Both the position numbers and the translations under genes were made by a program. From the IMG/VR virus record IMGVR_UViG_3300022822_000020, positions 1 through 59,528 of that record: a DNA stretch of 59,528 bases; one strand, 5' to 3'. This document shows, in pieces, positions 1 through 59,528 of the stretch. This DNA is from a virus (taxonomy: Duplodnaviria > Caudoviricetes). Below the pieces are notes generated by a model that was not told the DNA's origin, did no database searches, and saw only the letters and a program-made list of their open reading frames with translations. The number at the start of each line of letters is the position of its first letter. Positions within the stretch are counted from its first letter, which is position 1.

Positions 1-1
1 T

Positions 2-130
2 CTCGACCGCAAGATTGGCTCAACTATGTTTCAACTAGATCAATTGCGAGTAGGTAGGGATGCTTTTATGCAGCTTCTAAAGCAGGAGTTGGAAACACCT
101 ACAGCAAATATAGTTGAAAATGAACAGTGA
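2..130 (+). CDS. 3' end of a small phage protein (partial), ...LDRKIGSTMFQLDQLRVGRDAFMQLLKQELE...
   Basis: Frame 2 is open from the window edge to TGA at 128-130; not in the ORF track. Confidence 0.6.
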   Translation, partial: LDRKIGSTMFQLDQLRVGRDAFMQLLKQELETPTANIVENEQ

Positions 131-236
131 AGAACATGTAAACAATCAAATTCAAAAGCAAATTGATGAAAAAATTAACTCAATTACTGAATAACAAATG
201 CCTTGGGCAACAGTAGTTGAAACACTAGTTGAATAA
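120..236 (+). pseudogene. Possible relic gene fragment MNSEEHVNNQIQKQIDEKINSITE*QMPWATVVETLVE* with internal stop
   Basis: Protein-like reading continues through TAA at 192-194 to TAA at 234-236, just before the next SD (AAGGAA). Confidence 0.35.
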
Positions 237-248
237 AAGGAATATATA

Positions 249-398
249 ATGAAACAAGTAACACTAAGCACAGAACTCGTAAACGCAATGATGCAATATT
301 TAGCGGCAAAGCCGTATCAAGAAGTTTACCAATTGATTGATAGTATTCAAAAAGAAGCAGCTAAAAGCGCTGAACAAGAAGCTAAATTACCAGAGTAA
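249..398 (+). CDS. Small hypothetical phage protein, 49 aa (MKQVTLSTELVNAMMQYLAAKPYQEVYQLI...)
   Basis: SD AAGGAA upstream, ATG 249, TAA 396-398, followed by a terminator; below the ORF-track cutoff. Confidence 0.75.
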   Translation: MKQVTLSTELVNAMMQYLAAKPYQEVYQLIDSIQKEAAKSAEQEAKLPE

Positions 399-404
399 AA
401 CTTC

Positions 405-434
405 AAGGGTTATCCGAAAGGGTAGCCCTTTTTT
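405..434 (+). terminator. Intrinsic terminator ending the late/tail transcript
   Basis: AAGGGTTATCC-GAAA-GGGTAGCCCTT stem with GNRA loop, followed by a T tract. Confidence 0.85.
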
Positions 435-473
435 ATCAAAAATGTATCAAAAAAGTGAGAAAAATGACGTATC

Positions 474-479
474 TATAAT
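474..479 (+). promoter_or_regulatory. Possible -10 element (TATAAT) upstream of early genes
   Basis: Perfect TATAAT in the intergenic gap after the terminator, but no convincing -35 at 16-18 bp spacing. Confidence 0.3.
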
Positions 480-553
480 GAAGAATATATAAGGGTTAAA
501 ACCTAAGTATAAACTTCAAAACAACTTAATCAACCAAAAGGATTTGATTTACT

Positions 554-733
554 ATGAAACAAAAGAAACAAAGCTCTTTTATCATAGCGGTCTTGCTAGA
601 GTATGCCTTATATACTATGTGCTTTCTTTTATTAGAAGGTTCAAGTATAGAAAATGCTCTAAAAGCTGCTGCGGTACTTGTTGGTTTTACTCGTGTATTT
701 CTTCCCATAATCAGACTAGAGGCTAAAAAATGA
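554..733 (+). CDS. Small hydrophobic early protein, 59 aa (MKQKKQSSFIIAVLLEYALY...)
   Basis: SD AAGGA 538-542, ATG 554, stop overlaps next start (ATGA 730-733); preferred over track ORF 544..726. Confidence 0.65.
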   Translation: MKQKKQSSFIIAVLLEYALYTMCFLLLEGSSIENALKAAAVLVGFTRVFLPIIRLEAKK

Positions 734-936
734 TGTATTCAAAATTGATTGCAGATGAAGAGGGTGTAACTTGGTCTATAGAGCAATGGCTAGTAGACTT
801 AGTAAAGCTTACAAGGAATCCTGTAACAGAGCTTCAATTGTTTAATATTCTAGGTAACGATCTAGACTTATACAAAGAATTCTGTATGGGTGACGAGGGG
901 CCTTTCCACCAAGTTGGTTTTGTTAACGCACGATAG
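730..936 (+). CDS. Hypothetical early protein
   Basis: ORF track; ATGA coupling with the upstream gene. Confidence 0.65.
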   Translation: MMYSKLIADEEGVTWSIEQWLVDLVKLTRNPVTELQLFNILGNDLDLYKEFCMGDEGPFHQVGFVNAR

Positions 937-944
937 GATTTATC

Positions 945-1205
945 ATGAAAGAAAAAATAATTGAAATATGTAATCATATGCAAGATACTATTGTTGGTCT
1001 TCGAAAAGCGGTTCTTGAATCTAGTGCTACGGATGGTCCCAAGGCAGCAGAGTTTATTGAATTAGTTTTAAGAGATTCTTCATGGGACTTGTTTGCTGTG
1101 ATGTCTCATCAGAAAGGGCTATGCTCTGAGTTAACCTTAGACCTTGTGTCTACTTACTTAGAAATAGTTGATTATCGTGCTTCATTAAAGCTTTTGACAG
1201 TTTAA
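945..1205 (+). CDS. Hypothetical early protein
   Basis: ORF track; SD AGGA upstream. Confidence 0.7.
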   Translation: MKEKIIEICNHMQDTIVGLRKAVLESSATDGPKAAEFIELVLRDSSWDLFAVMSHQKGLCSELTLDLVSTYLEIVDYRASLKLLTV

Positions 1206-1240
1206 TTTTTTGTATTTGTATCAACCAAGAGGATTTGAAA

Positions 1241-1609
1241 ATGACTTTAGTAACTGCTTTCTCCGTAAACGACATTGTATTCATTCGTGATGATTTTAAA
1301 ACAACTCCCGCAGATGCTATGGGTTTCCGCGTTATCTGTAATACACCTGATCACTCAGGTACGATTCCTGTTCAACGATTAGATGATGATGAGTATGCAT
1401 GTTTGCCTGTAGAGGCATTAGAGACACGAGATCGCAAGATCAAAGGTCGATTCTGGAAACGGGTTGATGGTGCAACATTCTTTGCAGTTGAAGACCCTAT
1501 TAAAGCTGCTAACTATGGTTTCATAGGTCAAGGTCAAAGTACTAGTCCAAGAGCAATTCGTGGGTTTGACTACTTTATAACCGATACCGTTGAGATTAAC
1601 ATCCAGTAA
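1241..1609 (+). CDS. Hypothetical early protein
   Basis: Track ORF 1235..1609; SD GAGGA 1229-1233 favours ATG 1241. Confidence 0.7.
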   Translation: MTLVTAFSVNDIVFIRDDFKTTPADAMGFRVICNTPDHSGTIPVQRLDDDEYACLPVEALETRDRKIKGRFWKRVDGATFFAVEDPIKAANYGFIGQGQSTSPRAIRGFDYFITDTVEINIQ

Positions 1610-1640
1610 TTTATTTGTTCGATAACCAAGAGGATCTATC

Positions 1641-1805
1641 ATGAAAAAAGTGTTAGTTGTATTTGCTTTGTTTTTTGTTTTTAATGTGTATGCTTGCTCT
1701 GATGACGAATCAGAATTAAGCTATCAACTAAAAGAAAAAGTCATTACTCTTTATAGGCATTTGATTGTTGTTCAAGCTTCTTGGGCTTTATTTGCTAAAC
1801 AATAA
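1641..1805 (+). CDS. Small protein with signal-peptide-like N-terminus, 54 aa (MKKVLVVFALFFVFNVYACSDD...)
   Basis: SD GAGGA upstream, ATG 1641, TAA 1803-1805; not in the track. Confidence 0.65.
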   Translation: MKKVLVVFALFFVFNVYACSDDESELSYQLKEKVITLYRHLIVVQASWALFAKQ

Positions 1806-1818
1806 ACACTTGAGAACC

Positions 1819-1908
1819 CTCCCGGCCACGGGGAGGTTAATATCAGTGGCATTTTTTATCAAACTCCCTGCTACGGGGAGTATAATCTTCGTAGCATTTT
1901 TTATCAAA
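1819..1908 (+). repeat. Two tandem 45-nt structured repeats (37/45 identical)
   Basis: CTCCCGGCCACGGGGAGGTTAATATCAGTGGCATTTTTTATCAAA followed by CTCCCTGCTACGGGGAGTATAATCTTCGTAGCATTTTTTATCAAA. Confidence 0.9.
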
Positions 1909-1923
1909 TTTTATAGGAGAGCT

Positions 1924-2028
1924 ATGCCATTTTCAAAGTTACTATTGTTACTAGCAGGTTTATTATTAAGTCGTAAACTTGTTTTAAAGATTGAAGACTA
2001 TTTAGATTCCGAAAAGAAGTTAGGTTAA
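1924..2028 (+). CDS. Small hydrophobic peptide, 34 aa (MPFSKLLLLLAGLLLSRK...)
   Basis: SD AGGAG 1915-1919 before ATG 1924; 3' part of track ORF 1765..2028. Confidence 0.55.
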   Translation: MPFSKLLLLLAGLLLSRKLVLKIEDYLDSEKKLG

Positions 2029-2030
2029 AA

Positions 2031-4199
2031 ATGATTGTTATAGAAAAGCTGAAAGCTGACTTACTAAAAAGACAGCAGCTTTTAAGGGTAGATCGACATA
2101 TCCATACTGCCTTTTTAAAAGAAATAGATGCTGATGACTTGATTAGTATAGCGTATCCTTACATACTAAGAGGTCTTGAGAGAAAAGCAGCTATGGTAGA
2201 AATCATAGTACCTATTGGTAACGCTATACGGTTAAGGCAAAGTCTTAAAACAGATACGGTATCTGATGCTCAGGTAGGCTGGTTCATTGCTGTTTCTTTT
2301 ATTGAATGTAAGATTCTAGGTTACAGGCTAAAGCACTTGTATCGTAATGGTAAAAAGAATAAACACCAATCTTACTTTTTTACATTAAAAGACTGGAAAG
2401 CAATCAAAGAGCTATGGAATCAGATCTCTATTGAAAAGACTAACCTGTTTCCTACGAGAACAGTCCCTAGTGATTGGGAAGATCCTATCCATAAGACAGG
2501 TATACCTATAATTAAAAAGGGTCACCCGCAAGCACTTGCTAAGCTACAGAAGCACACTAACCCAATAAATTACGATGTCTTAAATAAACTTCAAAAAATT
2601 GGTTGGAAAATTAATACTGAAGTGTTTAGTGTTTATCAACAGTGTATGCGTATTGAAGAAGGTGAGAGTCCCTTTAAGTTCTCAAAAGAGATTGATGAGC
2701 AAAAGAAAAAATCATTATTAATTGAGGTTGATGCAATTGAACAGATAGCATTGTCTAACATTGGTTCTACCTTTTATCATATGTATAACTATGACTTTCG
2801 TGGTCGTATTTATACTAATACTGCGTTCTTGCATGAACAAAGTAGTGACAACGCAAAAGGCTTACTACTATTCAGTAGAGGCTACCCTCTGCTAGAGAAG
2901 GGTTATTACTGGTTAGCAGTGCATACTAGTAACTGTTATGGTAATGATAAGGTTAGCTTAGACGATAGGTATTTCTTTGTATGCGAGAACATGGGTTTAT
3001 TCCTATCGTATGCAACAGCCCCTATGCGTAATACAGATTGGATGAAGGCAGACAAACCATTTTCATTCTTAGCTTGCTGTTTTGAGTTACAGCATATCTT
3101 AGAGTTTGAAAGGGAGGGTAATAACATTGAGGATTACGTTTGTAGATTACCTATATACATTGATGGCTCTAATAATGGCGTACAACATCTTGTTGCAATG
3201 TCAAAGGACGAGACTATTGCCCACCTAGTTAATCTAGTCCCTTCTGAGCTACCCGGCGATGTCTACATGTATATCGCTAAATATGTTTGGGAAAAGCTAG
3301 CGGATAAGGCAAGTAAGCTTACACATCAAGAGAGAAATTCTTTTGAAGAAATTTATAACACAGCTATACAACTTCAAAAGGCTTACCAAGAATCTCCTGA
3401 AAAAAGCGAAGCTAAGGCATCTGCATACATGGCTGCTCAAGAATGGCGCAACAAAAATAGAGCTATCCGAGAAAAGCTTTACCCTGTATACTGGTTAAAT
3501 ATCGATAAAGCAAAAGATCAACGTAAAGTTGTTAAACGCAATGTTATGACGCTTGGTTACGGTGGCACAGCTTACGGTATGGGTCAACAAATCATTGAAG
3601 ACACCCGTGATATGTCAGAGTATCTACGTGATAAAGAACATCTCTGGGGTGCTTTACTCGGTAACCTAGTGTTTGAAACTTGTTACGAGAAGCTCGAAGG
3701 ACCTGCTAAGTTATTACGCCTGTTTCAAGATGTTGCTGCTAGAGCTAACGAAAGAAATGAATTTCTTGCATGGAAGTCTCCTGTAACTAACTTTCCAGTA
3801 ATACAAGGCTATAGGAAGCCAGTAGATAAAAGAACTAAATTAAGATACGGTAACGAGGAATTAAAAATTATTGTACAGGCTTGGGAAGAATCTACTATTG
3901 ATAAAGATTCTCAGAAGACAGGCGCAGCACCAAACATTGTGCATAGTCTTGACGCTGTACATCTTGCAATGGTGGTTAACGCTACACCCTATCCTGTTAC
4001 TGTTGTACACGATTCTTTTGGTTGTCACCCAACTAATATGGATCATTTGTTTAAGCTAGTAAGACAAGAGTTTGTTAATTTGTATGCACAATACCCGCTA
4101 CAAAACATACTCACTCAACTCGACTGCCTAGACTTACTACCCGAGCTAGGTAACTTAGATACAAGCTTGATACTTGAATCTGATTACGCATTTTGCTAA
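2031..4199 (+). CDS. T7-like single-subunit DNA-dependent RNA polymerase (RNAP-1), 722 aa
   Basis: DFRGRIY, motif A DGSNNGVQH, motif B RKVVKRNVMTLGYG, APNIVHSLD, motif C VHDSF, C-terminal SDYAFC. Confidence 0.97.
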   Translation: MIVIEKLKADLLKRQQLLRVDRHIHTAFLKEIDADDLISIAYPYILRGLERKAAMVEIIVPIGNAIRLRQSLKTDTVSDAQVGWFIAVSFIECKILGYRLKHLYRNGKKNKHQSYFFTLKDWKAIKELWNQISIEKTNLFPTRTVPSDWEDPIHKTGIPIIKKGHPQALAKLQKHTNPINYDVLNKLQKIGWKINTEVFSVYQQCMRIEEGESPFKFSKEIDEQKKKSLLIEVDAIEQIALSNIGSTFYHMYNYDFRGRIYTNTAFLHEQSSDNAKGLLLFSRGYPLLEKGYYWLAVHTSNCYGNDKVSLDDRYFFVCENMGLFLSYATAPMRNTDWMKADKPFSFLACCFELQHILEFEREGNNIEDYVCRLPIYIDGSNNGVQHLVAMSKDETIAHLVNLVPSELPGDVYMYIAKYVWEKLADKASKLTHQERNSFEEIYNTAIQLQKAYQESPEKSEAKASAYMAAQEWRNKNRAIREKLYPVYWLNIDKAKDQRKVVKRNVMTLGYGGTAYGMGQQIIEDTRDMSEYLRDKEHLWGALLGNLVFETCYEKLEGPAKLLRLFQDVAARANERNEFLAWKSPVTNFPVIQGYRKPVDKRTKLRYGNEELKIIVQAWEESTIDKDSQKTGAAPNIVHSLDAVHLAMVVNATPYPVTVVHDSFGCHPTNMDHLFKLVRQEFVNLYAQYPLQNILTQLDCLDLLPELGNLDTSLILESDYAFC

Positions 4200-4222
4200 T
4201 TTAATTGAAATCAACGAACTGT

Positions 4223-4241
4223 ACCAGGGGACGCTAAAGAA
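4223..4241 (+). promoter_or_regulatory. Phage RNAP promoter-like motif, copy 1
   Basis: ACCAGGGGACGCTAAAGAA, intergenic, right after the RNAP-1 gene. Confidence 0.8.
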
Positions 4242-4302
4242 CTACTGGTATAGATTCACCACAAGTACGTTTACTACAAACAACATCTAAAAGGAAAACA
4301 TC

Positions 4303-4863
4303 ATGGCTATTTTAAAGAACGTTGAACTACATTTTGCTAAATTAAATCCAAAGCGCCCTAACGCTACATTTAATACTGAAAACCCTTCATGGGAAGTTCA
4401 GATTCGCACAACTGATAAAAAAGTTGTTAAAGAGTGGAAAGCATTAAATATTAACGTTAATCCTGTTCGTGAAGACAAGGAAGACGAAGACTCAAAGATT
4501 ATCTACTACAAAGCGAGTCTAAAGAAAAGGTCAAAGAAATGGGAAGCTAACGCAGAAGGTAAAAAGGTTCTTGTTCCATCCGCACCTGTAAAAGTTGTTA
4601 GCGGTACACTAGAAGATATTAACCCTGATTCAATCGGAAACGGTTCTCTCGCTAATATTCGCTTATTTCAATACGAACAAACTATTGGAGAAGGTGCTGC
4701 TGAAAAACAAATTATTGTTTCGATGCTAATGGCTGTACAAGTTACAAAGCTAAATGAGTACATCCCCAAAGCACGAGAAGATGAATTTACCATGGAAGAA
4801 TTCTCAGTTAATAGTGTAGCAGAAGCTAATAAAGATGATTTAAATGATGACATTGAGTTTTAA
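4303..4863 (+). CDS. Single-stranded DNA-binding protein (T7 gp2.5-like)
   Basis: First gene of the replication module; acidic tail ending in Phe (DDLNDDIEF); strong SD. Confidence 0.7.
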   Translation: MAILKNVELHFAKLNPKRPNATFNTENPSWEVQIRTTDKKVVKEWKALNINVNPVREDKEDEDSKIIYYKASLKKRSKKWEANAEGKKVLVPSAPVKVVSGTLEDINPDSIGNGSLANIRLFQYEQTIGEGAAEKQIIVSMLMAVQVTKLNEYIPKAREDEFTMEEFSVNSVAEANKDDLNDDIEF

Positions 4864-4881
4864 TAAGTATAAGTAACTAAA

Positions 4882-4910
4882 AGGGAAATACTACGGTGTT
4901 TCCCTATTTT
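4882..4910 (+). terminator. Intrinsic terminator-like hairpin after SSB
   Basis: AGGGAAATAC-TACG-GTGTTTCCCT (UNCG loop), then ATTTT. Confidence 0.75.
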
Positions 4911-4931
4911 ATCAAATTGATGAGGTTTTAA

Positions 4932-5108
4932 ATGAAAAAAGTTATTAGTGTGCTAGCAATACTCTCCGTTTTTGGTCTAGCTCTCTTTGGCTGGATTAAC
5001 AACATTGTGCTATTGTTTAATATGGATGGCCCTGTGGTAGGTGAGACCATTCTTCGTGTTGTAGGTATCATTATAGCACCTATCGGTATTGCTTTAGGTT
5101 ATGTATAA
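4932..5108 (+). CDS. Small two-TM membrane protein, 58 aa
   Basis: SD GAGG, ATG 4932, TAATG overlap with next gene; MKKVISVLAILSVFGLALFGWINNIV...LRVVGIIIAPIGIALGYV. Confidence 0.75.
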   Translation: MKKVISVLAILSVFGLALFGWINNIVLLFNMDGPVVGETILRVVGIIIAPIGIALGYV

Positions 5109-5374
5109 TGGTTGACTTACAGTATAAAATTATTTTAAGAGAACCAGCTAACGCTCGATTTATTGAACAGATGGAAAATAAAGTTATTCTATCAGAAGCA
5201 GGTATTGAGTATCTTCATATTGTAGAAAACGATATGTTATTAATTATTGGAACAGATGAGTTAGGTATTACAGAACTTTGTTCATTTCTCGCTCAATATT
5301 TAGAGCCTATAACAAATATAGGTCTTGTAACACAAATAACCACATGGGAACCAGAATGGCATACAATACAATAG
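5108..5374 (+). CDS. Hypothetical protein
   Basis: ORF track; TAATG coupling. Confidence 0.65.
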   Translation: MVDLQYKIILREPANARFIEQMENKVILSEAGIEYLHIVENDMLLIIGTDELGITELCSFLAQYLEPITNIGLVTQITTWEPEWHTIQ

Positions 5375-5616
5375 TAGATCGTATTGCTGGGCTCAAGCCC
5401 TTACGTACTAATGCTGTTTATCAAGAAGCTTTCGAAGATGCTAAATATTCGGTATTAGGTCTAATTAAAAACTTTGGAATTAGCTCAGAAAAACAAGATT
5501 ACCTGTTACTTTGTGCACTAGCTGATCTTCAAGGTTCCGCTATGCCAAATAATCATAATTGGACATCACATAGTCAAACAATTAACGAGATCAAAGAATA
5601 TTTCAATGAAAAATAG
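5356..5616 (+). CDS. Hypothetical protein
   Basis: Track ORF 5278..5616; likely start ATG 5356 (MAYNTIV). Confidence 0.6.
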   Translation: MAYNTIVDRIAGLKPLRTNAVYQEAFEDAKYSVLGLIKNFGISSEKQDYLLLCALADLQGSAMPNNHNWTSHSQTINEIKEYFNEK

Positions 5617-6016
5617 AACAATATACCTTGCAGGTCCGATGGAACACGTATCTGTAGAAGAAGCTGTTGGCTGGCGAGTTACAGCTAAGTTTAAATTAGA
5701 AATGTCAGGTTGTAATGTACTTGATCCAACAAGGCGTATTCACAATTTTCAACAACGTTATATGAAACGCATCTTTGAATTAGATATGCGTGATATTCAG
5801 GAGTCGGATATTGTACTTGTTAATCTGGATAACCCTAGCTTACCTAAGCATGGAACAGCTATGGAGGTATTCTATGCTTCGTACGTTTTACGTAAACCTG
5901 TGGTAGCCTTTAAAGCGGACCCTACTGCTATTCATCCTTTCTTTGAATCCCTCGTAACCGAATGGCGTTCTACAGCTGATAAAGCCGTTGACACCTTAAT
6001 TGCTGAGTACTTATAA
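5606..6016 (+). CDS. Nucleoside 2-deoxyribosyltransferase-like (NDT/nucleotide hydrolase) protein
   Basis: IYLAGPM start, D..DIQESDIVLVN, GTAMEVFYA, KPVV motifs. Confidence 0.8.
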   Translation: MKNRTIYLAGPMEHVSVEEAVGWRVTAKFKLEMSGCNVLDPTRRIHNFQQRYMKRIFELDMRDIQESDIVLVNLDNPSLPKHGTAMEVFYASYVLRKPVVAFKADPTAIHPFFESLVTEWRSTADKAVDTLIAEYL

Positions 6017-6279
6017 TGCCTTATATTGCAGATCGTTTTAAATCATTTCTTGACACTAAGGCAGTAATGGAGGTCGGTGACCTTTGTACTACTCCCGGAG
6101 AACTTAATTATGTACTTACTACAATCGTAAAAGAATACTTTGCTCGTACCGATAAGTGCAACTATCAAGCTATTAATGATATTCTTGGAGCATTAGAGGG
6201 CGCCAAGTTAGAGTTCTATCGCCGAGTAGTTGCTGATTACGAGAACATTAAGATTAAAGAAAATGGAGATGTATACTAA
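6016..6279 (+). CDS. Conserved hypothetical phage protein
   Basis: PGELNY...NDILGALEGAKLEFYRR...ENGDVY; TAATG coupling. Confidence 0.75.
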   Translation: MPYIADRFKSFLDTKAVMEVGDLCTTPGELNYVLTTIVKEYFARTDKCNYQAINDILGALEGAKLEFYRRVVADYENIKIKENGDVY

Positions 6280-6968
6280 TGGAAAATATGTACGAAATAT
6301 TTGATGTTCAAGGTAAACTAAGAGATACTAGCGTTCGTTTACAAAGCGCATATAAGGCGTCTCTGGATATACCCTTTTCGGTTGTCCATGCTAGCTCTAC
6401 TAAAAGTGGTAAAAAATGGTTGTTTAGCGAAGAAGATTTTATGACATATGCGGATACAGATTTAGATGATTGGGAACGTATACAATTTAAAAAGTACATA
6501 GCTGAGCTAGATAAGGCTAATTCAAAAGAATTAGATTTACCAAAAGAAGAACTTACATCTAGCAAGGAATTCAGTAACTATACGGTGAAACTAAAACCAA
6601 AAACAACAGTAGATAATAACCCAAAGACTCAAGTAGCCTTAAGTAAGCCACGACTCAGTGATGTGCCTCCTGTTTCTTTGTTTGCATTAGGTGCTGCAAT
6701 GAGTGATGGTGCTGCTAAGTATGGTCGGTTTAATTGGCGCGATACTAGCGTAACAGCCTCTGTGTTTTATGATGCAATGATGCGACATTTAACTGATTGG
6801 TATAATGGTGAAGAACATGCCCATGACAGTAAAGTAAGTCACCTTGGTCATATTATGGCTAGCTGCGCTATCTTACTTGATAGTAAAGCAGAAGGCGTAT
6901 TTATTGATGATCGCAAACCAAGTGAACAGTTAAACGTTTCTCGTTCATCACATCTTTGGATAGATTAG
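6279..6968 (+). CDS. Protein with C-terminal dATP/dGTP diphosphohydrolase (DUF5664-like) domain
   Basis: NPK..KPRLSDVPP, GAAKYGRFNWR, YDAMMRHL..W..GE, SHLGH.MA motifs. Confidence 0.8.
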   Translation: MENMYEIFDVQGKLRDTSVRLQSAYKASLDIPFSVVHASSTKSGKKWLFSEEDFMTYADTDLDDWERIQFKKYIAELDKANSKELDLPKEELTSSKEFSNYTVKLKPKTTVDNNPKTQVALSKPRLSDVPPVSLFALGAAMSDGAAKYGRFNWRDTSVTASVFYDAMMRHLTDWYNGEEHAHDSKVSHLGHIMASCAILLDSKAEGVFIDDRKPSEQLNVSRSSHLWID

Positions 6969-7005
6969 ATTAATACACACATAGTAACACAATATAGGGT
7001 TTTAA

Positions 7006-7317
7006 ATGATGCAGTACGCAAATCACTCAGGCTACTCAGACGTAACTCCATTTGAAGTTATCCAAGTAGTTTCCGATAAAACTATTGAGATACGCGAAAT
7101 GAAGACAGAACGTGACAAAAGTGTTGAACTTAATTTCCATGTAGGTGGCTTTAGCGCACATTGCTCAAATCAACGTGAACAAAAATGGTTTATTGAGGGA
7201 GATGAAACTGCACCAGTGTTTCGTATTCGCCTTGGTAAAAAGGGCTGGAAAGATGCTCACGGTCGTTACTTTAGTCTTAGTGAAAAACCCATTAAGTTTT
7301 ATGACTATAACTTTTAG
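7006..7317 (+). CDS. Conserved hypothetical phage protein
   Basis: YSDVTPFEVI...KFYDYNF; ORF track. Confidence 0.7.
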   Translation: MMQYANHSGYSDVTPFEVIQVVSDKTIEIREMKTERDKSVELNFHVGGFSAHCSNQREQKWFIEGDETAPVFRIRLGKKGWKDAHGRYFSLSEKPIKFYDYNF

Positions 7318-7331
7318 GTAAAAAGTGCTTA

Positions 7332-9176
7332 ATGAAATTAATATTTGACATTGAAACAAATGGATTACTCCCTGAGCTAGATACAGTATGGATGATTTGT
7401 ACCTATGACATTGAAACAAAAGAAAGTAAAAGCTTTTGTGATCATGCTGTAGAATCAGGCTCTATCAAAGAGGGTTTGGCATATCTTGAAAAAGCAGAAA
7501 TGTTATCAGGTCACTTTATACTTGGCTTCGACCTGTTTGCTCTTAAAAAAGTCTATGGTTGGTTTCCTCGTAAAGAAGTTGTTCTTGTAGATACCCTGCT
7601 GTTAAGCCAAGTCTTAAATTACAAAAGGTTTTCTAATGGTAAGCATAACTTAGATACATGGGGTAAATTCTTTGGTCAAGAAAAACCACCACATGAAGAT
7701 TGGTTGAATTACTCTCCTGAGATGCTTCATCGATGTAAGGAAGACGTAGGGATTAACACTAAGGTTTATCAACATTTAATGTATGAGTTAAAGAGTGCAC
7801 ACGTTGATAAACTACCCCTTATTAAACTTTCTCTACGTAACGAGCATGATACGCTGTTATTTTGCTCTATGGCAAAAGAAACAGGTTGGCGGTTTGACGT
7901 AGTAAGTGGGAATGGTCTTCTAGTTGATATGGAAGCTAGAATGAAGATAGTAGAAGATATTGTAAATCCCCTACTTGATCTTCGAGTGAAAAAGCTAGAC
8001 ACTGAGCCTAAGAAGGTTAAGTTTTTAAAGAGTGGATTATATCCTGCACATATTGCTAAATATTTTAGCGTTACACAGGAAAGTGCTTTAGAAGATCGGC
8101 CTATTATGGGTGATCACTCTCGTATTGAGTTTATTAAACCAGATATCGGTAACATTGATTCCGTTAAAGAACATCTGTATACTATCGGATGGGTGCCGGA
8201 TGATTGGAACTGGAAAAAAGAAGGTCGAGAATTCATTAAGGTTTCTGCAAAGTTAACAAGTAGTTCTCTTGAGCCTCTTGGTGAATTCGGTAAACACATA
8301 GACGACTACTACACTATTCGTTCACGACACAGTATTCTAAAAGGCTGGCTTGAACTTGTAGACAAAGACGGATTTCTACACGGTGATTGTTTTACTATCG
8401 GTACACCTACTTCTAGAGCTAGACACTCAATAATAGCTAACGTTCCCTCTGGAGGTTCAATGTATGGTAATGAGATACGTAAACTGTTTATTGCCAGAGA
8501 AGGTCATTCTATCATTGGTGCGGACTCCTCTGGTAACCAATTTAGGGCGTTGTGTCATTACTTAAAGAATGACGACTATACAAACGAAGTCCTTAATGGA
8601 GATGTTCACCAAAAGAACGCAGATGTACTTAGTAGTATTCTTGAAGAAGAAGTAGCTAGGCGTATAGCAAAGCCATTCATTTACGCTTACTTATTCGGCG
8701 GAGGCGGTGAGAAGCTATCCTTAATCCTAAAAGGTAAGCGAGATAAAAAGCTAGGTAACAAAGTAAAGTTAGAGTTTGCTAAACGTATTCCCGGATTACA
8801 CGAGTTAATTACTAAGATTGGTATCATATACCGTAGTACAGAACAACAAGGTCATCCTTGGATACCCGGTTTAGATGGCACAAAAGTTTATTGTGAGTCG
8901 CCACATAAGGCGTTAAATTACTTACTACAAAAGTTTGAAGCTGTAACGTGTAAAGCGGCTACTGCTCAAATTAAAAATAAATTAGAAGAAGAAAATATAC
9001 CGTATTTCCCTCTTATCTTCTATCATGACGAAGTTGAGTTTGAAGTACCTAATGAGTATGCTGAACGAGCCAGCGTGATTGCAAAAGAAGCTTTTAGAGA
9101 TGCCCCTAAGATGTTCAATGCGGTTATTATGGACGGCGAAGCTAAGATTGGTTTTGATTGGTATGATGTTCACTAA
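7332..9176 (+). CDS. Family A DNA polymerase with 3'-5' exonuclease (T7 gp5-like)
   Basis: ExoI FDIETNG, GHFILGFD, GTPTSRARHS, motif A DSSGNQFR, motif B RRIAKPFIYAYLFG, motif C YHDEV. Confidence 0.95.
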   Translation: MKLIFDIETNGLLPELDTVWMICTYDIETKESKSFCDHAVESGSIKEGLAYLEKAEMLSGHFILGFDLFALKKVYGWFPRKEVVLVDTLLLSQVLNYKRFSNGKHNLDTWGKFFGQEKPPHEDWLNYSPEMLHRCKEDVGINTKVYQHLMYELKSAHVDKLPLIKLSLRNEHDTLLFCSMAKETGWRFDVVSGNGLLVDMEARMKIVEDIVNPLLDLRVKKLDTEPKKVKFLKSGLYPAHIAKYFSVTQESALEDRPIMGDHSRIEFIKPDIGNIDSVKEHLYTIGWVPDDWNWKKEGREFIKVSAKLTSSSLEPLGEFGKHIDDYYTIRSRHSILKGWLELVDKDGFLHGDCFTIGTPTSRARHSIIANVPSGGSMYGNEIRKLFIAREGHSIIGADSSGNQFRALCHYLKNDDYTNEVLNGDVHQKNADVLSSILEEEVARRIAKPFIYAYLFGGGGEKLSLILKGKRDKKLGNKVKLEFAKRIPGLHELITKIGIIYRSTEQQGHPWIPGLDGTKVYCESPHKALNYLLQKFEAVTCKAATAQIKNKLEEENIPYFPLIFYHDEVEFEVPNEYAERASVIAKEAFRDAPKMFNAVIMDGEAKIGFDWYDVH

Positions 9177-9186
9177 AGGAAATAAA

Positions 9187-9738
9187 ATGTTTGATAACCT
9201 GAATAATATTAAGCTAGAAAAAGAAATCGGTCAACTTTTCTTGGAAATACTACAGAAAGAAGATCCAAACGCAGCACTTGCGGGTGGTGCATTACGTAAT
9301 TGGGATGAGGGAAAATCTTGTAACGATTTTGATTACTTTATGAATATGCCTTCTCATATGAGTCTAGGGCAGATGCGTAAAAAGTTAGAAGTTATTTGCG
9401 GTAGGTCTGTTAGTATTCTTTCAGATGAAGCATATCTATTCTCAACTGAAGCAAAGAAAGCTATCTCTGGTGTATTTGAAGTTCAATTACTTTCTAAGAC
9501 TGTTCAGATTATTGTGTTGAATAACATGCGTGTTGGGGAGTATATTTTTAAACACTTTCCAGTTAGCAATTCACAAATTTGGAGTTACGATTGTAAAAAT
9601 TTAGGCGTAATCAAATCAGACTTGTATGATTACGGTAAGAAATATAATTGTATTTTTGTATCTAAAGATATCTCTGCAACATACTACGAGAAAATCAAGA
9701 GCTACTATCCTAACAAAACAATGTTGTTTAGCACTTGA
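9187..9738 (+). CDS. Nucleotidyltransferase-fold protein (CCA/poly(A) polymerase head-like)
   Basis: LAGGALR...NDFDYF motif; SD AAGGA favours ATG 9187 over track start 9079. Confidence 0.65.
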   Translation: MFDNLNNIKLEKEIGQLFLEILQKEDPNAALAGGALRNWDEGKSCNDFDYFMNMPSHMSLGQMRKKLEVICGRSVSILSDEAYLFSTEAKKAISGVFEVQLLSKTVQIIVLNNMRVGEYIFKHFPVSNSQIWSYDCKNLGVIKSDLYDYGKKYNCIFVSKDISATYYEKIKSYYPNKTMLFST

Positions 9739-10154
9739 AACACAAGAAATATGATATCCTTTACATGGATATTGCTAAACGGATAGCGCAGATGTCTTTC
9801 GCTGTAAAGCGCAAAGTAGGTGCTATTGCAGTTAAAGACGACAATATCCTAGGTTTTGGTTTTAACGGTATGCCAGCAGGTTTTAATAACACCTGTGAGC
9901 ATACTCTTGAAGATGGTAAATTAAAAACTAACACGGAAGTACTTCATGCAGAAACAAACCTAGTAGCTAAGCTATCAAGAAGTTCCTTAAGCCTAGAGGA
10001 CGCAACAGTATATGTTACAGCAGCACCTTGTATTAAGTGTGCAGTGTTGTTGTCACAGACAAGAATCAAACAAGTGTATTTTGATGAATATTTCTCAAAT
10101 GATGAGGGTATTTATCTACTAAACAAAGTCGGAATTGGAGTAAGTAAATTATGA
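9735..10154 (+). CDS. dCMP deaminase
   Basis: KVGAI, GFNGMPAG, HAETN, PCIKC zinc motifs. Confidence 0.9.
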   Translation: MKHKKYDILYMDIAKRIAQMSFAVKRKVGAIAVKDDNILGFGFNGMPAGFNNTCEHTLEDGKLKTNTEVLHAETNLVAKLSRSSLSLEDATVYVTAAPCIKCAVLLSQTRIKQVYFDEYFSNDEGIYLLNKVGIGVSKL

Positions 10155-10396
10155 AAACAGCATTTAACACATTCGTTCACAAAACACCAGCATCAACCTT
10201 GAGCTACTGCCCAGAAGACACACATGTGTACTTGAGTTTTGTTGATCGTAACGTAACGATTAAGTACCCTTTAAATTCAGATCGCGGTGCTTATCTTTCT
10301 CGCCTTGCTCAGAAACGCGGTGTGCGAAAAGTAACAAAGATTCGCAATGAAGAATCTACTAACCCTGTTGCATTTAAGCAGCTTTCATTGTTTTAA
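10151..10396 (+). CDS. Hypothetical protein
   Basis: ORF track; overlapping start/stop on both sides. Confidence 0.65.
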   Translation: MKTAFNTFVHKTPASTLSYCPEDTHVYLSFVDRNVTIKYPLNSDRGAYLSRLAQKRGVRKVTKIRNEESTNPVAFKQLSLF

Positions 10397-11079
10397 TGAT
10401 AGCACTTATTGATGGTGACGTTCTAATCTATCAGTCTTTATGGGGTTCAACATCTCTTAAAGACTGCATTACTAAATTAGAAGAACTAATAACTAACTGT
10501 ATAGAATCAACATTCAGTGACGATTACTTAATTGCTGTTGGAAGCCCTAAAAACTTTCGTGATATTCTTTATCCAGAATACAAACAAACAGCGGGTCGTG
10601 TAAAAGCAAGACAGAACAAGTCTGAATATTTTGATGATTTAAAAGAATACTTAATTACTAGAGAGAATACTGTACAAGCGATTGGTTTTGAAGCTGATGA
10701 CTTATTACGTATTTGGTCAGAACAAGCAAATGAACCCTTTATTGTTTGTTCAGTAGATAAAGACTTAAAATGTATCTCTGGATTACATTGGGATTTACGA
10801 AAACAAGTTGTAGATAAGGTTGACAAAGATCGTGCTAACTCTTTCTATTGGAAGCAGATATTAATGGGTGACCCTGTTGATAACATTCCGGGCATTGAAA
10901 GGGTTGGCCCTAAAACGGCTGAGAGAATCTTAGAAGGGCTAACTACAGATGAGCAACGTAAAGAAGTAGTTATTTCAAAGTACAAAGAGGTATACGGTGA
11001 ACTTTGGGAAAGTCACTTACTAATGAATGGGCGATTAATACATCTTTGGAGGTTTGAACATGACTACTTTACAATCTAA
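10396..11079 (+). CDS. 5'-3' exonuclease (T7 gp6/FEN-like)
   Basis: LIDGD, NFR..LYPEYK, EADD, DKDL, GDPVDNIPGIERVGPKTA. Confidence 0.92.
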   Translation: MIALIDGDVLIYQSLWGSTSLKDCITKLEELITNCIESTFSDDYLIAVGSPKNFRDILYPEYKQTAGRVKARQNKSEYFDDLKEYLITRENTVQAIGFEADDLLRIWSEQANEPFIVCSVDKDLKCISGLHWDLRKQVVDKVDKDRANSFYWKQILMGDPVDNIPGIERVGPKTAERILEGLTTDEQRKEVVISKYKEVYGELWESHLLMNGRLIHLWRFEHDYFTI

Positions 11080-11506
11080 TGGTCATTGGGATTTCTCTTA
11101 CAAAATTGATATTAATAAGGTACATGGTTTTGTATACATTATCAAAAATACTGAATCTAAAATGATGTATATTGGTAAAAAGATTGTAAAAGGGGGTGGT
11201 AAGAAGAACAAAGGCGTTGAAAGCAACTGGAAATCTTACACTAGCTCAAGTAAAACAATTAATGAAGATATACAGAAAAACGGAAAAGATAACTACAATT
11301 TTTATATTTTAGACACCTATAACACAAAAGGTGGTTTATCATGGGCTGAAACATGGTCTCAATGTATAGTAGAAGTACCAAGCAACAATCTAGTTTGGTA
11401 CAATAGATTTATTGATAAAGTAAGCTGGCGATCGTCAGAGCATATCTCTAAACTCCATAAAACACGGTTAAAAAAATTAACTAAGGAATTTAATGTTGTA
11501 TATTAG
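11054..11506 (+). CDS. GIY-YIG family endonuclease
   Basis: GFVYII...MYIGKK, WKSYTSSS, WYN motifs. Confidence 0.75.
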   Translation: MNMTTLQSNGHWDFSYKIDINKVHGFVYIIKNTESKMMYIGKKIVKGGGKKNKGVESNWKSYTSSSKTINEDIQKNGKDNYNFYILDTYNTKGGLSWAETWSQCIVEVPSNNLVWYNRFIDKVSWRSSEHISKLHKTRLKKLTKEFNVVY

Positions 11507-11669
11507 TGCTTTTGTTACGGCTTCAATAGCTGTGATACTTCTTATTGCTCAAACAATTCGTATCTTGTTTGACCTAGATTTGATTATGCCTTCAGCTGAT
11601 CTTATAGTAATAACTCTTACTTCGCTCGTAGCCTCTAATATCTGTATACAAATAGCAAAGAGCAGCTAG
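11493..11669 (+). CDS. Small membrane protein, 58 aa (MLYISAFVTASIAVILLIAQ...)
   Basis: SD AAGGA, ATG 11493, TAG 11667-11669; fills the gap before the primase. Confidence 0.6.
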   Translation: MLYISAFVTASIAVILLIAQTIRILFDLDLIMPSADLIVITLTSLVASNICIQIAKSS

Positions 11670-11672
11670 TAT

Positions 11673-13292
11673 ATGGGAAAGATAGTTCAGAAAGATCAAC
11701 CATGTTTATTGTGTACAAGTAGTGATGCTAGGCAAGTATATGATGATGGCGGATCTCATTGTTTTTCTTGCGGTAAACATTTTTTTGCAGATAACCAATT
11801 AACTAGCTTTGAGGAAACTACAGTGACTAACAAAAGGCTATCTCTTAGTGAGATTCAAGAGCTGAAGTCTAATACTTTTCATGATCGTAAGATTTCTAAG
11901 TTTGTAACTAACTTTTTTGAAGTTAAAGCAAGTTACGATGAAGAAGGTGAAATCGATACTCACTATTATCCCTACGGCGAATCAGAAATAACAAGCTATA
12001 AGATTAGAAAGCTACCCAAAGAGTTTTCGGCTACTGGTAAATTAGATACTCTTTTTGGTCAAAGTAAATTTAACGGCGGTAAACAGTTGATTATTACTGA
12101 GGGAGAGCTAGATGCTTTGTCTGTTGCTCAAGCTTGGTATGATAAACATAAAACAATTTATCCGGTTGTATCAATTTCAGGCGCTACTAATCTTAAGCCA
12201 TTGCTTACGTACCGAGATTGGATTCGTAATTTTGGTAAAGTAGTTATTTGGTTTGATAATGATGAAGCCGGTAAAAAAGCAGCTGAAGAAGCCGCAAAAA
12301 TTATTGGTGCTGATAAGGTTTATATAGCTAAAACTTCTGAGAAAGATGCTTCTGATACCTTAGCTAAATACGGTGATAAGGGTGTATTAAACGCAATCTA
12401 TGATGCTTCCCGCTGGAGCCCTTCCGGTCTTGTTAGCTCAGCCGACACATGGGATATTTATAAAGAAGAACAAGGTGCTGAGTATATACCTTATCCTGAA
12501 TTTGCGGGTGAGTTAAATAACAAGCTTTATGGTAGACGTTTAGGTTCTATTACAATGCTTACGTCAGGCACCGGTATGGGTAAGACTTCCTTTGTTAAAG
12601 AAGATCAATACCATTTACTTAAGACTACTGAAGACTTAATTGGTATTTGCTCACTTGAAGAATCTGTTGGTGAAGCAGTAAAAAATATCATGGCGCTGGA
12701 AGCTAATCAGCGTATTCAGTTACCTGATGTTGAGATTAGTGAAGAAGAAGAACGTAAATTATGGGAAGCTACAATGGGGACTAACCGCTTTGTATTCCTT
12801 GACCATCAAGGTAGCTTAGGTGACGAGTCCTTAATCAGTAAGATGGAGTACATGGCCCTTATGGGTTGTAAGTATATCTACCTTGATCACATTACTATCG
12901 CTGTTTCGGAATCAGAGGATGGTAAAGTTAACACAGCCATTGATAAAATGATGTCTGACTTACTTAAGCTAGCAAAGAGACACAATATATGGATTGGTGT
13001 AGTTTCGCATTTACGTAAAACAAGCACTAACCAAAAATCTTTTGAAGAAGGTGCAATACCCTCCGATGATGACCTAAAGGGTTCTGGTTCGTTAAAACAG
13101 GTACCTATGCAAATCCTTGCAATCTCAAGAAATAAAATGGAAACAGATGTGAATAAACGTAACACTTCTTACTTATGGATTCTGAAAGACCGATTCACAG
13201 GTCGCACAGGTCCAGCTGGTTCTTACCTGTTTAACGAACAGACAGGTAGGCTACAAAATAATAAGTTTGTTGAAGAAAGCTTTGACCTATGA
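11673..13292 (+). CDS. DNA primase/helicase (T7 gp4-like)
   Basis: Zn finger CLLC..CFSC, TOPRIM EGELD / FDND, Walker A SGTGMGKT, LDHIT, VSHLRK, LKGSGSLKQ, KDRFTG. Confidence 0.95.
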   Translation: MGKIVQKDQPCLLCTSSDARQVYDDGGSHCFSCGKHFFADNQLTSFEETTVTNKRLSLSEIQELKSNTFHDRKISKFVTNFFEVKASYDEEGEIDTHYYPYGESEITSYKIRKLPKEFSATGKLDTLFGQSKFNGGKQLIITEGELDALSVAQAWYDKHKTIYPVVSISGATNLKPLLTYRDWIRNFGKVVIWFDNDEAGKKAAEEAAKIIGADKVYIAKTSEKDASDTLAKYGDKGVLNAIYDASRWSPSGLVSSADTWDIYKEEQGAEYIPYPEFAGELNNKLYGRRLGSITMLTSGTGMGKTSFVKEDQYHLLKTTEDLIGICSLEESVGEAVKNIMALEANQRIQLPDVEISEEEERKLWEATMGTNRFVFLDHQGSLGDESLISKMEYMALMGCKYIYLDHITIAVSESEDGKVNTAIDKMMSDLLKLAKRHNIWIGVVSHLRKTSTNQKSFEEGAIPSDDDLKGSGSLKQVPMQILAISRNKMETDVNKRNTSYLWILKDRFTGRTGPAGSYLFNEQTGRLQNNKFVEESFDL

Positions 13293-13492
13293 TCATAACA
13301 GTTTATATAGTGAATAAAGAGTACGATCGTAATGTATACGAGTTTGACGCTGACGAAATAGAAACAGCGTTAGAGCTAGTCAAATCCTTAGAGAAAAAGA
13401 ATATTAATTGTATACTTTATCTCGCTTCAGATATAAACAAATCTGATTTGCACCCCTCATTAATGAAACTTAGAAAAGATATTAAATGTTAA
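13289..13492 (+). CDS. Hypothetical protein
   Basis: ORF track; ATGA overlap. Confidence 0.6.
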   Translation: MIITVYIVNKEYDRNVYEFDADEIETALELVKSLEKKNINCILYLASDINKSDLHPSLMKLRKDIKC

Positions 13493-13725
13493 CAAAAGAA
13501 AAACTAGAAAATTACTATAATTTAATTATTAAGAATTTTGAGGATGAAGACGAGATTGTTTACTTCTTAAATAAACCAGAGTTGTTGCGTAAATTCGATG
13601 ACAAGGATCGCGAGTGGCTAGTTATGAAATGGCTACATGAGCAAGGGTGGGTAGAAGTAATTGAAGACGCTCATCAATCTCCTGAAGTCATGGAACTAGG
13701 TTGGGAGACACCAGATGCTGCATAA
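13486..13725 (+). CDS. Hypothetical protein
   Basis: ORF track; overlapping chain of genes. Confidence 0.6.
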   Translation: MLTKEKLENYYNLIIKNFEDEDEIVYFLNKPELLRKFDDKDREWLVMKWLHEQGWVEVIEDAHQSPEVMELGWETPDAA

Positions 13726-15721
13726 CGGTATTGAGATTGACCTAATACGAGATGATTTACTAGCAGACTACTCTAAAAGTATGGTGCTAGAGTTTTATGC
13801 TGCCAAGGGTGAGACATCTCCGCAGCAAGTATACGCAAGAGCAGCAAAGGCTTGGAGCACTTACAAAGGTGTTACTGACTTTGAAATGGCTCAACGTATT
13901 TACGAATATGTATCTAAGAAATGGTTTATGTTTGCTTCTCCGGTGTTATCTAATGCACCTAATGAAGAGGGTACTGTAAAGGGGTTACCTATCTCTTGCT
14001 TCCTAGCCTATGTACCAGACACAGTAGAAGGCTTGATTTCGCACTCAAGCGAATTACGTTGGCTGTCTGTTATGGGTGGGGGTGTAGGCGGTCACTGGGG
14101 TGACGTTCGCTCAGTATCAGAGATTGCACCCGGTCCAATTCCATTCTTGCACACAGTTGATGCTGATATGACTGCCTATCGCCAAGGTAAAACACGCAAG
14201 GGTTCCTACGCTGCATACCTTGATATTGAGCACCCTGAGATTATTGAGTTTATGAGTTTGAGAGTACCTACTGGTGATAACAATCGTAAAGCCTTTAACA
14301 TCCATAATGCAGTAAACATCTCTGATGACTTCATGCAAAAAGTTGTTAATGATCTTGAGTATGAACTCATTGATCCAAAGAAAGGGCCAACAGGAGAATT
14401 CTTAAATGCTCGTAAAACATGGCAACAGCTATTAGAGATTCGTTTCCGTACTGGTGAGCCTTACCTTAATTTTATTGATGCAGCTAACCGAGGCTTGCCT
14501 GAAGCATTAAAGTCTAAAGGTTTAAAAATTCATGGTAGTAATCTATGTAATGAGATTCACTTACCAACAAATGAAGATCGTACAGCCGTATGCTGTTTAA
14601 GCTCAGTTAACCTAGAGTACTATGAAGATTGGAAAGATACGAACATGGTCAATGACTTGATTCGTATGTTAGATAACGTACTAGAATACTTTATTGAACA
14701 CTGTCCAGAAAGTTTATTGCGAGCTAAATACTCAGCAATGATGGAGAGATCTCTGGGTTTAGGAGCAATGGGTTTTCATAGCTATTTACAGCGACATAAT
14801 CTAGCGTTTAGTAGTAATAAAGCTAATATTCATAACCAAAATATGTTTAGCGATATTAAAACTAAAGCAGTTAACGAAACCAAAAAGTTAGCTGTTGAAC
14901 GCGGTGAAGCAGGGGATTTAGTTGGTTATGGTGTTCGTAATGCTCACCTACTAGCTGTTGCACCTAATGCTTCTTCTGGTATCATTTTAAGTACATCACC
15001 TAGCACAGAGCCGCATAAAGCAAATGCCTATACCCATCGTACTAGAGCTGGTTCATTTCTGGTGAAAAACAAGTATCTAACAAGGAAGCTTCAAGAGCTA
15101 GAAAAAGATAATGAAGAGGTATGGAATAGTGTTATTACTAACGGTGGTTCTGTAGCACAGCTAGAGTTCCTTGATGACCACACTAAAGCAGTGTTTGAGA
15201 CTAGCTTTGAGATTAATCAGTCTTCAATTATTGAATTAGCGGCTACTCGTCAGAAATTTATTTGTCAAGGTCAATCTGTAAATTTATTCTTCCCTGCGGG
15301 TATAAGTCGCGGGTATGTAAATAAAGTCCATTTAGACGCTTGGAAAAAAGGCTTAAAAGGTTTGTACTACTTACGTACAGAAGCTAAACAAAGAGCAGAA
15401 AATGTTTCTCAAGGTGTTGAACGTAATGCGTTAGCAGACAACAAAGAAACTATTATTTATGGTAAAAAGAATTGTCCATTTTGTGAGTCTGCAAAGGCTT
15501 TACTAGATCGACACAGTATTGTGTATAGTTATATAGATATCCAAGAAGCAGGTAAGACTGCTGCTGAAGTAACAGGACGAGCAGATGTTCGTACAGTACC
15601 CCAGATATATCTAGAGGGTCGTTATATCGGTGGTTTTGAGCAATTACAAAAAGAACTAGCCATTAAGGTTGATAATACTACAACGGAGGAATCAGATGAG
15701 TGTTTAGCTTGTCAAGGATAA
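13715..15721 (+). CDS. nrdA: Class Ia ribonucleotide reductase alpha subunit with fused glutaredoxin domain
   Basis: PISCF, GSNLCNEI, VCCLSS, APNASS, GLKGLYY; then CPFC...TVPQIY...IGGF glutaredoxin; terminal ECLACQG. Confidence 0.95.
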   Translation: MLHNGIEIDLIRDDLLADYSKSMVLEFYAAKGETSPQQVYARAAKAWSTYKGVTDFEMAQRIYEYVSKKWFMFASPVLSNAPNEEGTVKGLPISCFLAYVPDTVEGLISHSSELRWLSVMGGGVGGHWGDVRSVSEIAPGPIPFLHTVDADMTAYRQGKTRKGSYAAYLDIEHPEIIEFMSLRVPTGDNNRKAFNIHNAVNISDDFMQKVVNDLEYELIDPKKGPTGEFLNARKTWQQLLEIRFRTGEPYLNFIDAANRGLPEALKSKGLKIHGSNLCNEIHLPTNEDRTAVCCLSSVNLEYYEDWKDTNMVNDLIRMLDNVLEYFIEHCPESLLRAKYSAMMERSLGLGAMGFHSYLQRHNLAFSSNKANIHNQNMFSDIKTKAVNETKKLAVERGEAGDLVGYGVRNAHLLAVAPNASSGIILSTSPSTEPHKANAYTHRTRAGSFLVKNKYLTRKLQELEKDNEEVWNSVITNGGSVAQLEFLDDHTKAVFETSFEINQSSIIELAATRQKFICQGQSVNLFFPAGISRGYVNKVHLDAWKKGLKGLYYLRTEAKQRAENVSQGVERNALADNKETIIYGKKNCPFCESAKALLDRHSIVYSYIDIQEAGKTAAEVTGRADVRTVPQIYLEGRYIGGFEQLQKELAIKVDNTTTEESDECLACQG

Positions 15722-15722
15722 T

Positions 15723-16670
15723 ATGTCACTACTACAATTTTCAAAAACATACAAGCCATTTTCACAAGAATGGGCTGTAGATCTAACTAAAAAGCATGAA
15801 GAAATTCACTGGGTCGAAGAAGAAGCAGATTTGTCAGAAGACGTCAATGACTGGCGTATCAAACTCACAAGTCAAGAAAAAGAGTTCATTACTCACATTC
15901 TACGGTTGTTCACTCAAGGAGACGTTCAAGTTGGCCAAAACTATTATGATTACCTTATTCCGAAGTTTAAGAATAACGAAGTCCGAGTTATGCTTGGTTC
16001 TTTCGCTGGTCGCGAAGGCACACACCAGCGAGCATATGCGCTTCTAAATGACACGCTAGGGTTACCTGATGAAGAATATCATAAGTTTCTTGAGTATAAA
16101 GAAATGTCAGATAAGATTGATTTTATGTCTGATAATGATACAACTTCACAAACAGGTATTGCTTTAGCATTAGCTAAAGGTGTATTCAATGAAGGTGTAG
16201 GCTTGTTCGCTTCATTTGTAATGCTGCTTAACTTGCAACGTTTTGGTAAAATGAAAGGCATGGGTACTATTGTTGAATGGAGTATTCGGGATGAGACTTT
16301 ACATGTAGAGGGTGGTGCAAAGCTATTTAAACAGTTTTGTGCTGAACACCCACGTATTATTAACGATGAACTTAAATCAAAGATTTATGCATTGGCAACA
16401 GTAGCAGTAGAATTAGAAGATAAGTTTATTGATCTTGCTTTTGAATCTAATACTGTTCAAGGTTTAACCTCAGAAGAAACAAAGCAGTATATCCGCTTTA
16501 TTGCAGATAGGCGCTTACTACAGCTAGGTCTAAAGACTATCTTTAAGGTTAAGGAGAATCCTCTGCCTTGGCTAAATTGGATCTTAAACGCAGTTTCTCA
16601 TGATAACTTTTTTGAGAAGCGAGTAACAGAATATTCCGTAAATGGGATGGTAGGAGACTGGGAATGGTAA
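15723..16670 (+). CDS. nrdB: Class Ia ribonucleotide reductase beta subunit
   Basis: FTQGD, EGTHQRAY (radical Tyr), NEGVGLFASF, RDETLH, NFFEKRVTEY. Confidence 0.95.
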   Translation: MSLLQFSKTYKPFSQEWAVDLTKKHEEIHWVEEEADLSEDVNDWRIKLTSQEKEFITHILRLFTQGDVQVGQNYYDYLIPKFKNNEVRVMLGSFAGREGTHQRAYALLNDTLGLPDEEYHKFLEYKEMSDKIDFMSDNDTTSQTGIALALAKGVFNEGVGLFASFVMLLNLQRFGKMKGMGTIVEWSIRDETLHVEGGAKLFKQFCAEHPRIINDELKSKIYALATVAVELEDKFIDLAFESNTVQGLTSEETKQYIRFIADRRLLQLGLKTIFKVKENPLPWLNWILNAVSHDNFFEKRVTEYSVNGMVGDWEW

Positions 16671-16915
16671 TAGAGAATAGTGACTACGAACACTTTAAGA
16701 ATACAGTATGTGGGCAATTAGAGTCTACAGAGTTCTTCCAACTACAAACAACCGATCAGGGTAGGTACGAAGCGTATGAGGCGGTCTCAATTTCTATTCT
16801 TGATGCTGCTAAAACAGTTGATGAAGAAGCGTTCTTATACGAAAGCCTAGATACCTTACTTGATGAAAAAGCAAAACTATACGGAGTTACAAGAGAAGAT
16901 GAACAATCAATCTGA
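16664..16915 (+). CDS. Hypothetical protein
   Basis: ORF track; SD GGAG upstream. Confidence 0.6.
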   Translation: MVIENSDYEHFKNTVCGQLESTEFFQLQTTDQGRYEAYEAVSISILDAAKTVDEEAFLYESLDTLLDEKAKLYGVTREDEQSI

Positions 16916-17066
16916 AGAAAAGCAGTTACTACACGACTTTGAAAAAGAAAATCGAAGGTATGGTGAAGAAAATCACCGTAAAAAGATGACCCCTTATAAG
17001 CGAGTACAGAACAAGCAAGATTATTCAGAATTACTCGAAGAAGAAGAATATGACAACGATCTATAA
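16899..17066 (+). CDS. Small charged hypothetical protein
   Basis: Track ORF 16860..17066; likely ATG 16899. Confidence 0.55.
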   Translation: MNNQSEEKQLLHDFEKENRRYGEENHRKKMTPYKRVQNKQDYSELLEEEEYDNDL

Positions 17067-17481
17067 TAAGTTAATAGAGAAATATAAAGAGCTTAAGGGT
17101 TTAGTTATTTCTATTGACGAATTAACAGCAGAAAGTGAAGAACTAGCATACGAGTTATTTCTTAATGGCTCAAAGGTTATTGTACCGCATAGAAGCTCTC
17201 TTGACGCGAAAAGAACTTCTGATTCTCTTAGCACGAAAATTGCGAGACTATCTGGTTCAGCTTTACGATATCAAGTATCTAATCACGCAAGCGTGTATCA
17301 ACAAAAAGCGGACTTAATGATCTGTTTCAACAAAGGAAAATTCGATGAAAAATATAGCGGAGCAAAACAGTTCTACTACGTTGAAGACTATAATGTCACA
17401 AATGAAGAGTTCTCGGAAACCAGTCAGCAAGACGAATCGAAACCTAAGAGGGGGCGTAAGCCAGGAACTAGAACTCTTTGA
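17050..17481 (+). CDS. Hypothetical protein with basic C-terminus (KPKRGRKPG)
   Basis: ORF track. Confidence 0.6.
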   Translation: MTTIYNKLIEKYKELKGLVISIDELTAESEELAYELFLNGSKVIVPHRSSLDAKRTSDSLSTKIARLSGSALRYQVSNHASVYQQKADLMICFNKGKFDEKYSGAKQFYYVEDYNVTNEEFSETSQQDESKPKRGRKPGTRTL

Positions 17482-18001
17482 TCAGGGTGTATTAACCCTT
17501 TGCGATGAGATTTCTTTAGAGTCAGCAATGCCTATTGCTAATGCGCTCCTTGAATATAACTTAATGGATGAGAGAGATGCACCACCGCATATTACTTTGT
17601 TCGTTAATTCTACTGGGGGTGATTTATTCGCCACATATCATCTAATTGATATGATCAAGCAATCGGACATACCAGTTCACACTTTAGGTATAGGCTGTAT
17701 TGCTTCTGGTGGTATTATGTTGTTAATGGCTGGCAAAAAGGGTCATCGTTTTGTTACTGAAAACACTTACTTAATGAGTCATCAGTATTCCACCGGTGTA
17801 TTTGGTAAAGAACACGAGCTGCGTGCTTCAGTATACGAGCTAGAGTTGCAATCTAAACGTATGGTTAATCACTATGTTAAGTGTACAAAGAAGTCTGAAG
17901 CTTATGTTCGAAAGCATTTGCTGCATCAATCAGATATTAGTATTAGTCCCCAAGATGCCGTAAAACACGGTATTGTGGATAAAATCTTAGCAGTGTATTA
18001 A
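17345..18001 (+). CDS. ClpP-like serine protease (peptidase S14)
   Basis: ITLFVNSTGGD, IASGG (catalytic Ser), MSHQ (His), SD..ISPQDAVKHGIVDKI; start uncertain (17345/17393/17402). Confidence 0.88.
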   Translation: MKNIAEQNSSTTLKTIMSQMKSSRKPVSKTNRNLRGGVSQELELFDQGVLTLCDEISLESAMPIANALLEYNLMDERDAPPHITLFVNSTGGDLFATYHLIDMIKQSDIPVHTLGIGCIASGGIMLLMAGKKGHRFVTENTYLMSHQYSTGVFGKEHELRASVYELELQSKRMVNHYVKCTKKSEAYVRKHLLHQSDISISPQDAVKHGIVDKILAVY

Positions 18002-18005
18002 ATTT

Positions 18006-18032
18006 AGGGAAGCCTTCGGGTTTCCCTTTTTT
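18006..18032 (+). terminator. Intrinsic terminator at the end of the replication module
   Basis: AGGGAAGCC-TTCG-GGTTTCCCT plus T tract. Confidence 0.88.
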
Positions 18033-18048
18033 ATCAAAAAGGTTAGTT

Positions 18049-18402
18049 ATGCGAGTATTTGTCTACTACAATCTTCACAAAGAGTGCTTTAGTATTAAAG
18101 CCCTTGAAGGTCCTAACAAAAATAAGGTAATTGGATATCGAGATGAAGTTGATTTAATTGATGTTGAATTTAAGGTAAGCCAAGCAGGAAGGGCACGTGT
18201 ACTTAGGGAGCATAAGAAGAATGTTCACGCAGGTGCTACAGGTGAGCTGATTAGACCTATTGTTTGTAGTAAAGAATTAATAGAAGTAACTTACAACCCC
18301 TACGTTAATGAAACTTTTGTTAATAGGAAAAATAAAAAGCCGGTTACAAAGGCTTTATATGCTTTACTAACAAAAAAGAAAATCTTTATACAAGTAAAAT
18401 GA
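18049..18402 (+). CDS. Conserved hypothetical phage protein
   Basis: VYYNLHKECFSI...FKVSQAGRARVLREHKKNVHA...YNPY. Confidence 0.75.
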   Translation: MRVFVYYNLHKECFSIKALEGPNKNKVIGYRDEVDLIDVEFKVSQAGRARVLREHKKNVHAGATGELIRPIVCSKELIEVTYNPYVNETFVNRKNKKPVTKALYALLTKKKIFIQVK

Positions 18403-19118
18403 AAAAACCTACTGGATACGTAATATACGAAGGGTCTTCTCTTTTAAACGGAGAGCCAATAGTTGCAATACTTACACTTAAATCAGCTAATGTAAAGACC
18501 GGTGATGTAGCGACTGTATGGTACTTACATCAAAATATTAACCCCATTGAAGCAAAACAGACTGGAGCAGACAAAGCAATTTGTGGCAGCTGTCCACATA
18601 TGAAAGGTAGCTGTTATGTTCAAGTTTATCAGGCCCCTAATAACATTTTTAAATCATACAAAAAAGGTATTTATCCAAAAGAAAAACCTGAAAATCTTGT
18701 TGGGATGTTTAGTAGTATTAGATTTGGCGGTTATGGTGATAGTGCTTCAGTACCTACCCCTGTTAACAAGTCTTTAATAACCGACAATTTAAAAACAGTC
18801 TTAGGCTATACTCATCAATGGAAAAGTAAAACCTTTGATCCAGAAAACCTTGATTTTTGTCAGGCTAGCGTAGATACTCTAAAGGATGTTGAATTATTTA
18901 AGAGAAAGTTCCCTAATAAATTCTATTTTAGGGTTACTAGAAATATTGACAAAGCTTTACCAATAAATGAAGTTGTCTGCAAAAATGTAGTAGACCCCAC
19001 TATCAAGTGTAATACTTGTGGTATATGTAATGGAAATAAGGCTAATGTTGTTGTGCCGGTTCATGGTGCAACCAGCATTATAAATGTGTTTAAGAATAAC
19101 TTTAAGGAAGATAAATGA
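18399..19118 (+). CDS. Cys-rich conserved phage protein (possibly GP88-like)
   Basis: NVKTGD, ICGSCPH..GSCYV, IRFGGYGD, GYTHQW, C..CGIC motifs. Confidence 0.6.
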   Translation: MKKPTGYVIYEGSSLLNGEPIVAILTLKSANVKTGDVATVWYLHQNINPIEAKQTGADKAICGSCPHMKGSCYVQVYQAPNNIFKSYKKGIYPKEKPENLVGMFSSIRFGGYGDSASVPTPVNKSLITDNLKTVLGYTHQWKSKTFDPENLDFCQASVDTLKDVELFKRKFPNKFYFRVTRNIDKALPINEVVCKNVVDPTIKCNTCGICNGNKANVVVPVHGATSIINVFKNNFKEDK

Positions 19119-19306
19119 CAGATCAAGAATACAAACAAATTGATAATTTGGCTAAGATGTTAATTAAAGCACCAACTCACAGTGATTTAAATGATGACTT
19201 TAATCAAGGGATATCTTATGCAGGTGATCAATTACGAACTTTGATTCAAGAAATGCACACCCCAAGGCAGGTTGCTTGCTTATTGAAAGGAAAAGAGAGT
19301 GTTTAA
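19115..19306 (+). CDS. Hypothetical protein
   Basis: ORF track; SD AAGGAAG. Confidence 0.6.
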   Translation: MTDQEYKQIDNLAKMLIKAPTHSDLNDDFNQGISYAGDQLRTLIQEMHTPRQVACLLKGKESV

Positions 19307-19661
19307 AGTAAAACGTTGTGGTGATGATACTCTCGTAGATATCTTATCTCTTTCAACTAAAGAGGATTGTCAGAAGTTAGCTGATTGTTTATTTGGCTTC
19401 CCTGTTTATGTAGAGTCACTAGTACCTACTTCTTTTCTTGACTCTTTGGAAGAACAAGAAATGGAAAGAGTTAGAGACCCTAATTGGAAAGCTATGTGGT
19501 GGCACGTTGATGATGTTCGCTGTAGTAGCTCAAACGAATTAACGGATTACGATTGTCAAAGCATATTAGACATTGCAATTTACGCGCATAACCCAGAATA
19601 TGGTTTTTCATGGGATTCATTACGCGCTGCTGAAGAAGTATACTTAAGGGATTACAAATGA
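19299..19661 (+). CDS. Hypothetical protein
   Basis: ORF track; GTG start with AAGGA SD. Confidence 0.6.
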   Translation: MFKVKRCGDDTLVDILSLSTKEDCQKLADCLFGFPVYVESLVPTSFLDSLEEQEMERVRDPNWKAMWWHVDDVRCSSSNELTDYDCQSILDIAIYAHNPEYGFSWDSLRAAEEVYLRDYK

Positions 19662-19855
19662 CTCAAAAGCTAGCTGATTATATTGCCCAGTACCTACATT
19701 ATGAAGTTGAAGAATTTGATATTGACTTAAACATGGAAGAAACAAGCTTCCTTGCTTACTTAATTCAAAATGCGATAGAGGCCTACGAGGGCGGGGCGGC
19801 TGAAGAAGAAGACGATGAGCACACTACAGCAATTAACTGCAATAATATACTCTAA
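19658..19855 (+). CDS. Small acidic hypothetical protein
   Basis: ORF track; ATGA overlap. Confidence 0.6.
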   Translation: MTQKLADYIAQYLHYEVEEFDIDLNMEETSFLAYLIQNAIEAYEGGAAEEEDDEHTTAINCNNIL

Positions 19856-20123
19856 AAAAGGCAGTATACTAGCGGTTGGGAAAAACAGTTATACAAAGAC
19901 ACACCCTTATCAAGCACATTGTGCAAGTAAAGTAGGTGAGCCAAATAAAGTGTATCTTCATGCTGAAATTGATGCAATAATTAAATGTAAAGATATCAGT
20001 AAAGCGCACAGAATATCTGTATTTAGGTTAGGTGCGAATGGTATGTATTTAAATGCTAGGCCATGCAAAATCTGTATGAGTGCAATTGAAAGCACTGGTA
20101 TTTTAATCATTGAACACACATAG
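19815..20123 (+). CDS. Second zinc-dependent deaminase-fold protein
   Basis: LHAEIDAI and ARPCKIC motifs. Confidence 0.75.
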   Translation: MSTLQQLTAIIYSKKGSILAVGKNSYTKTHPYQAHCASKVGEPNKVYLHAEIDAIIKCKDISKAHRISVFRLGANGMYLNARPCKICMSAIESTGILIIEHT

Positions 20124-20131
20124 GAAATAAA

Positions 20132-20551
20132 ATGTCAAAAGTTATAAGATTAAGTTTGCTTGAAGCGGTATCAAAAGCTAAGGCGAAGCTTGGAAGTCTA
20201 GAAGCAGCTAATGAGAAGGGTTGTGTTGAACACTCATTCGTAGCAATATGGCTTTCTTTAAAGGGAATGATTAACGATAATGGCTTTGAGTTGTCTTATG
20301 GGCTTACTAACTATGTTCGCAGAGAGCTTAATAAAGAGTTAGATCTATTAGGTTTTCCAAAAGATAGAGAAAATACTGCTAAAACTAAAAATAAGGGTAT
20401 AGTACAACAAAATGAGAGATTTCTCTGGTTATGTTTCCTAGAAGACTACTTTACTTGTAATGACGTAATTATTAGGTCTTTCTCAGAGCAATGTAATAAA
20501 CCCGTAATTACACACAAACGCAATCGACTTGCAGGAACTACTAGCATATGA
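20132..20551 (+). CDS. Hypothetical protein (RFLWLCFLE motif, paralogous to 24234..24590)
   Basis: ORF track; SD AGGA. Confidence 0.65.
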   Translation: MSKVIRLSLLEAVSKAKAKLGSLEAANEKGCVEHSFVAIWLSLKGMINDNGFELSYGLTNYVRRELNKELDLLGFPKDRENTAKTKNKGIVQQNERFLWLCFLEDYFTCNDVIIRSFSEQCNKPVITHKRNRLAGTTSI

Positions 20552-20703
20552 ACAGAGAAGAATTAATAATGGATAGTACTCAGTACTGCTGCTATTGTGG
20601 GTGCGAGAAGGCACGGTTCCAATGCTGTGGTGAAAACCACTTTCAGACATTTACCGAGATGCGCCCTGATGAGCAAGATGAGTTTTTGGACAACGAGGAG
20701 TAA
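20548..20703 (+). CDS. Small Cys-rich protein, 51 aa (YCCYCG..RFQCCGENHF)
   Basis: ATGA overlap at 20548, TAA 20701-20703; not in the track. Confidence 0.7.
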   Translation: MNREELIMDSTQYCCYCGCEKARFQCCGENHFQTFTEMRPDEQDEFLDNEE

Positions 20704-20705
20704 GT

Positions 20706-21149
20706 ATGATTAAAACATCAGAACTGACAGGCTCCGCCCTTGACTGGGTAGTGGCGAAGTGTGAGGGGTTTGATACTCGCAACAACATGTGTGTATGGTA
20801 CATACCCTCCGAGGCGGACAGTGATGACGTGATGCACTTTGAGTGCATGGCAGACGATAAAAACCACGCATTAGAACAGTGCCAAGGCGCTTACCCTAGC
20901 TGCGTTGTCACTAGTATCGGGCGCATTGACGACGAGTACACCCCATCAACCGATTGGGCGCAAGCTGGGCCAATCATCGAACGGGAAAAGATAGGTTTAT
21001 TTTTCGATCGTGCTTGTGGTAATCGCTGGCGGGCAAGCCATATAACTGCACACTATCAGATAGCCCAAACGCCACTCATCGCAGCCATGCGCTGTTACGC
21101 GGCAAGCAAACTCGGCGACACCGTCGAGATACCAAAGGAGTTGACATGA
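20706..21149 (+). CDS. DUF2591/NinX-like phage protein
   Basis: ELTGSALDWVVAKCEG...YTPSTDWAQAGPIIERE...PLIAAMRCY..SKLGDTVEIP. Confidence 0.75.
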   Translation: MIKTSELTGSALDWVVAKCEGFDTRNNMCVWYIPSEADSDDVMHFECMADDKNHALEQCQGAYPSCVVTSIGRIDDEYTPSTDWAQAGPIIEREKIGLFFDRACGNRWRASHITAHYQIAQTPLIAAMRCYAASKLGDTVEIPKELT

Positions 21150-21379
21150 CACAAAAAATCAAAATTTCAACATCAAAACGGATTGCTCGATCTGTTTTGA
21201 TGTATCTCAATAGCTGTGTTGACCCGCAAGCGGTCGATATAAACGACCAAGTTGACGGATGGTTGGCTGAAATCGGGCTGGGATGGAAGCTGAAAGAAGG
21301 ATCTTATATCGACGGTATCGCGTGTCAATTCATCGGGGTGCTTACGCGTGATATTCGACGCATGGCCGTACGGAGATAA
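21146..21379 (+). CDS. Hypothetical protein
   Basis: ORF track; SD AAGGAG. Confidence 0.65.
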   Translation: MTQKIKISTSKRIARSVLMYLNSCVDPQAVDINDQVDGWLAEIGLGWKLKEGSYIDGIACQFIGVLTRDIRRMAVRR

Positions 21380-21383
21380 CACC

Positions 21384-21452
21384 ATGAACGAACGAATTAA
21401 ACAACTTGCAGCTCGTGCAGATTTACTAAAACATTTTGGAGAAGAATTATGA
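21384..21452 (+). CDS. 22-aa mini-ORF MNERIKQLAARADLLKHFGEEL
   Basis: SD GGAG upstream; stop overlaps next ATG (ATGA). Confidence 0.5.
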   Translation: MNERIKQLAARADLLKHFGEEL

Positions 21453-21736
21453 GCGGCGGGCATTTTAATTACACACAGTATCAATTAACTCAAATTGCTG
21501 ATGACATTGAGCAACTAATTATAAATAATGATAATGAAGAGTGGAATGAGTGGGGGGATGTTACAAATCATCACTATACAGCAGAAACTATTTCGGCATT
21601 TCAAACCGCAGTCGATATGTTGAGGCAATCTTATACATATGTTAAACGGGTGGATTGGTTAGTGTCTGGGGATGATGGCGAAGAAGATTTTCATACGCGC
21701 TTACGAAAAGAATTAAGGGAGAAGAATTATGATTGA
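21449..21736 (+). CDS. Conserved hypothetical phage protein
   Basis: MSGGHFNY...RVDWLVSGDDGEEDF. Confidence 0.75.
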   Translation: MSGGHFNYTQYQLTQIADDIEQLIINNDNEEWNEWGDVTNHHYTAETISAFQTAVDMLRQSYTYVKRVDWLVSGDDGEEDFHTRLRKELREKNYD

Positions 21737-22190
21737 ATATCAAGTCAAAGTTAGTAAATCTGGAACAGAGTGGTATCTTAATGGTAAAAGACATCGTGAA
21801 GATGGCCCAGCAATTGAGTGGTCAAGGGGTTGTAAGGAGTGGTGGTTGAATAACCAACTGCATCGTGAAGATGGACCAGCTGTTGAGTCGAGCAATGGTC
21901 ACAAGTCGTGGTTCTTGAAGGACCGGCTACATCGTGAAGATGGACCAGCTATTGAGTCAAGCAACGGTGACAAGTCGTGGTTCTTGAATGGAGTGGAAGT
22001 AACCGAAACGGATGTGATGACCCCTGTCAAACAACCAATCAGACATAAGCCTTGGGCTGGGTTAACTGAGGAGGAGGTGGAGCAGATTGTTGATAACAAT
22101 ACACTTTATAGAGAAGGCTACCAATTCGGGTGTAGCGGTAAGGGTGTTGCTCAGGGAGTTGAAGCTAGGTTGCGGGAGAAGAACACGTGA
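21729..22190 (+). CDS. HREDGPA-repeat protein with C-terminal W(A/V)GLT..E module
   Basis: Three 22-aa HREDGPA(I/V)E repeats; ends VEARLREKNT. Confidence 0.75.
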   Translation: MIEYQVKVSKSGTEWYLNGKRHREDGPAIEWSRGCKEWWLNNQLHREDGPAVESSNGHKSWFLKDRLHREDGPAIESSNGDKSWFLNGVEVTETDVMTPVKQPIRHKPWAGLTEEEVEQIVDNNTLYREGYQFGCSGKGVAQGVEARLREKNT

Positions 22191-22453
22191 GATGTATTGT
22201 TAAAGATTGTGAAAACCACTCTAATGAAGGTAAATTTAAGGGGGTTTTATGTTATCCATGTCATGCGTTTATTACGAACGGCGAAGGTGTTCACTCACAA
22301 GTCTATAGAAATACAAAGCGTGAATGGGTTGGGCTAACAGCAGAAGACTACGACTCAATGCGTCCCCGTGTGCCGTACACCGTCAATGATTTTGCGCTCG
22401 CAGATGTCGCAGCAATTGTTGAAGCAAAACTTAAGGGGAAGAATTATGGCTAA
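22187..22453 (+). CDS. Cys-rich N-terminus plus REWVGLT module protein
   Basis: ORF track; GTGA overlap. Confidence 0.65.
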   Translation: MRCIVKDCENHSNEGKFKGVLCYPCHAFITNGEGVHSQVYRNTKREWVGLTAEDYDSMRPRVPYTVNDFALADVAAIVEAKLKGKNYG

Positions 22454-22679
22454 TTTAGAAGTTATGAAGCCATGTCCTTTTGATGGGAACCAGCCCGAAA
22501 TGAAACATAAGGATGGTTCATGTGGATATTCCCCGGGGCAATACTACCTTTCCTGCGTCTGCGGGTGTAGTTCGCCCAAATTTGACGATGAAAAATGGAC
22601 AAAGAGGAAGGGAACTATTAGTATTTCCGACGAGGCAAAACAATCTGCGTTACTTTGGTGGAATAGGAGGAACACATGA
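22446..22679 (+). CDS. Lar-like (restriction alleviation family) zinc-finger protein
   Basis: KPCPFDG...CVCG...A..WWNRR; SD before ATG 22446 preferred over track start 22368. Confidence 0.6.
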   Translation: MANLEVMKPCPFDGNQPEMKHKDGSCGYSPGQYYLSCVCGCSSPKFDDEKWTKRKGTISISDEAKQSALLWWNRRNT

Positions 22680-22873
22680 CTGAGCGAATTGTCACGGACG
22701 CCAACGGGCACAACCACCTCACTACAGAGCCAATGCTTCACCAGCCAAAGCGTGAATGGGTTGGGCTGACGGATGAGGAAATCTGGAGTGTTTATAAGCA
22801 AGTGGACTCAATGCAATATATGGAATTTTCTCACGCCATTGAAGCCAAATTAAAGGAGAAGAATTATAGCTAA
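22676..22873 (+). CDS. REWVGLT module protein
   Basis: KREWVGLTDEEI...IEAKLKEKN; SD GGAGG. Confidence 0.7.
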   Translation: MTERIVTDANGHNHLTTEPMLHQPKREWVGLTDEEIWSVYKQVDSMQYMEFSHAIEAKLKEKNYS

Positions 22874-23066
22874 AGTAACATTACTACCTAGGGATGTAGA
22901 AAAGATTAAAGAGATCATTGAACTAAACAACATTGTATCTGACATAACAGTCGAATGTGATAGCAGCTCAGGTATCGGGTCTATCATAACAATGAGTTGG
23001 GAAGAAGAACACAACGGACTAAACACCAAAATGACTATTGAACTTTCAGGCGTGGAGAATTGGTGA
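22866..23066 (+). CDS. 66-aa ORF with ATA in place of ATG (IAKVTLLPRD...DSSSGIGS...SGVENW)
   Basis: AAGGAGAAGAATT-ATA in the same context where neighbours have ATG; open to TGA 23064-23066. Confidence 0.6.
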   Translation: MAKVTLLPRDVEKIKEIIELNNIVSDITVECDSSSGIGSIITMSWEEEHNGLNTKMTIELSGVENW

Positions 23067-23308
23067 TGGACTATGAGGAAATAGGCGCTGAGATGCGTAA
23101 TGAAAAGGATGCTTTAATACTGCAAGGTCTTGTTAAAGAGCTCTTTGATAAGTATTTAAACCGAGTGGAAGAGAGTGATAGCGGTACTGAGTTCAGCCCT
23201 ATTACACTTAGCTGTTGTAGGGTTATGATGTTAGAGCCGTTGAATGATTTATTAACAAGGATGGCAAAGCTGTCTGGTGCAAAGGCGAAGGTGACTTATG
23301 AACTTTAA
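23060..23308 (+). CDS. Hypothetical protein
   Basis: ORF track; start may be ATG 23066. Confidence 0.65.
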   Translation: MVMDYEEIGAEMRNEKDALILQGLVKELFDKYLNRVEESDSGTEFSPITLSCCRVMMLEPLNDLLTRMAKLSGAKAKVTYEL

Positions 23309-23522
23309 AATAACAATATGTGATGGTGACGTGGATAAGATTACTGTTTCCAACTTACAGGAGACATTAAAAAACTTACAAGAGGATTTATCTCGTAGAG
23401 AACACAACAAAGGGTACGCCATCTTTGTGTTAGACAAGGAAAGAGACGTTATAGAGATTAACAAACGAATAAACGCTACTAGTATTATGATTGATTATTT
23501 TGTAGGAGCTATAGATGAATGA
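23298..23522 (+). CDS. Hypothetical protein
   Basis: ORF track; SD AAGGTG. Confidence 0.6.
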   Translation: MNFKITICDGDVDKITVSNLQETLKNLQEDLSRREHNKGYAIFVLDKERDVIEINKRINATSIMIDYFVGAIDE

Positions 23523-23850
23523 TGAAGGAACGGGCAACGTGAGCCTATTACGTGAGAACGAAGATGGCAGTGCTGTCTACCAGTTTGACTTTCCACCAGA
23601 GGCACTAGCAGCCTTGACGCGGTTAGGCATACTCACTGCTATAAAGGCAGGTATTAGTGAAGCTAAGAAACTAGCACCTGATTATGAAGCTGACCTAGAG
23701 TTCACAGAGGAGATTAAAAGCTTGGCTGAAGAGGCTGGATTTTGTATGTGGCAGGATGAGAGTTACAAGCCGGAGGGTGAGGTGGTAGACTGGGCTTGTA
23801 AGTATGACAAAGAGTTAGTTAAATTTTATCATTTAGTTAGAGCAATGTAA
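23515..23850 (+). CDS. Hypothetical protein with RENEDGSA domain
   Basis: SD AGGAG; N-terminal domain paralogous to the C-terminus of 24858..25313. Confidence 0.7.
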   Translation: MNDEGTGNVSLLRENEDGSAVYQFDFPPEALAALTRLGILTAIKAGISEAKKLAPDYEADLEFTEEIKSLAEEAGFCMWQDESYKPEGEVVDWACKYDKELVKFYHLVRAM

Positions 23851-23854
23851 ACAT

Positions 23855-24130
23855 ATGAAAAAAGCAATAGCAACCGTGATATTGGTGTTAGCTAGCTTGT
23901 CAGCTTCGGCAGTAACTCTACCCTTAAAATGTAAGTTATATGACGATAGTGCGGAAAGACTTGCAAGGATGGAATATACTGTTATTATTCGATCACAGCT
24001 AGTTAATGTGTTTGGTATTGGTTCTACATGGCTAGTAGAATATCGTAATAAGAAAACAGGAAATGTAGCAGCTTTTGTATTAACTAAAGATAGTACTTGT
24101 TTGCTTTATGAGTATGCAACAACTCAATAA
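23855..24130 (+). CDS. Small secreted protein (signal peptide MKKAIATVILVLASLSASA)
   Basis: ORF track; Sec-type signal peptide. Confidence 0.7.
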   Translation: MKKAIATVILVLASLSASAVTLPLKCKLYDDSAERLARMEYTVIIRSQLVNVFGIGSTWLVEYRNKKTGNVAAFVLTKDSTCLLYEYATTQ

Positions 24131-24237
24131 ACGGTTAATAAAGCAAAGCACTTGATTATTATGATTCTATTTTCTTAAAGAATAATACAAAAAAAAAAAT
24201 GATAGATATATTTGAGTTAACTTAGGATATCAAATGA
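24114..24237 (+). pseudogene. Possible frameshifted small pseudogene MQQLNKRLIKQ/ALDYYDSIFLKNNTKKKMIDIFELT*DIK*
   Basis: One extra A joins two frames; premature TAG 24223-24225; final TGA overlaps ATG 24234; A11 run at 24189-24199. Confidence 0.3.
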
Positions 24238-24590
24238 TTTTAAAGATGAGTGACATTATTAAAGGCTCAAAGTTGCTACTATGGGATGGTACTGACCATG
24301 AGTCATATCATACAAGAAATGATAGTGAGCTAGAAGAATATAGCTGTTGCGCAGTTTATAACTCGGCGCAAAATATTACTAAGCAAAATGATGTTGATTT
24401 TCATTTAAGTGAAGATATCAAAATCATAACAGCAGAGTTAGTATTGGCTGGCTTACCAGATCCAACAAATATCTGTTTCGACTGTAATACAGAAGAAGAA
24501 ACTCAGGCAGTAAGATTTATTTGGCTCTGCTTTCTAGAGCTGTACTATAAAGAGAATGAAACAGTTATTGAGGAAAATGAAAATGCGTAA
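24234..24590 (+). CDS. Hypothetical protein (RFIWLCFLE motif)
   Basis: ORF track; SD AGGA. Confidence 0.65.
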   Translation: MILKMSDIIKGSKLLLWDGTDHESYHTRNDSELEEYSCCAVYNSAQNITKQNDVDFHLSEDIKIITAELVLAGLPDPTNICFDCNTEEETQAVRFIWLCFLELYYKENETVIEENENA

Positions 24591-24631
24591 TAGAGGAGCT
24601 TCCTATATATTTATACCTAATTGAAAAAATA

Positions 24632-24799
24632 ATGAAAGATAGAGTTATCTTTGGAGAAAATTACGACCTTGCTGGTTGGTACTTTGTTTTAGGTATAACA
24701 TTAGTCCCTGATGTCGGTACTCACAAGTGGTCATTAGGTTTTGAATTTGGTTTTTGGCATATTGTAATTGGGATTGGGGATAAAAGTGGAATTAAATGA
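24632..24799 (+). CDS. Small aromatic/hydrophobic protein, 55 aa (MKDRVIFGENYDLAGWYF...)
   Basis: Open frame filling an intergenic gap; weak SD. Confidence 0.45.
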   Translation: MKDRVIFGENYDLAGWYFVLGITLVPDVGTHKWSLGFEFGFWHIVIGIGDKSGIK

Positions 24800-24857
24800 T
24801 TTAATGCGACCCATCGAATAAATTAATTAAAAGATAATACTATGTTAAGTTACACAA

Positions 24858-25313
24858 ATGAAAAAGGAAATAATAATGCAAATTGAAGTTAATGATGAGA
24901 TGGTTGATCAGCTAGTTTTAGAAAATATCTCAAATACTTTAAGATCAATGGAAGCTGATCTTAAAAGTTACGAAGACCCTAATCATGGTTGGATAGCTAT
25001 CTTTGATACTAATGAAGAAGTCGATAAGGCCAAACTTCGTGAAATGAGAGCAGCACTACGCCTTGTAGTAGATTACTATGGTGGAAAAGACGTGGAAGCT
25101 TACGAAGATTACGAAGATTCAACTGAAGATGCTACATCAGAAAGTATTGGCTCCGTTAGCTTGATTCGTGAAAATGAAGACGGTAGTGCAGACTATTCAG
25201 TTAATCTACCATTAGAAGCGGCAGCTGCTCTTACTAGGCTTGGTATTTTAACAGCTTTGACAGCAGGTGTTGCAGATGCTAAGAGACTTAAACCTACAGA
25301 TGCCGTGGAGTAG
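24858..25313 (+). CDS. Two-domain hypothetical protein with C-terminal RENEDGSA domain
   Basis: ORF track; the second ATG (MQIEV) has AAGGA SD. Confidence 0.7.
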   Translation: MKKEIIMQIEVNDEMVDQLVLENISNTLRSMEADLKSYEDPNHGWIAIFDTNEEVDKAKLREMRAALRLVVDYYGGKDVEAYEDYEDSTEDATSESIGSVSLIRENEDGSADYSVNLPLEAAAALTRLGILTALTAGVADAKRLKPTDAVE

Positions 25314-25315
25314 TA

Positions 25316-25444
25316 ATGAAATTTATAATTAGCATAATTAGCGCGTTTATCTTGTTTTTTACGGTTTCTGTAGCAGGGCTAATCGGTATTGGCTTTCTCG
25401 ATGCAATAATAAACGAACCGTGGAGGTTTGTAGGAGATGATTAA
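25316..25444 (+). CDS. Small single-TM protein, 42 aa (MKFIISIISAFILFF...)
   Basis: SD GGAG, ATG 25316, TAA 25442-25444. Confidence 0.55.
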   Translation: MKFIISIISAFILFFTVSVAGLIGIGFLDAIINEPWRFVGDD

Positions 25445-25970
25445 TAAATGTCAATGTAGTACTTGTAGCTCCCCTACTGACTATTTAACAAGTGAGTTTA
25501 CAGTGGAATATGACGGTAAAGTGTATTCTACAAGAGATGATTTAACTCGTATTCTGTTTAATCATTGTCAAGAGGCTGGTGCTTTTAACTTATATCGAAA
25601 AAAGAAAGAGTACTGTAAAAGTTTATTAAGCTCACTACTTAATAACCCAGAGCTTGAACAACTATGGTGGGATTCAACTAATCTAGCCTTTTCAAATCAG
25701 ACACCTAATGAGGTCTTTAAAGAAGATCGGGATCGTGTTTTTAACTATTTAAACAAATTTATAGGTAACCAAATGAAACTATACGAGTTAACTAGAGGTG
25801 ACAAGTTCATTGTTCATCCCGATGTCGAAAAAGAGGCTAACGTATACACCTTTGTTAAGCTAGATGGTATGTACTCTATCTGCTTAGATAAAGAAAAAGA
25901 AGTAGTACACTGGTCAGTGTCAACCCCCGTTATACCGGTAATACACGTAGAGGATACTGTAAATGATTAA
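25437..25970 (+). CDS. Multi-module hypothetical protein (central Xre/MbcA/ParS-C-like segment; C-terminal MKLYEL module)
   Basis: ORF track; WWDSTNLAFSNQTPNE..RV.NYL; internal ATG 25773. Confidence 0.6.
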   Translation: MINKCQCSTCSSPTDYLTSEFTVEYDGKVYSTRDDLTRILFNHCQEAGAFNLYRKKKEYCKSLLSSLLNNPELEQLWWDSTNLAFSNQTPNEVFKEDRDRVFNYLNKFIGNQMKLYELTRGDKFIVHPDVEKEANVYTFVKLDGMYSICLDKEKEVVHWSVSTPVIPVIHVEDTVND

Positions 25971-26265
25971 GAAAACTTCAATCTTTCTAGTTGGTTTTAT
26001 TCTATGTTTTATCTTCTTTGAAGCTAAAGCAGAACCACAAATGGCGACTGTTCCTGTACTATGTGAACCTCATGTTATTGTTGAGAAGACATTGCAAATG
26101 CAGGGATTCAAATCTTCATATGTTAACAAAGATGTAGTGCTATATCAAGGTGCGGAAGCTAACTTAATAGAGTATACTAACCCGAATACGGCTATAACAT
26201 ATGGTTTACTAAGGTTCTCAGAGATGTCTTGTTTAGTCTATAGGTATAAGGGCTTGTCATTATGA
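25963..26265 (+). CDS. Small secreted protein
   Basis: Signal peptide ending AKA; SD GAGGA. Confidence 0.65.
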   Translation: MIKKTSIFLVGFILCFIFFEAKAEPQMATVPVLCEPHVIVEKTLQMQGFKSSYVNKDVVLYQGAEANLIEYTNPNTAITYGLLRFSEMSCLVYRYKGLSL

Positions 26266-26537
26266 TGATATATATACACCTATTGAGTAGTGTTGCTAAG
26301 GATTTTTTTAGAGATATTCAATACTACTTCGTAGATTCTTTTCAAACTAAAGTAAAAGGGTTAGTGCCTCTCTGGGAAGTAAATAGTAATACGATTATTG
26401 AATATAAAGGTAAGAAATACCTTTTTAAAATGTTTCATGGTTTTAAAGGCTACTGCTTAGATTGTAACAGTGAAGTTACTTACATTGACTGTAATGAAAA
26501 AGTAAAAGAAATAAAGAAGCTATCTAAACTAGATTAG
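26262..26537 (+). CDS. Hypothetical protein
   Basis: ORF track; ATGA overlap. Confidence 0.6.
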   Translation: MMIYIHLLSSVAKDFFRDIQYYFVDSFQTKVKGLVPLWEVNSNTIIEYKGKKYLFKMFHGFKGYCLDCNSEVTYIDCNEKVKEIKKLSKLD

Positions 26538-26557
26538 GGGTTTTCCCCTTTAAAAAC

Positions 26558-26636
26558 AACCCTCTGGGCTATCTCTTTAACTTCTTAATTGGGGTTTTAG
26601 GGGTAGTTCAGAGGGTTTTCTCTCTTTTTTTTTTTT
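26558..26636 (+). terminator. Long (~27 bp) G-U-rich hairpin followed by T12; end of the middle region
   Basis: AACCCTCTGGGCTATCTCTTTAACTTC-TTAATT-GGGGTTTTAGGGGTAGTTCAGAGGGTT, T run 26625-26636. Confidence 0.7.
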
Positions 26637-26657
26637 CGTTAAAAATCATGGACTTGC

Positions 26658-26676
26658 ACCAGGGGACGTTAAAGAA
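26658..26676 (+). promoter_or_regulatory. Phage RNAP promoter-like motif, copy 2
   Basis: ACCAGGGGACGTTAAAGAA, intergenic, start of the late region. Confidence 0.82.
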
Positions 26677-26878
26677 TAAGCTCCCTCCGCCCGGGTGTAA
26701 TTATTAGAGTTATAGACCTATTTTAGGAACTACACCCTAGAAATCTTTAAGATTAGAACTAGGGAAGCACTACCTAAGAAGTAACCTTAGTTACTCAAAC
26801 CATAGTTATTATTATCCTCATTATTGTAACCCTTAGTTGTTTTAATCCTTAAAATAGTAATACTAATATTAATAAACT

Positions 26879-26897
26879 ACCAGGGGACGTTAAAGAA
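26879..26897 (+). promoter_or_regulatory. Phage RNAP promoter-like motif, copy 3
   Basis: ACCAGGGGACGTTAAAGAA, 43 nt upstream of ATG 26941. Confidence 0.82.
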
Positions 26898-26940
26898 TAC
26901 GTCCTATACAAAACAAACAAATTAACCTTGGAGAACCATT

Positions 26941-27228
26941 ATGCTAGATGGAGATCACAACTCAGTATTAGCAGTAGTCGGTAGCCTTCTTGGTGGTGTT
27001 GGATTTTGGAATTATTTGAGTTCAAAGAGAAAGACAGATCATGAACAGCAGAAGGAATACCTGCAGTCTTTAATCGCTCAAGTAACCAATCTCTCTGCTA
27101 AAGTAGAAGTACTAATCAAAGATAAAGAAGAATTGTTACGAGAAATAGCTGAACTTAAGGCTGACCTAGCCTCCGCTAATTCAGAGCTAAGCTCAATGAG
27201 AATATACCTTGTCAACAGAGATAGATAG
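26941..27228 (+). CDS. N-terminal TM plus coiled-coil protein (possibly lysis-related)
   Basis: VLAVVGSLLGGVGFW then heptad repeats; SD GGAG. Confidence 0.7.
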   Translation: MLDGDHNSVLAVVGSLLGGVGFWNYLSSKRKTDHEQQKEYLQSLIAQVTNLSAKVEVLIKDKEELLREIAELKADLASANSELSSMRIYLVNRDR

Positions 27229-27237
27229 GGTTTAATT

Positions 27238-27702
27238 ATGGAACCTATCTCAGCAACTTTATTGATAGCTACAACTGCTTTTAATACCATCAAAAAGGGT
27301 ATTGAAATTGGTAGAGAAATAGAAGACATGGGAGGTCAGCTCGGAAGCTGGTTTAACGCTGTCTCTAAAATATCTACTGCAAACCAGAAGGCTCAACGTC
27401 CTTCAGTTTTTAAGAAGTTTTTATCAAGTGGTAGTGTGGAGCAGGAAGCCCTAAATGCTCTCATTGCTAAAAAAAAAGTGCAAGAGATGGAGTCAGAATT
27501 AAGAACTATCATTATTATGCGTTATGGAATACCTGAGTATAAAGAAATGATCGAGATGCGTAGAAAGATTATCCGTGATAAAGAACGATATATTGCTCAA
27601 CGTAAGAAGAAACTAAGAGATTTAGTACTCTACGCTATGATAGCAATAGCTACTAGTATGCTCACCTACATTATAGGTTTAATAGTATATTTAGCGATAT
27701 AA
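27238..27702 (+). CDS. Conserved phage protein with C-terminal TM
   Basis: MEPISA...IKKGIEIGREIEDM..QLGSWF; hydrophobic C-terminus. Confidence 0.7.
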   Translation: MEPISATLLIATTAFNTIKKGIEIGREIEDMGGQLGSWFNAVSKISTANQKAQRPSVFKKFLSSGSVEQEALNALIAKKKVQEMESELRTIIIMRYGIPEYKEMIEMRRKIIRDKERYIAQRKKKLRDLVLYAMIAIATSMLTYIIGLIVYLAI

Positions 27703-27718
27703 ATTAAAGGAAATTAAA

Positions 27719-28117
27719 ATGGCTATAGATTCAGACGAAATAGCCACTACCGATGTTAAACCAAAGAAGAAGAACTCTCATGTTGGTACTATTAAAAAAG
27801 GGCAGAAGCTCGAGGGTAGTGGAAGACCTAAGGGTTCAAAACAAATATATGGAAAAGACTCGGTAGAACGTCTTCAAGAGTTATGGTTCGACCCTATTGA
27901 GCGAATGGTGATACAATACCACAAGATTGATGATATGATCTCTGAGATGAACCTCGGTAAGCGTAGATACTCAGCGGTTGCTATGCAGGGTTTACTAAGT
28001 ACACAGGCAAGCATTATCAACAACTTGATGAAGTATGGTTACCGATCTGTACCTGAGCGTAGAGAAGTTGAAACAAGCACAGTAGAACCTTTACGGATTA
28101 TACTATCTGCTGATTAA
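27719..28117 (+). CDS. Probable terminase small subunit
   Basis: GSGRPKGSK motif; immediately upstream of terL. Confidence 0.55.
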   Translation: MAIDSDEIATTDVKPKKKNSHVGTIKKGQKLEGSGRPKGSKQIYGKDSVERLQELWFDPIERMVIQYHKIDDMISEMNLGKRRYSAVAMQGLLSTQASIINNLMKYGYRSVPERREVETSTVEPLRIILSAD

Positions 28118-28183
28118 CTCGATTATTGTTATATAAAGTTATTATATAGTATACAAAATAAAAATAAGGAAGTTTAATAAACT

Positions 28184-29506
28184 ATGTCCGAAGTACGACT
28201 CCACAAAGGTCAATCGCAGATCATTAAGTATTTGTTTTCAGAACCTAACACAGTTAAATACGCTACAGTGATGGCTTCACGAGGCTTTGGTAAATCATTT
28301 CTAGCAGCTACCGCAGCAGCAATCGCTGTGAACGAGCTTATACAGATGCCAGCAGATATGCCTAATAAAAATGTCTCTTTAATCTGCCCTACATATCAGC
28401 AATCTCAGGATATTTATTTCCCTATTCTTGCCTATCAATTAGGTCTTGAGAATTTTGCTGAAAAGAGTTCACTTAACGCAGGTACCTTTTGGTTCCCTAA
28501 TAACGTTAAGCTTAAGCTATGGTCTTATGAAGCATCTGAGCGTATGCGTGGAACAGGTCAATACTTTGTTGTATGTGACGAGGTTGAAGACTGGACAGGT
28601 AGGCCCGGATTAAAAGACTCTTGGGAATCTGTTATTCAACCTACTATGACCACTCGTTGGGGTGGCAACCACAAAGCACTTGTCATTGGTACTCCTAAAG
28701 GCTTTACTTATTTTTATGATATGACACAGCTTAGCGTTATTGATCCTCGATGGAAACACTTTCACTACAGCTATCGTGATTCACCTTACTTATCTGATGA
28801 AGAAATTGAACGAGTAAAGAAGACCATTGATCCTCTTAAATTCAACAGAGAGTATGAAGCTAACCCTGAAGAATCAGGTGCTAGGGTCTTCTATATGTTT
28901 GATCGTAAGGTTCACGTTACAAGTGACTTGCCAGAATTTACAAACAATAGTGATGGCAAAGAAGATGTGCATATCGCAATTGACTTCAACATCGGTATCA
29001 TGGCAGCAATTGTATTTGCTGTGAGAGCAGGACAGGTTCACATTCTTGATGATATGCAGAACGTACTCGATACAGAGTCTCTGGCTAAACGTATAAAAGA
29101 TTTGTATATTAGCAAAGGGCATAAAGTTAACGCCTATCCTGACCCCGCTGGACGTGCTCGTAAGACAAGCGCTGTTGCAGGAGCTACTGACTTTAGTATC
29201 CTTGAGAGTTACGGTATACGAACCTTTGCTAGGTCTGCTGCACCAAAGATCGTTGACTCTGTTAACGCTGTTAACCGTAAGTTCCGTAATGCTGCAGGAG
29301 ATATTGATATGTATATTCACCCAAGAGCTGCCTCGACTATTAAGAGTCTCGAGCGTACTGTATGGGTAGAGAGCAATGCTGACTCAGCAACAATTGATAA
29401 ATCAGAAGGTGTAGAACACTGGACCGACGGCTTAAGGTATGCCATTGAATACCTATTTCCTGTTAACGCACATAAGAAGTCTACTGCTTCTAGTTTTATG
29501 TTCTAA
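28184..29506 (+). CDS. terL: Terminase large subunit
   Basis: Walker A ASRGFGKS, Walker B VVCDE, IGTPKG, FNREYEA, nuclease IDFN, DPAG, HWTDGLRY. Confidence 0.95.
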   Translation: MSEVRLHKGQSQIIKYLFSEPNTVKYATVMASRGFGKSFLAATAAAIAVNELIQMPADMPNKNVSLICPTYQQSQDIYFPILAYQLGLENFAEKSSLNAGTFWFPNNVKLKLWSYEASERMRGTGQYFVVCDEVEDWTGRPGLKDSWESVIQPTMTTRWGGNHKALVIGTPKGFTYFYDMTQLSVIDPRWKHFHYSYRDSPYLSDEEIERVKKTIDPLKFNREYEANPEESGARVFYMFDRKVHVTSDLPEFTNNSDGKEDVHIAIDFNIGIMAAIVFAVRAGQVHILDDMQNVLDTESLAKRIKDLYISKGHKVNAYPDPAGRARKTSAVAGATDFSILESYGIRTFARSAAPKIVDSVNAVNRKFRNAAGDIDMYIHPRAASTIKSLERTVWVESNADSATIDKSEGVEHWTDGLRYAIEYLFPVNAHKKSTASSFMF

Positions 29507-29534
29507 CTCAAATATCTTTAATCTTAGGGAAACT

Positions 29535-30071
29535 ATGGCAACAACTTTAAATAATTCTGGAATAGTATTTCCAGATAGTACGACTCAAACAACAGCCGTC
29601 CCTTCTGGGTATAGAGAAATTTATTCAGGTGTGGTAAATGCAGCGGGTTGGTATTATACTCACAATTATACTGCAAACAACTCTTCAGTAAATATATACC
29701 AATTAGGTTTTTGGTGGACCTTGAAGTATGGGTCTAACCAAACTAATAGGCAAATGTATTCTTCTGATAGCTTCTTATTTCATACCACCGTTAATGACTA
29801 TTACTATACTGCTGCCAATGGATCTGGCCTAGAGTATAATATGTATACTTCATATAAAGCAATAGCAATCGGAAGAGCTCCTAGTGAAACTAGACTTAGC
29901 TATATGATCGAAAGGAATGATTTTTACCCCTATCCTAACAACATGAATGTTAAAATATTTGCAAGTACCGCTACAGATATAACCTCCGCAACTTTTGGCG
30001 GAAATATTAATCTTGCTACTCAATTACCCGGTAGAATCGCCAATGCTAGCAAATGGGCACGACCTTATTAA
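29535..30071 (+). CDS. Virion-associated-like hypothetical protein (MATTLNNSGIVFPDSTTQTTA...)
   Basis: Track ORF 29439..30071; SD AGGGA favours ATG 29535. Confidence 0.65.
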   Translation: MATTLNNSGIVFPDSTTQTTAVPSGYREIYSGVVNAAGWYYTHNYTANNSSVNIYQLGFWWTLKYGSNQTNRQMYSSDSFLFHTTVNDYYYTAANGSGLEYNMYTSYKAIAIGRAPSETRLSYMIERNDFYPYPNNMNVKIFASTATDITSATFGGNINLATQLPGRIANASKWARPY

Positions 30072-30082
30072 AGGAATAAAAT

Positions 30083-30244
30083 ATGTATAAAATTTATGTA
30101 GATGATGAATTTATAATAGAAGTTGAAACAAGAGATCAAGTAGATGTTGAGGCTGCTAAGCTAAGAGATACAGGTATTTTTGCTTTTCAAATAGTTGTAG
30201 TAATCCCAGAGTCGGAAGCCCTTGCCATTCAACAACAAGGATAA
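30083..30244 (+). CDS. Small protein, 53 aa (MYKIYVDDEFIIEVETRDQ...)
   Basis: SD AAGGAA, ATG 30083, TAA 30242-30244. Confidence 0.65.
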   Translation: MYKIYVDDEFIIEVETRDQVDVEAAKLRDTGIFAFQIVVVIPESEALAIQQQG

Positions 30245-30397
30245 TCAACGAATTAACCTACTTTATCTTTAGAAGTAGCTCTACAATAAAGAAAAGCGGT
30301 AAGTTTAAGGACTTATCAAAATATGCTATTTACCTATACTATAGGGTGAATCCACAAAAACCATATCAGTTAACTGATTAATTTAGACACTACAAAC

Positions 30398-30631
30398 ATG
30401 ACACAAAAATCCCCTTACGAATTACGAGCAGAGTTACTTACTCTAGCTAAATCTTTCCTTGATGCTGAATACCAGCGACAAGTAGACTTAGCAACAGTTA
30501 TGTATCAGCAAGTACTAAAGAACACCAAGGCTACCCAAGGAGACCTTGCTGAGTTCACTCCACAAATGTATAACTTTGGTGATATTGTTACAAAAGCTAA
30601 TGAGCTTTATTCATTTGTTCAGAAAAAGTAA
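30398..30631 (+). CDS. Conserved hypothetical phage protein (KSPYELRAELL...KANELYSFV)
   Basis: ORF track. Confidence 0.75.
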   Translation: MTQKSPYELRAELLTLAKSFLDAEYQRQVDLATVMYQQVLKNTKATQGDLAEFTPQMYNFGDIVTKANELYSFVQKK

Positions 30632-30798
30632 TGCTCAAGATACTAAAAGAATACTTAATGGTTATTGGAAATTTTCTTGCAACTGAGTCTGATGCGCAGG
30701 CTAAGCTAGAGTTATTCCTAAGAGATAAAACAATGATGTCACAACATGACTTAGATTATTGGATTAAGGTGTACAACCGTACTCACCATTATTACTAA
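30631..30798 (+). CDS. Small protein, 55 aa (MLKILKEYL...HDLDYWIKVYNRTHHYY)
   Basis: TAATG coupling; TAA 30796-30798; not in the track. Confidence 0.6.
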   Translation: MLKILKEYLMVIGNFLATESDAQAKLELFLRDKTMMSQHDLDYWIKVYNRTHHYY

Positions 30799-30800
30799 TT

Positions 30801-30886
30801 AACCTACCTTAGGTTCGTTTGCAGTACGTAAAACTGTGAATCGGGTAACACTGGATAAACGTAACCAGATTCGGGTGAGAGTCCCG
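30801..30886 (+). ncRNA. Candidate structured RNA (four adjacent hairpins)
   Basis: AACCTA/TAGGTT; TTTGCAGT/ACTGTGAA; CTGG/CCAG; CGGG-TGAGAGT-CCCG in an intergenic gap. Confidence 0.5.
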
Positions 30887-30906
30887 TCCTTATTTCGGAG
30901 ATTAAT

Positions 30907-31200
30907 ATGACAATTGAGTACCAAGGTGAAACCTTTGCAGGTTATAACAAGCCTAAACGAACAGCTAATCACCCTGAGAAGTCTCACGCTGTGTTAGCAA
31001 AAGTAGGCGAGACCATAAGACTAATTCGTTTTGGTGCTCAAGGTGTTAGCGGATCACCCCCTAAAGCTGGTGAGGGTGAATCCGATAAGTCTAGGAGAGA
31101 TGCTTTCTTTGCTAGACACAAACAAGACATTCAAAAAGGGAAACTCAGTGCTGCATATTGGGCATACTGGGTTAAATGGACTAACCGCTATAGTAATTAA
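30907..31200 (+). CDS. Conserved basic phage protein
   Basis: GETFAGYNKPKRT..HPEKSHAVLAK..IRFGAQG...SAAYWA; SD GGAG. Confidence 0.75.
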   Translation: MTIEYQGETFAGYNKPKRTANHPEKSHAVLAKVGETIRLIRFGAQGVSGSPPKAGEGESDKSRRDAFFARHKQDIQKGKLSAAYWAYWVKWTNRYSN

Positions 31201-31222
31201 CTTAAGCTAACAAGGGGACTTA

Positions 31223-31957
31223 ATGCCAAGAACTCGAAAGATGACAAGACGTGACCGTGTGGAAGACCAGCGTATGTTGGGTGATATGGGTGTTCAAGTA
31301 GAACAAAAACCAAGAACACCAAGACAATTCCACATTGAACCTATGAACGGTAAGCAAGAGAGGCTGTTACAAGCTATTCGAAATTACCCTATTACGGTAA
31401 CTATTGGTAGTGCAGGTACAGGAAAGACATACTGTAGTACTTCCCAAATAGCTAACTTGTTCCTTTCAGGAAAATATGAAAAGATCGTATTAAGCCGTTC
31501 CAACGTAGGTACGGGCAAGAGTATTGGTGCTTTCCCCGGCACCGTACAAGATAAGATGGCACCGTGGTTGTTACCTATTACTAGTGTTCTAGAAAAGAAC
31601 TTTGGTATGGGATTCTACAAGTACTTAACATCAAAGAATGTTATTGAAGTCCAGCCCCTAGAGACTATTCGGGGACGTAGCTATGAAAACTCTCTTGTTA
31701 TTGTTGATGAATGTCAGAACTTAACATTAGAAGAATTAAAAGCTATTACAACTCGACTTGGTGAAAACTCCAAGATGGTATTGTGTGGAGACCCTGCTCA
31801 GTCAGACACCTCTAATGGCTCTGGTGTATTACGCTTGGTAGAGCTATGCCATCGCAACAACATCGATATCCCAATTATTAGATTCACATCAGACGATGTG
31901 GTTCGCTCAGACATTGTAGGGCGCTTAGTCAAGATGTTTGAAAAAGAAAACGTGTAA
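31223..31957 (+). CDS. phoH: PhoH-like ATPase
   Basis: GSAGTGKT, IGAFPG, RGRSY, IVDECQN, TRLGENSK, GDPAQSD, DVVRS. Confidence 0.93.
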   Translation: MPRTRKMTRRDRVEDQRMLGDMGVQVEQKPRTPRQFHIEPMNGKQERLLQAIRNYPITVTIGSAGTGKTYCSTSQIANLFLSGKYEKIVLSRSNVGTGKSIGAFPGTVQDKMAPWLLPITSVLEKNFGMGFYKYLTSKNVIEVQPLETIRGRSYENSLVIVDECQNLTLEELKAITTRLGENSKMVLCGDPAQSDTSNGSGVLRLVELCHRNNIDIPIIRFTSDDVVRSDIVGRLVKMFEKENV

Positions 31958-32004
31958 GGGCCTAAAGGTCTCCTTATCTATGCTTATATGAAAGAAGACA
32001 ATTA

Positions 32005-33606
32005 ATGGCGAACTTAACAACTACTACAACTAAGGCGGCAACAAAATCTGTTGGTGATCCTTCAGCCTCTTATGAGTCTCTACGCACCCTCTGGAAGCGA
32101 TCACGGGCTGTCCTAAATGGACAAGCTCAAGCAAAAGCTTACGATGACATTCTCGATGTTTACACCTACAAGAATTTGTTATTGCCTTTTAGCCCTAAGA
32201 TGACACAGGAGCAATTCAACTTCTATCGTGCAGAGGCAGAGTTACCGGGTCTAGTATCCCAATATGCTAAGGTGCTCGTGGGTGGACTATTGCGTAAACC
32301 GCCTCAACTAACACTACCTGATAGTGTACCTGAAGGTGCTGAGTCTTGGTTAAAGAATAACTTTAGTGCTGACGGTATACCTATGCTATCTTTTCTTGAT
32401 GAAGCTATCTGGGAAGAACTACAGACATCTCGTGCGTGGATTATTGTTGATCATCCTGAAGTAGATAATTACGATGAACTTTCCCCTGAACAGCGTGACA
32501 TGATTAGCCCCTATGCTATGGTTGTCAAGGCTGAAAACGTTATTAATTGGCGTAAGGGTAAGGGTCGCTTTAGTAATGCTGAGACATTAACTAGTCTGGT
32601 TATGCGGTACTATATGCCTAACTATGATAGTAATCCGTTTCATCCTGACTATGTAGACACAGTGAGCCACTACTATCTCGATGAAGAGGGTTATTTTGTT
32701 ACTGATACTTATCAGCGTAGAGATACGAATGACACTGTTGATGTGATCAACGGTAACTTAAGTCCGCAGTATATTCAGTCATTAACTACTCAAGATTGGT
32801 CCTTAATTAGTACGCAAAAACCCCTAATGCAAGGTGAAAGAATCCCATATATTCCGGCCTTCCCTTTAAACGGTCAAGTAGACCCTATTGAACCTGCCCT
32901 ACAACCCCTTGTAGACCGTGAAGTATCATTGTACAATAAGATATCCCGCCGTAACCATTTACTATATGGTGCAGCAACATACACCCCTGTTGTTATGTCT
33001 GATATGACTGATGAGCAGTTTGATGATATCGTTGGTGCAGGTCTAGGTTCGTGGATTCACCTACGCAAAGAAGACTCTATCAAGGCGCTTGAAACACCTA
33101 CTGGCTCATTATCTGATATGGAAAACGCTATATCAGCTACTGTTGAAGAAATGGCTAAGATGGGCATCCGTATGTTATCACCGGAAGGTAGTGGACAGAG
33201 CGGTGTAGCTCTCGAGATCCGTAATGCTGCACAAACAGCACAATTGGGTCTGTTAAACAACAAGATTTCTAAGACAATGCAGTCAGTTATTACTGTTATG
33301 TTAAATTGGAAATATGGCTTAGGCTTAAATGAATCGGATGTAGATTTTACTTTGAGTGCTGACTTTAATCCAACACCTATGGGTGCTGATTGGATGCGAC
33401 TAATTACAGATTGGTATCAGCAAGGTATTATCCCACGTTCTACTTTTATTGCTATTGCTAAACAGAATGATATTCTGCCAATTGACTACAATGATGACGA
33501 AGGTGTTTCTGAGATTCAAACAGACCCGCTTGTAGGTACTAATGCGTCTAACATTGATGCTAGTATTCTTGAGAACCTAAAAACAACTCTAACAAAAGGA
33601 GTCTAA
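32005..33606 (+). CDS. Portal protein (DUF4055-like)
   Basis: 533 aa, first gene of the head module; Y..RAE, RKPP, SGVALEIR-type motifs. Confidence 0.8.
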   Translation: MANLTTTTTKAATKSVGDPSASYESLRTLWKRSRAVLNGQAQAKAYDDILDVYTYKNLLLPFSPKMTQEQFNFYRAEAELPGLVSQYAKVLVGGLLRKPPQLTLPDSVPEGAESWLKNNFSADGIPMLSFLDEAIWEELQTSRAWIIVDHPEVDNYDELSPEQRDMISPYAMVVKAENVINWRKGKGRFSNAETLTSLVMRYYMPNYDSNPFHPDYVDTVSHYYLDEEGYFVTDTYQRRDTNDTVDVINGNLSPQYIQSLTTQDWSLISTQKPLMQGERIPYIPAFPLNGQVDPIEPALQPLVDREVSLYNKISRRNHLLYGAATYTPVVMSDMTDEQFDDIVGAGLGSWIHLRKEDSIKALETPTGSLSDMENAISATVEEMAKMGIRMLSPEGSGQSGVALEIRNAAQTAQLGLLNNKISKTMQSVITVMLNWKYGLGLNESDVDFTLSADFNPTPMGADWMRLITDWYQQGIIPRSTFIAIAKQNDILPIDYNDDEGVSEIQTDPLVGTNASNIDASILENLKTTLTKGV

Positions 33607-34005
33607 ATGAAAAAAGTATTAGCTATTATATTACTCACATTATCCCTGACAGCGTGTTCTGCATTATCTGCATTTATACCGGGAATGGGTGGTGGTACTA
33701 ATGTAGCTGCTAATACTCAAATAGGTAAAGAAAATAAGCAAACAGGCGTTATCGTAGGTGAAGTTAAAGAAAACAAAGTTGAAGCAAATGACATTGGTAA
33801 ATTAAGCCAGTCAGAAAACGCTATTGAGGCTGCTCAGGTATCCATCCAAAACTTACCCCCTTGGGCTATTATTCTTATTATTCTTGGATGGATTTTGCCT
33901 TCTCCAATGGAGATATGGACAGGAACTAGGAAATCTATTTCAGAATTCTTTTCTGGAATAGGTAACGGTATTAAGTTTATTATTAGTTTATTTAAGAAAG
34001 AGTAA
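33607..34005 (+). CDS. Lipoprotein with C-terminal TM segment (u-spanin-like)
   Basis: Lipobox LTAC at residues 14-17; PPWAIILIILGWILPSP near the C-terminus. Confidence 0.6.
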   Translation: MKKVLAIILLTLSLTACSALSAFIPGMGGGTNVAANTQIGKENKQTGVIVGEVKENKVEANDIGKLSQSENAIEAAQVSIQNLPPWAIILIILGWILPSPMEIWTGTRKSISEFFSGIGNGIKFIISLFKKE

Positions 34006-34007
34006 CA

Positions 34008-37000
34008 ATGGCTATTAACGATGATCTCTACGATAGAATTGTACAGCATTTAGCTGATACAAGGCTATACGAGTTAGAAACACAAACTAATGTCTCTCGC
34101 GGTATTCGCAGACACCAGAAAAGGCTTAGAGATCTTCTAGTACGCAATATCCGAGCAGATATGAAGCCTGAGATTACTCGCGCAATGAAAGAAATAAACA
34201 GTATTGCAAGTAATAGCGTAAATGATTTTGCTGGTGCAGCTTCCTCTTTTCATGCTAACAACTTACAGAAATCTACAGGTAGCTTCTTTAAGGTTATAAA
34301 ACCTTCTGCTGCTGAAACAGCAATTGATATCATTGGTCCAAACATCAAAGTATCAAAAAGCTTAAAAGATCATTTTAATTCTATTGGTTCTGGTGAATTA
34401 AATAGAATTAATGGTAAAGTTAGAGATGGTTTAGCAAATAAATTATCACAAAAGCAGATCATTGAAAGTGTTATAGAGACAACCAAATTAACCGAATCAC
34501 AAGTTAAATCCCTTGTGAGAACCGCTATTACCCGTACTGAAGCTGTGGCTATCGATAAGGTGATGGAAAGAAACAAGGACATTATTTATGGATATCGTTT
34601 TACTGCTGTACTTGACGCTCGAACAAGTACTACCTGTTCCAGTCTCGATGGTCAAGTATTCCCTCTCGAGGACGTTCGATATAGACCACCTCTTCACTGG
34701 AATTGCCGATCAGCGTTGGTCCCCGTTTTAAAGACTAAAGAAGATATACTAAAGACTGACTCAGAGAGACTTAAAAAGCGTAAGCTACAAGAAGTAGCTG
34801 CTAACCAGCTTAATGGTAAGTCACCTAATGTTGAGGATTACTCTACTTGGCTATTAAGACAGACCATGGGTATTCAAACCCAACACCTTGGTTCAGAAGA
34901 AGCTGCAACGCTCTTCCAAGCAGGTACTCTTAAAGTAACAGAGTTCTTTACCGCTAAAGGCCGTGGTATTAGCATTGCTGCATTACGTCAACTAGATAAT
35001 GCTAGGACGTTAGTATTCCCTAACCGACAAGCGGCTATTAGTAAGATTGACAATGATGGTAATAAGTTACTAAGCATCAAGCGACCCTACGATCTTCTTC
35101 GGAGTACAGATTATCAGAAACAATTAAGAGCTCTCTATATTGCTGACTCTGATGATATTCGTCAAGCTATGTCCTTAACTGACTTTAGAGGTACAACTTT
35201 AGCCGGTAAACGTAGCGTCCGTATGCGAGCTAACAATGAATTTGATGAACGTAATCAGTCGTTTGATCCCTTTACAGGTGAAGTTAAGTCTACACTGCTT
35301 TATGACCCTGACCTGTCTGTCTATCAAGAACGATTGGACTTCCTTGACAACTCTAAGTTGCTAACAAAAGACCAAAAAGGATTTATTAGAGACTTTGCTG
35401 AGAGCCTTGAAGATCAGGTTAGTGTAAATAATCAATCAGTTATTGTAGAGAATCTACGTATTCTATTTGAGCGTTATGCCAAGGACAAGACACAGTGGGA
35501 TGACTTCATTAAGGTCTCAAGAGCTGAACAGCAGTTTAGTGTAGCCAACGTATCTCGCATCCTCGATAGACGGTCAAGAGAACGAGCAGAACTGTTTGCT
35601 AAATACCTTGGTGGTGAAGAGGCGAAGGTACAGATTCAAGGGCGCTACTTCTCTTTCCAAGATTTAGTTGAGAATCAACTCGGTAATCAAAGGTTTATTG
35701 ACAACTGGTCAAGAGACTTTGGTAGAGAGCTAGCACGCTCAGTCTACTACCGTGGTAGGTCGCCGTTACGTACCTACTTTTTTAAGCCTAGTAATATTGA
35801 CGTTAACGATAAAATACATAACTGGATTAAGACAAATATACCCGGTGCTAAAGCATTATATATCCGAGAGTTAGATGATATTGAGGTATTCAAGAAAATC
35901 AAACAGAAAATAAACTCTGTTAAAGATTTTTTAGATATCGATAAGCAATTAACATCAAGCAAAGAACAAATCAGAAAAATAATTGACTTTGAAATATCAG
36001 CAAGAAGCTTAAAGAATAAATACGTAAATAATTTTCTTGATGAAACTTTAAATGACAAACAAGCTATTGATCTCCTTTCAAAGATTCTAGCAGGTGTTGC
36101 AGACGGTAAGGCTACTGATTACGATTCTATCGCTATTAATATTGGTAAGACGCTAAGAGACAATTGGAAATTACCTTTCCCATCGTATAAATCTACACTC
36201 GCTGACTACCACAAAGACGGTTCTGATATCCTACAGCTTTTAAAAGAGCAAGGAAAGATCAAGATACAGCTGAGAGGTAAATCAAGACGAAGTGTTACTG
36301 ACCTCGAAACAGGTAGAGCTACAGGTGCTTGGAAAGACACAATATCAAGAGAAGTTCTCATTGTTGATAAGGATATGCTGGAGCTTCAATCGAAGAATCG
36401 ACAAATATTACTCACTCAACGATTTGGTATTACTAATAATCGTGATAAACTATTTGTTAAAGCAGGTCAAAAGACTTACTTTGATGCAAGAGGTAAAAAC
36501 ACAGGTATCAGTATTATTACAAGACGTGCCTCTGGTAACTATGATAAGGTATTAGTAGATAAAGACTTTGCTAGGATGCTAAATCACACTATGAGTGTTG
36601 AGTACGAAACTGATCTTGATTTTGCTTCGTTTATGGATGATCTTGTACGCTTTAGAGACCCACGAGGTAACTCTGCTAAGTATGATGAGATTAATGAGTT
36701 CAGAAAACTTATCATAAAACGAGGTGATCAAGGTTACGGTTTTATGCAAACTGTAAAGTACCACAATCAACGAGGTAAGCCCTTCACAGTAGTAGCCCAG
36801 ATTGATGGCAGGGGACGCGTTTACTATCAGGGATACCTTACCCCTACCGGAGGTGAAGTTGTTCGACCGTTCCTCAACTCTGCTGTCTCTCAGCCTTTTG
36901 GGTTGCAGGAGTTGAAAGAGCTAGCTGTTCAAACAGGCTCGTTGATCGGTCCGGCTACAGAAGCTCTATCTAATGCGGGTAGGTTGGCTATCTTTGAAAA

Positions 37001-38447
37001 GAATGAAGCTGATATTTTATCACTTGGTAGGTTACTGTTGTCTAAGACTCAGAGAGATCGCCGTATAAGGGAATTTCTTGAACATCCTCTTATTGTAGGA
37101 TTAGAAGCTGAAGAAGTACCTAAGATGTCAAGGTTAGCTCTTGAGTATGCACGAGTCTATGATCATGTTAACGGTAACTTTACGGATGCTAAAAAGTTAA
37201 GTACATATCGCACAAAGCTAATGATTGAGAATGACGCTTCTTCAAGCGGTGCTCAGATTATTGGTTTAAGCACACGAGATAGAAGTATTTCACTAAACTC
37301 TAACGTAGTACCTACTACACAAAAGAACAGGTTGTATGACCTTGTTGCTATGGACACCGTTGGTGATCCTGAATTTCAGATGATTGATAAGCTAGCTGAT
37401 GCTAATATTCAATGGACTGATTTACAGAAAGCAGCAAAAGCACAAAATATGGTTTCATTTTACGGTGCTGGTAAAGCCACACAAGCCGCTAACATTGAAG
37501 CTAAATTTGCGGGTATCCTTCAAAAGAAAGGTTATACCGTAATTACAAGAGAAGAATTGCGTGGTGTTAACAATCAAATTGATAAGTTAATACGTGACGC
37601 TGACCGTATTGGTGCAGATAACACTGTATATGGTCTAAAACAGTTAAAACGTGAACTGATAGATGTACTAGAAAACGAAGTCCCCGTGGGACGAGAGTTA
37701 CTTGCTGCAGCTAGGGACGTTCACCCTGATGTTGAAGCCTTCGTGGATAAACTCTCAAATACGAGAGTAGGTCTAATCGGTCCTCAAGAATTCAGACAAG
37801 TATCCGAGATTATGTCAAGGAAGCTTGCTGAAAGAGCACCCATTACTCAGAAGTTCGTTCAGTTCTGGAAAGAAGCAGCAAAGATTTATGTTGATGAAAC
37901 TCAAAAAGTAGATATACCTTGGGTTACATTCGATAAAAAAGTGCTGTACCAACGCTACCGTCCTAAGATTCAAACAAGTATTGAATTCAAAGACCCTATA
38001 ACAGGTAGAATGGTTAGGAACATTTATGAAGCAAAAGCAGAAGATGCGACATTATTAGGAAAAGCTAGTCTAAACAGAGCGGGAATCGGTATGGGTGTTA
38101 ATGGTAATCATATGAATGACGCCAGTATTGTTCGGCAATTCCATTTATGGGGTGCGAGAAGCAATACACCTACAGCTACAATTCATGACGCTTTCTTTAC
38201 AAACATCGGTAATGCTCAAAAAGCTAAAGATGCCTTAAGGGTTATTTATGCAGATTCACTTGATAGTGATACACTATTAAATACGCTTAAGCAACTACGC
38301 CGAGAAGGAATGTCAAGAAAGAGTTATGATCTGTTAGTAAAAAGAGCCATTGAAGATGGCTTACTAAACCCAGCTAATGCTTTGACTAGAGAAGAGATTT
38401 TAGCGCCGATTAGACCCGGTTATGATTTTTATGGAATCGGTCCATAA
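34008..38447 (+). CDS. MuF/SPP1-gp7 head morphogenesis domain fused to a second T7-like RNA polymerase (RNAP-2, putative virion RNAP), 1479 aa
   Basis: N-term YRFTAVLDARTSTTCSSLDG..PPLHWNCRS; C-term DGRGRVY, DASSSGAQ, QKAAKAQNMVSFYG, NGNHMND, IHDAF. Confidence 0.88.
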   Translation: MAINDDLYDRIVQHLADTRLYELETQTNVSRGIRRHQKRLRDLLVRNIRADMKPEITRAMKEINSIASNSVNDFAGAASSFHANNLQKSTGSFFKVIKPSAAETAIDIIGPNIKVSKSLKDHFNSIGSGELNRINGKVRDGLANKLSQKQIIESVIETTKLTESQVKSLVRTAITRTEAVAIDKVMERNKDIIYGYRFTAVLDARTSTTCSSLDGQVFPLEDVRYRPPLHWNCRSALVPVLKTKEDILKTDSERLKKRKLQEVAANQLNGKSPNVEDYSTWLLRQTMGIQTQHLGSEEAATLFQAGTLKVTEFFTAKGRGISIAALRQLDNARTLVFPNRQAAISKIDNDGNKLLSIKRPYDLLRSTDYQKQLRALYIADSDDIRQAMSLTDFRGTTLAGKRSVRMRANNEFDERNQSFDPFTGEVKSTLLYDPDLSVYQERLDFLDNSKLLTKDQKGFIRDFAESLEDQVSVNNQSVIVENLRILFERYAKDKTQWDDFIKVSRAEQQFSVANVSRILDRRSRERAELFAKYLGGEEAKVQIQGRYFSFQDLVENQLGNQRFIDNWSRDFGRELARSVYYRGRSPLRTYFFKPSNIDVNDKIHNWIKTNIPGAKALYIRELDDIEVFKKIKQKINSVKDFLDIDKQLTSSKEQIRKIIDFEISARSLKNKYVNNFLDETLNDKQAIDLLSKILAGVADGKATDYDSIAINIGKTLRDNWKLPFPSYKSTLADYHKDGSDILQLLKEQGKIKIQLRGKSRRSVTDLETGRATGAWKDTISREVLIVDKDMLELQSKNRQILLTQRFGITNNRDKLFVKAGQKTYFDARGKNTGISIITRRASGNYDKVLVDKDFARMLNHTMSVEYETDLDFASFMDDLVRFRDPRGNSAKYDEINEFRKLIIKRGDQGYGFMQTVKYHNQRGKPFTVVAQIDGRGRVYYQGYLTPTGGEVVRPFLNSAVSQPFGLQELKELAVQTGSLIGPATEALSNAGRLAIFEKNEADILSLGRLLLSKTQRDRRIREFLEHPLIVGLEAEEVPKMSRLALEYARVYDHVNGNFTDAKKLSTYRTKLMIENDASSSGAQIIGLSTRDRSISLNSNVVPTTQKNRLYDLVAMDTVGDPEFQMIDKLADANIQWTDLQKAAKAQNMVSFYGAGKATQAANIEAKFAGILQKKGYTVITREELRGVNNQIDKLIRDADRIGADNTVYGLKQLKRELIDVLENEVPVGRELLAAARDVHPDVEAFVDKLSNTRVGLIGPQEFRQVSEIMSRKLAERAPITQKFVQFWKEAAKIYVDETQKVDIPWVTFDKKVLYQRYRPKIQTSIEFKDPITGRMVRNIYEAKAEDATLLGKASLNRAGIGMGVNGNHMNDASIVRQFHLWGARSNTPTATIHDAFFTNIGNAQKAKDALRVIYADSLDSDTLLNTLKQLRREGMSRKSYDLLVKRAIEDGLLNPANALTREEILAPIRPGYDFYGIGP

Positions 38448-38516
38448 CAAAACCCCCTAGAATTTGTAATTCAGGAAAAAACTTAAAACACGGCTGTGCC
38501 GAAGGAAAATAAAACA

Positions 38517-39164
38517 ATGAGTGACTTAAACGATAATCTAGATCTTAACAAAAAAGATGATTCAAACCCATCAAACAAAGACACTGAAGCTTTGCTTGAA
38601 AAAATGGTTGAGGAACGTCTTTCTAAAGTTAAGGCAAGTCTAGATAAGGCATACGCAGAACGTGATGAAGCTGTGAAACTACGTGTAAACCTTGAAGAAG
38701 AAAAGAAGCAACAAAAGTTGTCTGCTATGGAAGCTGAAGGTAAACATAAAGAAGTAGCTGAGATGAAAATGGCTGAACTCAAAGAGCGTTTACGCTTAGC
38801 TGAGGAACGTAATACTTCATTATCTCGTGATGCCGCTGTTCGTGATGCTCTCACCGGATTAGACTTCAGAAATGATCGCTCACAACAAATGGCGTATCGT
38901 GATGTGGTTGATCAGTTAGTTCAAGACCCGGAATCCGGAGCTTGGATTCATAAGTCAGGTGCATCCATTAAAGAGTTTGTTAATGCGTTTTCAAAAGATG
39001 AAGACAATACCTTCTTGTTTAAAACCAAGACTAACTCAGGCACTGGCGCTGGCGGAATGTCAGGCACACCTAAGTTAGACCCCAATAAAAAGATGTCACA
39101 AATGACAACTACTGAAATGTTACAGTTGGCAGCAACTGGCAAATTAGGAAACTTTAATTTATAA
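38517..39164 (+). CDS. Capsid scaffolding protein
   Basis: Coiled-coil, charged, Gly-rich C-terminal linker, directly upstream of the MCP; SD AAGGA favours ATG 38517. Confidence 0.75.
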   Translation: MSDLNDNLDLNKKDDSNPSNKDTEALLEKMVEERLSKVKASLDKAYAERDEAVKLRVNLEEEKKQQKLSAMEAEGKHKEVAEMKMAELKERLRLAEERNTSLSRDAAVRDALTGLDFRNDRSQQMAYRDVVDQLVQDPESGAWIHKSGASIKEFVNAFSKDEDNTFLFKTKTNSGTGAGGMSGTPKLDPNKKMSQMTTTEMLQLAATGKLGNFNL

Positions 39165-39188
39165 AATTAATTCTAGGAGAATTTAAAA

Positions 39189-40280
39189 ATGATCGACCAT
39201 ACTCTATTTAAGAACGTAGCACTTGCTATCAGTGCCTACTCTGACGAAGCGTACACAACCGCTAAGAAATTAAACTCTACTGGCCTAGTCGGTACTGATG
39301 CTCGCATCTCTACTACTGGCGAGAGCTTCACTGGCCAACTCCGTTGGTACAAACCTTTGGTTGCTAACATCAACGTAGCAAGCCTAACAAACGCAGCTAA
39401 CGGTACTTACACTGACGTATCTACCGAAATCGCCGACTACATCAAGTCTGTTCGTACTTTTGGTTCACAACAAGTCAACCTACAGCAAGTAATCTCACAA
39501 GAAGACGGTCTATTGAAGATTGCTCGTGACTTTGCTGAAGTACGTGGTACTGACGAATCTAACGCTGTTGTATCAATCCTTAAGGGTGTTGCTTCATACG
39601 AAGTTAGCCGTGGTGCTGGTATCGTAGGTTTTAGCACTGATGCTGATACCTCAAGTGTTGGCGCTTTCGTTGACATCAACGCTGCTAGCGTATTCGGTGA
39701 CGCCGCTTCTAACGCTGCTACTGAGCGTAAGTTATTTGATGCTACCGCTATCGGTGCTGCTCGTGGCCAACGCTTGTTCCAAGCTATCGGCATGGCTTAC
39801 AAGGACAATGAGCCTGACTTTATGTACATGGTTACTAGCCCAGAAGTGCTAGCTGAACTACGTGCTGCTAACTTAGTTGATACCACTACTGTAATGGACG
39901 GCAACTTAAGCTTCCAAACTGTATTCGGTGGAAAATTCCGTTTAGTTGTTAGCCGTGTTGACCAAGGTAACTTAGCTGCTTCTGCTAACGTGAATGCTCA
40001 GTCTGTTAAGACTACCTTCATCGTTAAGCCCGGTTCTATTGCTTTCTCCCCAATCGCTATGCCTGCCCCTGTTGAAGTTGACCGTGATGCGGCTTCTTAC
40101 ACTGGTGGTGGTTCTACCTCTATTTGGTATCGTTACGGTTTCGTAATGCATCCAATGGGTTACGACTGGGCTGGTTCTACTGCTGCTTTTGCTACCAATA
40201 GTGCCTACAGCACTGCCGGTTCATGGGCACGTAAGATGGATGCATTGAATTTAGGCATTCTCCCTATTCTACACGCTTAA
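39189..40280 (+). CDS. Major capsid protein
   Basis: 363 aa after scaffold, strong SD AGGAG, highly biased codons, GGG....WYRYGFVMHPMGYDW C-terminal motif. Confidence 0.85.
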   Translation: MIDHTLFKNVALAISAYSDEAYTTAKKLNSTGLVGTDARISTTGESFTGQLRWYKPLVANINVASLTNAANGTYTDVSTEIADYIKSVRTFGSQQVNLQQVISQEDGLLKIARDFAEVRGTDESNAVVSILKGVASYEVSRGAGIVGFSTDADTSSVGAFVDINAASVFGDAASNAATERKLFDATAIGAARGQRLFQAIGMAYKDNEPDFMYMVTSPEVLAELRAANLVDTTTVMDGNLSFQTVFGGKFRLVVSRVDQGNLAASANVNAQSVKTTFIVKPGSIAFSPIAMPAPVEVDRDAASYTGGGSTSIWYRYGFVMHPMGYDWAGSTAAFATNSAYSTAGSWARKMDALNLGILPILHA

Positions 40281-40298
40281 TACCTTTAGGAGGAACTG

Positions 40299-40799
40299 AT
40301 GGCACTAACTCTTAATGTAAACTCATATGTAACCGTCAGTGAAGCAGAAGATTACTTTGATACCCGCATTGATGCGAGTTCATGGAACTCTGCTGATGCT
40401 GATGACAAGGAGTCGGCCTTAGTGACTGCAACTCTCATACTTGATGAAAATCAATTTATAGGGGCTGCTGTCAGTTCCACCCAAAGTCTTGCATGGCCTC
40501 GTACTAGTGCTAGCTACCTTGACACTAAGTTAGGACAGCGAGTAAATATTGGCATAGGTGAAATACCTAAAAGAATGAAATTAGCTGTTTTTGAAATGGC
40601 TAATCATTTACTTGCCAATGAAAATTTACTTGATAATACTGCACAAACATTTGAGAAAATTAAAATCGGTTCTATTGCAATCGAAGATAATAGCTCAGAC
40701 TATATGCCACCACCCTTGGTTCCGAATACCGCAAGGAAATTCTTAAAACCGTTACTTGTAGCCTCTGCTTCAGGTAATTCATGGTGGAGATCTAACTAA
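40299..40799 (+). CDS. Head-tail adaptor (DnaT-like ssDNA-binding family)
   Basis: NSYVTVSEAEDYF...ALVTAT...QSLAWPR...IP..MKLAVFEMA. Confidence 0.75.
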   Translation: MALTLNVNSYVTVSEAEDYFDTRIDASSWNSADADDKESALVTATLILDENQFIGAAVSSTQSLAWPRTSASYLDTKLGQRVNIGIGEIPKRMKLAVFEMANHLLANENLLDNTAQTFEKIKIGSIAIEDNSSDYMPPPLVPNTARKFLKPLLVASASGNSWWRSN

Positions 40800-41143
40800 T
40801 GGTATCAAAAGCTAAACTACAACTTGCTGTAGACAAAGCTTTTAGTAAACTAGATGCTCTAGCTGTTACGGCTAAATTCACTAATAAAACAGTAACATCC
40901 TTTGATTTCACTGTAGGCGAGATTGTTGCACAATCAAACGTCTATACAACCAAGGGTTTTGTTGAAACTACTAAATCAGAAATCGGTAATACAATTTCAA
41001 CCTTTTTATCTCTTACGGTAAAGACAGGTGGCGTTAATTTTAATGCTTATACCACGGTTGAGATTGACGGTATTACCTATAACTGTTCTGTTCTATCAGG
41101 GAATGCTTACGTAACAACTTTTAAGATTGGAAGGACAACATAA
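40799..41143 (+). CDS. Probable head-closure protein
   Basis: Synteny after the adaptor; TAATG coupling. Confidence 0.55.
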   Translation: MVSKAKLQLAVDKAFSKLDALAVTAKFTNKTVTSFDFTVGEIVAQSNVYTTKGFVETTKSEIGNTISTFLSLTVKTGGVNFNAYTTVEIDGITYNCSVLSGNAYVTTFKIGRTT

Positions 41144-41544
41144 TGTTTAATAAAATTAGACAAGATATTTATGGTGTTTTTGCAAGTAATCTTTGGGAAA
41201 ATCTAGGAATAAGAGTATTTCCTGAGAATTATCAAGGAGATATCGGTACTCAGTTACCGTATATTCGCCTTACAATAATTCCGGGTGTCGCTACTCTAAA
41301 TTCACATAATTTAGAGAAACAGCTTTCTGGCAGAATGGTTTTATCTATTTTTGTAGATAATAATGCCGGAGATAAAGACCTATACGAGTTAGCTGATATA
41401 ATCAATGATTATTTTCAGGGTAAGACTTTAACTAATGGAACGCAATTTGGACCAAGCACATTAATACCGCTTGGCATAGACAAGATTAATAGTTCAATCT
41501 ACAGAGGCGACTATTCAATCACTTTTAAGAAATACGGAGAATAA
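41143..41544 (+). CDS. Probable tail terminator protein
   Basis: PYIRLTI, G.MVLSIFV..G; upstream of the tail tube gene. Confidence 0.6.
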   Translation: MFNKIRQDIYGVFASNLWENLGIRVFPENYQGDIGTQLPYIRLTIIPGVATLNSHNLEKQLSGRMVLSIFVDNNAGDKDLYELADIINDYFQGKTLTNGTQFGPSTLIPLGIDKINSSIYRGDYSITFKKYGE

Positions 41545-41548
41545 AACA

Positions 41549-42079
41549 ATGGCTCACATTACATCCATCGGCGCAGGTATCTTTTCTGCGCTAGCAGTAA
41601 GTACTACTGCAATTACTGACCTAACAACTGTCGATACAGTTGCTGAGTTAGAAGCATTATTCGCAACTACTGGTTTCACTGAAATCAAGAACGTTCGTGA
41701 ATTCCCACAAATCGGTACACCCGCTAACATCGTTAACGTACCCGTTTACGGTCAGAAGACATCTAGCCAGATCCAAGGTCAAGCTGATGCTCCTTCATTA
41801 GAAATGACCATTAACTACATCCCTGCTGACTGGGCACCCGGTACTACACTAGGCGCTTTGGTTGGTGACGGTAACGTTTATGCGTTCCAGTTTTCATTAC
41901 TAAACGCTAAGCCTACAGCCTTAACTTCTGCTGGTCTAGCTACTGTTGCTAACTCTAACTTCTACTTTGTTGGTAAAGTTGAAGCAATCTTAGTTAGCCC
42001 ACAGCTAACAGACGCTAACCAAGCTACTTTGACTCTATCTATTTTAGGTGATTTCTTTGGTCCTACGACTCAAAGCTAA
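41549..42079 (+). CDS. Major tail (tube) protein
   Basis: EIKNVREFPQIGTPANIVNVPVYG..SSQIQGQADAPSLEMTINY; biased codons. Confidence 0.8.
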   Translation: MAHITSIGAGIFSALAVSTTAITDLTTVDTVAELEALFATTGFTEIKNVREFPQIGTPANIVNVPVYGQKTSSQIQGQADAPSLEMTINYIPADWAPGTTLGALVGDGNVYAFQFSLLNAKPTALTSAGLATVANSNFYFVGKVEAILVSPQLTDANQATLTLSILGDFFGPTTQS

Positions 42080-42103
42080 ATCTTAATAGAATCATAGAGT
42101 TAT

Positions 42104-42122
42104 ACCAGGGGACGTTAAAGAA
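42104..42122 (+). promoter_or_regulatory. Phage RNAP promoter-like motif, copy 4
   Basis: ACCAGGGGACGTTAAAGAA, intergenic after the tail tube gene. Confidence 0.82.
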
Positions 42123-42154
42123 GAAGACTCTTTCCGCCCTCCGGTTGCTTTTCT

Positions 42155-42208
42155 TTACACCTATAGGTTATACTTTATATATTATTATAATGATACTTAT
42201 AGGTGTAA
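42155..42208 (+). other. 14-bp inverted repeat in the leader downstream of promoter copy 4
   Basis: TTACACCTATAGGT ... ACTTATAGGTGTAA (one G-U pair). Confidence 0.65.
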
Positions 42209-42232
42209 TTCTCTTATATATAGGACAGTATT

Positions 42233-42469
42233 ATGGACAGTAAACCACCATTTAGTAAATCATTTGTTATGAAGACTACCTTCCGACATATGAAGCGATC
42301 TATCGATATTAGTATTGGTAAATCATTTGAACGTTTAAAAGATTTTGAGAATGATAGCTCGGTAGGTAAGGAAATTATTGAAACCTTATCAGTGCTTCAT
42401 ACTCTTGGTAAAGTACTTGATGAATTTCAGGAAAATAATAAACATCTATTCATTGATAATAAACAGTAA
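42233..42469 (+). CDS. Hypothetical protein in the tail module
   Basis: ORF track; SD AGGA. Confidence 0.7.
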   Translation: MDSKPPFSKSFVMKTTFRHMKRSIDISIGKSFERLKDFENDSSVGKEIIETLSVLHTLGKVLDEFQENNKHLFIDNKQ

Positions 42470-42480
42470 GGAAAATAGTT

Positions 42481-42786
42481 ATGAAACATTTAATTGGTAA
42501 GAACATGGGAAAAGAAGTAGACTTTATGGAAGATAAGGTCACTATTAAGAAGCTAGCTGTTTCTGAGATTATGAAAATCCAAGAAGTAACAAAGAAACAA
42601 AAAGAAGGTGATGAGCTAGGCACCCTGCGAGTAATGATTCGTTTCGCTGTTGAAGGCGCTGGCGAGATGAAAGATAGTGAAATTGATTCATTCCCACTTG
42701 ATGAACTAAGTAAGCTAGGTGCTGAAATTGTTAGGTTCTCAGGTATGGGTGGTCAACCAACAGAAGTTGCCGAATCGGGAAACTAA
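42481..42786 (+). CDS. Tail assembly chaperone (gpG-like)
   Basis: Between tail tube and tape measure; ends at slippery G GGA AAC. Confidence 0.75.
   Translation: MKHLIGKNMGKEVDFMEDKVTIKKLAVSEIMKIQEVTKKQKEGDELGTLRVMIRFAVEGAGEMKDSEIDSFPLDELSKLGAEIVRFSGMGGQPTEVAESGN
42777..42783 (+). promoter_or_regulatory. Programmed -1 ribosomal frameshift site GGGAAAC
   Basis: X XXY YYZ heptamer in frame before TAA; the -1 frame is open into 42831..43100. Confidence 0.8.
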
Positions 42787-43100
42787 CTGAGGAAGAACAA
42801 GCTATCTATGAGTTAGCGTATAGCCTGCGTATGTCTGTATCAGACGTGCTAGCAATGCCTTACGAAGAATTCTTAGGTTGGTTCAAGTTCTTCAAGATCA
42901 GACCTGTGGGTTGGCAAGAAGATTATAGGACTTCATTACTACTTAATGCTCAAGGCGTTAAGAAAAAGGCGAGTGAAATATTCCCATCACTTAAAGCATT
43001 AGAAGGCGGTAGCAAGAGTAAAGGTATTGATCCTAATTTTATGCGTATGCTACAAGGTGCTGTTGGTGGAGATAAAAACTGGAAACCTATACTGGAGTAA
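42777..43100 (+). CDS. Tail assembly chaperone frameshift extension (gpT-like)
   Basis: -1 frame GKLTEEEQAIYELAYSLRMSVSDVLAMPYEEFLGWFKFF...; track start 42831 lacks an SD. Confidence 0.75.
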   Translation, partial: GKLTEEEQAIYELAYSLRMSVSDVLAMPYEEFLGWFKFFKIRPVGWQEDYRTSLLLNAQGVKKKASEIFPSLKALEGGSKSKGIDPNFMRMLQGAVGGDKNWKPILE

Positions 43101-43102
43101 CT

Positions 43103-43450
43103 ATGGCAAATTTAAGTGTGAAAGTTGACTTCAAAAAAGAACTAGAAAAATTAAAAGAAGAAGTCAAAGAAATTGCAAACGATAGCGTAATTGATCGCAC
43201 TGAATTTGCTACAGCGGCTTTAGCAAGAGTAACCCCTATTGATACGGGTTATGCTAGAAGCAGATGGGTTTATAAGTTTGAAAAAAATAGTAGTAATGGG
43301 GATGTTATCGGTATTATCGATAATGATGCTCCCTACATCGGTATTCTTAACAAAGGACATTCAAGGCAAGCGCCTTCGTTCTTTATTGAGAAAACACTAA
43401 TTGCAATAGGTGAACTCGAAGACCCTGTTGTTGATTATTTAGAAGAATAA
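43103..43450 (+). CDS. HK97 gp10-like tail completion protein
   Basis: TPIDTGYARSRW...NDAPYI..LNKGHSRQAP.FF. Confidence 0.75.
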   Translation: MANLSVKVDFKKELEKLKEEVKEIANDSVIDRTEFATAALARVTPIDTGYARSRWVYKFEKNSSNGDVIGIIDNDAPYIGILNKGHSRQAPSFFIEKTLIAIGELEDPVVDYLEE

Positions 43451-43454
43451 TCTT

Positions 43455-43507
43455 ATGCCCTAGATGGTGATCTCTTATTAAAGGGGTTTTCATCTAGGGC
43501 ATTTTTA
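43455..43507 (+). terminator. Long hairpin plus T tract upstream of the tape measure gene
   Basis: ATGCCCTAGATG...CATCTAGGGCAT perfect 12 bp, extended by G-U pairs, then TTTTT. Confidence 0.7.
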
Positions 43508-43523
43508 TTAAGGAGAAAGAAGA

Positions 43524-46500
43524 ATGGCAGTTCAAATTCAAGTCCGTTCGGATTCCTCGCAAGCACAGGTAGATTTAAAGAAACTAGAATCATCACTAAA
43601 GTCGGTACAAACCAGCGCGGAAAGTATCAACAAATCAATTAGTGGATTAGCAACTGCAACTAAAGTAGCTTTTGCCGCTTTACCTATTGCTGCTATCGGA
43701 ACCGCCGCTATCAGAACAGCAGCTAGCTTTGAGACATTAAATGCTAGACTCGTTACAGCTACAGGCAGTACAACTAGGGCAGTACAAGCCTTTAGTGCCG
43801 TACAAAAGATTGTTGCTGCTACCCCCTATAGCGTTAGGGCATTAACTGACGCATACGCAAGACTTGCTACAACAGGTAGTAGAGCCTTTGCTAGTCAAGC
43901 ACAAATTGAAAGAGGTATTCAGAATATCTCTGATGCCGTTGCCGCCGTAGGTGGTGGTGACGTAGAACTAAATAGAGTTGCTGTAGCCTTTGAAAGAATG
44001 GCTTCAGAAGGTCGTCTAACCGCTGAACGACTCAACCAAATTACTGACGCAGGTATCCCGCTAACTAAAATTGCGGATGCTATGGGTATATCAATGGGCG
44101 CATTGAGAAAAGAGAGTGAAAAAGGTAATTTGACCTTTGAAAAATTCTACAAAGCTTTTCAAAGTGTAGCGGAAGCAGCTGATGGTTTTGGTGGAGCAGC
44201 TTCAAGACAAGTTAATACGCTTAACGGCGCGTTCTCTAACTTAGGTGATGCTATTGCCATTACACAAGATAAGATGATACGTCAATCAGGGGTCTCTAAG
44301 ATTCTTGTTAAAGGTATACAGTCAATTACGCAGAGCTTCCTTAACTTCGCTGATGGTCTAGAATTCTCAGTAGCTAAGGGCTTATTTAATATTGCATTAT
44401 TTTACGATAATGCACGTTTAATACTTCTCGATATTGGTAAGCTATTTAATGAGTATGCAGGGAAGGCAATTTCTTTCCTCCCTGATATCACTATCGATAC
44501 TGACACTATTATATCTGATATACGAGGTGCTCTTTCTCGTATAGATATTAGTGGTTCAGTTAAAGCCTATGCTATGAAACTTTCTGATTTCTTACCCGGT
44601 TTAGATACAGTACTAGCACTCATTTCAAAGTTTGGTCAAGCAGTTAAAGATATATTTTATAATATTTGGGATGCTGTAGTCGGGAACTCTTACTGGCCTG
44701 ATTTAATTGAAGATATTACTATGTGGGCAGGTAAGCTCCTCGATATGGTGAAACCTCACCTTGAGAAGTTTAAGGCTTATGTATTTGACATATTTACAGG
44801 ACTACGCACTGAGTTCAATAAGCTTTTCAAAGATATTTCAATTAAAATTGGTGTATCCGCAAATACGGGTGTTCTTAAAGAAGTAAACAGCTACGTTAAA
44901 CGTATTAATGATAGCTTAGGTGAGTTAACAGAAAACGCTAAGAAAAGCGAGTTAGTTAAAAGGTTGTTTAAAGAGGTAAACAACGGTACTAGCGGATTAC
45001 TTGATATCTATAACAAACTAGCAGCTAATAATGAATTTAACGCTTTACGTATATCATTTAATGCGGTTACTGTTGCTATAGGTGAGGGCTTGATTCCTCG
45101 GTTACTAGGCTTAGTTGGAGTCATAGCTGGTTTTCTTAAACTAGACACTGCTCAGTTAAAGCTAAGTATGACTGGTTTTATTGATAAGGTAAATATCGAA
45201 GGTGTTGGTACAGAAAAACTTAAAGCAGCAAAAGCAGTAATTGAGAGTTCATTATCAAGTGTTACTGACGCTACTGACGAGTTCAATAAAAAGGCTTCTA
45301 GCGGTTTGCTTGGATTTGAGACACCGGGTAAAATACTAGACTCTATCGGTACTACTATTGGTAGGGTGATGTCTCAAGCTTTTCTTGGGGCTACAAAAGA
45401 AAATGAGCTACAGCTTGCCGATATTTTCTCTTTAGCACTTGCTTTTGCTCTCAGTAAAGGTTTCCGTAATTTAGTTATAACTGGTGCTATTATAAAACTA
45501 GTTATTGGTGATCAGGGATTAAGCGAAGCCCTGAGTAAGATTTATACTTTAATCTCAGACTTCGGTAACAAGGTACTCGCCGGTGCAGGTATCTCTGGTT
45601 GGGTTGGTGGCGATATCCCCGGATTCCTTGCTGGCCTAATATTTGGTGGATTAACCCTCGCAGTAGTAAGTGGAAAGTTAACCCCTATTCTATTAGCAAT
45701 TTCTAAAGCAATTGCGTTAAGACTATTCTTACCTAGCCTAATTAACCCTGAAACAGAAGCTAAAGAAGTAGGAAAAGCTAAAACACTTGGTCAGAAGATG
45801 GGTGGTGCTTTCCGTGGGTCATTCTCTATTGCTGGCGGTTTAGCAGGTACACTTATTGGTGGTCACCTATCAGAGGCGGCCTTAAACGCCTTTGGTGTAA
45901 AAGACCCGCTTACTCGTGCTGGTGTTGAGCTCGGTACAATTATTGGTACAGCAATGGCTTTTAGTACTATTGCCGCCTTTGCCGCTAGCAAGATTATTGC
46001 AAGTGGTGCTTGGTTATTAGCTGCTTTTTCATTACCTGTTATTAAAGCTGTTCTAACTAGATTAGCATTAAGCACCTTATTACTCGGTGCTTTATTTCCC
46101 AGTGTAAGTATTGTAACAACTGCTGTCGGTTCGTTATTAGCGACTATTGCTGCAGGTCTCTCCGCCCCTGTTATTCTTGCTGCACTAGGTATTGCTGCTG
46201 GTGGCTTCTTACTTTGGAATATTTTCTTTGGTGAAGAAGGCTCTTGGGGTTCTAAGCTCCAAACATTCTTAGCAACTGATGTTATCTCCCCAATTGTTTC
46301 TGCTTTAGATACCGCTTTTGCATTTATTGAAGCTAAGTTTAATGCTTTAAAAGCTACTGTTAAGGATTTCTTTTCATTTGGCTCTAGTCAAGGTGGTACA
46401 GGTGGTGGATTAATAATGCCAGAAGGCTATGCCACTGGCGGTAAAATCTCTGGTCCCGGTACTGGTACTTCTGACTCTATTCTTGCTCGTTTGTCTAATG

Positions 46501-48704
46501 GTGAATACGTAGTTAATGCTAAGGCAACTGCAAGTAACCGTGGACTTTTAGAACGTATTAACGGTGGTCTTCCCGCTTTTGCAGAAGGTGGTGTTGTCGG
46601 TAAACCTAAGAACCCTAATTTAACAGAAGTTTCTTTTCCTTATCTTGACCCTGACTTTACTGACAATCAATTAAATTTAATAAATTCATTGGGCGACTTT
46701 GGTTTTAAGACGAAGTTATCGTTAGCTGCTGGATTAGGTACTGCCCAAAAAGAGGCGGGTGCAGATCTAAGTCAACTTACAGAAGATACTGGTGATGGTA
46801 CTGGTTTATTTAGTAGTAAATATAGAACTTTACTTGCAAAGTATAAAGAACATGGTATTGATAAGAGTAAAGGTGTTTGGGCTGTTTCTTTCTTCAGAGA
46901 TATCGATAAAAAGTTTAAAGATAAACCTGTAACTGAAAGAGATGATTACCTTAGTAAATTACTGGTAAAAGATTTTCTAGGTTTTCAATACATGAAAGTT
47001 GGCGCTGGTAACCTAACTGCACAAGATGGTTGGGACTTCAGGGGTAGGGGCTGGTTACAATATACGGGCCGAGATGTCTACGATAATATTGGTTACTTGT
47101 CTGATCCTGGGTTACTAGGTAGTTCAATTGATGCTAACATAACTGCGTTACCTAAATATCTAAATTATAAAAAATTATCAGCTGATAAAGTAAATGCGTT
47201 AAAAACCGTTTCAGAAATATCACGCACATTAAACCGTGCAGTAAACCCGGGCAAGCCTTCGGACGCTAATAAGGTGGCTAGCTTTGCAACATCCAACCTT
47301 AAAAAGTTTGCCACAGGTGGAGCTATATCCGGTCCCGGTAATGGTACTTCAGACTCTATATTAGCCAGACTATCTAACGGTGAATATGTTGTTAATGCTA
47401 AAGCAACAGCTAATAACCGTAATCTACTCGAGCGCATTAATGCCGGTCTTCCTGCTTTTGCTCAAGGTGGTGGTGTTAACATGTCTAACCTTGCTGCTGC
47501 AACTGGTGGTGACTTGAATAGGTATGATTTCAGTAAGTTAACATCTCAAGAAGTCATAAAGCTAAATAAACAAATTACGGATTTGTTACAAGCTCAAAAG
47601 AGTGCAGATGATCAGTTACTACGCTCAGGTAAGGTTCAAGAGTACACACAAAAAGCATTAGATAACCTTAATGAGGTAACTACTAACCAACTTGTGCAGT
47701 ACATGAAACCTACACCAGAACTCCTTAAAGCAATTCGTGATGACGCTAGGTCAACTAAGTCAAAAGAAATAGGTACAAATGCAGTAGGTGGTTTAAAGTC
47801 AGACTTTAGCGCAAACTTGCTAAGTTTGATTAAAGGCGAAAGTGACTTTAGTACTTTTGGTGATTCCCTTCTAAACTCTATTACAAGTAAAATTACTGAG
47901 ACTACAGTGAGTGGATTTACTGAAGGTTTGTTTAGTGTACTTACAGCACCTTTAGAATCCTTTTTCTCAGGTAGCGCAGATAACGCGATGGGTGCGGGTA
48001 GTGGCTTTGGGGGATTAATCAGCGGAGTATTTGGTGGTGCGGCTTCCAGTAAACCAACGGGTACAGTTGATAATCCAACAGTTACGCAAGATGTTAACGA
48101 TGTCAAATCAAAACTTAGTTCAATTAAGGCAGATGATGAAAAGAGTTCTCTGGTTGCAGTAGTAACGGATAAGCTTTCTTCTGCATTTGATAGCTTAAAG
48201 AATGGCTTTAGTACCTTATTTCCTGAATTAAGCAAATCATTAAGCGGTATGTTTGATGGTTTAATGTCTATTCTTGGCGGTGGCAGCGGCGGCGGCGGCT
48301 CAGGTATACTTGGCTTAATTAGCACAGGACTGTCTATCTACTCAGGCTTCTCCGCAGGGGCAGCTACCTCCTCACTCGCTAGTACCAGCTACAGTATCGC
48401 CCCTGCTTCTACAGGCGGTATGGGCTTTAAGCTAAAAGCGTTTGCTGATGGTGGTGTGGTTCCGGGTAATTACGGTCAAGCAACTCCTGTTATCGCTCAC
48501 GCTGGAGAGGTTATTCTTAACCAAGCTCAACAGTCTCGCGTAGCTGCTGCAATGCAAGGTGGATCTTCAAATGGTCAACAACAAGTTAGTATCAATATTA
48601 CTGGTGATATTAGCCAACAAACTCGTAGGGAGATTCTAATGATGAGTCCGCAAATTGCTGATATGGTTAGAAACAACTTTATGGAAAAGAGGATATTAAC
48701 ATAA
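43524..48704 (+). CDS. Tape measure protein with GH19-like hydrolase insert
   Basis: 1726 aa; N-terminal tape-measure motifs (TPYSV..LT.AY), hydrophobic middle, duplicated GPGTGTSDSI module, DGWDFRGRGWLQYTGR. Confidence 0.9.
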   Translation: MAVQIQVRSDSSQAQVDLKKLESSLKSVQTSAESINKSISGLATATKVAFAALPIAAIGTAAIRTAASFETLNARLVTATGSTTRAVQAFSAVQKIVAATPYSVRALTDAYARLATTGSRAFASQAQIERGIQNISDAVAAVGGGDVELNRVAVAFERMASEGRLTAERLNQITDAGIPLTKIADAMGISMGALRKESEKGNLTFEKFYKAFQSVAEAADGFGGAASRQVNTLNGAFSNLGDAIAITQDKMIRQSGVSKILVKGIQSITQSFLNFADGLEFSVAKGLFNIALFYDNARLILLDIGKLFNEYAGKAISFLPDITIDTDTIISDIRGALSRIDISGSVKAYAMKLSDFLPGLDTVLALISKFGQAVKDIFYNIWDAVVGNSYWPDLIEDITMWAGKLLDMVKPHLEKFKAYVFDIFTGLRTEFNKLFKDISIKIGVSANTGVLKEVNSYVKRINDSLGELTENAKKSELVKRLFKEVNNGTSGLLDIYNKLAANNEFNALRISFNAVTVAIGEGLIPRLLGLVGVIAGFLKLDTAQLKLSMTGFIDKVNIEGVGTEKLKAAKAVIESSLSSVTDATDEFNKKASSGLLGFETPGKILDSIGTTIGRVMSQAFLGATKENELQLADIFSLALAFALSKGFRNLVITGAIIKLVIGDQGLSEALSKIYTLISDFGNKVLAGAGISGWVGGDIPGFLAGLIFGGLTLAVVSGKLTPILLAISKAIALRLFLPSLINPETEAKEVGKAKTLGQKMGGAFRGSFSIAGGLAGTLIGGHLSEAALNAFGVKDPLTRAGVELGTIIGTAMAFSTIAAFAASKIIASGAWLLAAFSLPVIKAVLTRLALSTLLLGALFPSVSIVTTAVGSLLATIAAGLSAPVILAALGIAAGGFLLWNIFFGEEGSWGSKLQTFLATDVISPIVSALDTAFAFIEAKFNALKATVKDFFSFGSSQGGTGGGLIMPEGYATGGKISGPGTGTSDSILARLSNGEYVVNAKATASNRGLLERINGGLPAFAEGGVVGKPKNPNLTEVSFPYLDPDFTDNQLNLINSLGDFGFKTKLSLAAGLGTAQKEAGADLSQLTEDTGDGTGLFSSKYRTLLAKYKEHGIDKSKGVWAVSFFRDIDKKFKDKPVTERDDYLSKLLVKDFLGFQYMKVGAGNLTAQDGWDFRGRGWLQYTGRDVYDNIGYLSDPGLLGSSIDANITALPKYLNYKKLSADKVNALKTVSEISRTLNRAVNPGKPSDANKVASFATSNLKKFATGGAISGPGNGTSDSILARLSNGEYVVNAKATANNRNLLERINAGLPAFAQGGGVNMSNLAAATGGDLNRYDFSKLTSQEVIKLNKQITDLLQAQKSADDQLLRSGKVQEYTQKALDNLNEVTTNQLVQYMKPTPELLKAIRDDARSTKSKEIGTNAVGGLKSDFSANLLSLIKGESDFSTFGDSLLNSITSKITETTVSGFTEGLFSVLTAPLESFFSGSADNAMGAGSGFGGLISGVFGGAASSKPTGTVDNPTVTQDVNDVKSKLSSIKADDEKSSLVAVVTDKLSSAFDSLKNGFSTLFPELSKSLSGMFDGLMSILGGGSGGGGSGILGLISTGLSIYSGFSAGAATSSLASTSYSIAPASTGGMGFKLKAFADGGVVPGNYGQATPVIAHAGEVILNQAQQSRVAAAMQGGSSNGQQQVSINITGDISQQTRREILMMSPQIADMVRNNFMEKRILT
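46431..47472 (+). repeat. Direct repeats (~46431-46592 and ~47310-47472) encoding ATGG.ISGPG.GTSDSILARLSNGEYVVNAKATA.NR.LLERIN.GLPAFA.GG
   Basis: Near-identical ~54-aa segments in the translation. Confidence 0.85.
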
Positions 48705-49306
48705 TGAGTACATATGAATTTTTAGGGAAATACCCTTATTTAACGCCTTTATCGATTACTTCGAATGAAGCAACACTGACATTTGATTCGCTAAACTTAA
48801 GACGCAAAGTTGTTAAAAAGAATGCTCAAAGATTTGAATTTGTTATTACTGTATCAGGGGGTCAGCGAGATACACTTCATGCTGACCTCATGGCTAATTG
48901 GTTAACGTATGGAGCCTCTATACCCTTCACTATTGAAGTACCGCAGCATCTTTATACAGATAATAAAACAGAAATAGCAACAGTAATCACAAATGTTGGC
49001 CAGTATAATGCTGGATCCTCTAGTATAACTATCACTTCTAATAGTAGTTATAAAATACCAGCAGGCCGTTTTATTAGATTTTCAAACCATAACAAGATAT
49101 ACGTTACTAAAAATAGTGTAGAGGTTAACTCTGGTGTTTCGATACTAGAGATTTCACCCTCATTAACTACTTTACTAGCTAGCACTACTACAGTGCTAGC
49201 TACGGATATACTAGCTACTGTTTTAAATGAACCAGAAAACTCTGTGTTTACATATGAGAGTGGCGTTATTCAGTCGGCAACTTTAAAGTTTATTGAAAAA
49301 ATTTAA
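48704..49306 (+). CDS. Probable distal/minor tail protein
   Basis: Immediately after the tape measure; GRFIRFSNHNKIY motif. Confidence 0.65.
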   Translation: MSTYEFLGKYPYLTPLSITSNEATLTFDSLNLRRKVVKKNAQRFEFVITVSGGQRDTLHADLMANWLTYGASIPFTIEVPQHLYTDNKTEIATVITNVGQYNAGSSSITITSNSSYKIPAGRFIRFSNHNKIYVTKNSVEVNSGVSILEISPSLTTLLASTTTVLATDILATVLNEPENSVFTYESGVIQSATLKFIEKI

Positions 49307-49310
49307 GTTA

Positions 49311-49592
49311 ATGCAAGAGTTTGTTATTAAATGGACAGGAGATAAGGATATGCCAATGTGCTATTCTTATTTCTATGTCCCTGCTACAAAATCAGTTTTA
49401 AGAAGATACAAAGATGAAATCAAGAGACTTTGCATAGAAAACAACTATCCTGTTGTTTACTGCGTAGAGCCTTTTGATGACATCGATTTAAATAAGTTTG
49501 TTACAAAGATTGGCTTTAGGAAAGTCAGAAGCTTTTGTAAAGATAAACAATTTTTTAATTTATATAGGATGGATACAAGATGCTACAAGTGA
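49311..49592 (+). CDS. Small hypothetical protein, possibly degenerate GNAT-like fold
   Basis: Track ORF 49293..49592 (ATG 49311); VYC...KFVTKIGFRKV. Confidence 0.5.
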   Translation: MQEFVIKWTGDKDMPMCYSYFYVPATKSVLRRYKDEIKRLCIENNYPVVYCVEPFDDIDLNKFVTKIGFRKVRSFCKDKQFFNLYRMDTRCYK

Positions 49593-50134
49593 GTCAAACA
49601 CTTTTATCTGCAATAAATAACCCTACAATGATTGCCTACTTTTTAGTTAAGGTAGGTAATTCTTTTGGTGTTACAGATGCACCATATGATATTGAGTATA
49701 GTAGTTTCAGCTACTCAGCTGATGGCGGCTTAGCTTCAATCTCACCACCAAAAGCAGAATCAGAAATATCAAGGGATTTATTTGAGATACAGTTAGGTGA
49801 CGTCACAGGCATTTACCGCGAATTCTTTGATAGTCAAAGCGTAGGTATTCCAATTGAAGTTTTATGTGGATTTATCGACACTGAGCTAGGTTCGCCTATA
49901 GGGGAATACTTACCTGTTTATGTAGGTAAAGTAAGCAAAATTAGCTGGTCTACTAATGCTAATTCACCCATGGTAGTAGTACAGAGTTCAGGACCTTTAA
50001 CGAAGTTAAAGCAAGTAACTGAGAGGTCTACAAACTCTTCTAACCAACAACTTTATTACCCGGCGGATACCTCTATGGACTATGCATATAATGCTACTAA
50101 CGAAGCAACAATCAAATGGGGGGGTACTACATAA
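49580..50134 (+). CDS. Minor tail tip protein (DUF2163/gpL-like)
   Basis: TDAPYDI..Y.ADG.L, QQLYYPADT, IKWG; upstream of the J-like gene. Confidence 0.65.
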   Translation: MLQVSQTLLSAINNPTMIAYFLVKVGNSFGVTDAPYDIEYSSFSYSADGGLASISPPKAESEISRDLFEIQLGDVTGIYREFFDSQSVGIPIEVLCGFIDTELGSPIGEYLPVYVGKVSKISWSTNANSPMVVVQSSGPLTKLKQVTERSTNSSNQQLYYPADTSMDYAYNATNEATIKWGGTT

Positions 50135-53100
50135 TGAGTGTAGAAACAATCATCATTCTTCAGATTTTATTTACAGCTGCCTCAATAGTATACCAACAAG
50201 AACAAGCGAAAAAGATGAGGGAAGCCGCCAAAGATAGGGCGGCGACAAGGAATGTAAGGGTATCAGGGTCAAATAACCCAATTCCAATAGTATACGGTTA
50301 TTGTCGCATCAGCAATCCAATTAATGTTTTTACAAACACAAGCAGTACATTTAAGTTACCAACCGTTTCAAATGAAACAGCACTTGGTGATTTGACAGCT
50401 TTCAATGGTGATAGGAATGAAACACTTATTACCCAGCATGTACTCAGCTCTGCTGAATTGTCTAAGGTAGTTTGGGCAGACATTGATGATGTTACATTTG
50501 ACGATACTAAGTATAAAGCTTATTATAAGAGCTATGTAAATAAGTCGGGAAATAGTACCTTGTCTTCTTCGACATTGGGTAGATTATCGACCGCTACCTT
50601 TAATAATCTAGCTTATTCTACCGAATTCTTTAAGATGAATAGGGACGAACCGCAGTACCAAGGTAAGCCTAACGTTGCATACTATGTACAAGGTAAGAAG
50701 ATCAGAACTATAACAAATGGTGTACTGTCTACTTCAAGAGTATTCAGCAATAACACTGTATTGGTTTTATTAGACTATCTATTAGATGCCGAGTTTGGGC
50801 CGGGTATGTCCCTTAGCGACATAGACTTGAATAGCTTTGAAACAGCAATTTTAGTTGCAAATCAAGTGGTTAGAGCTAATGCAGAAGTTGGTGGTAAAAT
50901 TTACGAAAAACAGGAGATTACAACTCGTAATATTCTACGTCATGAATTTAACGGTACGATTTACCCAGACAAGGATCATGCAGCTAACATTGCAGAAATA
51001 TTAAATCCTGTTGTAGGTTGTATACTATTTCGGTCTTCTACTGGTAAATTAAAGTTAAGTGTACCAAACCCTGAAGTCTCTACTATTTCTCAAGTAGTAG
51101 GTACTATCAATGATACATATCTTATTGATGATATTAACTATAGTCAGTCTGACACAAACGCAAGAGCTAACCAAGTTAAAGTAGCTTACGCAAACAGTAA
51201 GAAAGATTTCGCCGCAGATTCCTACGAAGAAACAAATACAGTATACAAATCTCAGGATAACAATGTCCCACTAATTGCAGACATCAATTACAACGGTGTT
51301 ACAAATGTATATCAAGCAGAAGGTATTGCTAAAGTAACTATGAATGAATCACGAGTTTCGACTTATTCATTTAAAACTTCTCATGAGTGTTTAATATACG
51401 AACCCGGAGATATCGTTCTGTTAAGTAGTGACTTTAACGACTTATCACGCTATATCCGGATTACTAACATCAAGATGAATAGGGATTTTACGTTAGATTT
51501 TGAAGGATTAGATTACGATAGCTCAATCTACAGTTATACTTCTTCTGCTGTTGAATTACCTTACTATAAGAGTGATTTTAATTTTCAATTAGATCCGCCA
51601 AAGAATATTACTGTAACACCTAATGAAACAGGAAACAGTGCTTTTGGTATTGCTCGGCTAGATTGGGAACCCCCTGAGTCTGGGTTTCCATCAAGATATA
51701 TTATAGAATATACCACCGCTTTAAATCCAACTAAGTATGTTGTATTTGGAGAATCACTTGATACTAGCTTTAATATTAACGGCCTTAGATCTGGGAGTTA
51801 TATATTTCATGTAAGATCGAGGAGTTTAATAGGAAAAGTCTCAGCGAGGTCATCTACTCCACTTTTAAACTTTTCACCAAAGCCTCCTTTAAACTTAACC
51901 TTTACTCCAAACTTTGAGGGAGTATACGAGAAAGGTTCTGGTGTACTTTCTTGGATTACCTCTACTGATACTTTCTTTAGGAGATTTTTAGTAGAGTACT
52001 CAGACGGTACAACTGCTAGAAAACGGCTGGGCTATACCACTGATACTGAATTTGTTATTGACCTTGGAGTAGGTACATACAATTTTTATGTTAGCTCTGA
52101 AAGTTTTTCAGGAGAAATATCAGAAAGTTCAAACCTAGAAAGTAAGGTTATTTTAATCGGTGCCCCTAGAAACTTAACTTTTGAATTAAATAATTTTGTT
52201 AATCAAACACAAAGTATGATTGTTGGAACATTACAGTGGGAATCACCTACTAGCTATATTCCTAATCGTTATATTATCGAATACAGATTGCCATCTTCTA
52301 ATGAATATAAACGGCTAGGTAATGCAACAGGTTTGACATTTGAAGTTTCGGGTCTAACTGTAGGTACCTATGTCTTTTCAGTAAGATCAGAGTCAGTAAG
52401 GGGCTTGTTATCTGAAAGAATAGAGAATATCGCTACTGACTTATCTGTTCCAAATGTAGATAATTTAAGTTATGTAAGAAATACAACTAATAGCTCTGCA
52501 AAAGGGCTTGGTGTATTATCGTGGGATCCCCCTGCCAATTATAGGGCAAAGCAGTATCTAGTTGAGTATACTGATTCTGATAATAATACACTTGAATATG
52601 CAATAACTAAATCCAATTCTGTTATTCTTAAAGGTATAGATAAAGGCACTTATAATTTTATAGTTAAAACAGAGTCTTTTACAGGAGATTTCTCTCTTGA
52701 TAATAACTCGTTAAATATTATCTTTTCAACACCTATAGTAACAGATTTAGCTTTCTTATACGATTTAAACGATACTGATTTAACTTCAGTAGGTACCCTT
52801 CGTTGGTTTGCACCAAAAGATACGGGTATTGATAGATATCTAATTAGTGATCGTTTATCAAATTCAGAAAATGAATTTATTATTCTAGGGGAATCTAAAG
52901 TTACATTCTTTAAGCTTGGAACATTAAAATCAAGCCTTTATGATTTTTCAGTTATTGCAGTAGATGTAAACGGTTTAGAGTCTAGTCCTGTATTGGTTAC
53001 AAATATTAATCTTTTTGTACCGAGTCCTACAAATATATTCGTTGTAGAAAATACTTCTAGAAGAACAGATCTTGGTTCAGGGACACTTAGCTGGTCTGTA

Positions 53101-55524
53101 CCTAATGAATTTAATTTTAAAGAATTTATTGTAGAATACAAAGCAGAAAGTGATACTAAGTATAACTTTATAGGTAAAACAAACAACTCTTTTATGGTTA
53201 TACCCCAGTTAGAAGGTGGTAACTACACATTTTATGTAACTACGGTTTCTCAAGGAAATGAACTTTCTGAAAAACTTGAATCATTACCATTTGAACTTGT
53301 TGTTGATTCTCCAACAGGTATTTCTTTTTTACCAAATCAAAACACGGAAAATAGCATTAGTCTTGGCACTTTGACTTGGGCTGTTCCTGTTAATGCAAAA
53401 CCAAAATTTTATACAATTGAGTATAAAACTGCAGTTGAAGAGCTGTTAGACCAACCGGGTGATGAAAGCTTTTTCAAACCCTTAGGCGTTACCACTAATA
53501 ATCAGGTTGATGTTACCAATCTAAAGCAAGGGAATTACGTATTCTCAATTATTTCAGAAAGCAAATTAGGTATTAAGTCTGACAGAATAATTTCTGGAGT
53601 AATTTCTATTGTACAACAACCTCCTACAGGAGTAACTTTTACATCAAATAATACCCTTTTGAAAAGCGGAGGTAATGGTGCCCTCTCTTGGACACCTGGC
53701 CTTGGCTTAGTAGCAAAAGAATATTTAATTGAGTATCGTATTGAAAGTGCAGAAGAATACGAGATATTAGGTACTACTTCTAGTAATACTTTTGTTATAA
53801 ATAATATTGATTCTGATATTGAATATGAATTTTCGGTAACAGCAGTAGGTTACAATGAAGAAAAATCAATTCGTAGTTTATCAGAGATTTACAATTTTAG
53901 AGTTCCAACGGTAATTGATGTATTGTTTACAGAGAATATAACATATTCCACTTTAGGGTTAGGTGTGCTGTCTTGGAAACCTCCACAAGATTATCAGCCA
54001 TTGCAATATATTATTGATTACAGCATCAATGGAGCAAATCAATGGCAGAGATTGGGTGTTACTGTTTCAACTTCTTTTATTGTTAAAGATCTCTCAATTG
54101 GTTCTTACGATTTTGCAGTATCTGTGCGATCAATTAGCCTAGACGTATCTTTACCAAACTTAGAAGAAAATATCTTTTTAGATGATGGTTCACGGTATGC
54201 ACCCGGTATTAGCTTATCTGAAACATTAACTGAATCGCAAGATAATATTACAACTAATTTATTAGTAAGTTTAACAACTATACCTAGCATTTTAGCGAAT
54301 TCTTACGAAGTACAATATCAAAGAAACGGAGAAATTTCTTGGACAGGACTGGGCCGTTTAAACAAAACACAGGATGAGGAAAAAATTTTAGTTAACATTT
54401 TAAATGTTACTGATTTAACTTTATACTATGTAAGAGCAAGAACCATTAGTGTAAATGAAAATACGAGTAGTTGGAATACGGTATCAAAAAATGTAGTGGG
54501 TAAAACAGCACCACCTTTAGCACCAACGGTGTTGAATTCTGATATCATAGGTAGTAGTCTAATGTTAAGTTGGGAACCCTCAACAGACGTAGATCTTTCA
54601 CATTATATTATTACATACGATGAGAATATTCCCGGTGGAAGTTATGCGACTTCTATAACACTTATTGATAAGATTGCAAGACCAGCTACAAGCTGCTTTG
54701 TTCCCGCTAAATCAGGTAAATATTTTATTAAATCAATAGATAAGTCTGGGCATATAAGCCTAGAGGCTACTGAAACAGTAGTTACTACTAATTTAAATTA
54801 TATTGAAAATCTTAATGTTATTTCACAAATAGATGAAGACCCTAGCTTTTCAGGCACAAGAGACGCAACTGTATTAAAAGATATTGACAATTATTTATAT
54901 TTAGATGCAACTAATTCTTATACTGAGGGTTATTACTACTTTAGTAATACAGTAGACTTAGGTGCAATATATACTTCAAAAGTATCTTCTATACTGCAAT
55001 TTTTAAGATTAGATTCTTCTGGGGCTTTTGATTCTTTTAGTGGCTTTTTTGATTTAAGAACAGGAAACTTTGATGGACCTGATTACCCTGATGATATTGA
55101 TGTCTCCTTTGAAATTAGATATCGTAATATAAACACAGAAGCTTGGTCTAATTGGAAAAGAATTACAACAACAAGTGTAACTACTAGGTATATGGAATTC
55201 AGAATTAAATTAATAAGCGAAAATAACAGCGTATCACCTCAAATCAGAAAGCTAGGCGTTGCAATAGATATGCCTGATCGGGTTGTTAGCGGCTCTAATA
55301 TAACTTCTGGAACAAACCTTTATTCAGTAATTTATTCAGGTGGTGCTTTTAAAGAACCCCCTTCAATTGGTATTGCTACTCAGAATATGGTTTCTGGCGA
55401 TTATTACACAATAACTTTAAATACAACATCTGGTTTTAGTATAGTTTTTAAAAATTCTGCTAACACTATAATTAATAGAACTTTTGACTATGTAGCAAAA
55501 GGATATGGAAAGGTCGAACAATGA
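50134..55524 (+). CDS. Central tail tip / host-specificity protein (lambda J-like) with tandem FN3 repeats
   Basis: PIPIVYG, NN.VL.LLDYL...FG.G, EPGDIV; about 11 FN3-like LxW...Y.IEY...Y.F.V units; TAATG start at 50134. Confidence 0.85.
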   Translation: MSVETIIILQILFTAASIVYQQEQAKKMREAAKDRAATRNVRVSGSNNPIPIVYGYCRISNPINVFTNTSSTFKLPTVSNETALGDLTAFNGDRNETLITQHVLSSAELSKVVWADIDDVTFDDTKYKAYYKSYVNKSGNSTLSSSTLGRLSTATFNNLAYSTEFFKMNRDEPQYQGKPNVAYYVQGKKIRTITNGVLSTSRVFSNNTVLVLLDYLLDAEFGPGMSLSDIDLNSFETAILVANQVVRANAEVGGKIYEKQEITTRNILRHEFNGTIYPDKDHAANIAEILNPVVGCILFRSSTGKLKLSVPNPEVSTISQVVGTINDTYLIDDINYSQSDTNARANQVKVAYANSKKDFAADSYEETNTVYKSQDNNVPLIADINYNGVTNVYQAEGIAKVTMNESRVSTYSFKTSHECLIYEPGDIVLLSSDFNDLSRYIRITNIKMNRDFTLDFEGLDYDSSIYSYTSSAVELPYYKSDFNFQLDPPKNITVTPNETGNSAFGIARLDWEPPESGFPSRYIIEYTTALNPTKYVVFGESLDTSFNINGLRSGSYIFHVRSRSLIGKVSARSSTPLLNFSPKPPLNLTFTPNFEGVYEKGSGVLSWITSTDTFFRRFLVEYSDGTTARKRLGYTTDTEFVIDLGVGTYNFYVSSESFSGEISESSNLESKVILIGAPRNLTFELNNFVNQTQSMIVGTLQWESPTSYIPNRYIIEYRLPSSNEYKRLGNATGLTFEVSGLTVGTYVFSVRSESVRGLLSERIENIATDLSVPNVDNLSYVRNTTNSSAKGLGVLSWDPPANYRAKQYLVEYTDSDNNTLEYAITKSNSVILKGIDKGTYNFIVKTESFTGDFSLDNNSLNIIFSTPIVTDLAFLYDLNDTDLTSVGTLRWFAPKDTGIDRYLISDRLSNSENEFIILGESKVTFFKLGTLKSSLYDFSVIAVDVNGLESSPVLVTNINLFVPSPTNIFVVENTSRRTDLGSGTLSWSVPNEFNFKEFIVEYKAESDTKYNFIGKTNNSFMVIPQLEGGNYTFYVTTVSQGNELSEKLESLPFELVVDSPTGISFLPNQNTENSISLGTLTWAVPVNAKPKFYTIEYKTAVEELLDQPGDESFFKPLGVTTNNQVDVTNLKQGNYVFSIISESKLGIKSDRIISGVISIVQQPPTGVTFTSNNTLLKSGGNGALSWTPGLGLVAKEYLIEYRIESAEEYEILGTTSSNTFVINNIDSDIEYEFSVTAVGYNEEKSIRSLSEIYNFRVPTVIDVLFTENITYSTLGLGVLSWKPPQDYQPLQYIIDYSINGANQWQRLGVTVSTSFIVKDLSIGSYDFAVSVRSISLDVSLPNLEENIFLDDGSRYAPGISLSETLTESQDNITTNLLVSLTTIPSILANSYEVQYQRNGEISWTGLGRLNKTQDEEKILVNILNVTDLTLYYVRARTISVNENTSSWNTVSKNVVGKTAPPLAPTVLNSDIIGSSLMLSWEPSTDVDLSHYIITYDENIPGGSYATSITLIDKIARPATSCFVPAKSGKYFIKSIDKSGHISLEATETVVTTNLNYIENLNVISQIDEDPSFSGTRDATVLKDIDNYLYLDATNSYTEGYYYFSNTVDLGAIYTSKVSSILQFLRLDSSGAFDSFSGFFDLRTGNFDGPDYPDDIDVSFEIRYRNINTEAWSNWKRITTTSVTTRYMEFRIKLISENNSVSPQIRKLGVAIDMPDRVVSGSNITSGTNLYSVIYSGGAFKEPPSIGIATQNMVSGDYYTITLNTTSGFSIVFKNSANTIINRTFDYVAKGYGKVEQ

Positions 55525-57218
55525 GTATTCATGACATGAACATTGCTAACCAAACGTTCCCGGCATTTAGGGCAGACCTAAATAATGCTCTGGGAGCGCT
55601 TGTTAGTACTTCTTCAAATCTTACTGCTCCTACCACTACGTATGCTCATCAATTTTGGGCAAATACAAGTGCTACGAGTACTGTTTTAAAAATAAGAAAT
55701 AAGGCAAATAATCAGTGGATTAATATTGGTGATATTAATGAAGCAACTAATATTTTTATTAGTGGTTCTGCAAGTAGCTCTAGCTCTGCAGGTTATGCTT
55801 CTACAGTTACGGTTGCAGCAAGAAACACTACAAATGCAGATCATTTTGTAATGTTTGCAACAGCACAAACAGGTAATTTACCTACCTATACGGATAGTGG
55901 ATTAAAGTATAACCCATCTACAAATACATTAACTGCAAATTTAGTAGGTTTAGCCTCTAGCGCTACTACAGCTGCTGCTTGTACGGGCAATTCCTTAACA
56001 GCAACATCTGCTACTTCAGCTACAAAATTAAGTACAAACAGAACTAATTGGGTTACTGATAATAAGGTAAACGTAGTTGGTCAACTGGGTTGGTGGGCTA
56101 ACGGGAATAATTCAACAATTTTTGATGTTTCTAATGGAACTGCCCCTAGCGGAACTTCAACAATTTTAAACAAAACAAAGGCTGATGTTGCATGGGTGGA
56201 AGGTTCACCTACCCTAGTTGGTTGGAATGGTACTTCTACACATGGTGTCAGGGTTGACTCTGCCCGAGTTGCAGATAGTTCAGCAGCCTCTACTACTTCT
56301 ACAACAGCTACTACTTCTAATAATGTTAAAGTTGCAAAAGATCTTACAAATAATTTGCCTACTTCTGCTACAAGGCATTTAACCTTTGTTGGTACAGAAG
56401 CAGCTACCCAAACAAGTGTTTTAACTAATGCAGATTTAACTTATAACCCTTCTACTAAAACACTAACAGTTGCTAATTTAGCTGGTAACGCCTTAACTGC
56501 TACCTCTGCGACTTCTGCAACAACAGCTGGTTTTGCGACTTCTGCAGCTTCTGCAACAAATTCAACGAATTCAACGAAAGTGCTAGTTGCTTTAGATACC
56601 GACAGTAGTAGTTCTACTGTAAGATATATTAGTTTTGTTGGTGGTACTTCTGGTAATCAGGGTGTTTATGCTGATAGCGGTTTAACTTATAATGCACAAA
56701 GTGACAAGCTAACCGCATCAACATTCAAGGGTAGCTTAGAAGGTAACGCCTTAACTGCTACCTCTGCGACTTCTGCAACTTCTGCGACAACAGCTACAAA
56801 TGCAACTAATGCTTCTAAATTAAGTATCACTGCGGATAATACAGGAACAACCAGCAAACCTCTCCTATTTGCAGGGGCTACAACAGGTAATCAACTTGTT
56901 TATTCAGATACAGGATTAGCATATAAACCAGATACGAATACACTTTCTTGTGCTGTATTTGCAGGCAATTTAACAGGGAACTTGATCGCGGCAACACCAA
57001 CAGCATCAACAGCTGCTGCGAATACAAACACTACACAAATAGCAACTACTGCTTTTGTTGCTAATGCTGTTTCTAAAATTAATACTTTATCTTCCTTTAC
57101 CATAGAAGAAAGTGGAGGTAACTTATTAATTAAGCATAATAATACTACAGTGGCGAAGATTACATCTTCCGGTCAATTTATTACTGCTAGCACTATAACT
57201 GCGAACGGTACTCCTTAG
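55521..57218 (+). CDS. Tail fibre protein with internal repeats
   Basis: FRADLNNAL N-terminus, four TxxxxF..GN...D.GL.Y.P modules, NTTQIATTAFV motif. Confidence 0.8.
   Translation: MSIHDMNIANQTFPAFRADLNNALGALVSTSSNLTAPTTTYAHQFWANTSATSTVLKIRNKANNQWINIGDINEATNIFISGSASSSSSAGYASTVTVAARNTTNADHFVMFATAQTGNLPTYTDSGLKYNPSTNTLTANLVGLASSATTAAACTGNSLTATSATSATKLSTNRTNWVTDNKVNVVGQLGWWANGNNSTIFDVSNGTAPSGTSTILNKTKADVAWVEGSPTLVGWNGTSTHGVRVDSARVADSSAASTTSTTATTSNNVKVAKDLTNNLPTSATRHLTFVGTEAATQTSVLTNADLTYNPSTKTLTVANLAGNALTATSATSATTAGFATSAASATNSTNSTKVLVALDTDSSSSTVRYISFVGGTSGNQGVYADSGLTYNAQSDKLTASTFKGSLEGNALTATSATSATSATTATNATNASKLSITADNTGTTSKPLLFAGATTGNQLVYSDTGLAYKPDTNTLSCAVFAGNLTGNLIAATPTASTAAANTNTTQIATTAFVANAVSKINTLSSFTIEESGGNLLIKHNNTTVAKITSSGQFITASTITANGTP
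56484..56779 (+). repeat. Identical 38-nt direct repeat (56484-56521, 56742-56779)
   Basis: GGTAACGCCTTAACTGCTACCTCTGCGACTTCTGCAAC twice. Confidence 0.9.
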
Positions 57219-57237
57219 TAATTAAAGTAAGAGCTTG

Positions 57238-57277
57238 ATAGGGTATTAAAGACTTTAAAGTTTTTGCCCTATATTTT
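57238..57277 (+). terminator. Terminator-like hairpin after the tail fibre gene
   Basis: ATAGGGTA..AAAGACTT/AAGTTTTT..GCCCTAT, then ATTTT. Confidence 0.5.
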
Positions 57278-57457
57278 ACTATTAATAGTAATGTTTTTCA
57301 CTACCTAGAGTAGTTTTAATTTAACGTAACTAAACAAATGATAGACGTACCTGTACTCAAGCTCTACTCTGCAATTAATGAAGATCTGCGTAAAGATACT
57401 TACGAAATTTTAAAGGCAGTTAGTTTTGACGTAACTGTTGAAAACATTTAACTTTTT

Positions 57458-57476
57458 ACCAGGGGACTTTAAAGAA
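57458..57476 (+). promoter_or_regulatory. Phage RNAP promoter-like motif, copy 5
   Basis: ACCAGGGGACTTTAAAGAA, intergenic before 57574. Confidence 0.8.
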
Positions 57477-57573
57477 GAGAGTACCCCTCCTAAGTATTTA
57501 TATTAGTATAACCAACCACCCTTTAGGGTATCTCTATAACCTATCTCCATCTGAGGATCGAGGAAAGGAAAAT

Positions 57574-58014
57574 ATGTCAAGATCAAAAATAACATCTTCA
57601 TCTAAGGATTTAGTAACAGACGATGGCTCTGTTTTATTTTCTGTAGTTCAAGGTGAACAACTACACTTTAGTTTTACGCTAGGGTGGTTAACTAATATCA
57701 GTGATTACACAATAGTTGCTAAGGTAATTGAAGGCAACAATATTGGTGATGGTGCTAAACCATTAACCGTATCTGATAATCCTGCAATTATAACTTTACC
57801 CATTCTAGAAAAAGATGACACAGATAATCAATTTAAATTAGTTATCCCTTCCTCTTTAACTAACGAATGGGCCACTCAACCAACACCCGATAAACCTGTA
57901 TATGGCTTTATGGATGTTGAGGTACAAGATACCGGATTAGGGAATCTACAACAAATATGGAAACCTATTCGCGGCTTAATCGAAATTCGTTTCTCTCCAA
58001 CTGAACAGGTGTAA
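57574..58014 (+). CDS. Tail/baseplate-associated protein (BppU-N-like, tentative)
   Basis: SD AAGGA; beta-rich; precedes a fibre gene. Confidence 0.6.
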   Translation: MSRSKITSSSKDLVTDDGSVLFSVVQGEQLHFSFTLGWLTNISDYTIVAKVIEGNNIGDGAKPLTVSDNPAIITLPILEKDDTDNQFKLVIPSSLTNEWATQPTPDKPVYGFMDVEVQDTGLGNLQQIWKPIRGLIEIRFSPTEQV

Positions 58015-58016
58015 GT

Positions 58017-59528
58017 ATGACTAACTATAATATTACTGTAGGTCCTAATGAGATAACAGCAAACTTAGAAACAATACAATATCAAGTATCTTTATCCCGT
58101 ACTGGTGGTCAAGGTACTCAAGGTATTCAAGGTATTCAAGGCTATAGTGCGTATGAATTAGCCGTACAAGCTGGTTTTGTAGGTACTGAACAAGAATGGT
58201 TAGATGCTTTAGCATTAACAGCCGAATCAATGGCAGCTAGTGCCTCTGCTGCTCTACTGAGCGAAACTAACGCTGTTATTTCAGAAACAAACGCATCCAC
58301 ATCTGCAAGCAGTGCGTCTAGCTCTGCATCTACTGCCACAATTAAAGCTTCTGAAGCAAGTGTTTCAGCTACTAATGCCGCTAATTCAGAATCTGTATCC
58401 ATTACAAAAGCTTCAGAAGCAAGTGTCTCTGCTGCTAATGCCTTAATTTCAAAGAATAGTGCTGCTAGTAGCGAAACAAATGCTGCTACATCTGCAAGTA
58501 ATGCTGCTACATCAGCTTCTGCTGCTTCTGTCAGTGAAATTAATGCTGCTGCTTCTGAAACAGCCGCTACCTTGTCTGAGGATAATGCTGCTGCATCTGA
58601 GTTAGCTTCTGCAACCTCTGCTACTAACTCTGCTACTTCCGCAAGTAATTCTTTAGCTTCTGCTAATAATGCTTCTAGTAGTGCTATTGCCTCTGCTGAT
58701 TCCGAAACAGCTGCTGCTTTGAGTGCAACAAGCGCGTCTTATAGTGAATCTGCTGCAAGTATATCTGAAGTTAATGCTTCTAATTCAGAGTCTAACGCTG
58801 CTATAAGCGAAACTAATGCTTCTGATAGTGAAGACAATGCAGCTACTTCTGCCGCTGAAGCTTCTACAAGCGCATCTAATGCGATTGTTAGCCAATCAGC
58901 TTCAGCTACTTCTGCTACAAACGCATTTAACAGTGCAACTGCTTCAGAGACTTCTGCTTCTAACGCTTCTGTTTCTGCTAATGCCGCACTAGCTAGCCAG
59001 CAAAATGCTGCGGGTAATGAAGTAAATGCTCAGACATACGCTCAAAGTGCCTTAGCTTCTCTAGCTGCTGTTAACCTAGTATTTGATAACTTTGATGACC
59101 GATACCTCGGTTCAAAAGGATCAGATCCAACCTCAGATAATGACGGTGACCTTTTAATTGCAGGCACAGTATACTGGAATACAACGGCAGGTGAAGTACG
59201 TTTCTATAACGGTTCTGTATGGGAAGCACCCTCTACAAGCGCAACTAATTCAGCCACTTCAGCTTTAGCAAGTAAGAACGCTGCGGCTACGTCTGCAAGT
59301 AATGCTGCTACTAGTGCAACAGACTCTGCTTCTTCCGCCTCTACTTCTGCTTCTAACGCTTCTGGTGCATCTACTTCAGCAACCAATGCTGGAACAAGTG
59401 AGACCAATGCTGCTACCAGCGCTTCTGCATCTGCTAATAGTGCTTCTAACGCTGCATCTAGCGCTGCATCTGCTGCCAGCGCCTTAGATTCTTTTGATGA
59501 TCGTTACTTAGGTGCTAAGTCTTCTGCA
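58017..59528 (+). CDS. Ala/Ser-rich tail fibre protein (partial, runs off the window)
   Basis: ATG 58017; GQGTQGIQGIQGYSAYELAV..GFVGTEQEWL; long SA-rich repeats; two FDDRYLG motifs; absent from the track because it has no stop. Confidence 0.85.
   Translation, partial: MTNYNITVGPNEITANLETIQYQVSLSRTGGQGTQGIQGIQGYSAYELAVQAGFVGTEQEWLDALALTAESMAASASAALLSETNAVISETNASTSASSASSSASTATIKASEASVSATNAANSESVSITKASEASVSAANALISKNSAASSETNAATSASNAATSASAASVSEINAAASETAATLSEDNAAASELASATSATNSATSASNSLASANNASSSAIASADSETAAALSATSASYSESAASISEVNASNSESNAAISETNASDSEDNAATSAAEASTSASNAIVSQSASATSATNAFNSATASETSASNASVSANAALASQQNAAGNEVNAQTYAQSALASLAAVNLVFDNFDDRYLGSKGSDPTSDNDGDLLIAGTVYWNTTAGEVRFYNGSVWEAPSTSATNSATSALASKNAAATSASNAATSATDSASSASTSASNASGASTSATNAGTSETNAATSASASANSASNAASSAASAASALDSFDDRYLGAKSSA

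Follow-up and report, generated by a model that had tools for sequence, protein, structure and literature searches.

Two RNA polymerases in a long-tailed salt-lake phage

The stretch of DNA analyzed here, referred to as the window, comprises the 59,528 nucleotides of IMG/VR record IMGVR_UViG_3300022822_000020 (86% complete) and belongs to a long-tailed salt-lake phage. Profile searches identified genes for a tape measure, tail terminator, major tail protein, distal tail protein and J-like fibre, as befits a siphovirus, and Pfam and PHROG searches of the window's ORFs returned no match to a sheath protein. All ORFs with family matches lie on the + strand, in agreement with the co-orientation of genes described in a first-pass annotation of this DNA. 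That annotation had also reported two distinct T7-family RNA polymerases in a siphovirus-type genome, which is confirmed by the Pfam and PHROG matches together with the tail genes. The closest cultured relatives are the Naomviridae roseophages DSS3_VP1 and DSS3_PM1, the DNA of which contains deoxyuridine; identity to their counterparts is 49.1% for RNAP-2 and 46.7% for RNAP-1 (to the DSS3_VP1 RNA polymerase). The roseophages differ in genome size (~75 kb) and in the order of their modules, and the papers describing them, the subject of which is deoxyuridine DNA, mention RNA polymerase not once.

RNAP-1 (2031..4199, +) closes the early region and is a canonical short, stand-alone T7-family enzyme of 722 aa. 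It matches PF00940 over aa 286-697 (272 bits, E 1.2e-80) and phrog_414 (E 6.8e-132), and its translation contains DFRGR at aa 255-259, motif A as YIDGSNNGVQH, motif B as RKVVKRNVMTLGYG and motif C as VHDSFG. The length, the canonical motifs and the position ahead of the first promoter copy are thus as originally noted. In phylogenetic analysis, RNAP-1 groups with the enzymes of T7, SP6, phiKMV and Xp10 (SH-aLRT 97%), whereas RNAP-2 stands apart on a very long branch and represents a deep, separate lineage rather than a duplicate of RNAP-1.

A MuF head protein fused to a T7-like polymerase

RNAP-2 is encoded by a single open frame (34008-38447, +; 1479 aa) with matches to both PF04233 and PF00940. 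As the first-pass annotation had recognized, the gene lies in the head module, between those of the portal protein (32005..33606, +; phrog_145, E 1.9e-54; PF13264) and the scaffold/major head protein (38496-40280, profile matches). A motif scan of the window found no promoter motif between 26879 and RNAP-2, which is therefore a late gene of the head operon. The protein consists of a MuF/SPP1-gp7 minor head protein (aa 1-345; 34008..35042, +) and a complete T7-like RNA polymerase (aa 548-1479; 35649..38447, +), joined by a conserved helical linker to which no family is assigned (aa 346-547; 35043..35648, +). The N-terminal module matches PF04233 Phage_Mu_F at aa 133-237 (41.2 bits, cut-off 29.6) and the head morphogenesis family phrog_241 at aa 47-331 (E 1.5e-50), and is the sole MuF match of the record. 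Residues 336-561 have no Pfam match, and the linker region contains helices modelled with confidence and numerous invariant residues. In a related Pelagibacter phage, Kolga, the MuF protein gp59 is 32% identical to aa 1-335 (E 6e-49) and shares this module with RNAP-2 but bears a different C-terminal cargo, which argues that MuF acts as a carrier.

Matches to the polymerase part range from marginal for PF00940 (22.2 bits, barely above the cut-off of 22; aa 1060-1433) to E 1.7e-23 for the RNA polymerases of phrog_414 and, in a Foldseek search, E 2.5e-18. In the structure model (pLDDT 80.4), residues 209-1139 superpose end to end on residues ~31-883 of T7 RNA polymerase (Z 25-32), and the T7 fold is retained in full, specificity loop and N-terminal domain included. 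The modelled enzyme resembles the T7 and mitochondrial polymerases (Z 24-32) more than the N4 mini-vRNAP (Z 15-18). Across 26 relatives of 48-80% identity, the DxRGR motif (D933, R935, G936 and R937), both catalytic aspartates (D1076 and D1394), the motif B residues K1144, Y1152 and G1153, and the HD of motif C (H1393 and D1394) are invariant, which points to purifying selection on an active enzyme. Motif B does read Q-x3-K-x7-YG, as initially reported (Q1140, K1144, Y1152, G1153), and the equivalent of T7 R627 is the only catalytic residue missing. At this position, occupied by Q in the window, the relatives mostly have A (16 of the 26, with Q in 7), although 25 of 26 retain the adjacent K1141.

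The fusion is the rule for relatives of RNAP-2, which are encoded in 455 viral contigs. Homologues of 1392-1602 aa with PF04233 account for 114 of 120 among the matches listed, and a scan of 1.84 billion representatives found the extra ~545 N-terminal residues in all full-length matches and no stand-alone form of the polymerase. Identity in the polymerase part (55-85%) is equal to or above that in the MuF part, and all five long relatives have both polymerases. DSS3_VP1 and DSS3_PM1 also carry the fusion, there annotated 'head morphogenesis'; a literature search returned no published description of it.

Early and middle/late promoter-like motifs

Promoter-like sequences of two classes only were found, termed P_E and P_ML. 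P_E (449..485, +; AAAAAAGTGAGAAAA-ATGACGT-ATCTATAATGAAGAA) follows an intrinsic-terminator-like hairpin with a T-run and ATCAAA (405..440, +) that closes the preceding late tail-fibre unit; the terminator scan places an 11-pair stem at 405-430, followed by TTTTATCAAA. The two-block consensus, AAAGTGAGAAAA-N7-ATCTATAAT, was found in all five genomes examined (the window, G001, G004, G005 and DSS3_VP1), always on the coding strand, upstream of RNAP-1 and downstream of a late terminator; a terminator-like layout precedes it in the relatives too. A 35-nt block is unchanged across 12 copies (the window and nine other contigs), with diverging flanks. The 19-base degenerate pattern gave 118 matching stretches in viral contigs, and in five of five long contigs chosen by P_E alone a gene for RNAP-1 lies downstream. 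P_E would thus constitute a separate, family-wide class of early promoter that a virion enzyme could read. Neither this class nor the MuF fusion of RNAP-2 featured in the first-pass annotation.

The early region (544..2028, +) contains ~7 small ORFs with no family matches, six of which were searched against PHROG with no match. Immediately 5' of RNAP-1 are two tandem 45-nt elements (1819..1908, +; direct repeat D16) of the form CTCCC-N-GCYAC-GGGGAG-..TAAT..-GTRGC-T-run-ATCAAA. Their helix covaries in relatives, where four variants occur (GCCAC/GTGGC, GCTAC/GTAGC, GCCAGC/GCTGGC and GCCTGG/CCAGGC), and the terminator scan picks 1869-1896 within them; they are possibly an attenuator or a terminator.

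P_ML is a promoter-like motif of SP6/T7 type, TACCAGGGGACGTTAAAGAA, present in five copies. The repetition first reported is borne out by ACCAGGGGAC, of which five exact copies and one with a single mismatch occur (1.09 expected), every one of them on the + strand; none of 100 shuffles reached six. Copy 1 (TACCAGGGGACGCTAAAGAACT; 4222..4243, +) starts 23 nt past the RNAP-1 stop, much as phi1.1A of T7 lies 26 nt past the stop of gene 1, and P_ML directly follows RNAP-1 in three relatives also. Copy 2 (26654..26678, +) lies beyond a T-rich terminator at the close of the middle region, copy 3 (26875..26899, +) heads the packaging and head operon, of which RNAP-2 is part, copy 4 (42100..42124, +) follows the major tail protein gene and copy 5 (57454..57478, +) precedes the last tail-fibre genes. 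DSS3_VP1 has a variant of the motif, with a copy at the place equivalent to copy 4, and it is in this variant that the likeness to the SP6 promoter TAGGTGACACTATAGAAG, as located in SP6, is clearest. Comparison of specificity loops gave no pairing of enzyme to promoter.

A proposed two-polymerase relay

The first-pass annotation had proposed a cascade in which packaged RNAP-2 gives rise to early transcripts and RNAP-1, which then transcribes the middle and late genes. The sequence fits this scheme in that RNAP-2 is fused to MuF, belongs to the late head operon and retains its catalytic residues save one, and in that, as in T7, the first ACCAGGGGAC-type promoter comes immediately after RNAP-1, the last gene of the early region. 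In such a phage-run relay, RNAP-2 would be made late and guided by its MuF module to the procapsid's portal vertex. A complete T7-type polymerase would thus be present, in a few copies, inside the capsid. Entering the cell with the DNA, it would initiate at P_E and transcribe an early unit of ~1.5 kb that terminates with the RNAP-1 gene. By analogy with T7, RNAP-1 would then read the SP6/T7-like promoters TACCAGGGGACGYTAAAGAA; beyond the first copy, these stand in front of the packaging/head, tail and fibre units. That RNAP-2 is carried in the capsid and switches on the early genes without the host enzyme is probable on this evidence, and the full division of labour, with the early promoter read by RNAP-2 and those of the middle and late genes by RNAP-1, is the reading to which we give moderately good odds.

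We consider it rather unlikely that host RNA polymerase reads P_E to produce RNAP-1, which performs all later transcription, and that RNAP-2 is packaged for another role in entry, such as transcription-driven genome pull-in, retention of the leading DNA end at the portal or replication priming. P_E holds a perfect TATAAT as well as an upstream block rich in A, and a host sigma-70 enzyme might recognize it through an unusual upstream element. The early genes of T7, which shares the gene-then-promoter layout, use the host enzyme, and Kolga has an RNAP-1-type enzyme and a MuF protein that bears no polymerase, so that the lineage can manage without one. However, the promoter scan found no -35 box with a 16-18-nt spacer in P_E, sigma-70-like sites are not enriched (11 versus 17.2 expected; 40 versus 46.8), and Kolga, one distant genome, lacks the two-block motif. 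The phage also encodes its own primase-helicase (family search). Moreover, both blocks of P_E stay invariant even between the window and a distant roseophage, a pattern more in keeping with a conserved phage enzyme than with the sigma factors of varied hosts.

Less probable again is that RNAP-2 never reaches the next cell, either remaining portal-bound like SPP1 gp7 or working in the producing cell, where it might transcribe late genes or prime replication and its MuF part would be cleaved off or irrelevant. Vinga and colleagues are said to have found in 2006 that co-ejection of gp7 with SPP1 DNA in vitro is undetectable, so a MuF anchor alone does not imply entry, and a ClpP-type protease (17345-18001; PF00574, E 2.3e-30) could process the fusion. 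A capsid-locked polymerase would, however, have no access to template, P_ML is common to middle and late genes, which leaves no third promoter class for a late polymerase, and the strictness of the fusion in hundreds of relatives suggests that the capsid address matters. The marginal Pfam score, the loss of the R627 equivalent and the long branch might even be taken to mean that the polymerase part is an inactive relic, now a bulk or structural piece of a minor head protein; we find this very hard to reconcile with invariance of the remaining catalytic and NTP-binding residues, an entire T7 fold and a polymerase part at least as conserved as its MuF partner.

The first-pass comparison with coliphage N4 (Schitoviridae) holds for the logic, in which a capsid-borne T7-family polymerase is injected, reads early promoters and is succeeded by a short second one (RNAPII), and RNAP-1 itself matches the N4-like RNA polymerases of phrog_2166 (E 1.8e-50). 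It does not hold for the virion enzyme, since RNAP-2 is structurally nearer the T7 and mitochondrial polymerases. N4 is a podovirus, and its gp50 (34523-45025; 3500 aa, no MuF) carries regions of its own for injection and encapsidation, along with a metallopeptidase domain (Iyer 2017); according to the same paper, N4-like virion polymerases are confined to N4-like phages. Compared with T7 and SP6 (Autographiviridae), RNAP-1 shares its grouping, promoter style and a first phage promoter directly after the polymerase gene. The window's virion is long-tailed, however, RNAP-1 is shorter than the T7 enzyme by ~166 N-terminal residues (DxxGR at 255 versus 421), and T7 has one polymerase and needs that of the host for its early genes.

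One siphovirus, Thermus phage P23-45, is already known to combine a virion polymerase fused to a structural protein with a second polymerase, although of unrelated fold. Its virion enzyme is reported to transcribe pre-early genes including that of the second, non-virion polymerase; both are homologous to cellular polymerases and the tape measure serves as carrier, whereas here both are T7-type and a MuF head protein takes that role. In Pfam, the tape measure of the window had no polymerase match. MuF polymorphic toxins and polyvalent proteins share with SPP1 gp7 and RNAP-2 an N-terminal MuF and a variable C-terminal cargo, and are believed to be packed into the head and passed on together with the DNA (Jamet 2017; Iyer 2017). 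Jamet 2017 gives 1-2 portal-bound copies of gp7 per capsid and proposes delivery of the cargo upon injection. The cargos described differ in that they are toxins and effector enzymes and belong to temperate phages; 'RNA polymerase' does not occur in Jamet 2017, and MuF is not tied to any polymerase in the passages of Iyer 2017 consulted.

Were the relay to operate as proposed, host RNA polymerase may be dispensable at every stage, which would make sense if the DNA carries deoxyuridine for thymidine, as in DSS3_VP1. The DSS3_VP1 deaminase has a homologue in the window; for the dTMP phosphatase of DSS3_VP1 none was found in this record, which is 86% complete.

Two T7-family polymerases in one siphovirus-type genome

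The record of 59,528 bases has an estimated completeness of 86% and lacks end repeats, and its + strand carries every ORF with a family match, in keeping with the co-orientation described in the first-pass annotation. At its start, small early ORFs are followed by RNAP-1, a stand-alone short T7-family RNA polymerase (2031-4199, +; 722 aa), by a replication and nucleotide block (family A DNA polymerase, dCMP-deaminase-family protein, exonuclease, primase-helicase, ribonucleotide reductase, and ClpP-like protease), and then by many small ORFs. The head part runs from terminase through PhoH, portal, and RNAP-2 to scaffold and major head protein; adaptor, tail terminator, major tail protein, tape measure, distal tail protein, J-like fibre, and tail fibres come after it. 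Judged by this gene order, the layout is that of a siphovirus, which fits the genome type named earlier. The nearest named phages are the cultured roseophages DSS3_VP1 and DSS3_PM1 (full-length identities of 49.1% for RNAP-2 and 46.7% for RNAP-1), followed by EBPR siphovirus 1 and then by the Pelagibacter siphophage Kolga. With core genes and the RNAP-2 fusion in common with DSS3_VP1, the phage appears to be a relative of the Naomviridae at family or neighbouring rank. Its DNA is present in 16 public runs, all of them DNA runs from salt-lake and freshwater metagenomes, with no RNA runs among those listed.

Between 20000 and 24000, the G+C content is 0.42 versus about 0.36 and the GC skew is strong; the same region holds three tandem 69-nt coding repeats (21791-21989) and a 34-nt pair (22314/22746). 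The tail-fibre genes (55980-59528) are rich in degenerate Ser/Ala/Thr repeats, including a 60-nt family in 18 copies, and the final ORF continues past the end of the record.

RNAP-1 matches PF00940 at 272 bits against a cut-off of 22, which places it within the T7 family, and its translation contains the motifs that had been described as canonical: DFRGR at 255-259, motif A as YIDGSNNGVQH, motif B as RKVVKRNVMTLGYG (R-x3-K-x7-YG), and motif C as VHDSFG (T7 motif definitions, checked on the T7 alignment). The DxxGR element begins at residue 255, compared with 421 in T7, so that ~166 N-terminal residues are absent. In each of the 5 long related records, of which four are 100% complete, the fusion is accompanied by an RNAP-1-type gene; the RNAP-1-type products there measure about 722-737 aa, apart from one (in record G004) in which an insertion extends the frame to 1020 aa.

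RNAP-2 (34008-38447, +; 1479 aa) consists of a MuF module (aa 1-345), a linker (346-547), and a polymerase (548-1479), and it lies in the head module, where the first-pass annotation had put it. Its match to PF00940 just passes the cut-off (22.2 bits against 22; 23.6 bits in a six-frame search), and that to phrog_414 has an E value of 1.7e-23; the RNA_pol match is weak but colinear. Catalytic residues (DxxGR, motifs A and C) are colinear with T7 D421-R425, D537, and H811-D812, and D933, R935, G936, R937, D1076, K1144, Y1152, G1153, H1368, H1393, and D1394 are invariant in all 26 relatives compared (48-80% identity). Motif B has the form Q-x3-K-x7-YG, exactly as first read. An AlphaFold model of aa 340-1479, built from 26 sequences (pLDDT 80.4, pTM 0.70), retrieved T7 RNAP in Foldseek at E 2.5e-18, and in a structure alignment (VIA) model residues 209-1139 (protein 548-1478) spanned T7 from ~31 to 883 with Z 25-32. 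The predicted structure thus contains the whole T7 fold, with N-terminal domain, thumb, palm, fingers, and specificity loop, the hairpin of the last aligning with that of T7. The same model gave Z 24-28 against mitochondrial RNAPs and 15-18 against the N4 mini-vRNAP, which is therefore not its nearest structural kin. When the RNAP-2 family profile was compared with the PDB, T7 RNAP was found at E 2.6e-5 through 3 colinear stretches, which cover DxRGR, motif A, and the region from the specificity loop to motif C.

The polymerase part of RNAP-2 matched 513 clusters, with proteins of 813-2589 aa; among the best 120 of these, 114 were 1392-1602 aa long and carried PF04233, and the other 6 were shorter and came from contigs of 6-11 kb. 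IMG/VR stretches encoding an RNAP-2 relative numbered 455, and in the DSS3_VP1 record the fusion protein (21242-25633) is annotated 'head morphogenesis'. When 1.84 billion representatives were scanned with phmmer, only 129 matches came back, the polymerase part beginning near residue 545-565 in every full-length one, and neither a stand-alone enzyme nor ordinary T7-like polymerases were reached. The fusion gene of some relatives is broken near motif B into N-parts of 1115-1182 aa and C-parts of about 311-344 aa, the two halves being separated in EBPR siphovirus 1 by an HNH endonuclease gene, and in others it is lengthened to 1821-2073 aa (the set comprises L097 gp47-gp49, from EBPR siphovirus 1, and the homologous proteins P0127, P0136-P0145, P0147, P0154, and P0169). 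These splits and lengthenings resemble insertions of the homing-endonuclease or intein type, placed where conservation is highest.

The phylogeny of both enzymes that had been suggested was run as a quick maximum-likelihood tree (22 rows, 884 columns), leaving out mitochondrial RNAPs, phiCbK, and N4 RNAPII (a two-protein split). RNAP-1 clusters with its relatives (97% SH-aLRT) and next with Kolga (85%), beside T7, SP6, phiKMV, and Xp10 (97% for the whole group), and RNAP-2 stands apart in a clade of its own (99%), the branch to which is 3.8 changes per site long. Its placement relative to N4, whose mini-vRNAP has a branch of about 5, is tentative, since the tree software flagged a meeting of long branches. 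BLASTP aligned RNAP-1 with RNAP-2 at 21% identity over 193 residues (E 0.002); RNAP-2 is clearly not a recent duplicate of RNAP-1.

The MuF module as a candidate carrier

Residues 133-237 of RNAP-2 match PF04233 (MuF) at 41.2 bits against a cut-off of 29.6 (46.2 bits in six frames), and residues 47-331 match phrog_241; a six-frame search of the record found no second MuF gene, this match being the sole one. The gene lies in the head module beside that of the portal (32005-33606), with one 132-aa ORF before its start at 34008. The linker, aa 346-547, is conserved and helical and matched no family, and the predicted fold of aa 1-560 (pLDDT 81.5), when compared with 48,161 chains, resembled generic helical bundles only (best Z 10.5 over 93 residues). 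A complex prediction for the portal with the MuF module (residues 1-345) scored 0.00, an outcome that gives no answer and speaks neither for nor against.

SPP1 gp7 is described as portal-bound at 1-2 copies per capsid (Jamet 2017), and delivery on injection is proposed for MuF proteins with C-terminal enzymes (Jamet 2017; Iyer 2017). The idea of MuF as a carrier is supported by Kolga gp59 (L096:4001-5899), which has the MuF module in common with RNAP-2 (32% identity over 347 residues, E 6e-49) and a different cargo at its C terminus, namely 290 aa with an HEFAH motif, for which the zincin-metallopeptidase matches are sub-threshold (22.4 bits against a cut-off of 25.6). Kolga also encodes thymidylate synthase and a divergent gene block. 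In the window, a ClpP-type protease (17345-18001; PF00574, E 2.3e-30; PHROG 'head maturation protease') is situated within the replication block, distant from the head genes, and could process head proteins, the fusion included.

Two classes of promoter-like motif

Two promoter-like classes were found, of which one, the middle/late class P_ML, is the ACCAGGGGAC motif of the first-pass annotation, and the other, the early class P_E, had not been listed there. P_E (AAAAAAGTGAGAAAAATGACGTATCTATAATGAAGAA, 449-485) stands directly past a strong terminator-like hairpin (405-440). Its central 29-mer recurs exactly in 9 other viral contigs (11 copies), and the 12 copies taken together share an invariant 35-nt block with differing sequence on both flanks. 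With mismatches allowed, the blocks AAAGTGAGAAAA and ATCTATAAT, 7 nt apart, occur twice each in DSS3_VP1 and the related records G001 and G005 and three times in the related record G004, always on the coding strand and between the late-operon end and RNAP-1; the two sites of DSS3_VP1 lie at 35.8 and 36.2 kb. A 19-base degenerate pattern of the motif is present in 118 viral-contig stretches, often 2-4 in tandem, and the consensus over 90 distinct sites reaches aAAAAAGTGAGAAAA-ataa.Gc-ATCTATAAT-ga. Long contigs chosen via P_E alone had an RNAP-1-type gene downstream in 5 of 5 cases; the fusion was over the cut-off in 2 of these and partial at the contig end in 1, the other two records being 87% and 65% complete. 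The two-block P_E was not found in Kolga, which is a weak control, being distant and AT-rich with many chance single-block matches at 2 mismatches.

The early unit behind P_E ends in RNAP-1, and the first P_ML comes right after. The motif ACCAGGGGAC is represented by 5 exact + strand copies and one mismatched copy; the expected number was 1.09, and none of 100 shuffles gave as many as 6. In the fuller form (T/C)ACCAGGGGACG(T/C)TAAAGAA, P_ML copies lie at 4222, 26657, 26878, 42103, and 57457 (+). RNAP-1 does precede the first copy, as had been noted, with 23 nt from its stop to the start of the motif; T7 phi1.1A fires 26 nt past the gene 1 stop. By analogy with phi1.1A, where TATA is followed by the +1 G, transcripts from P_ML would begin with the G that follows TAAA (4239 for copy 1). 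Relatives carry the motif as ACCAGGGGACGCTAAAGAG, and directly after RNAP-1 as ACCAGGGTACGCTAAAGCAC, but the G005 clade has no P_ML. The exact 17-base form was matched in 110 viral-contig stretches, many of which come from the fusion-bearing contigs. DSS3_VP1 has about 14 copies, AATAGG(G/T)(T/G)(G/A)CGTTAAAGAGGGG, and its variant TAGGTGACGTTAAAGAG closely resembles the SP6 promoter TAGGTGACACTATAGAAG, confirmed in the SP6 record. The RNAP-2 gene itself sits in the late head operon, and no promoter motif was found between 26879 and this gene. Specificity loops of the window and DSS3_VP1 share 39% identity in RNAP-1 (47% overall) and 53% in RNAP-2 (53% overall), differences too weak to pair enzymes with promoters.

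Other candidate RNA and promoter elements were seen around these genes. Tandem 45-nt elements (1819-1908) lie just upstream of RNAP-1 and have counterparts in relatives L085 and L125-L130. In them, CTCCC...GGGAG is invariant and has between its halves one arm of a second helix, the two arms of which covary in four variants, giving a pseudoknot or terminator/antiterminator topology; they also contain TATAAT or TAATAT, then a T-run and ATCAAA. From sequence, they are a possible attenuator of RNAP-1 expression. The terminator-like hairpins at 405-440, 4882-4915, and 18002-18040, and those of relatives, have a conserved tail in common, TTTTTTATCAAA, past the T-run, possibly an element of the signal at which a phage polymerase terminates. 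In Kolga (L124), two intergenic copies of AAAAAGACAC(T/C)CTTACAGA, at about 31.45 kb and 36.63 kb, may be a promoter of that phage's own polymerase.

A proposed relay and its relation to known systems

We propose, tentatively and as a reading that falls a little short of an even chance, that a whole family of long-tailed phages with worldwide range, found in salt lakes, fresh water, and the sea and with the Naomviridae among its members, transcribes without host RNAP. A portal-bound MuF protein would deliver a complete T7-type polymerase, ejected with the DNA, which would read the long bipartite and family-invariant AAAGTGAGAAAA-N7-ATCTATAAT and so switch on a second, truncated T7-type polymerase with SP6-like promoters. 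As the most likely mechanism for the phage studied here, RNAP-2 would ride in the capsid, enter the cell with the DNA, and then read P_E, and RNAP-1 would read P_ML. The suggested function of RNAP-2 as a packaged and injected reader of early promoters is an analogy with N4.

The perfect TATAAT contained in P_E counts against such a relay; a sigma-70 scan at P_E gave no + strand site, GTGAGA lying only 13 nt from TATAAT, and sigma-70-like sites were not enriched in any region tested. SPP1 gp7 is reportedly not co-ejected in vitro, which again argues against it, as does the loss from RNAP-2 of the equivalent of T7 R627. Residue 1140 is Q in 7 of the 26 sequences and A in 16, the remaining 3 having V/T/S, and K1141, the neighbour of this lost motif B arginine, is kept in 25.

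Virion-carried RNAPs are known from podoviruses (N4), from jumbo and crAss-like phages, and from one Thermus siphovirus. Virion polymerases start infection in N4 and P23-45 (Iyer 2017 for N4), and the N4-like enzymes are stated there to occur only in N4-like phages. Iyer 2017 and the N4 record describe gp50 as a protein of about 3500 aa that has its polymerase in the centre and a zincin metallopeptidase domain fused to it, whereas the 1479 aa of RNAP-2 contain only MuF and RNA_pol in Pfam. The P23-45 polymerase is homologous to cellular RNAPs and is located on the tape measure; RNAP-2, in contrast, has a predicted T7 fold, and the tape measure of the window (43524-48704) matches TMP_3 only in Pfam. 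The principle by which a virion RNAP hands over to another phage RNAP, including fusion to a structural protein in a siphovirus, is already known; a T7-type enzyme on a MuF carrier, together with its promoter pair, is not. No description of a MuF-RNAP fusion was found in the literature searched (MuF/gp7 with virion RNAP, Naomviridae with RNA polymerase, and siphovirus virion RNAPs), and the DSS3_VP1 papers (Rihtman 2021; the 2025 dU-enzyme paper) contain, in their main texts, 0 mentions of RNA polymerase.

The strategy here would be that of a compact T7-type enzyme placed on the commonest siphovirus minor head protein, in hundreds of environmental genomes and two cultured roseophages. The presence of the fusion in the latter makes the relay directly testable in Ruegeria pomeroyi DSS-3. 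If true, it would be a third independent invention of a virion-RNAP relay, beside N4 and P23-45/jumbo phages, and the first shown MuF delivery of a non-toxin enzyme, meaning that MuF would carry useful enzymes and not toxins alone. RNAP-2/P_E and RNAP-1/P_ML would then be two new orthogonal pairs for in vitro transcription and synthetic biology.

A possible rationale for phage-encoded polymerases is the base content of the DNA. Deoxyuridine (dU) replaces dT in the DNA of DSS3_VP1 and DSS3_PM1, and the dU phage AR9 (AR9/PBS1 group) encodes RNAPs itself, among them one that reads deoxyuridine promoters; by this analogy, the relay, if true, would give a reason why dU-DNA phages of separate lineages bring their own polymerases. 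The window has two dCMP-deaminase-family ORFs (9735-10154 and 19815-20123), the first of which matches the DSS3_VP1 dCTP deaminase over 9750-10088 (36.5% identity, E 1.5e-14), and no homologue of the HD-family dTMP phosphatase or of the kinase was found within the 59.5 kb. With the deaminase homologue as the sole dU-related match, the rationale is tentative for this phage. The ORF at 6279-6968, named by PHROG as 'endolysin; inhibits RNA polymerase', was considered as a T7-lysozyme-type RNAP inhibitor and rejected on its Pfam match to dGTP_diPhyd_N (PF18909, E 7.3e-23); the PHROG name looks misleading, and the domain is the N-terminal one of a dATP/dGTP diphosphohydrolase.
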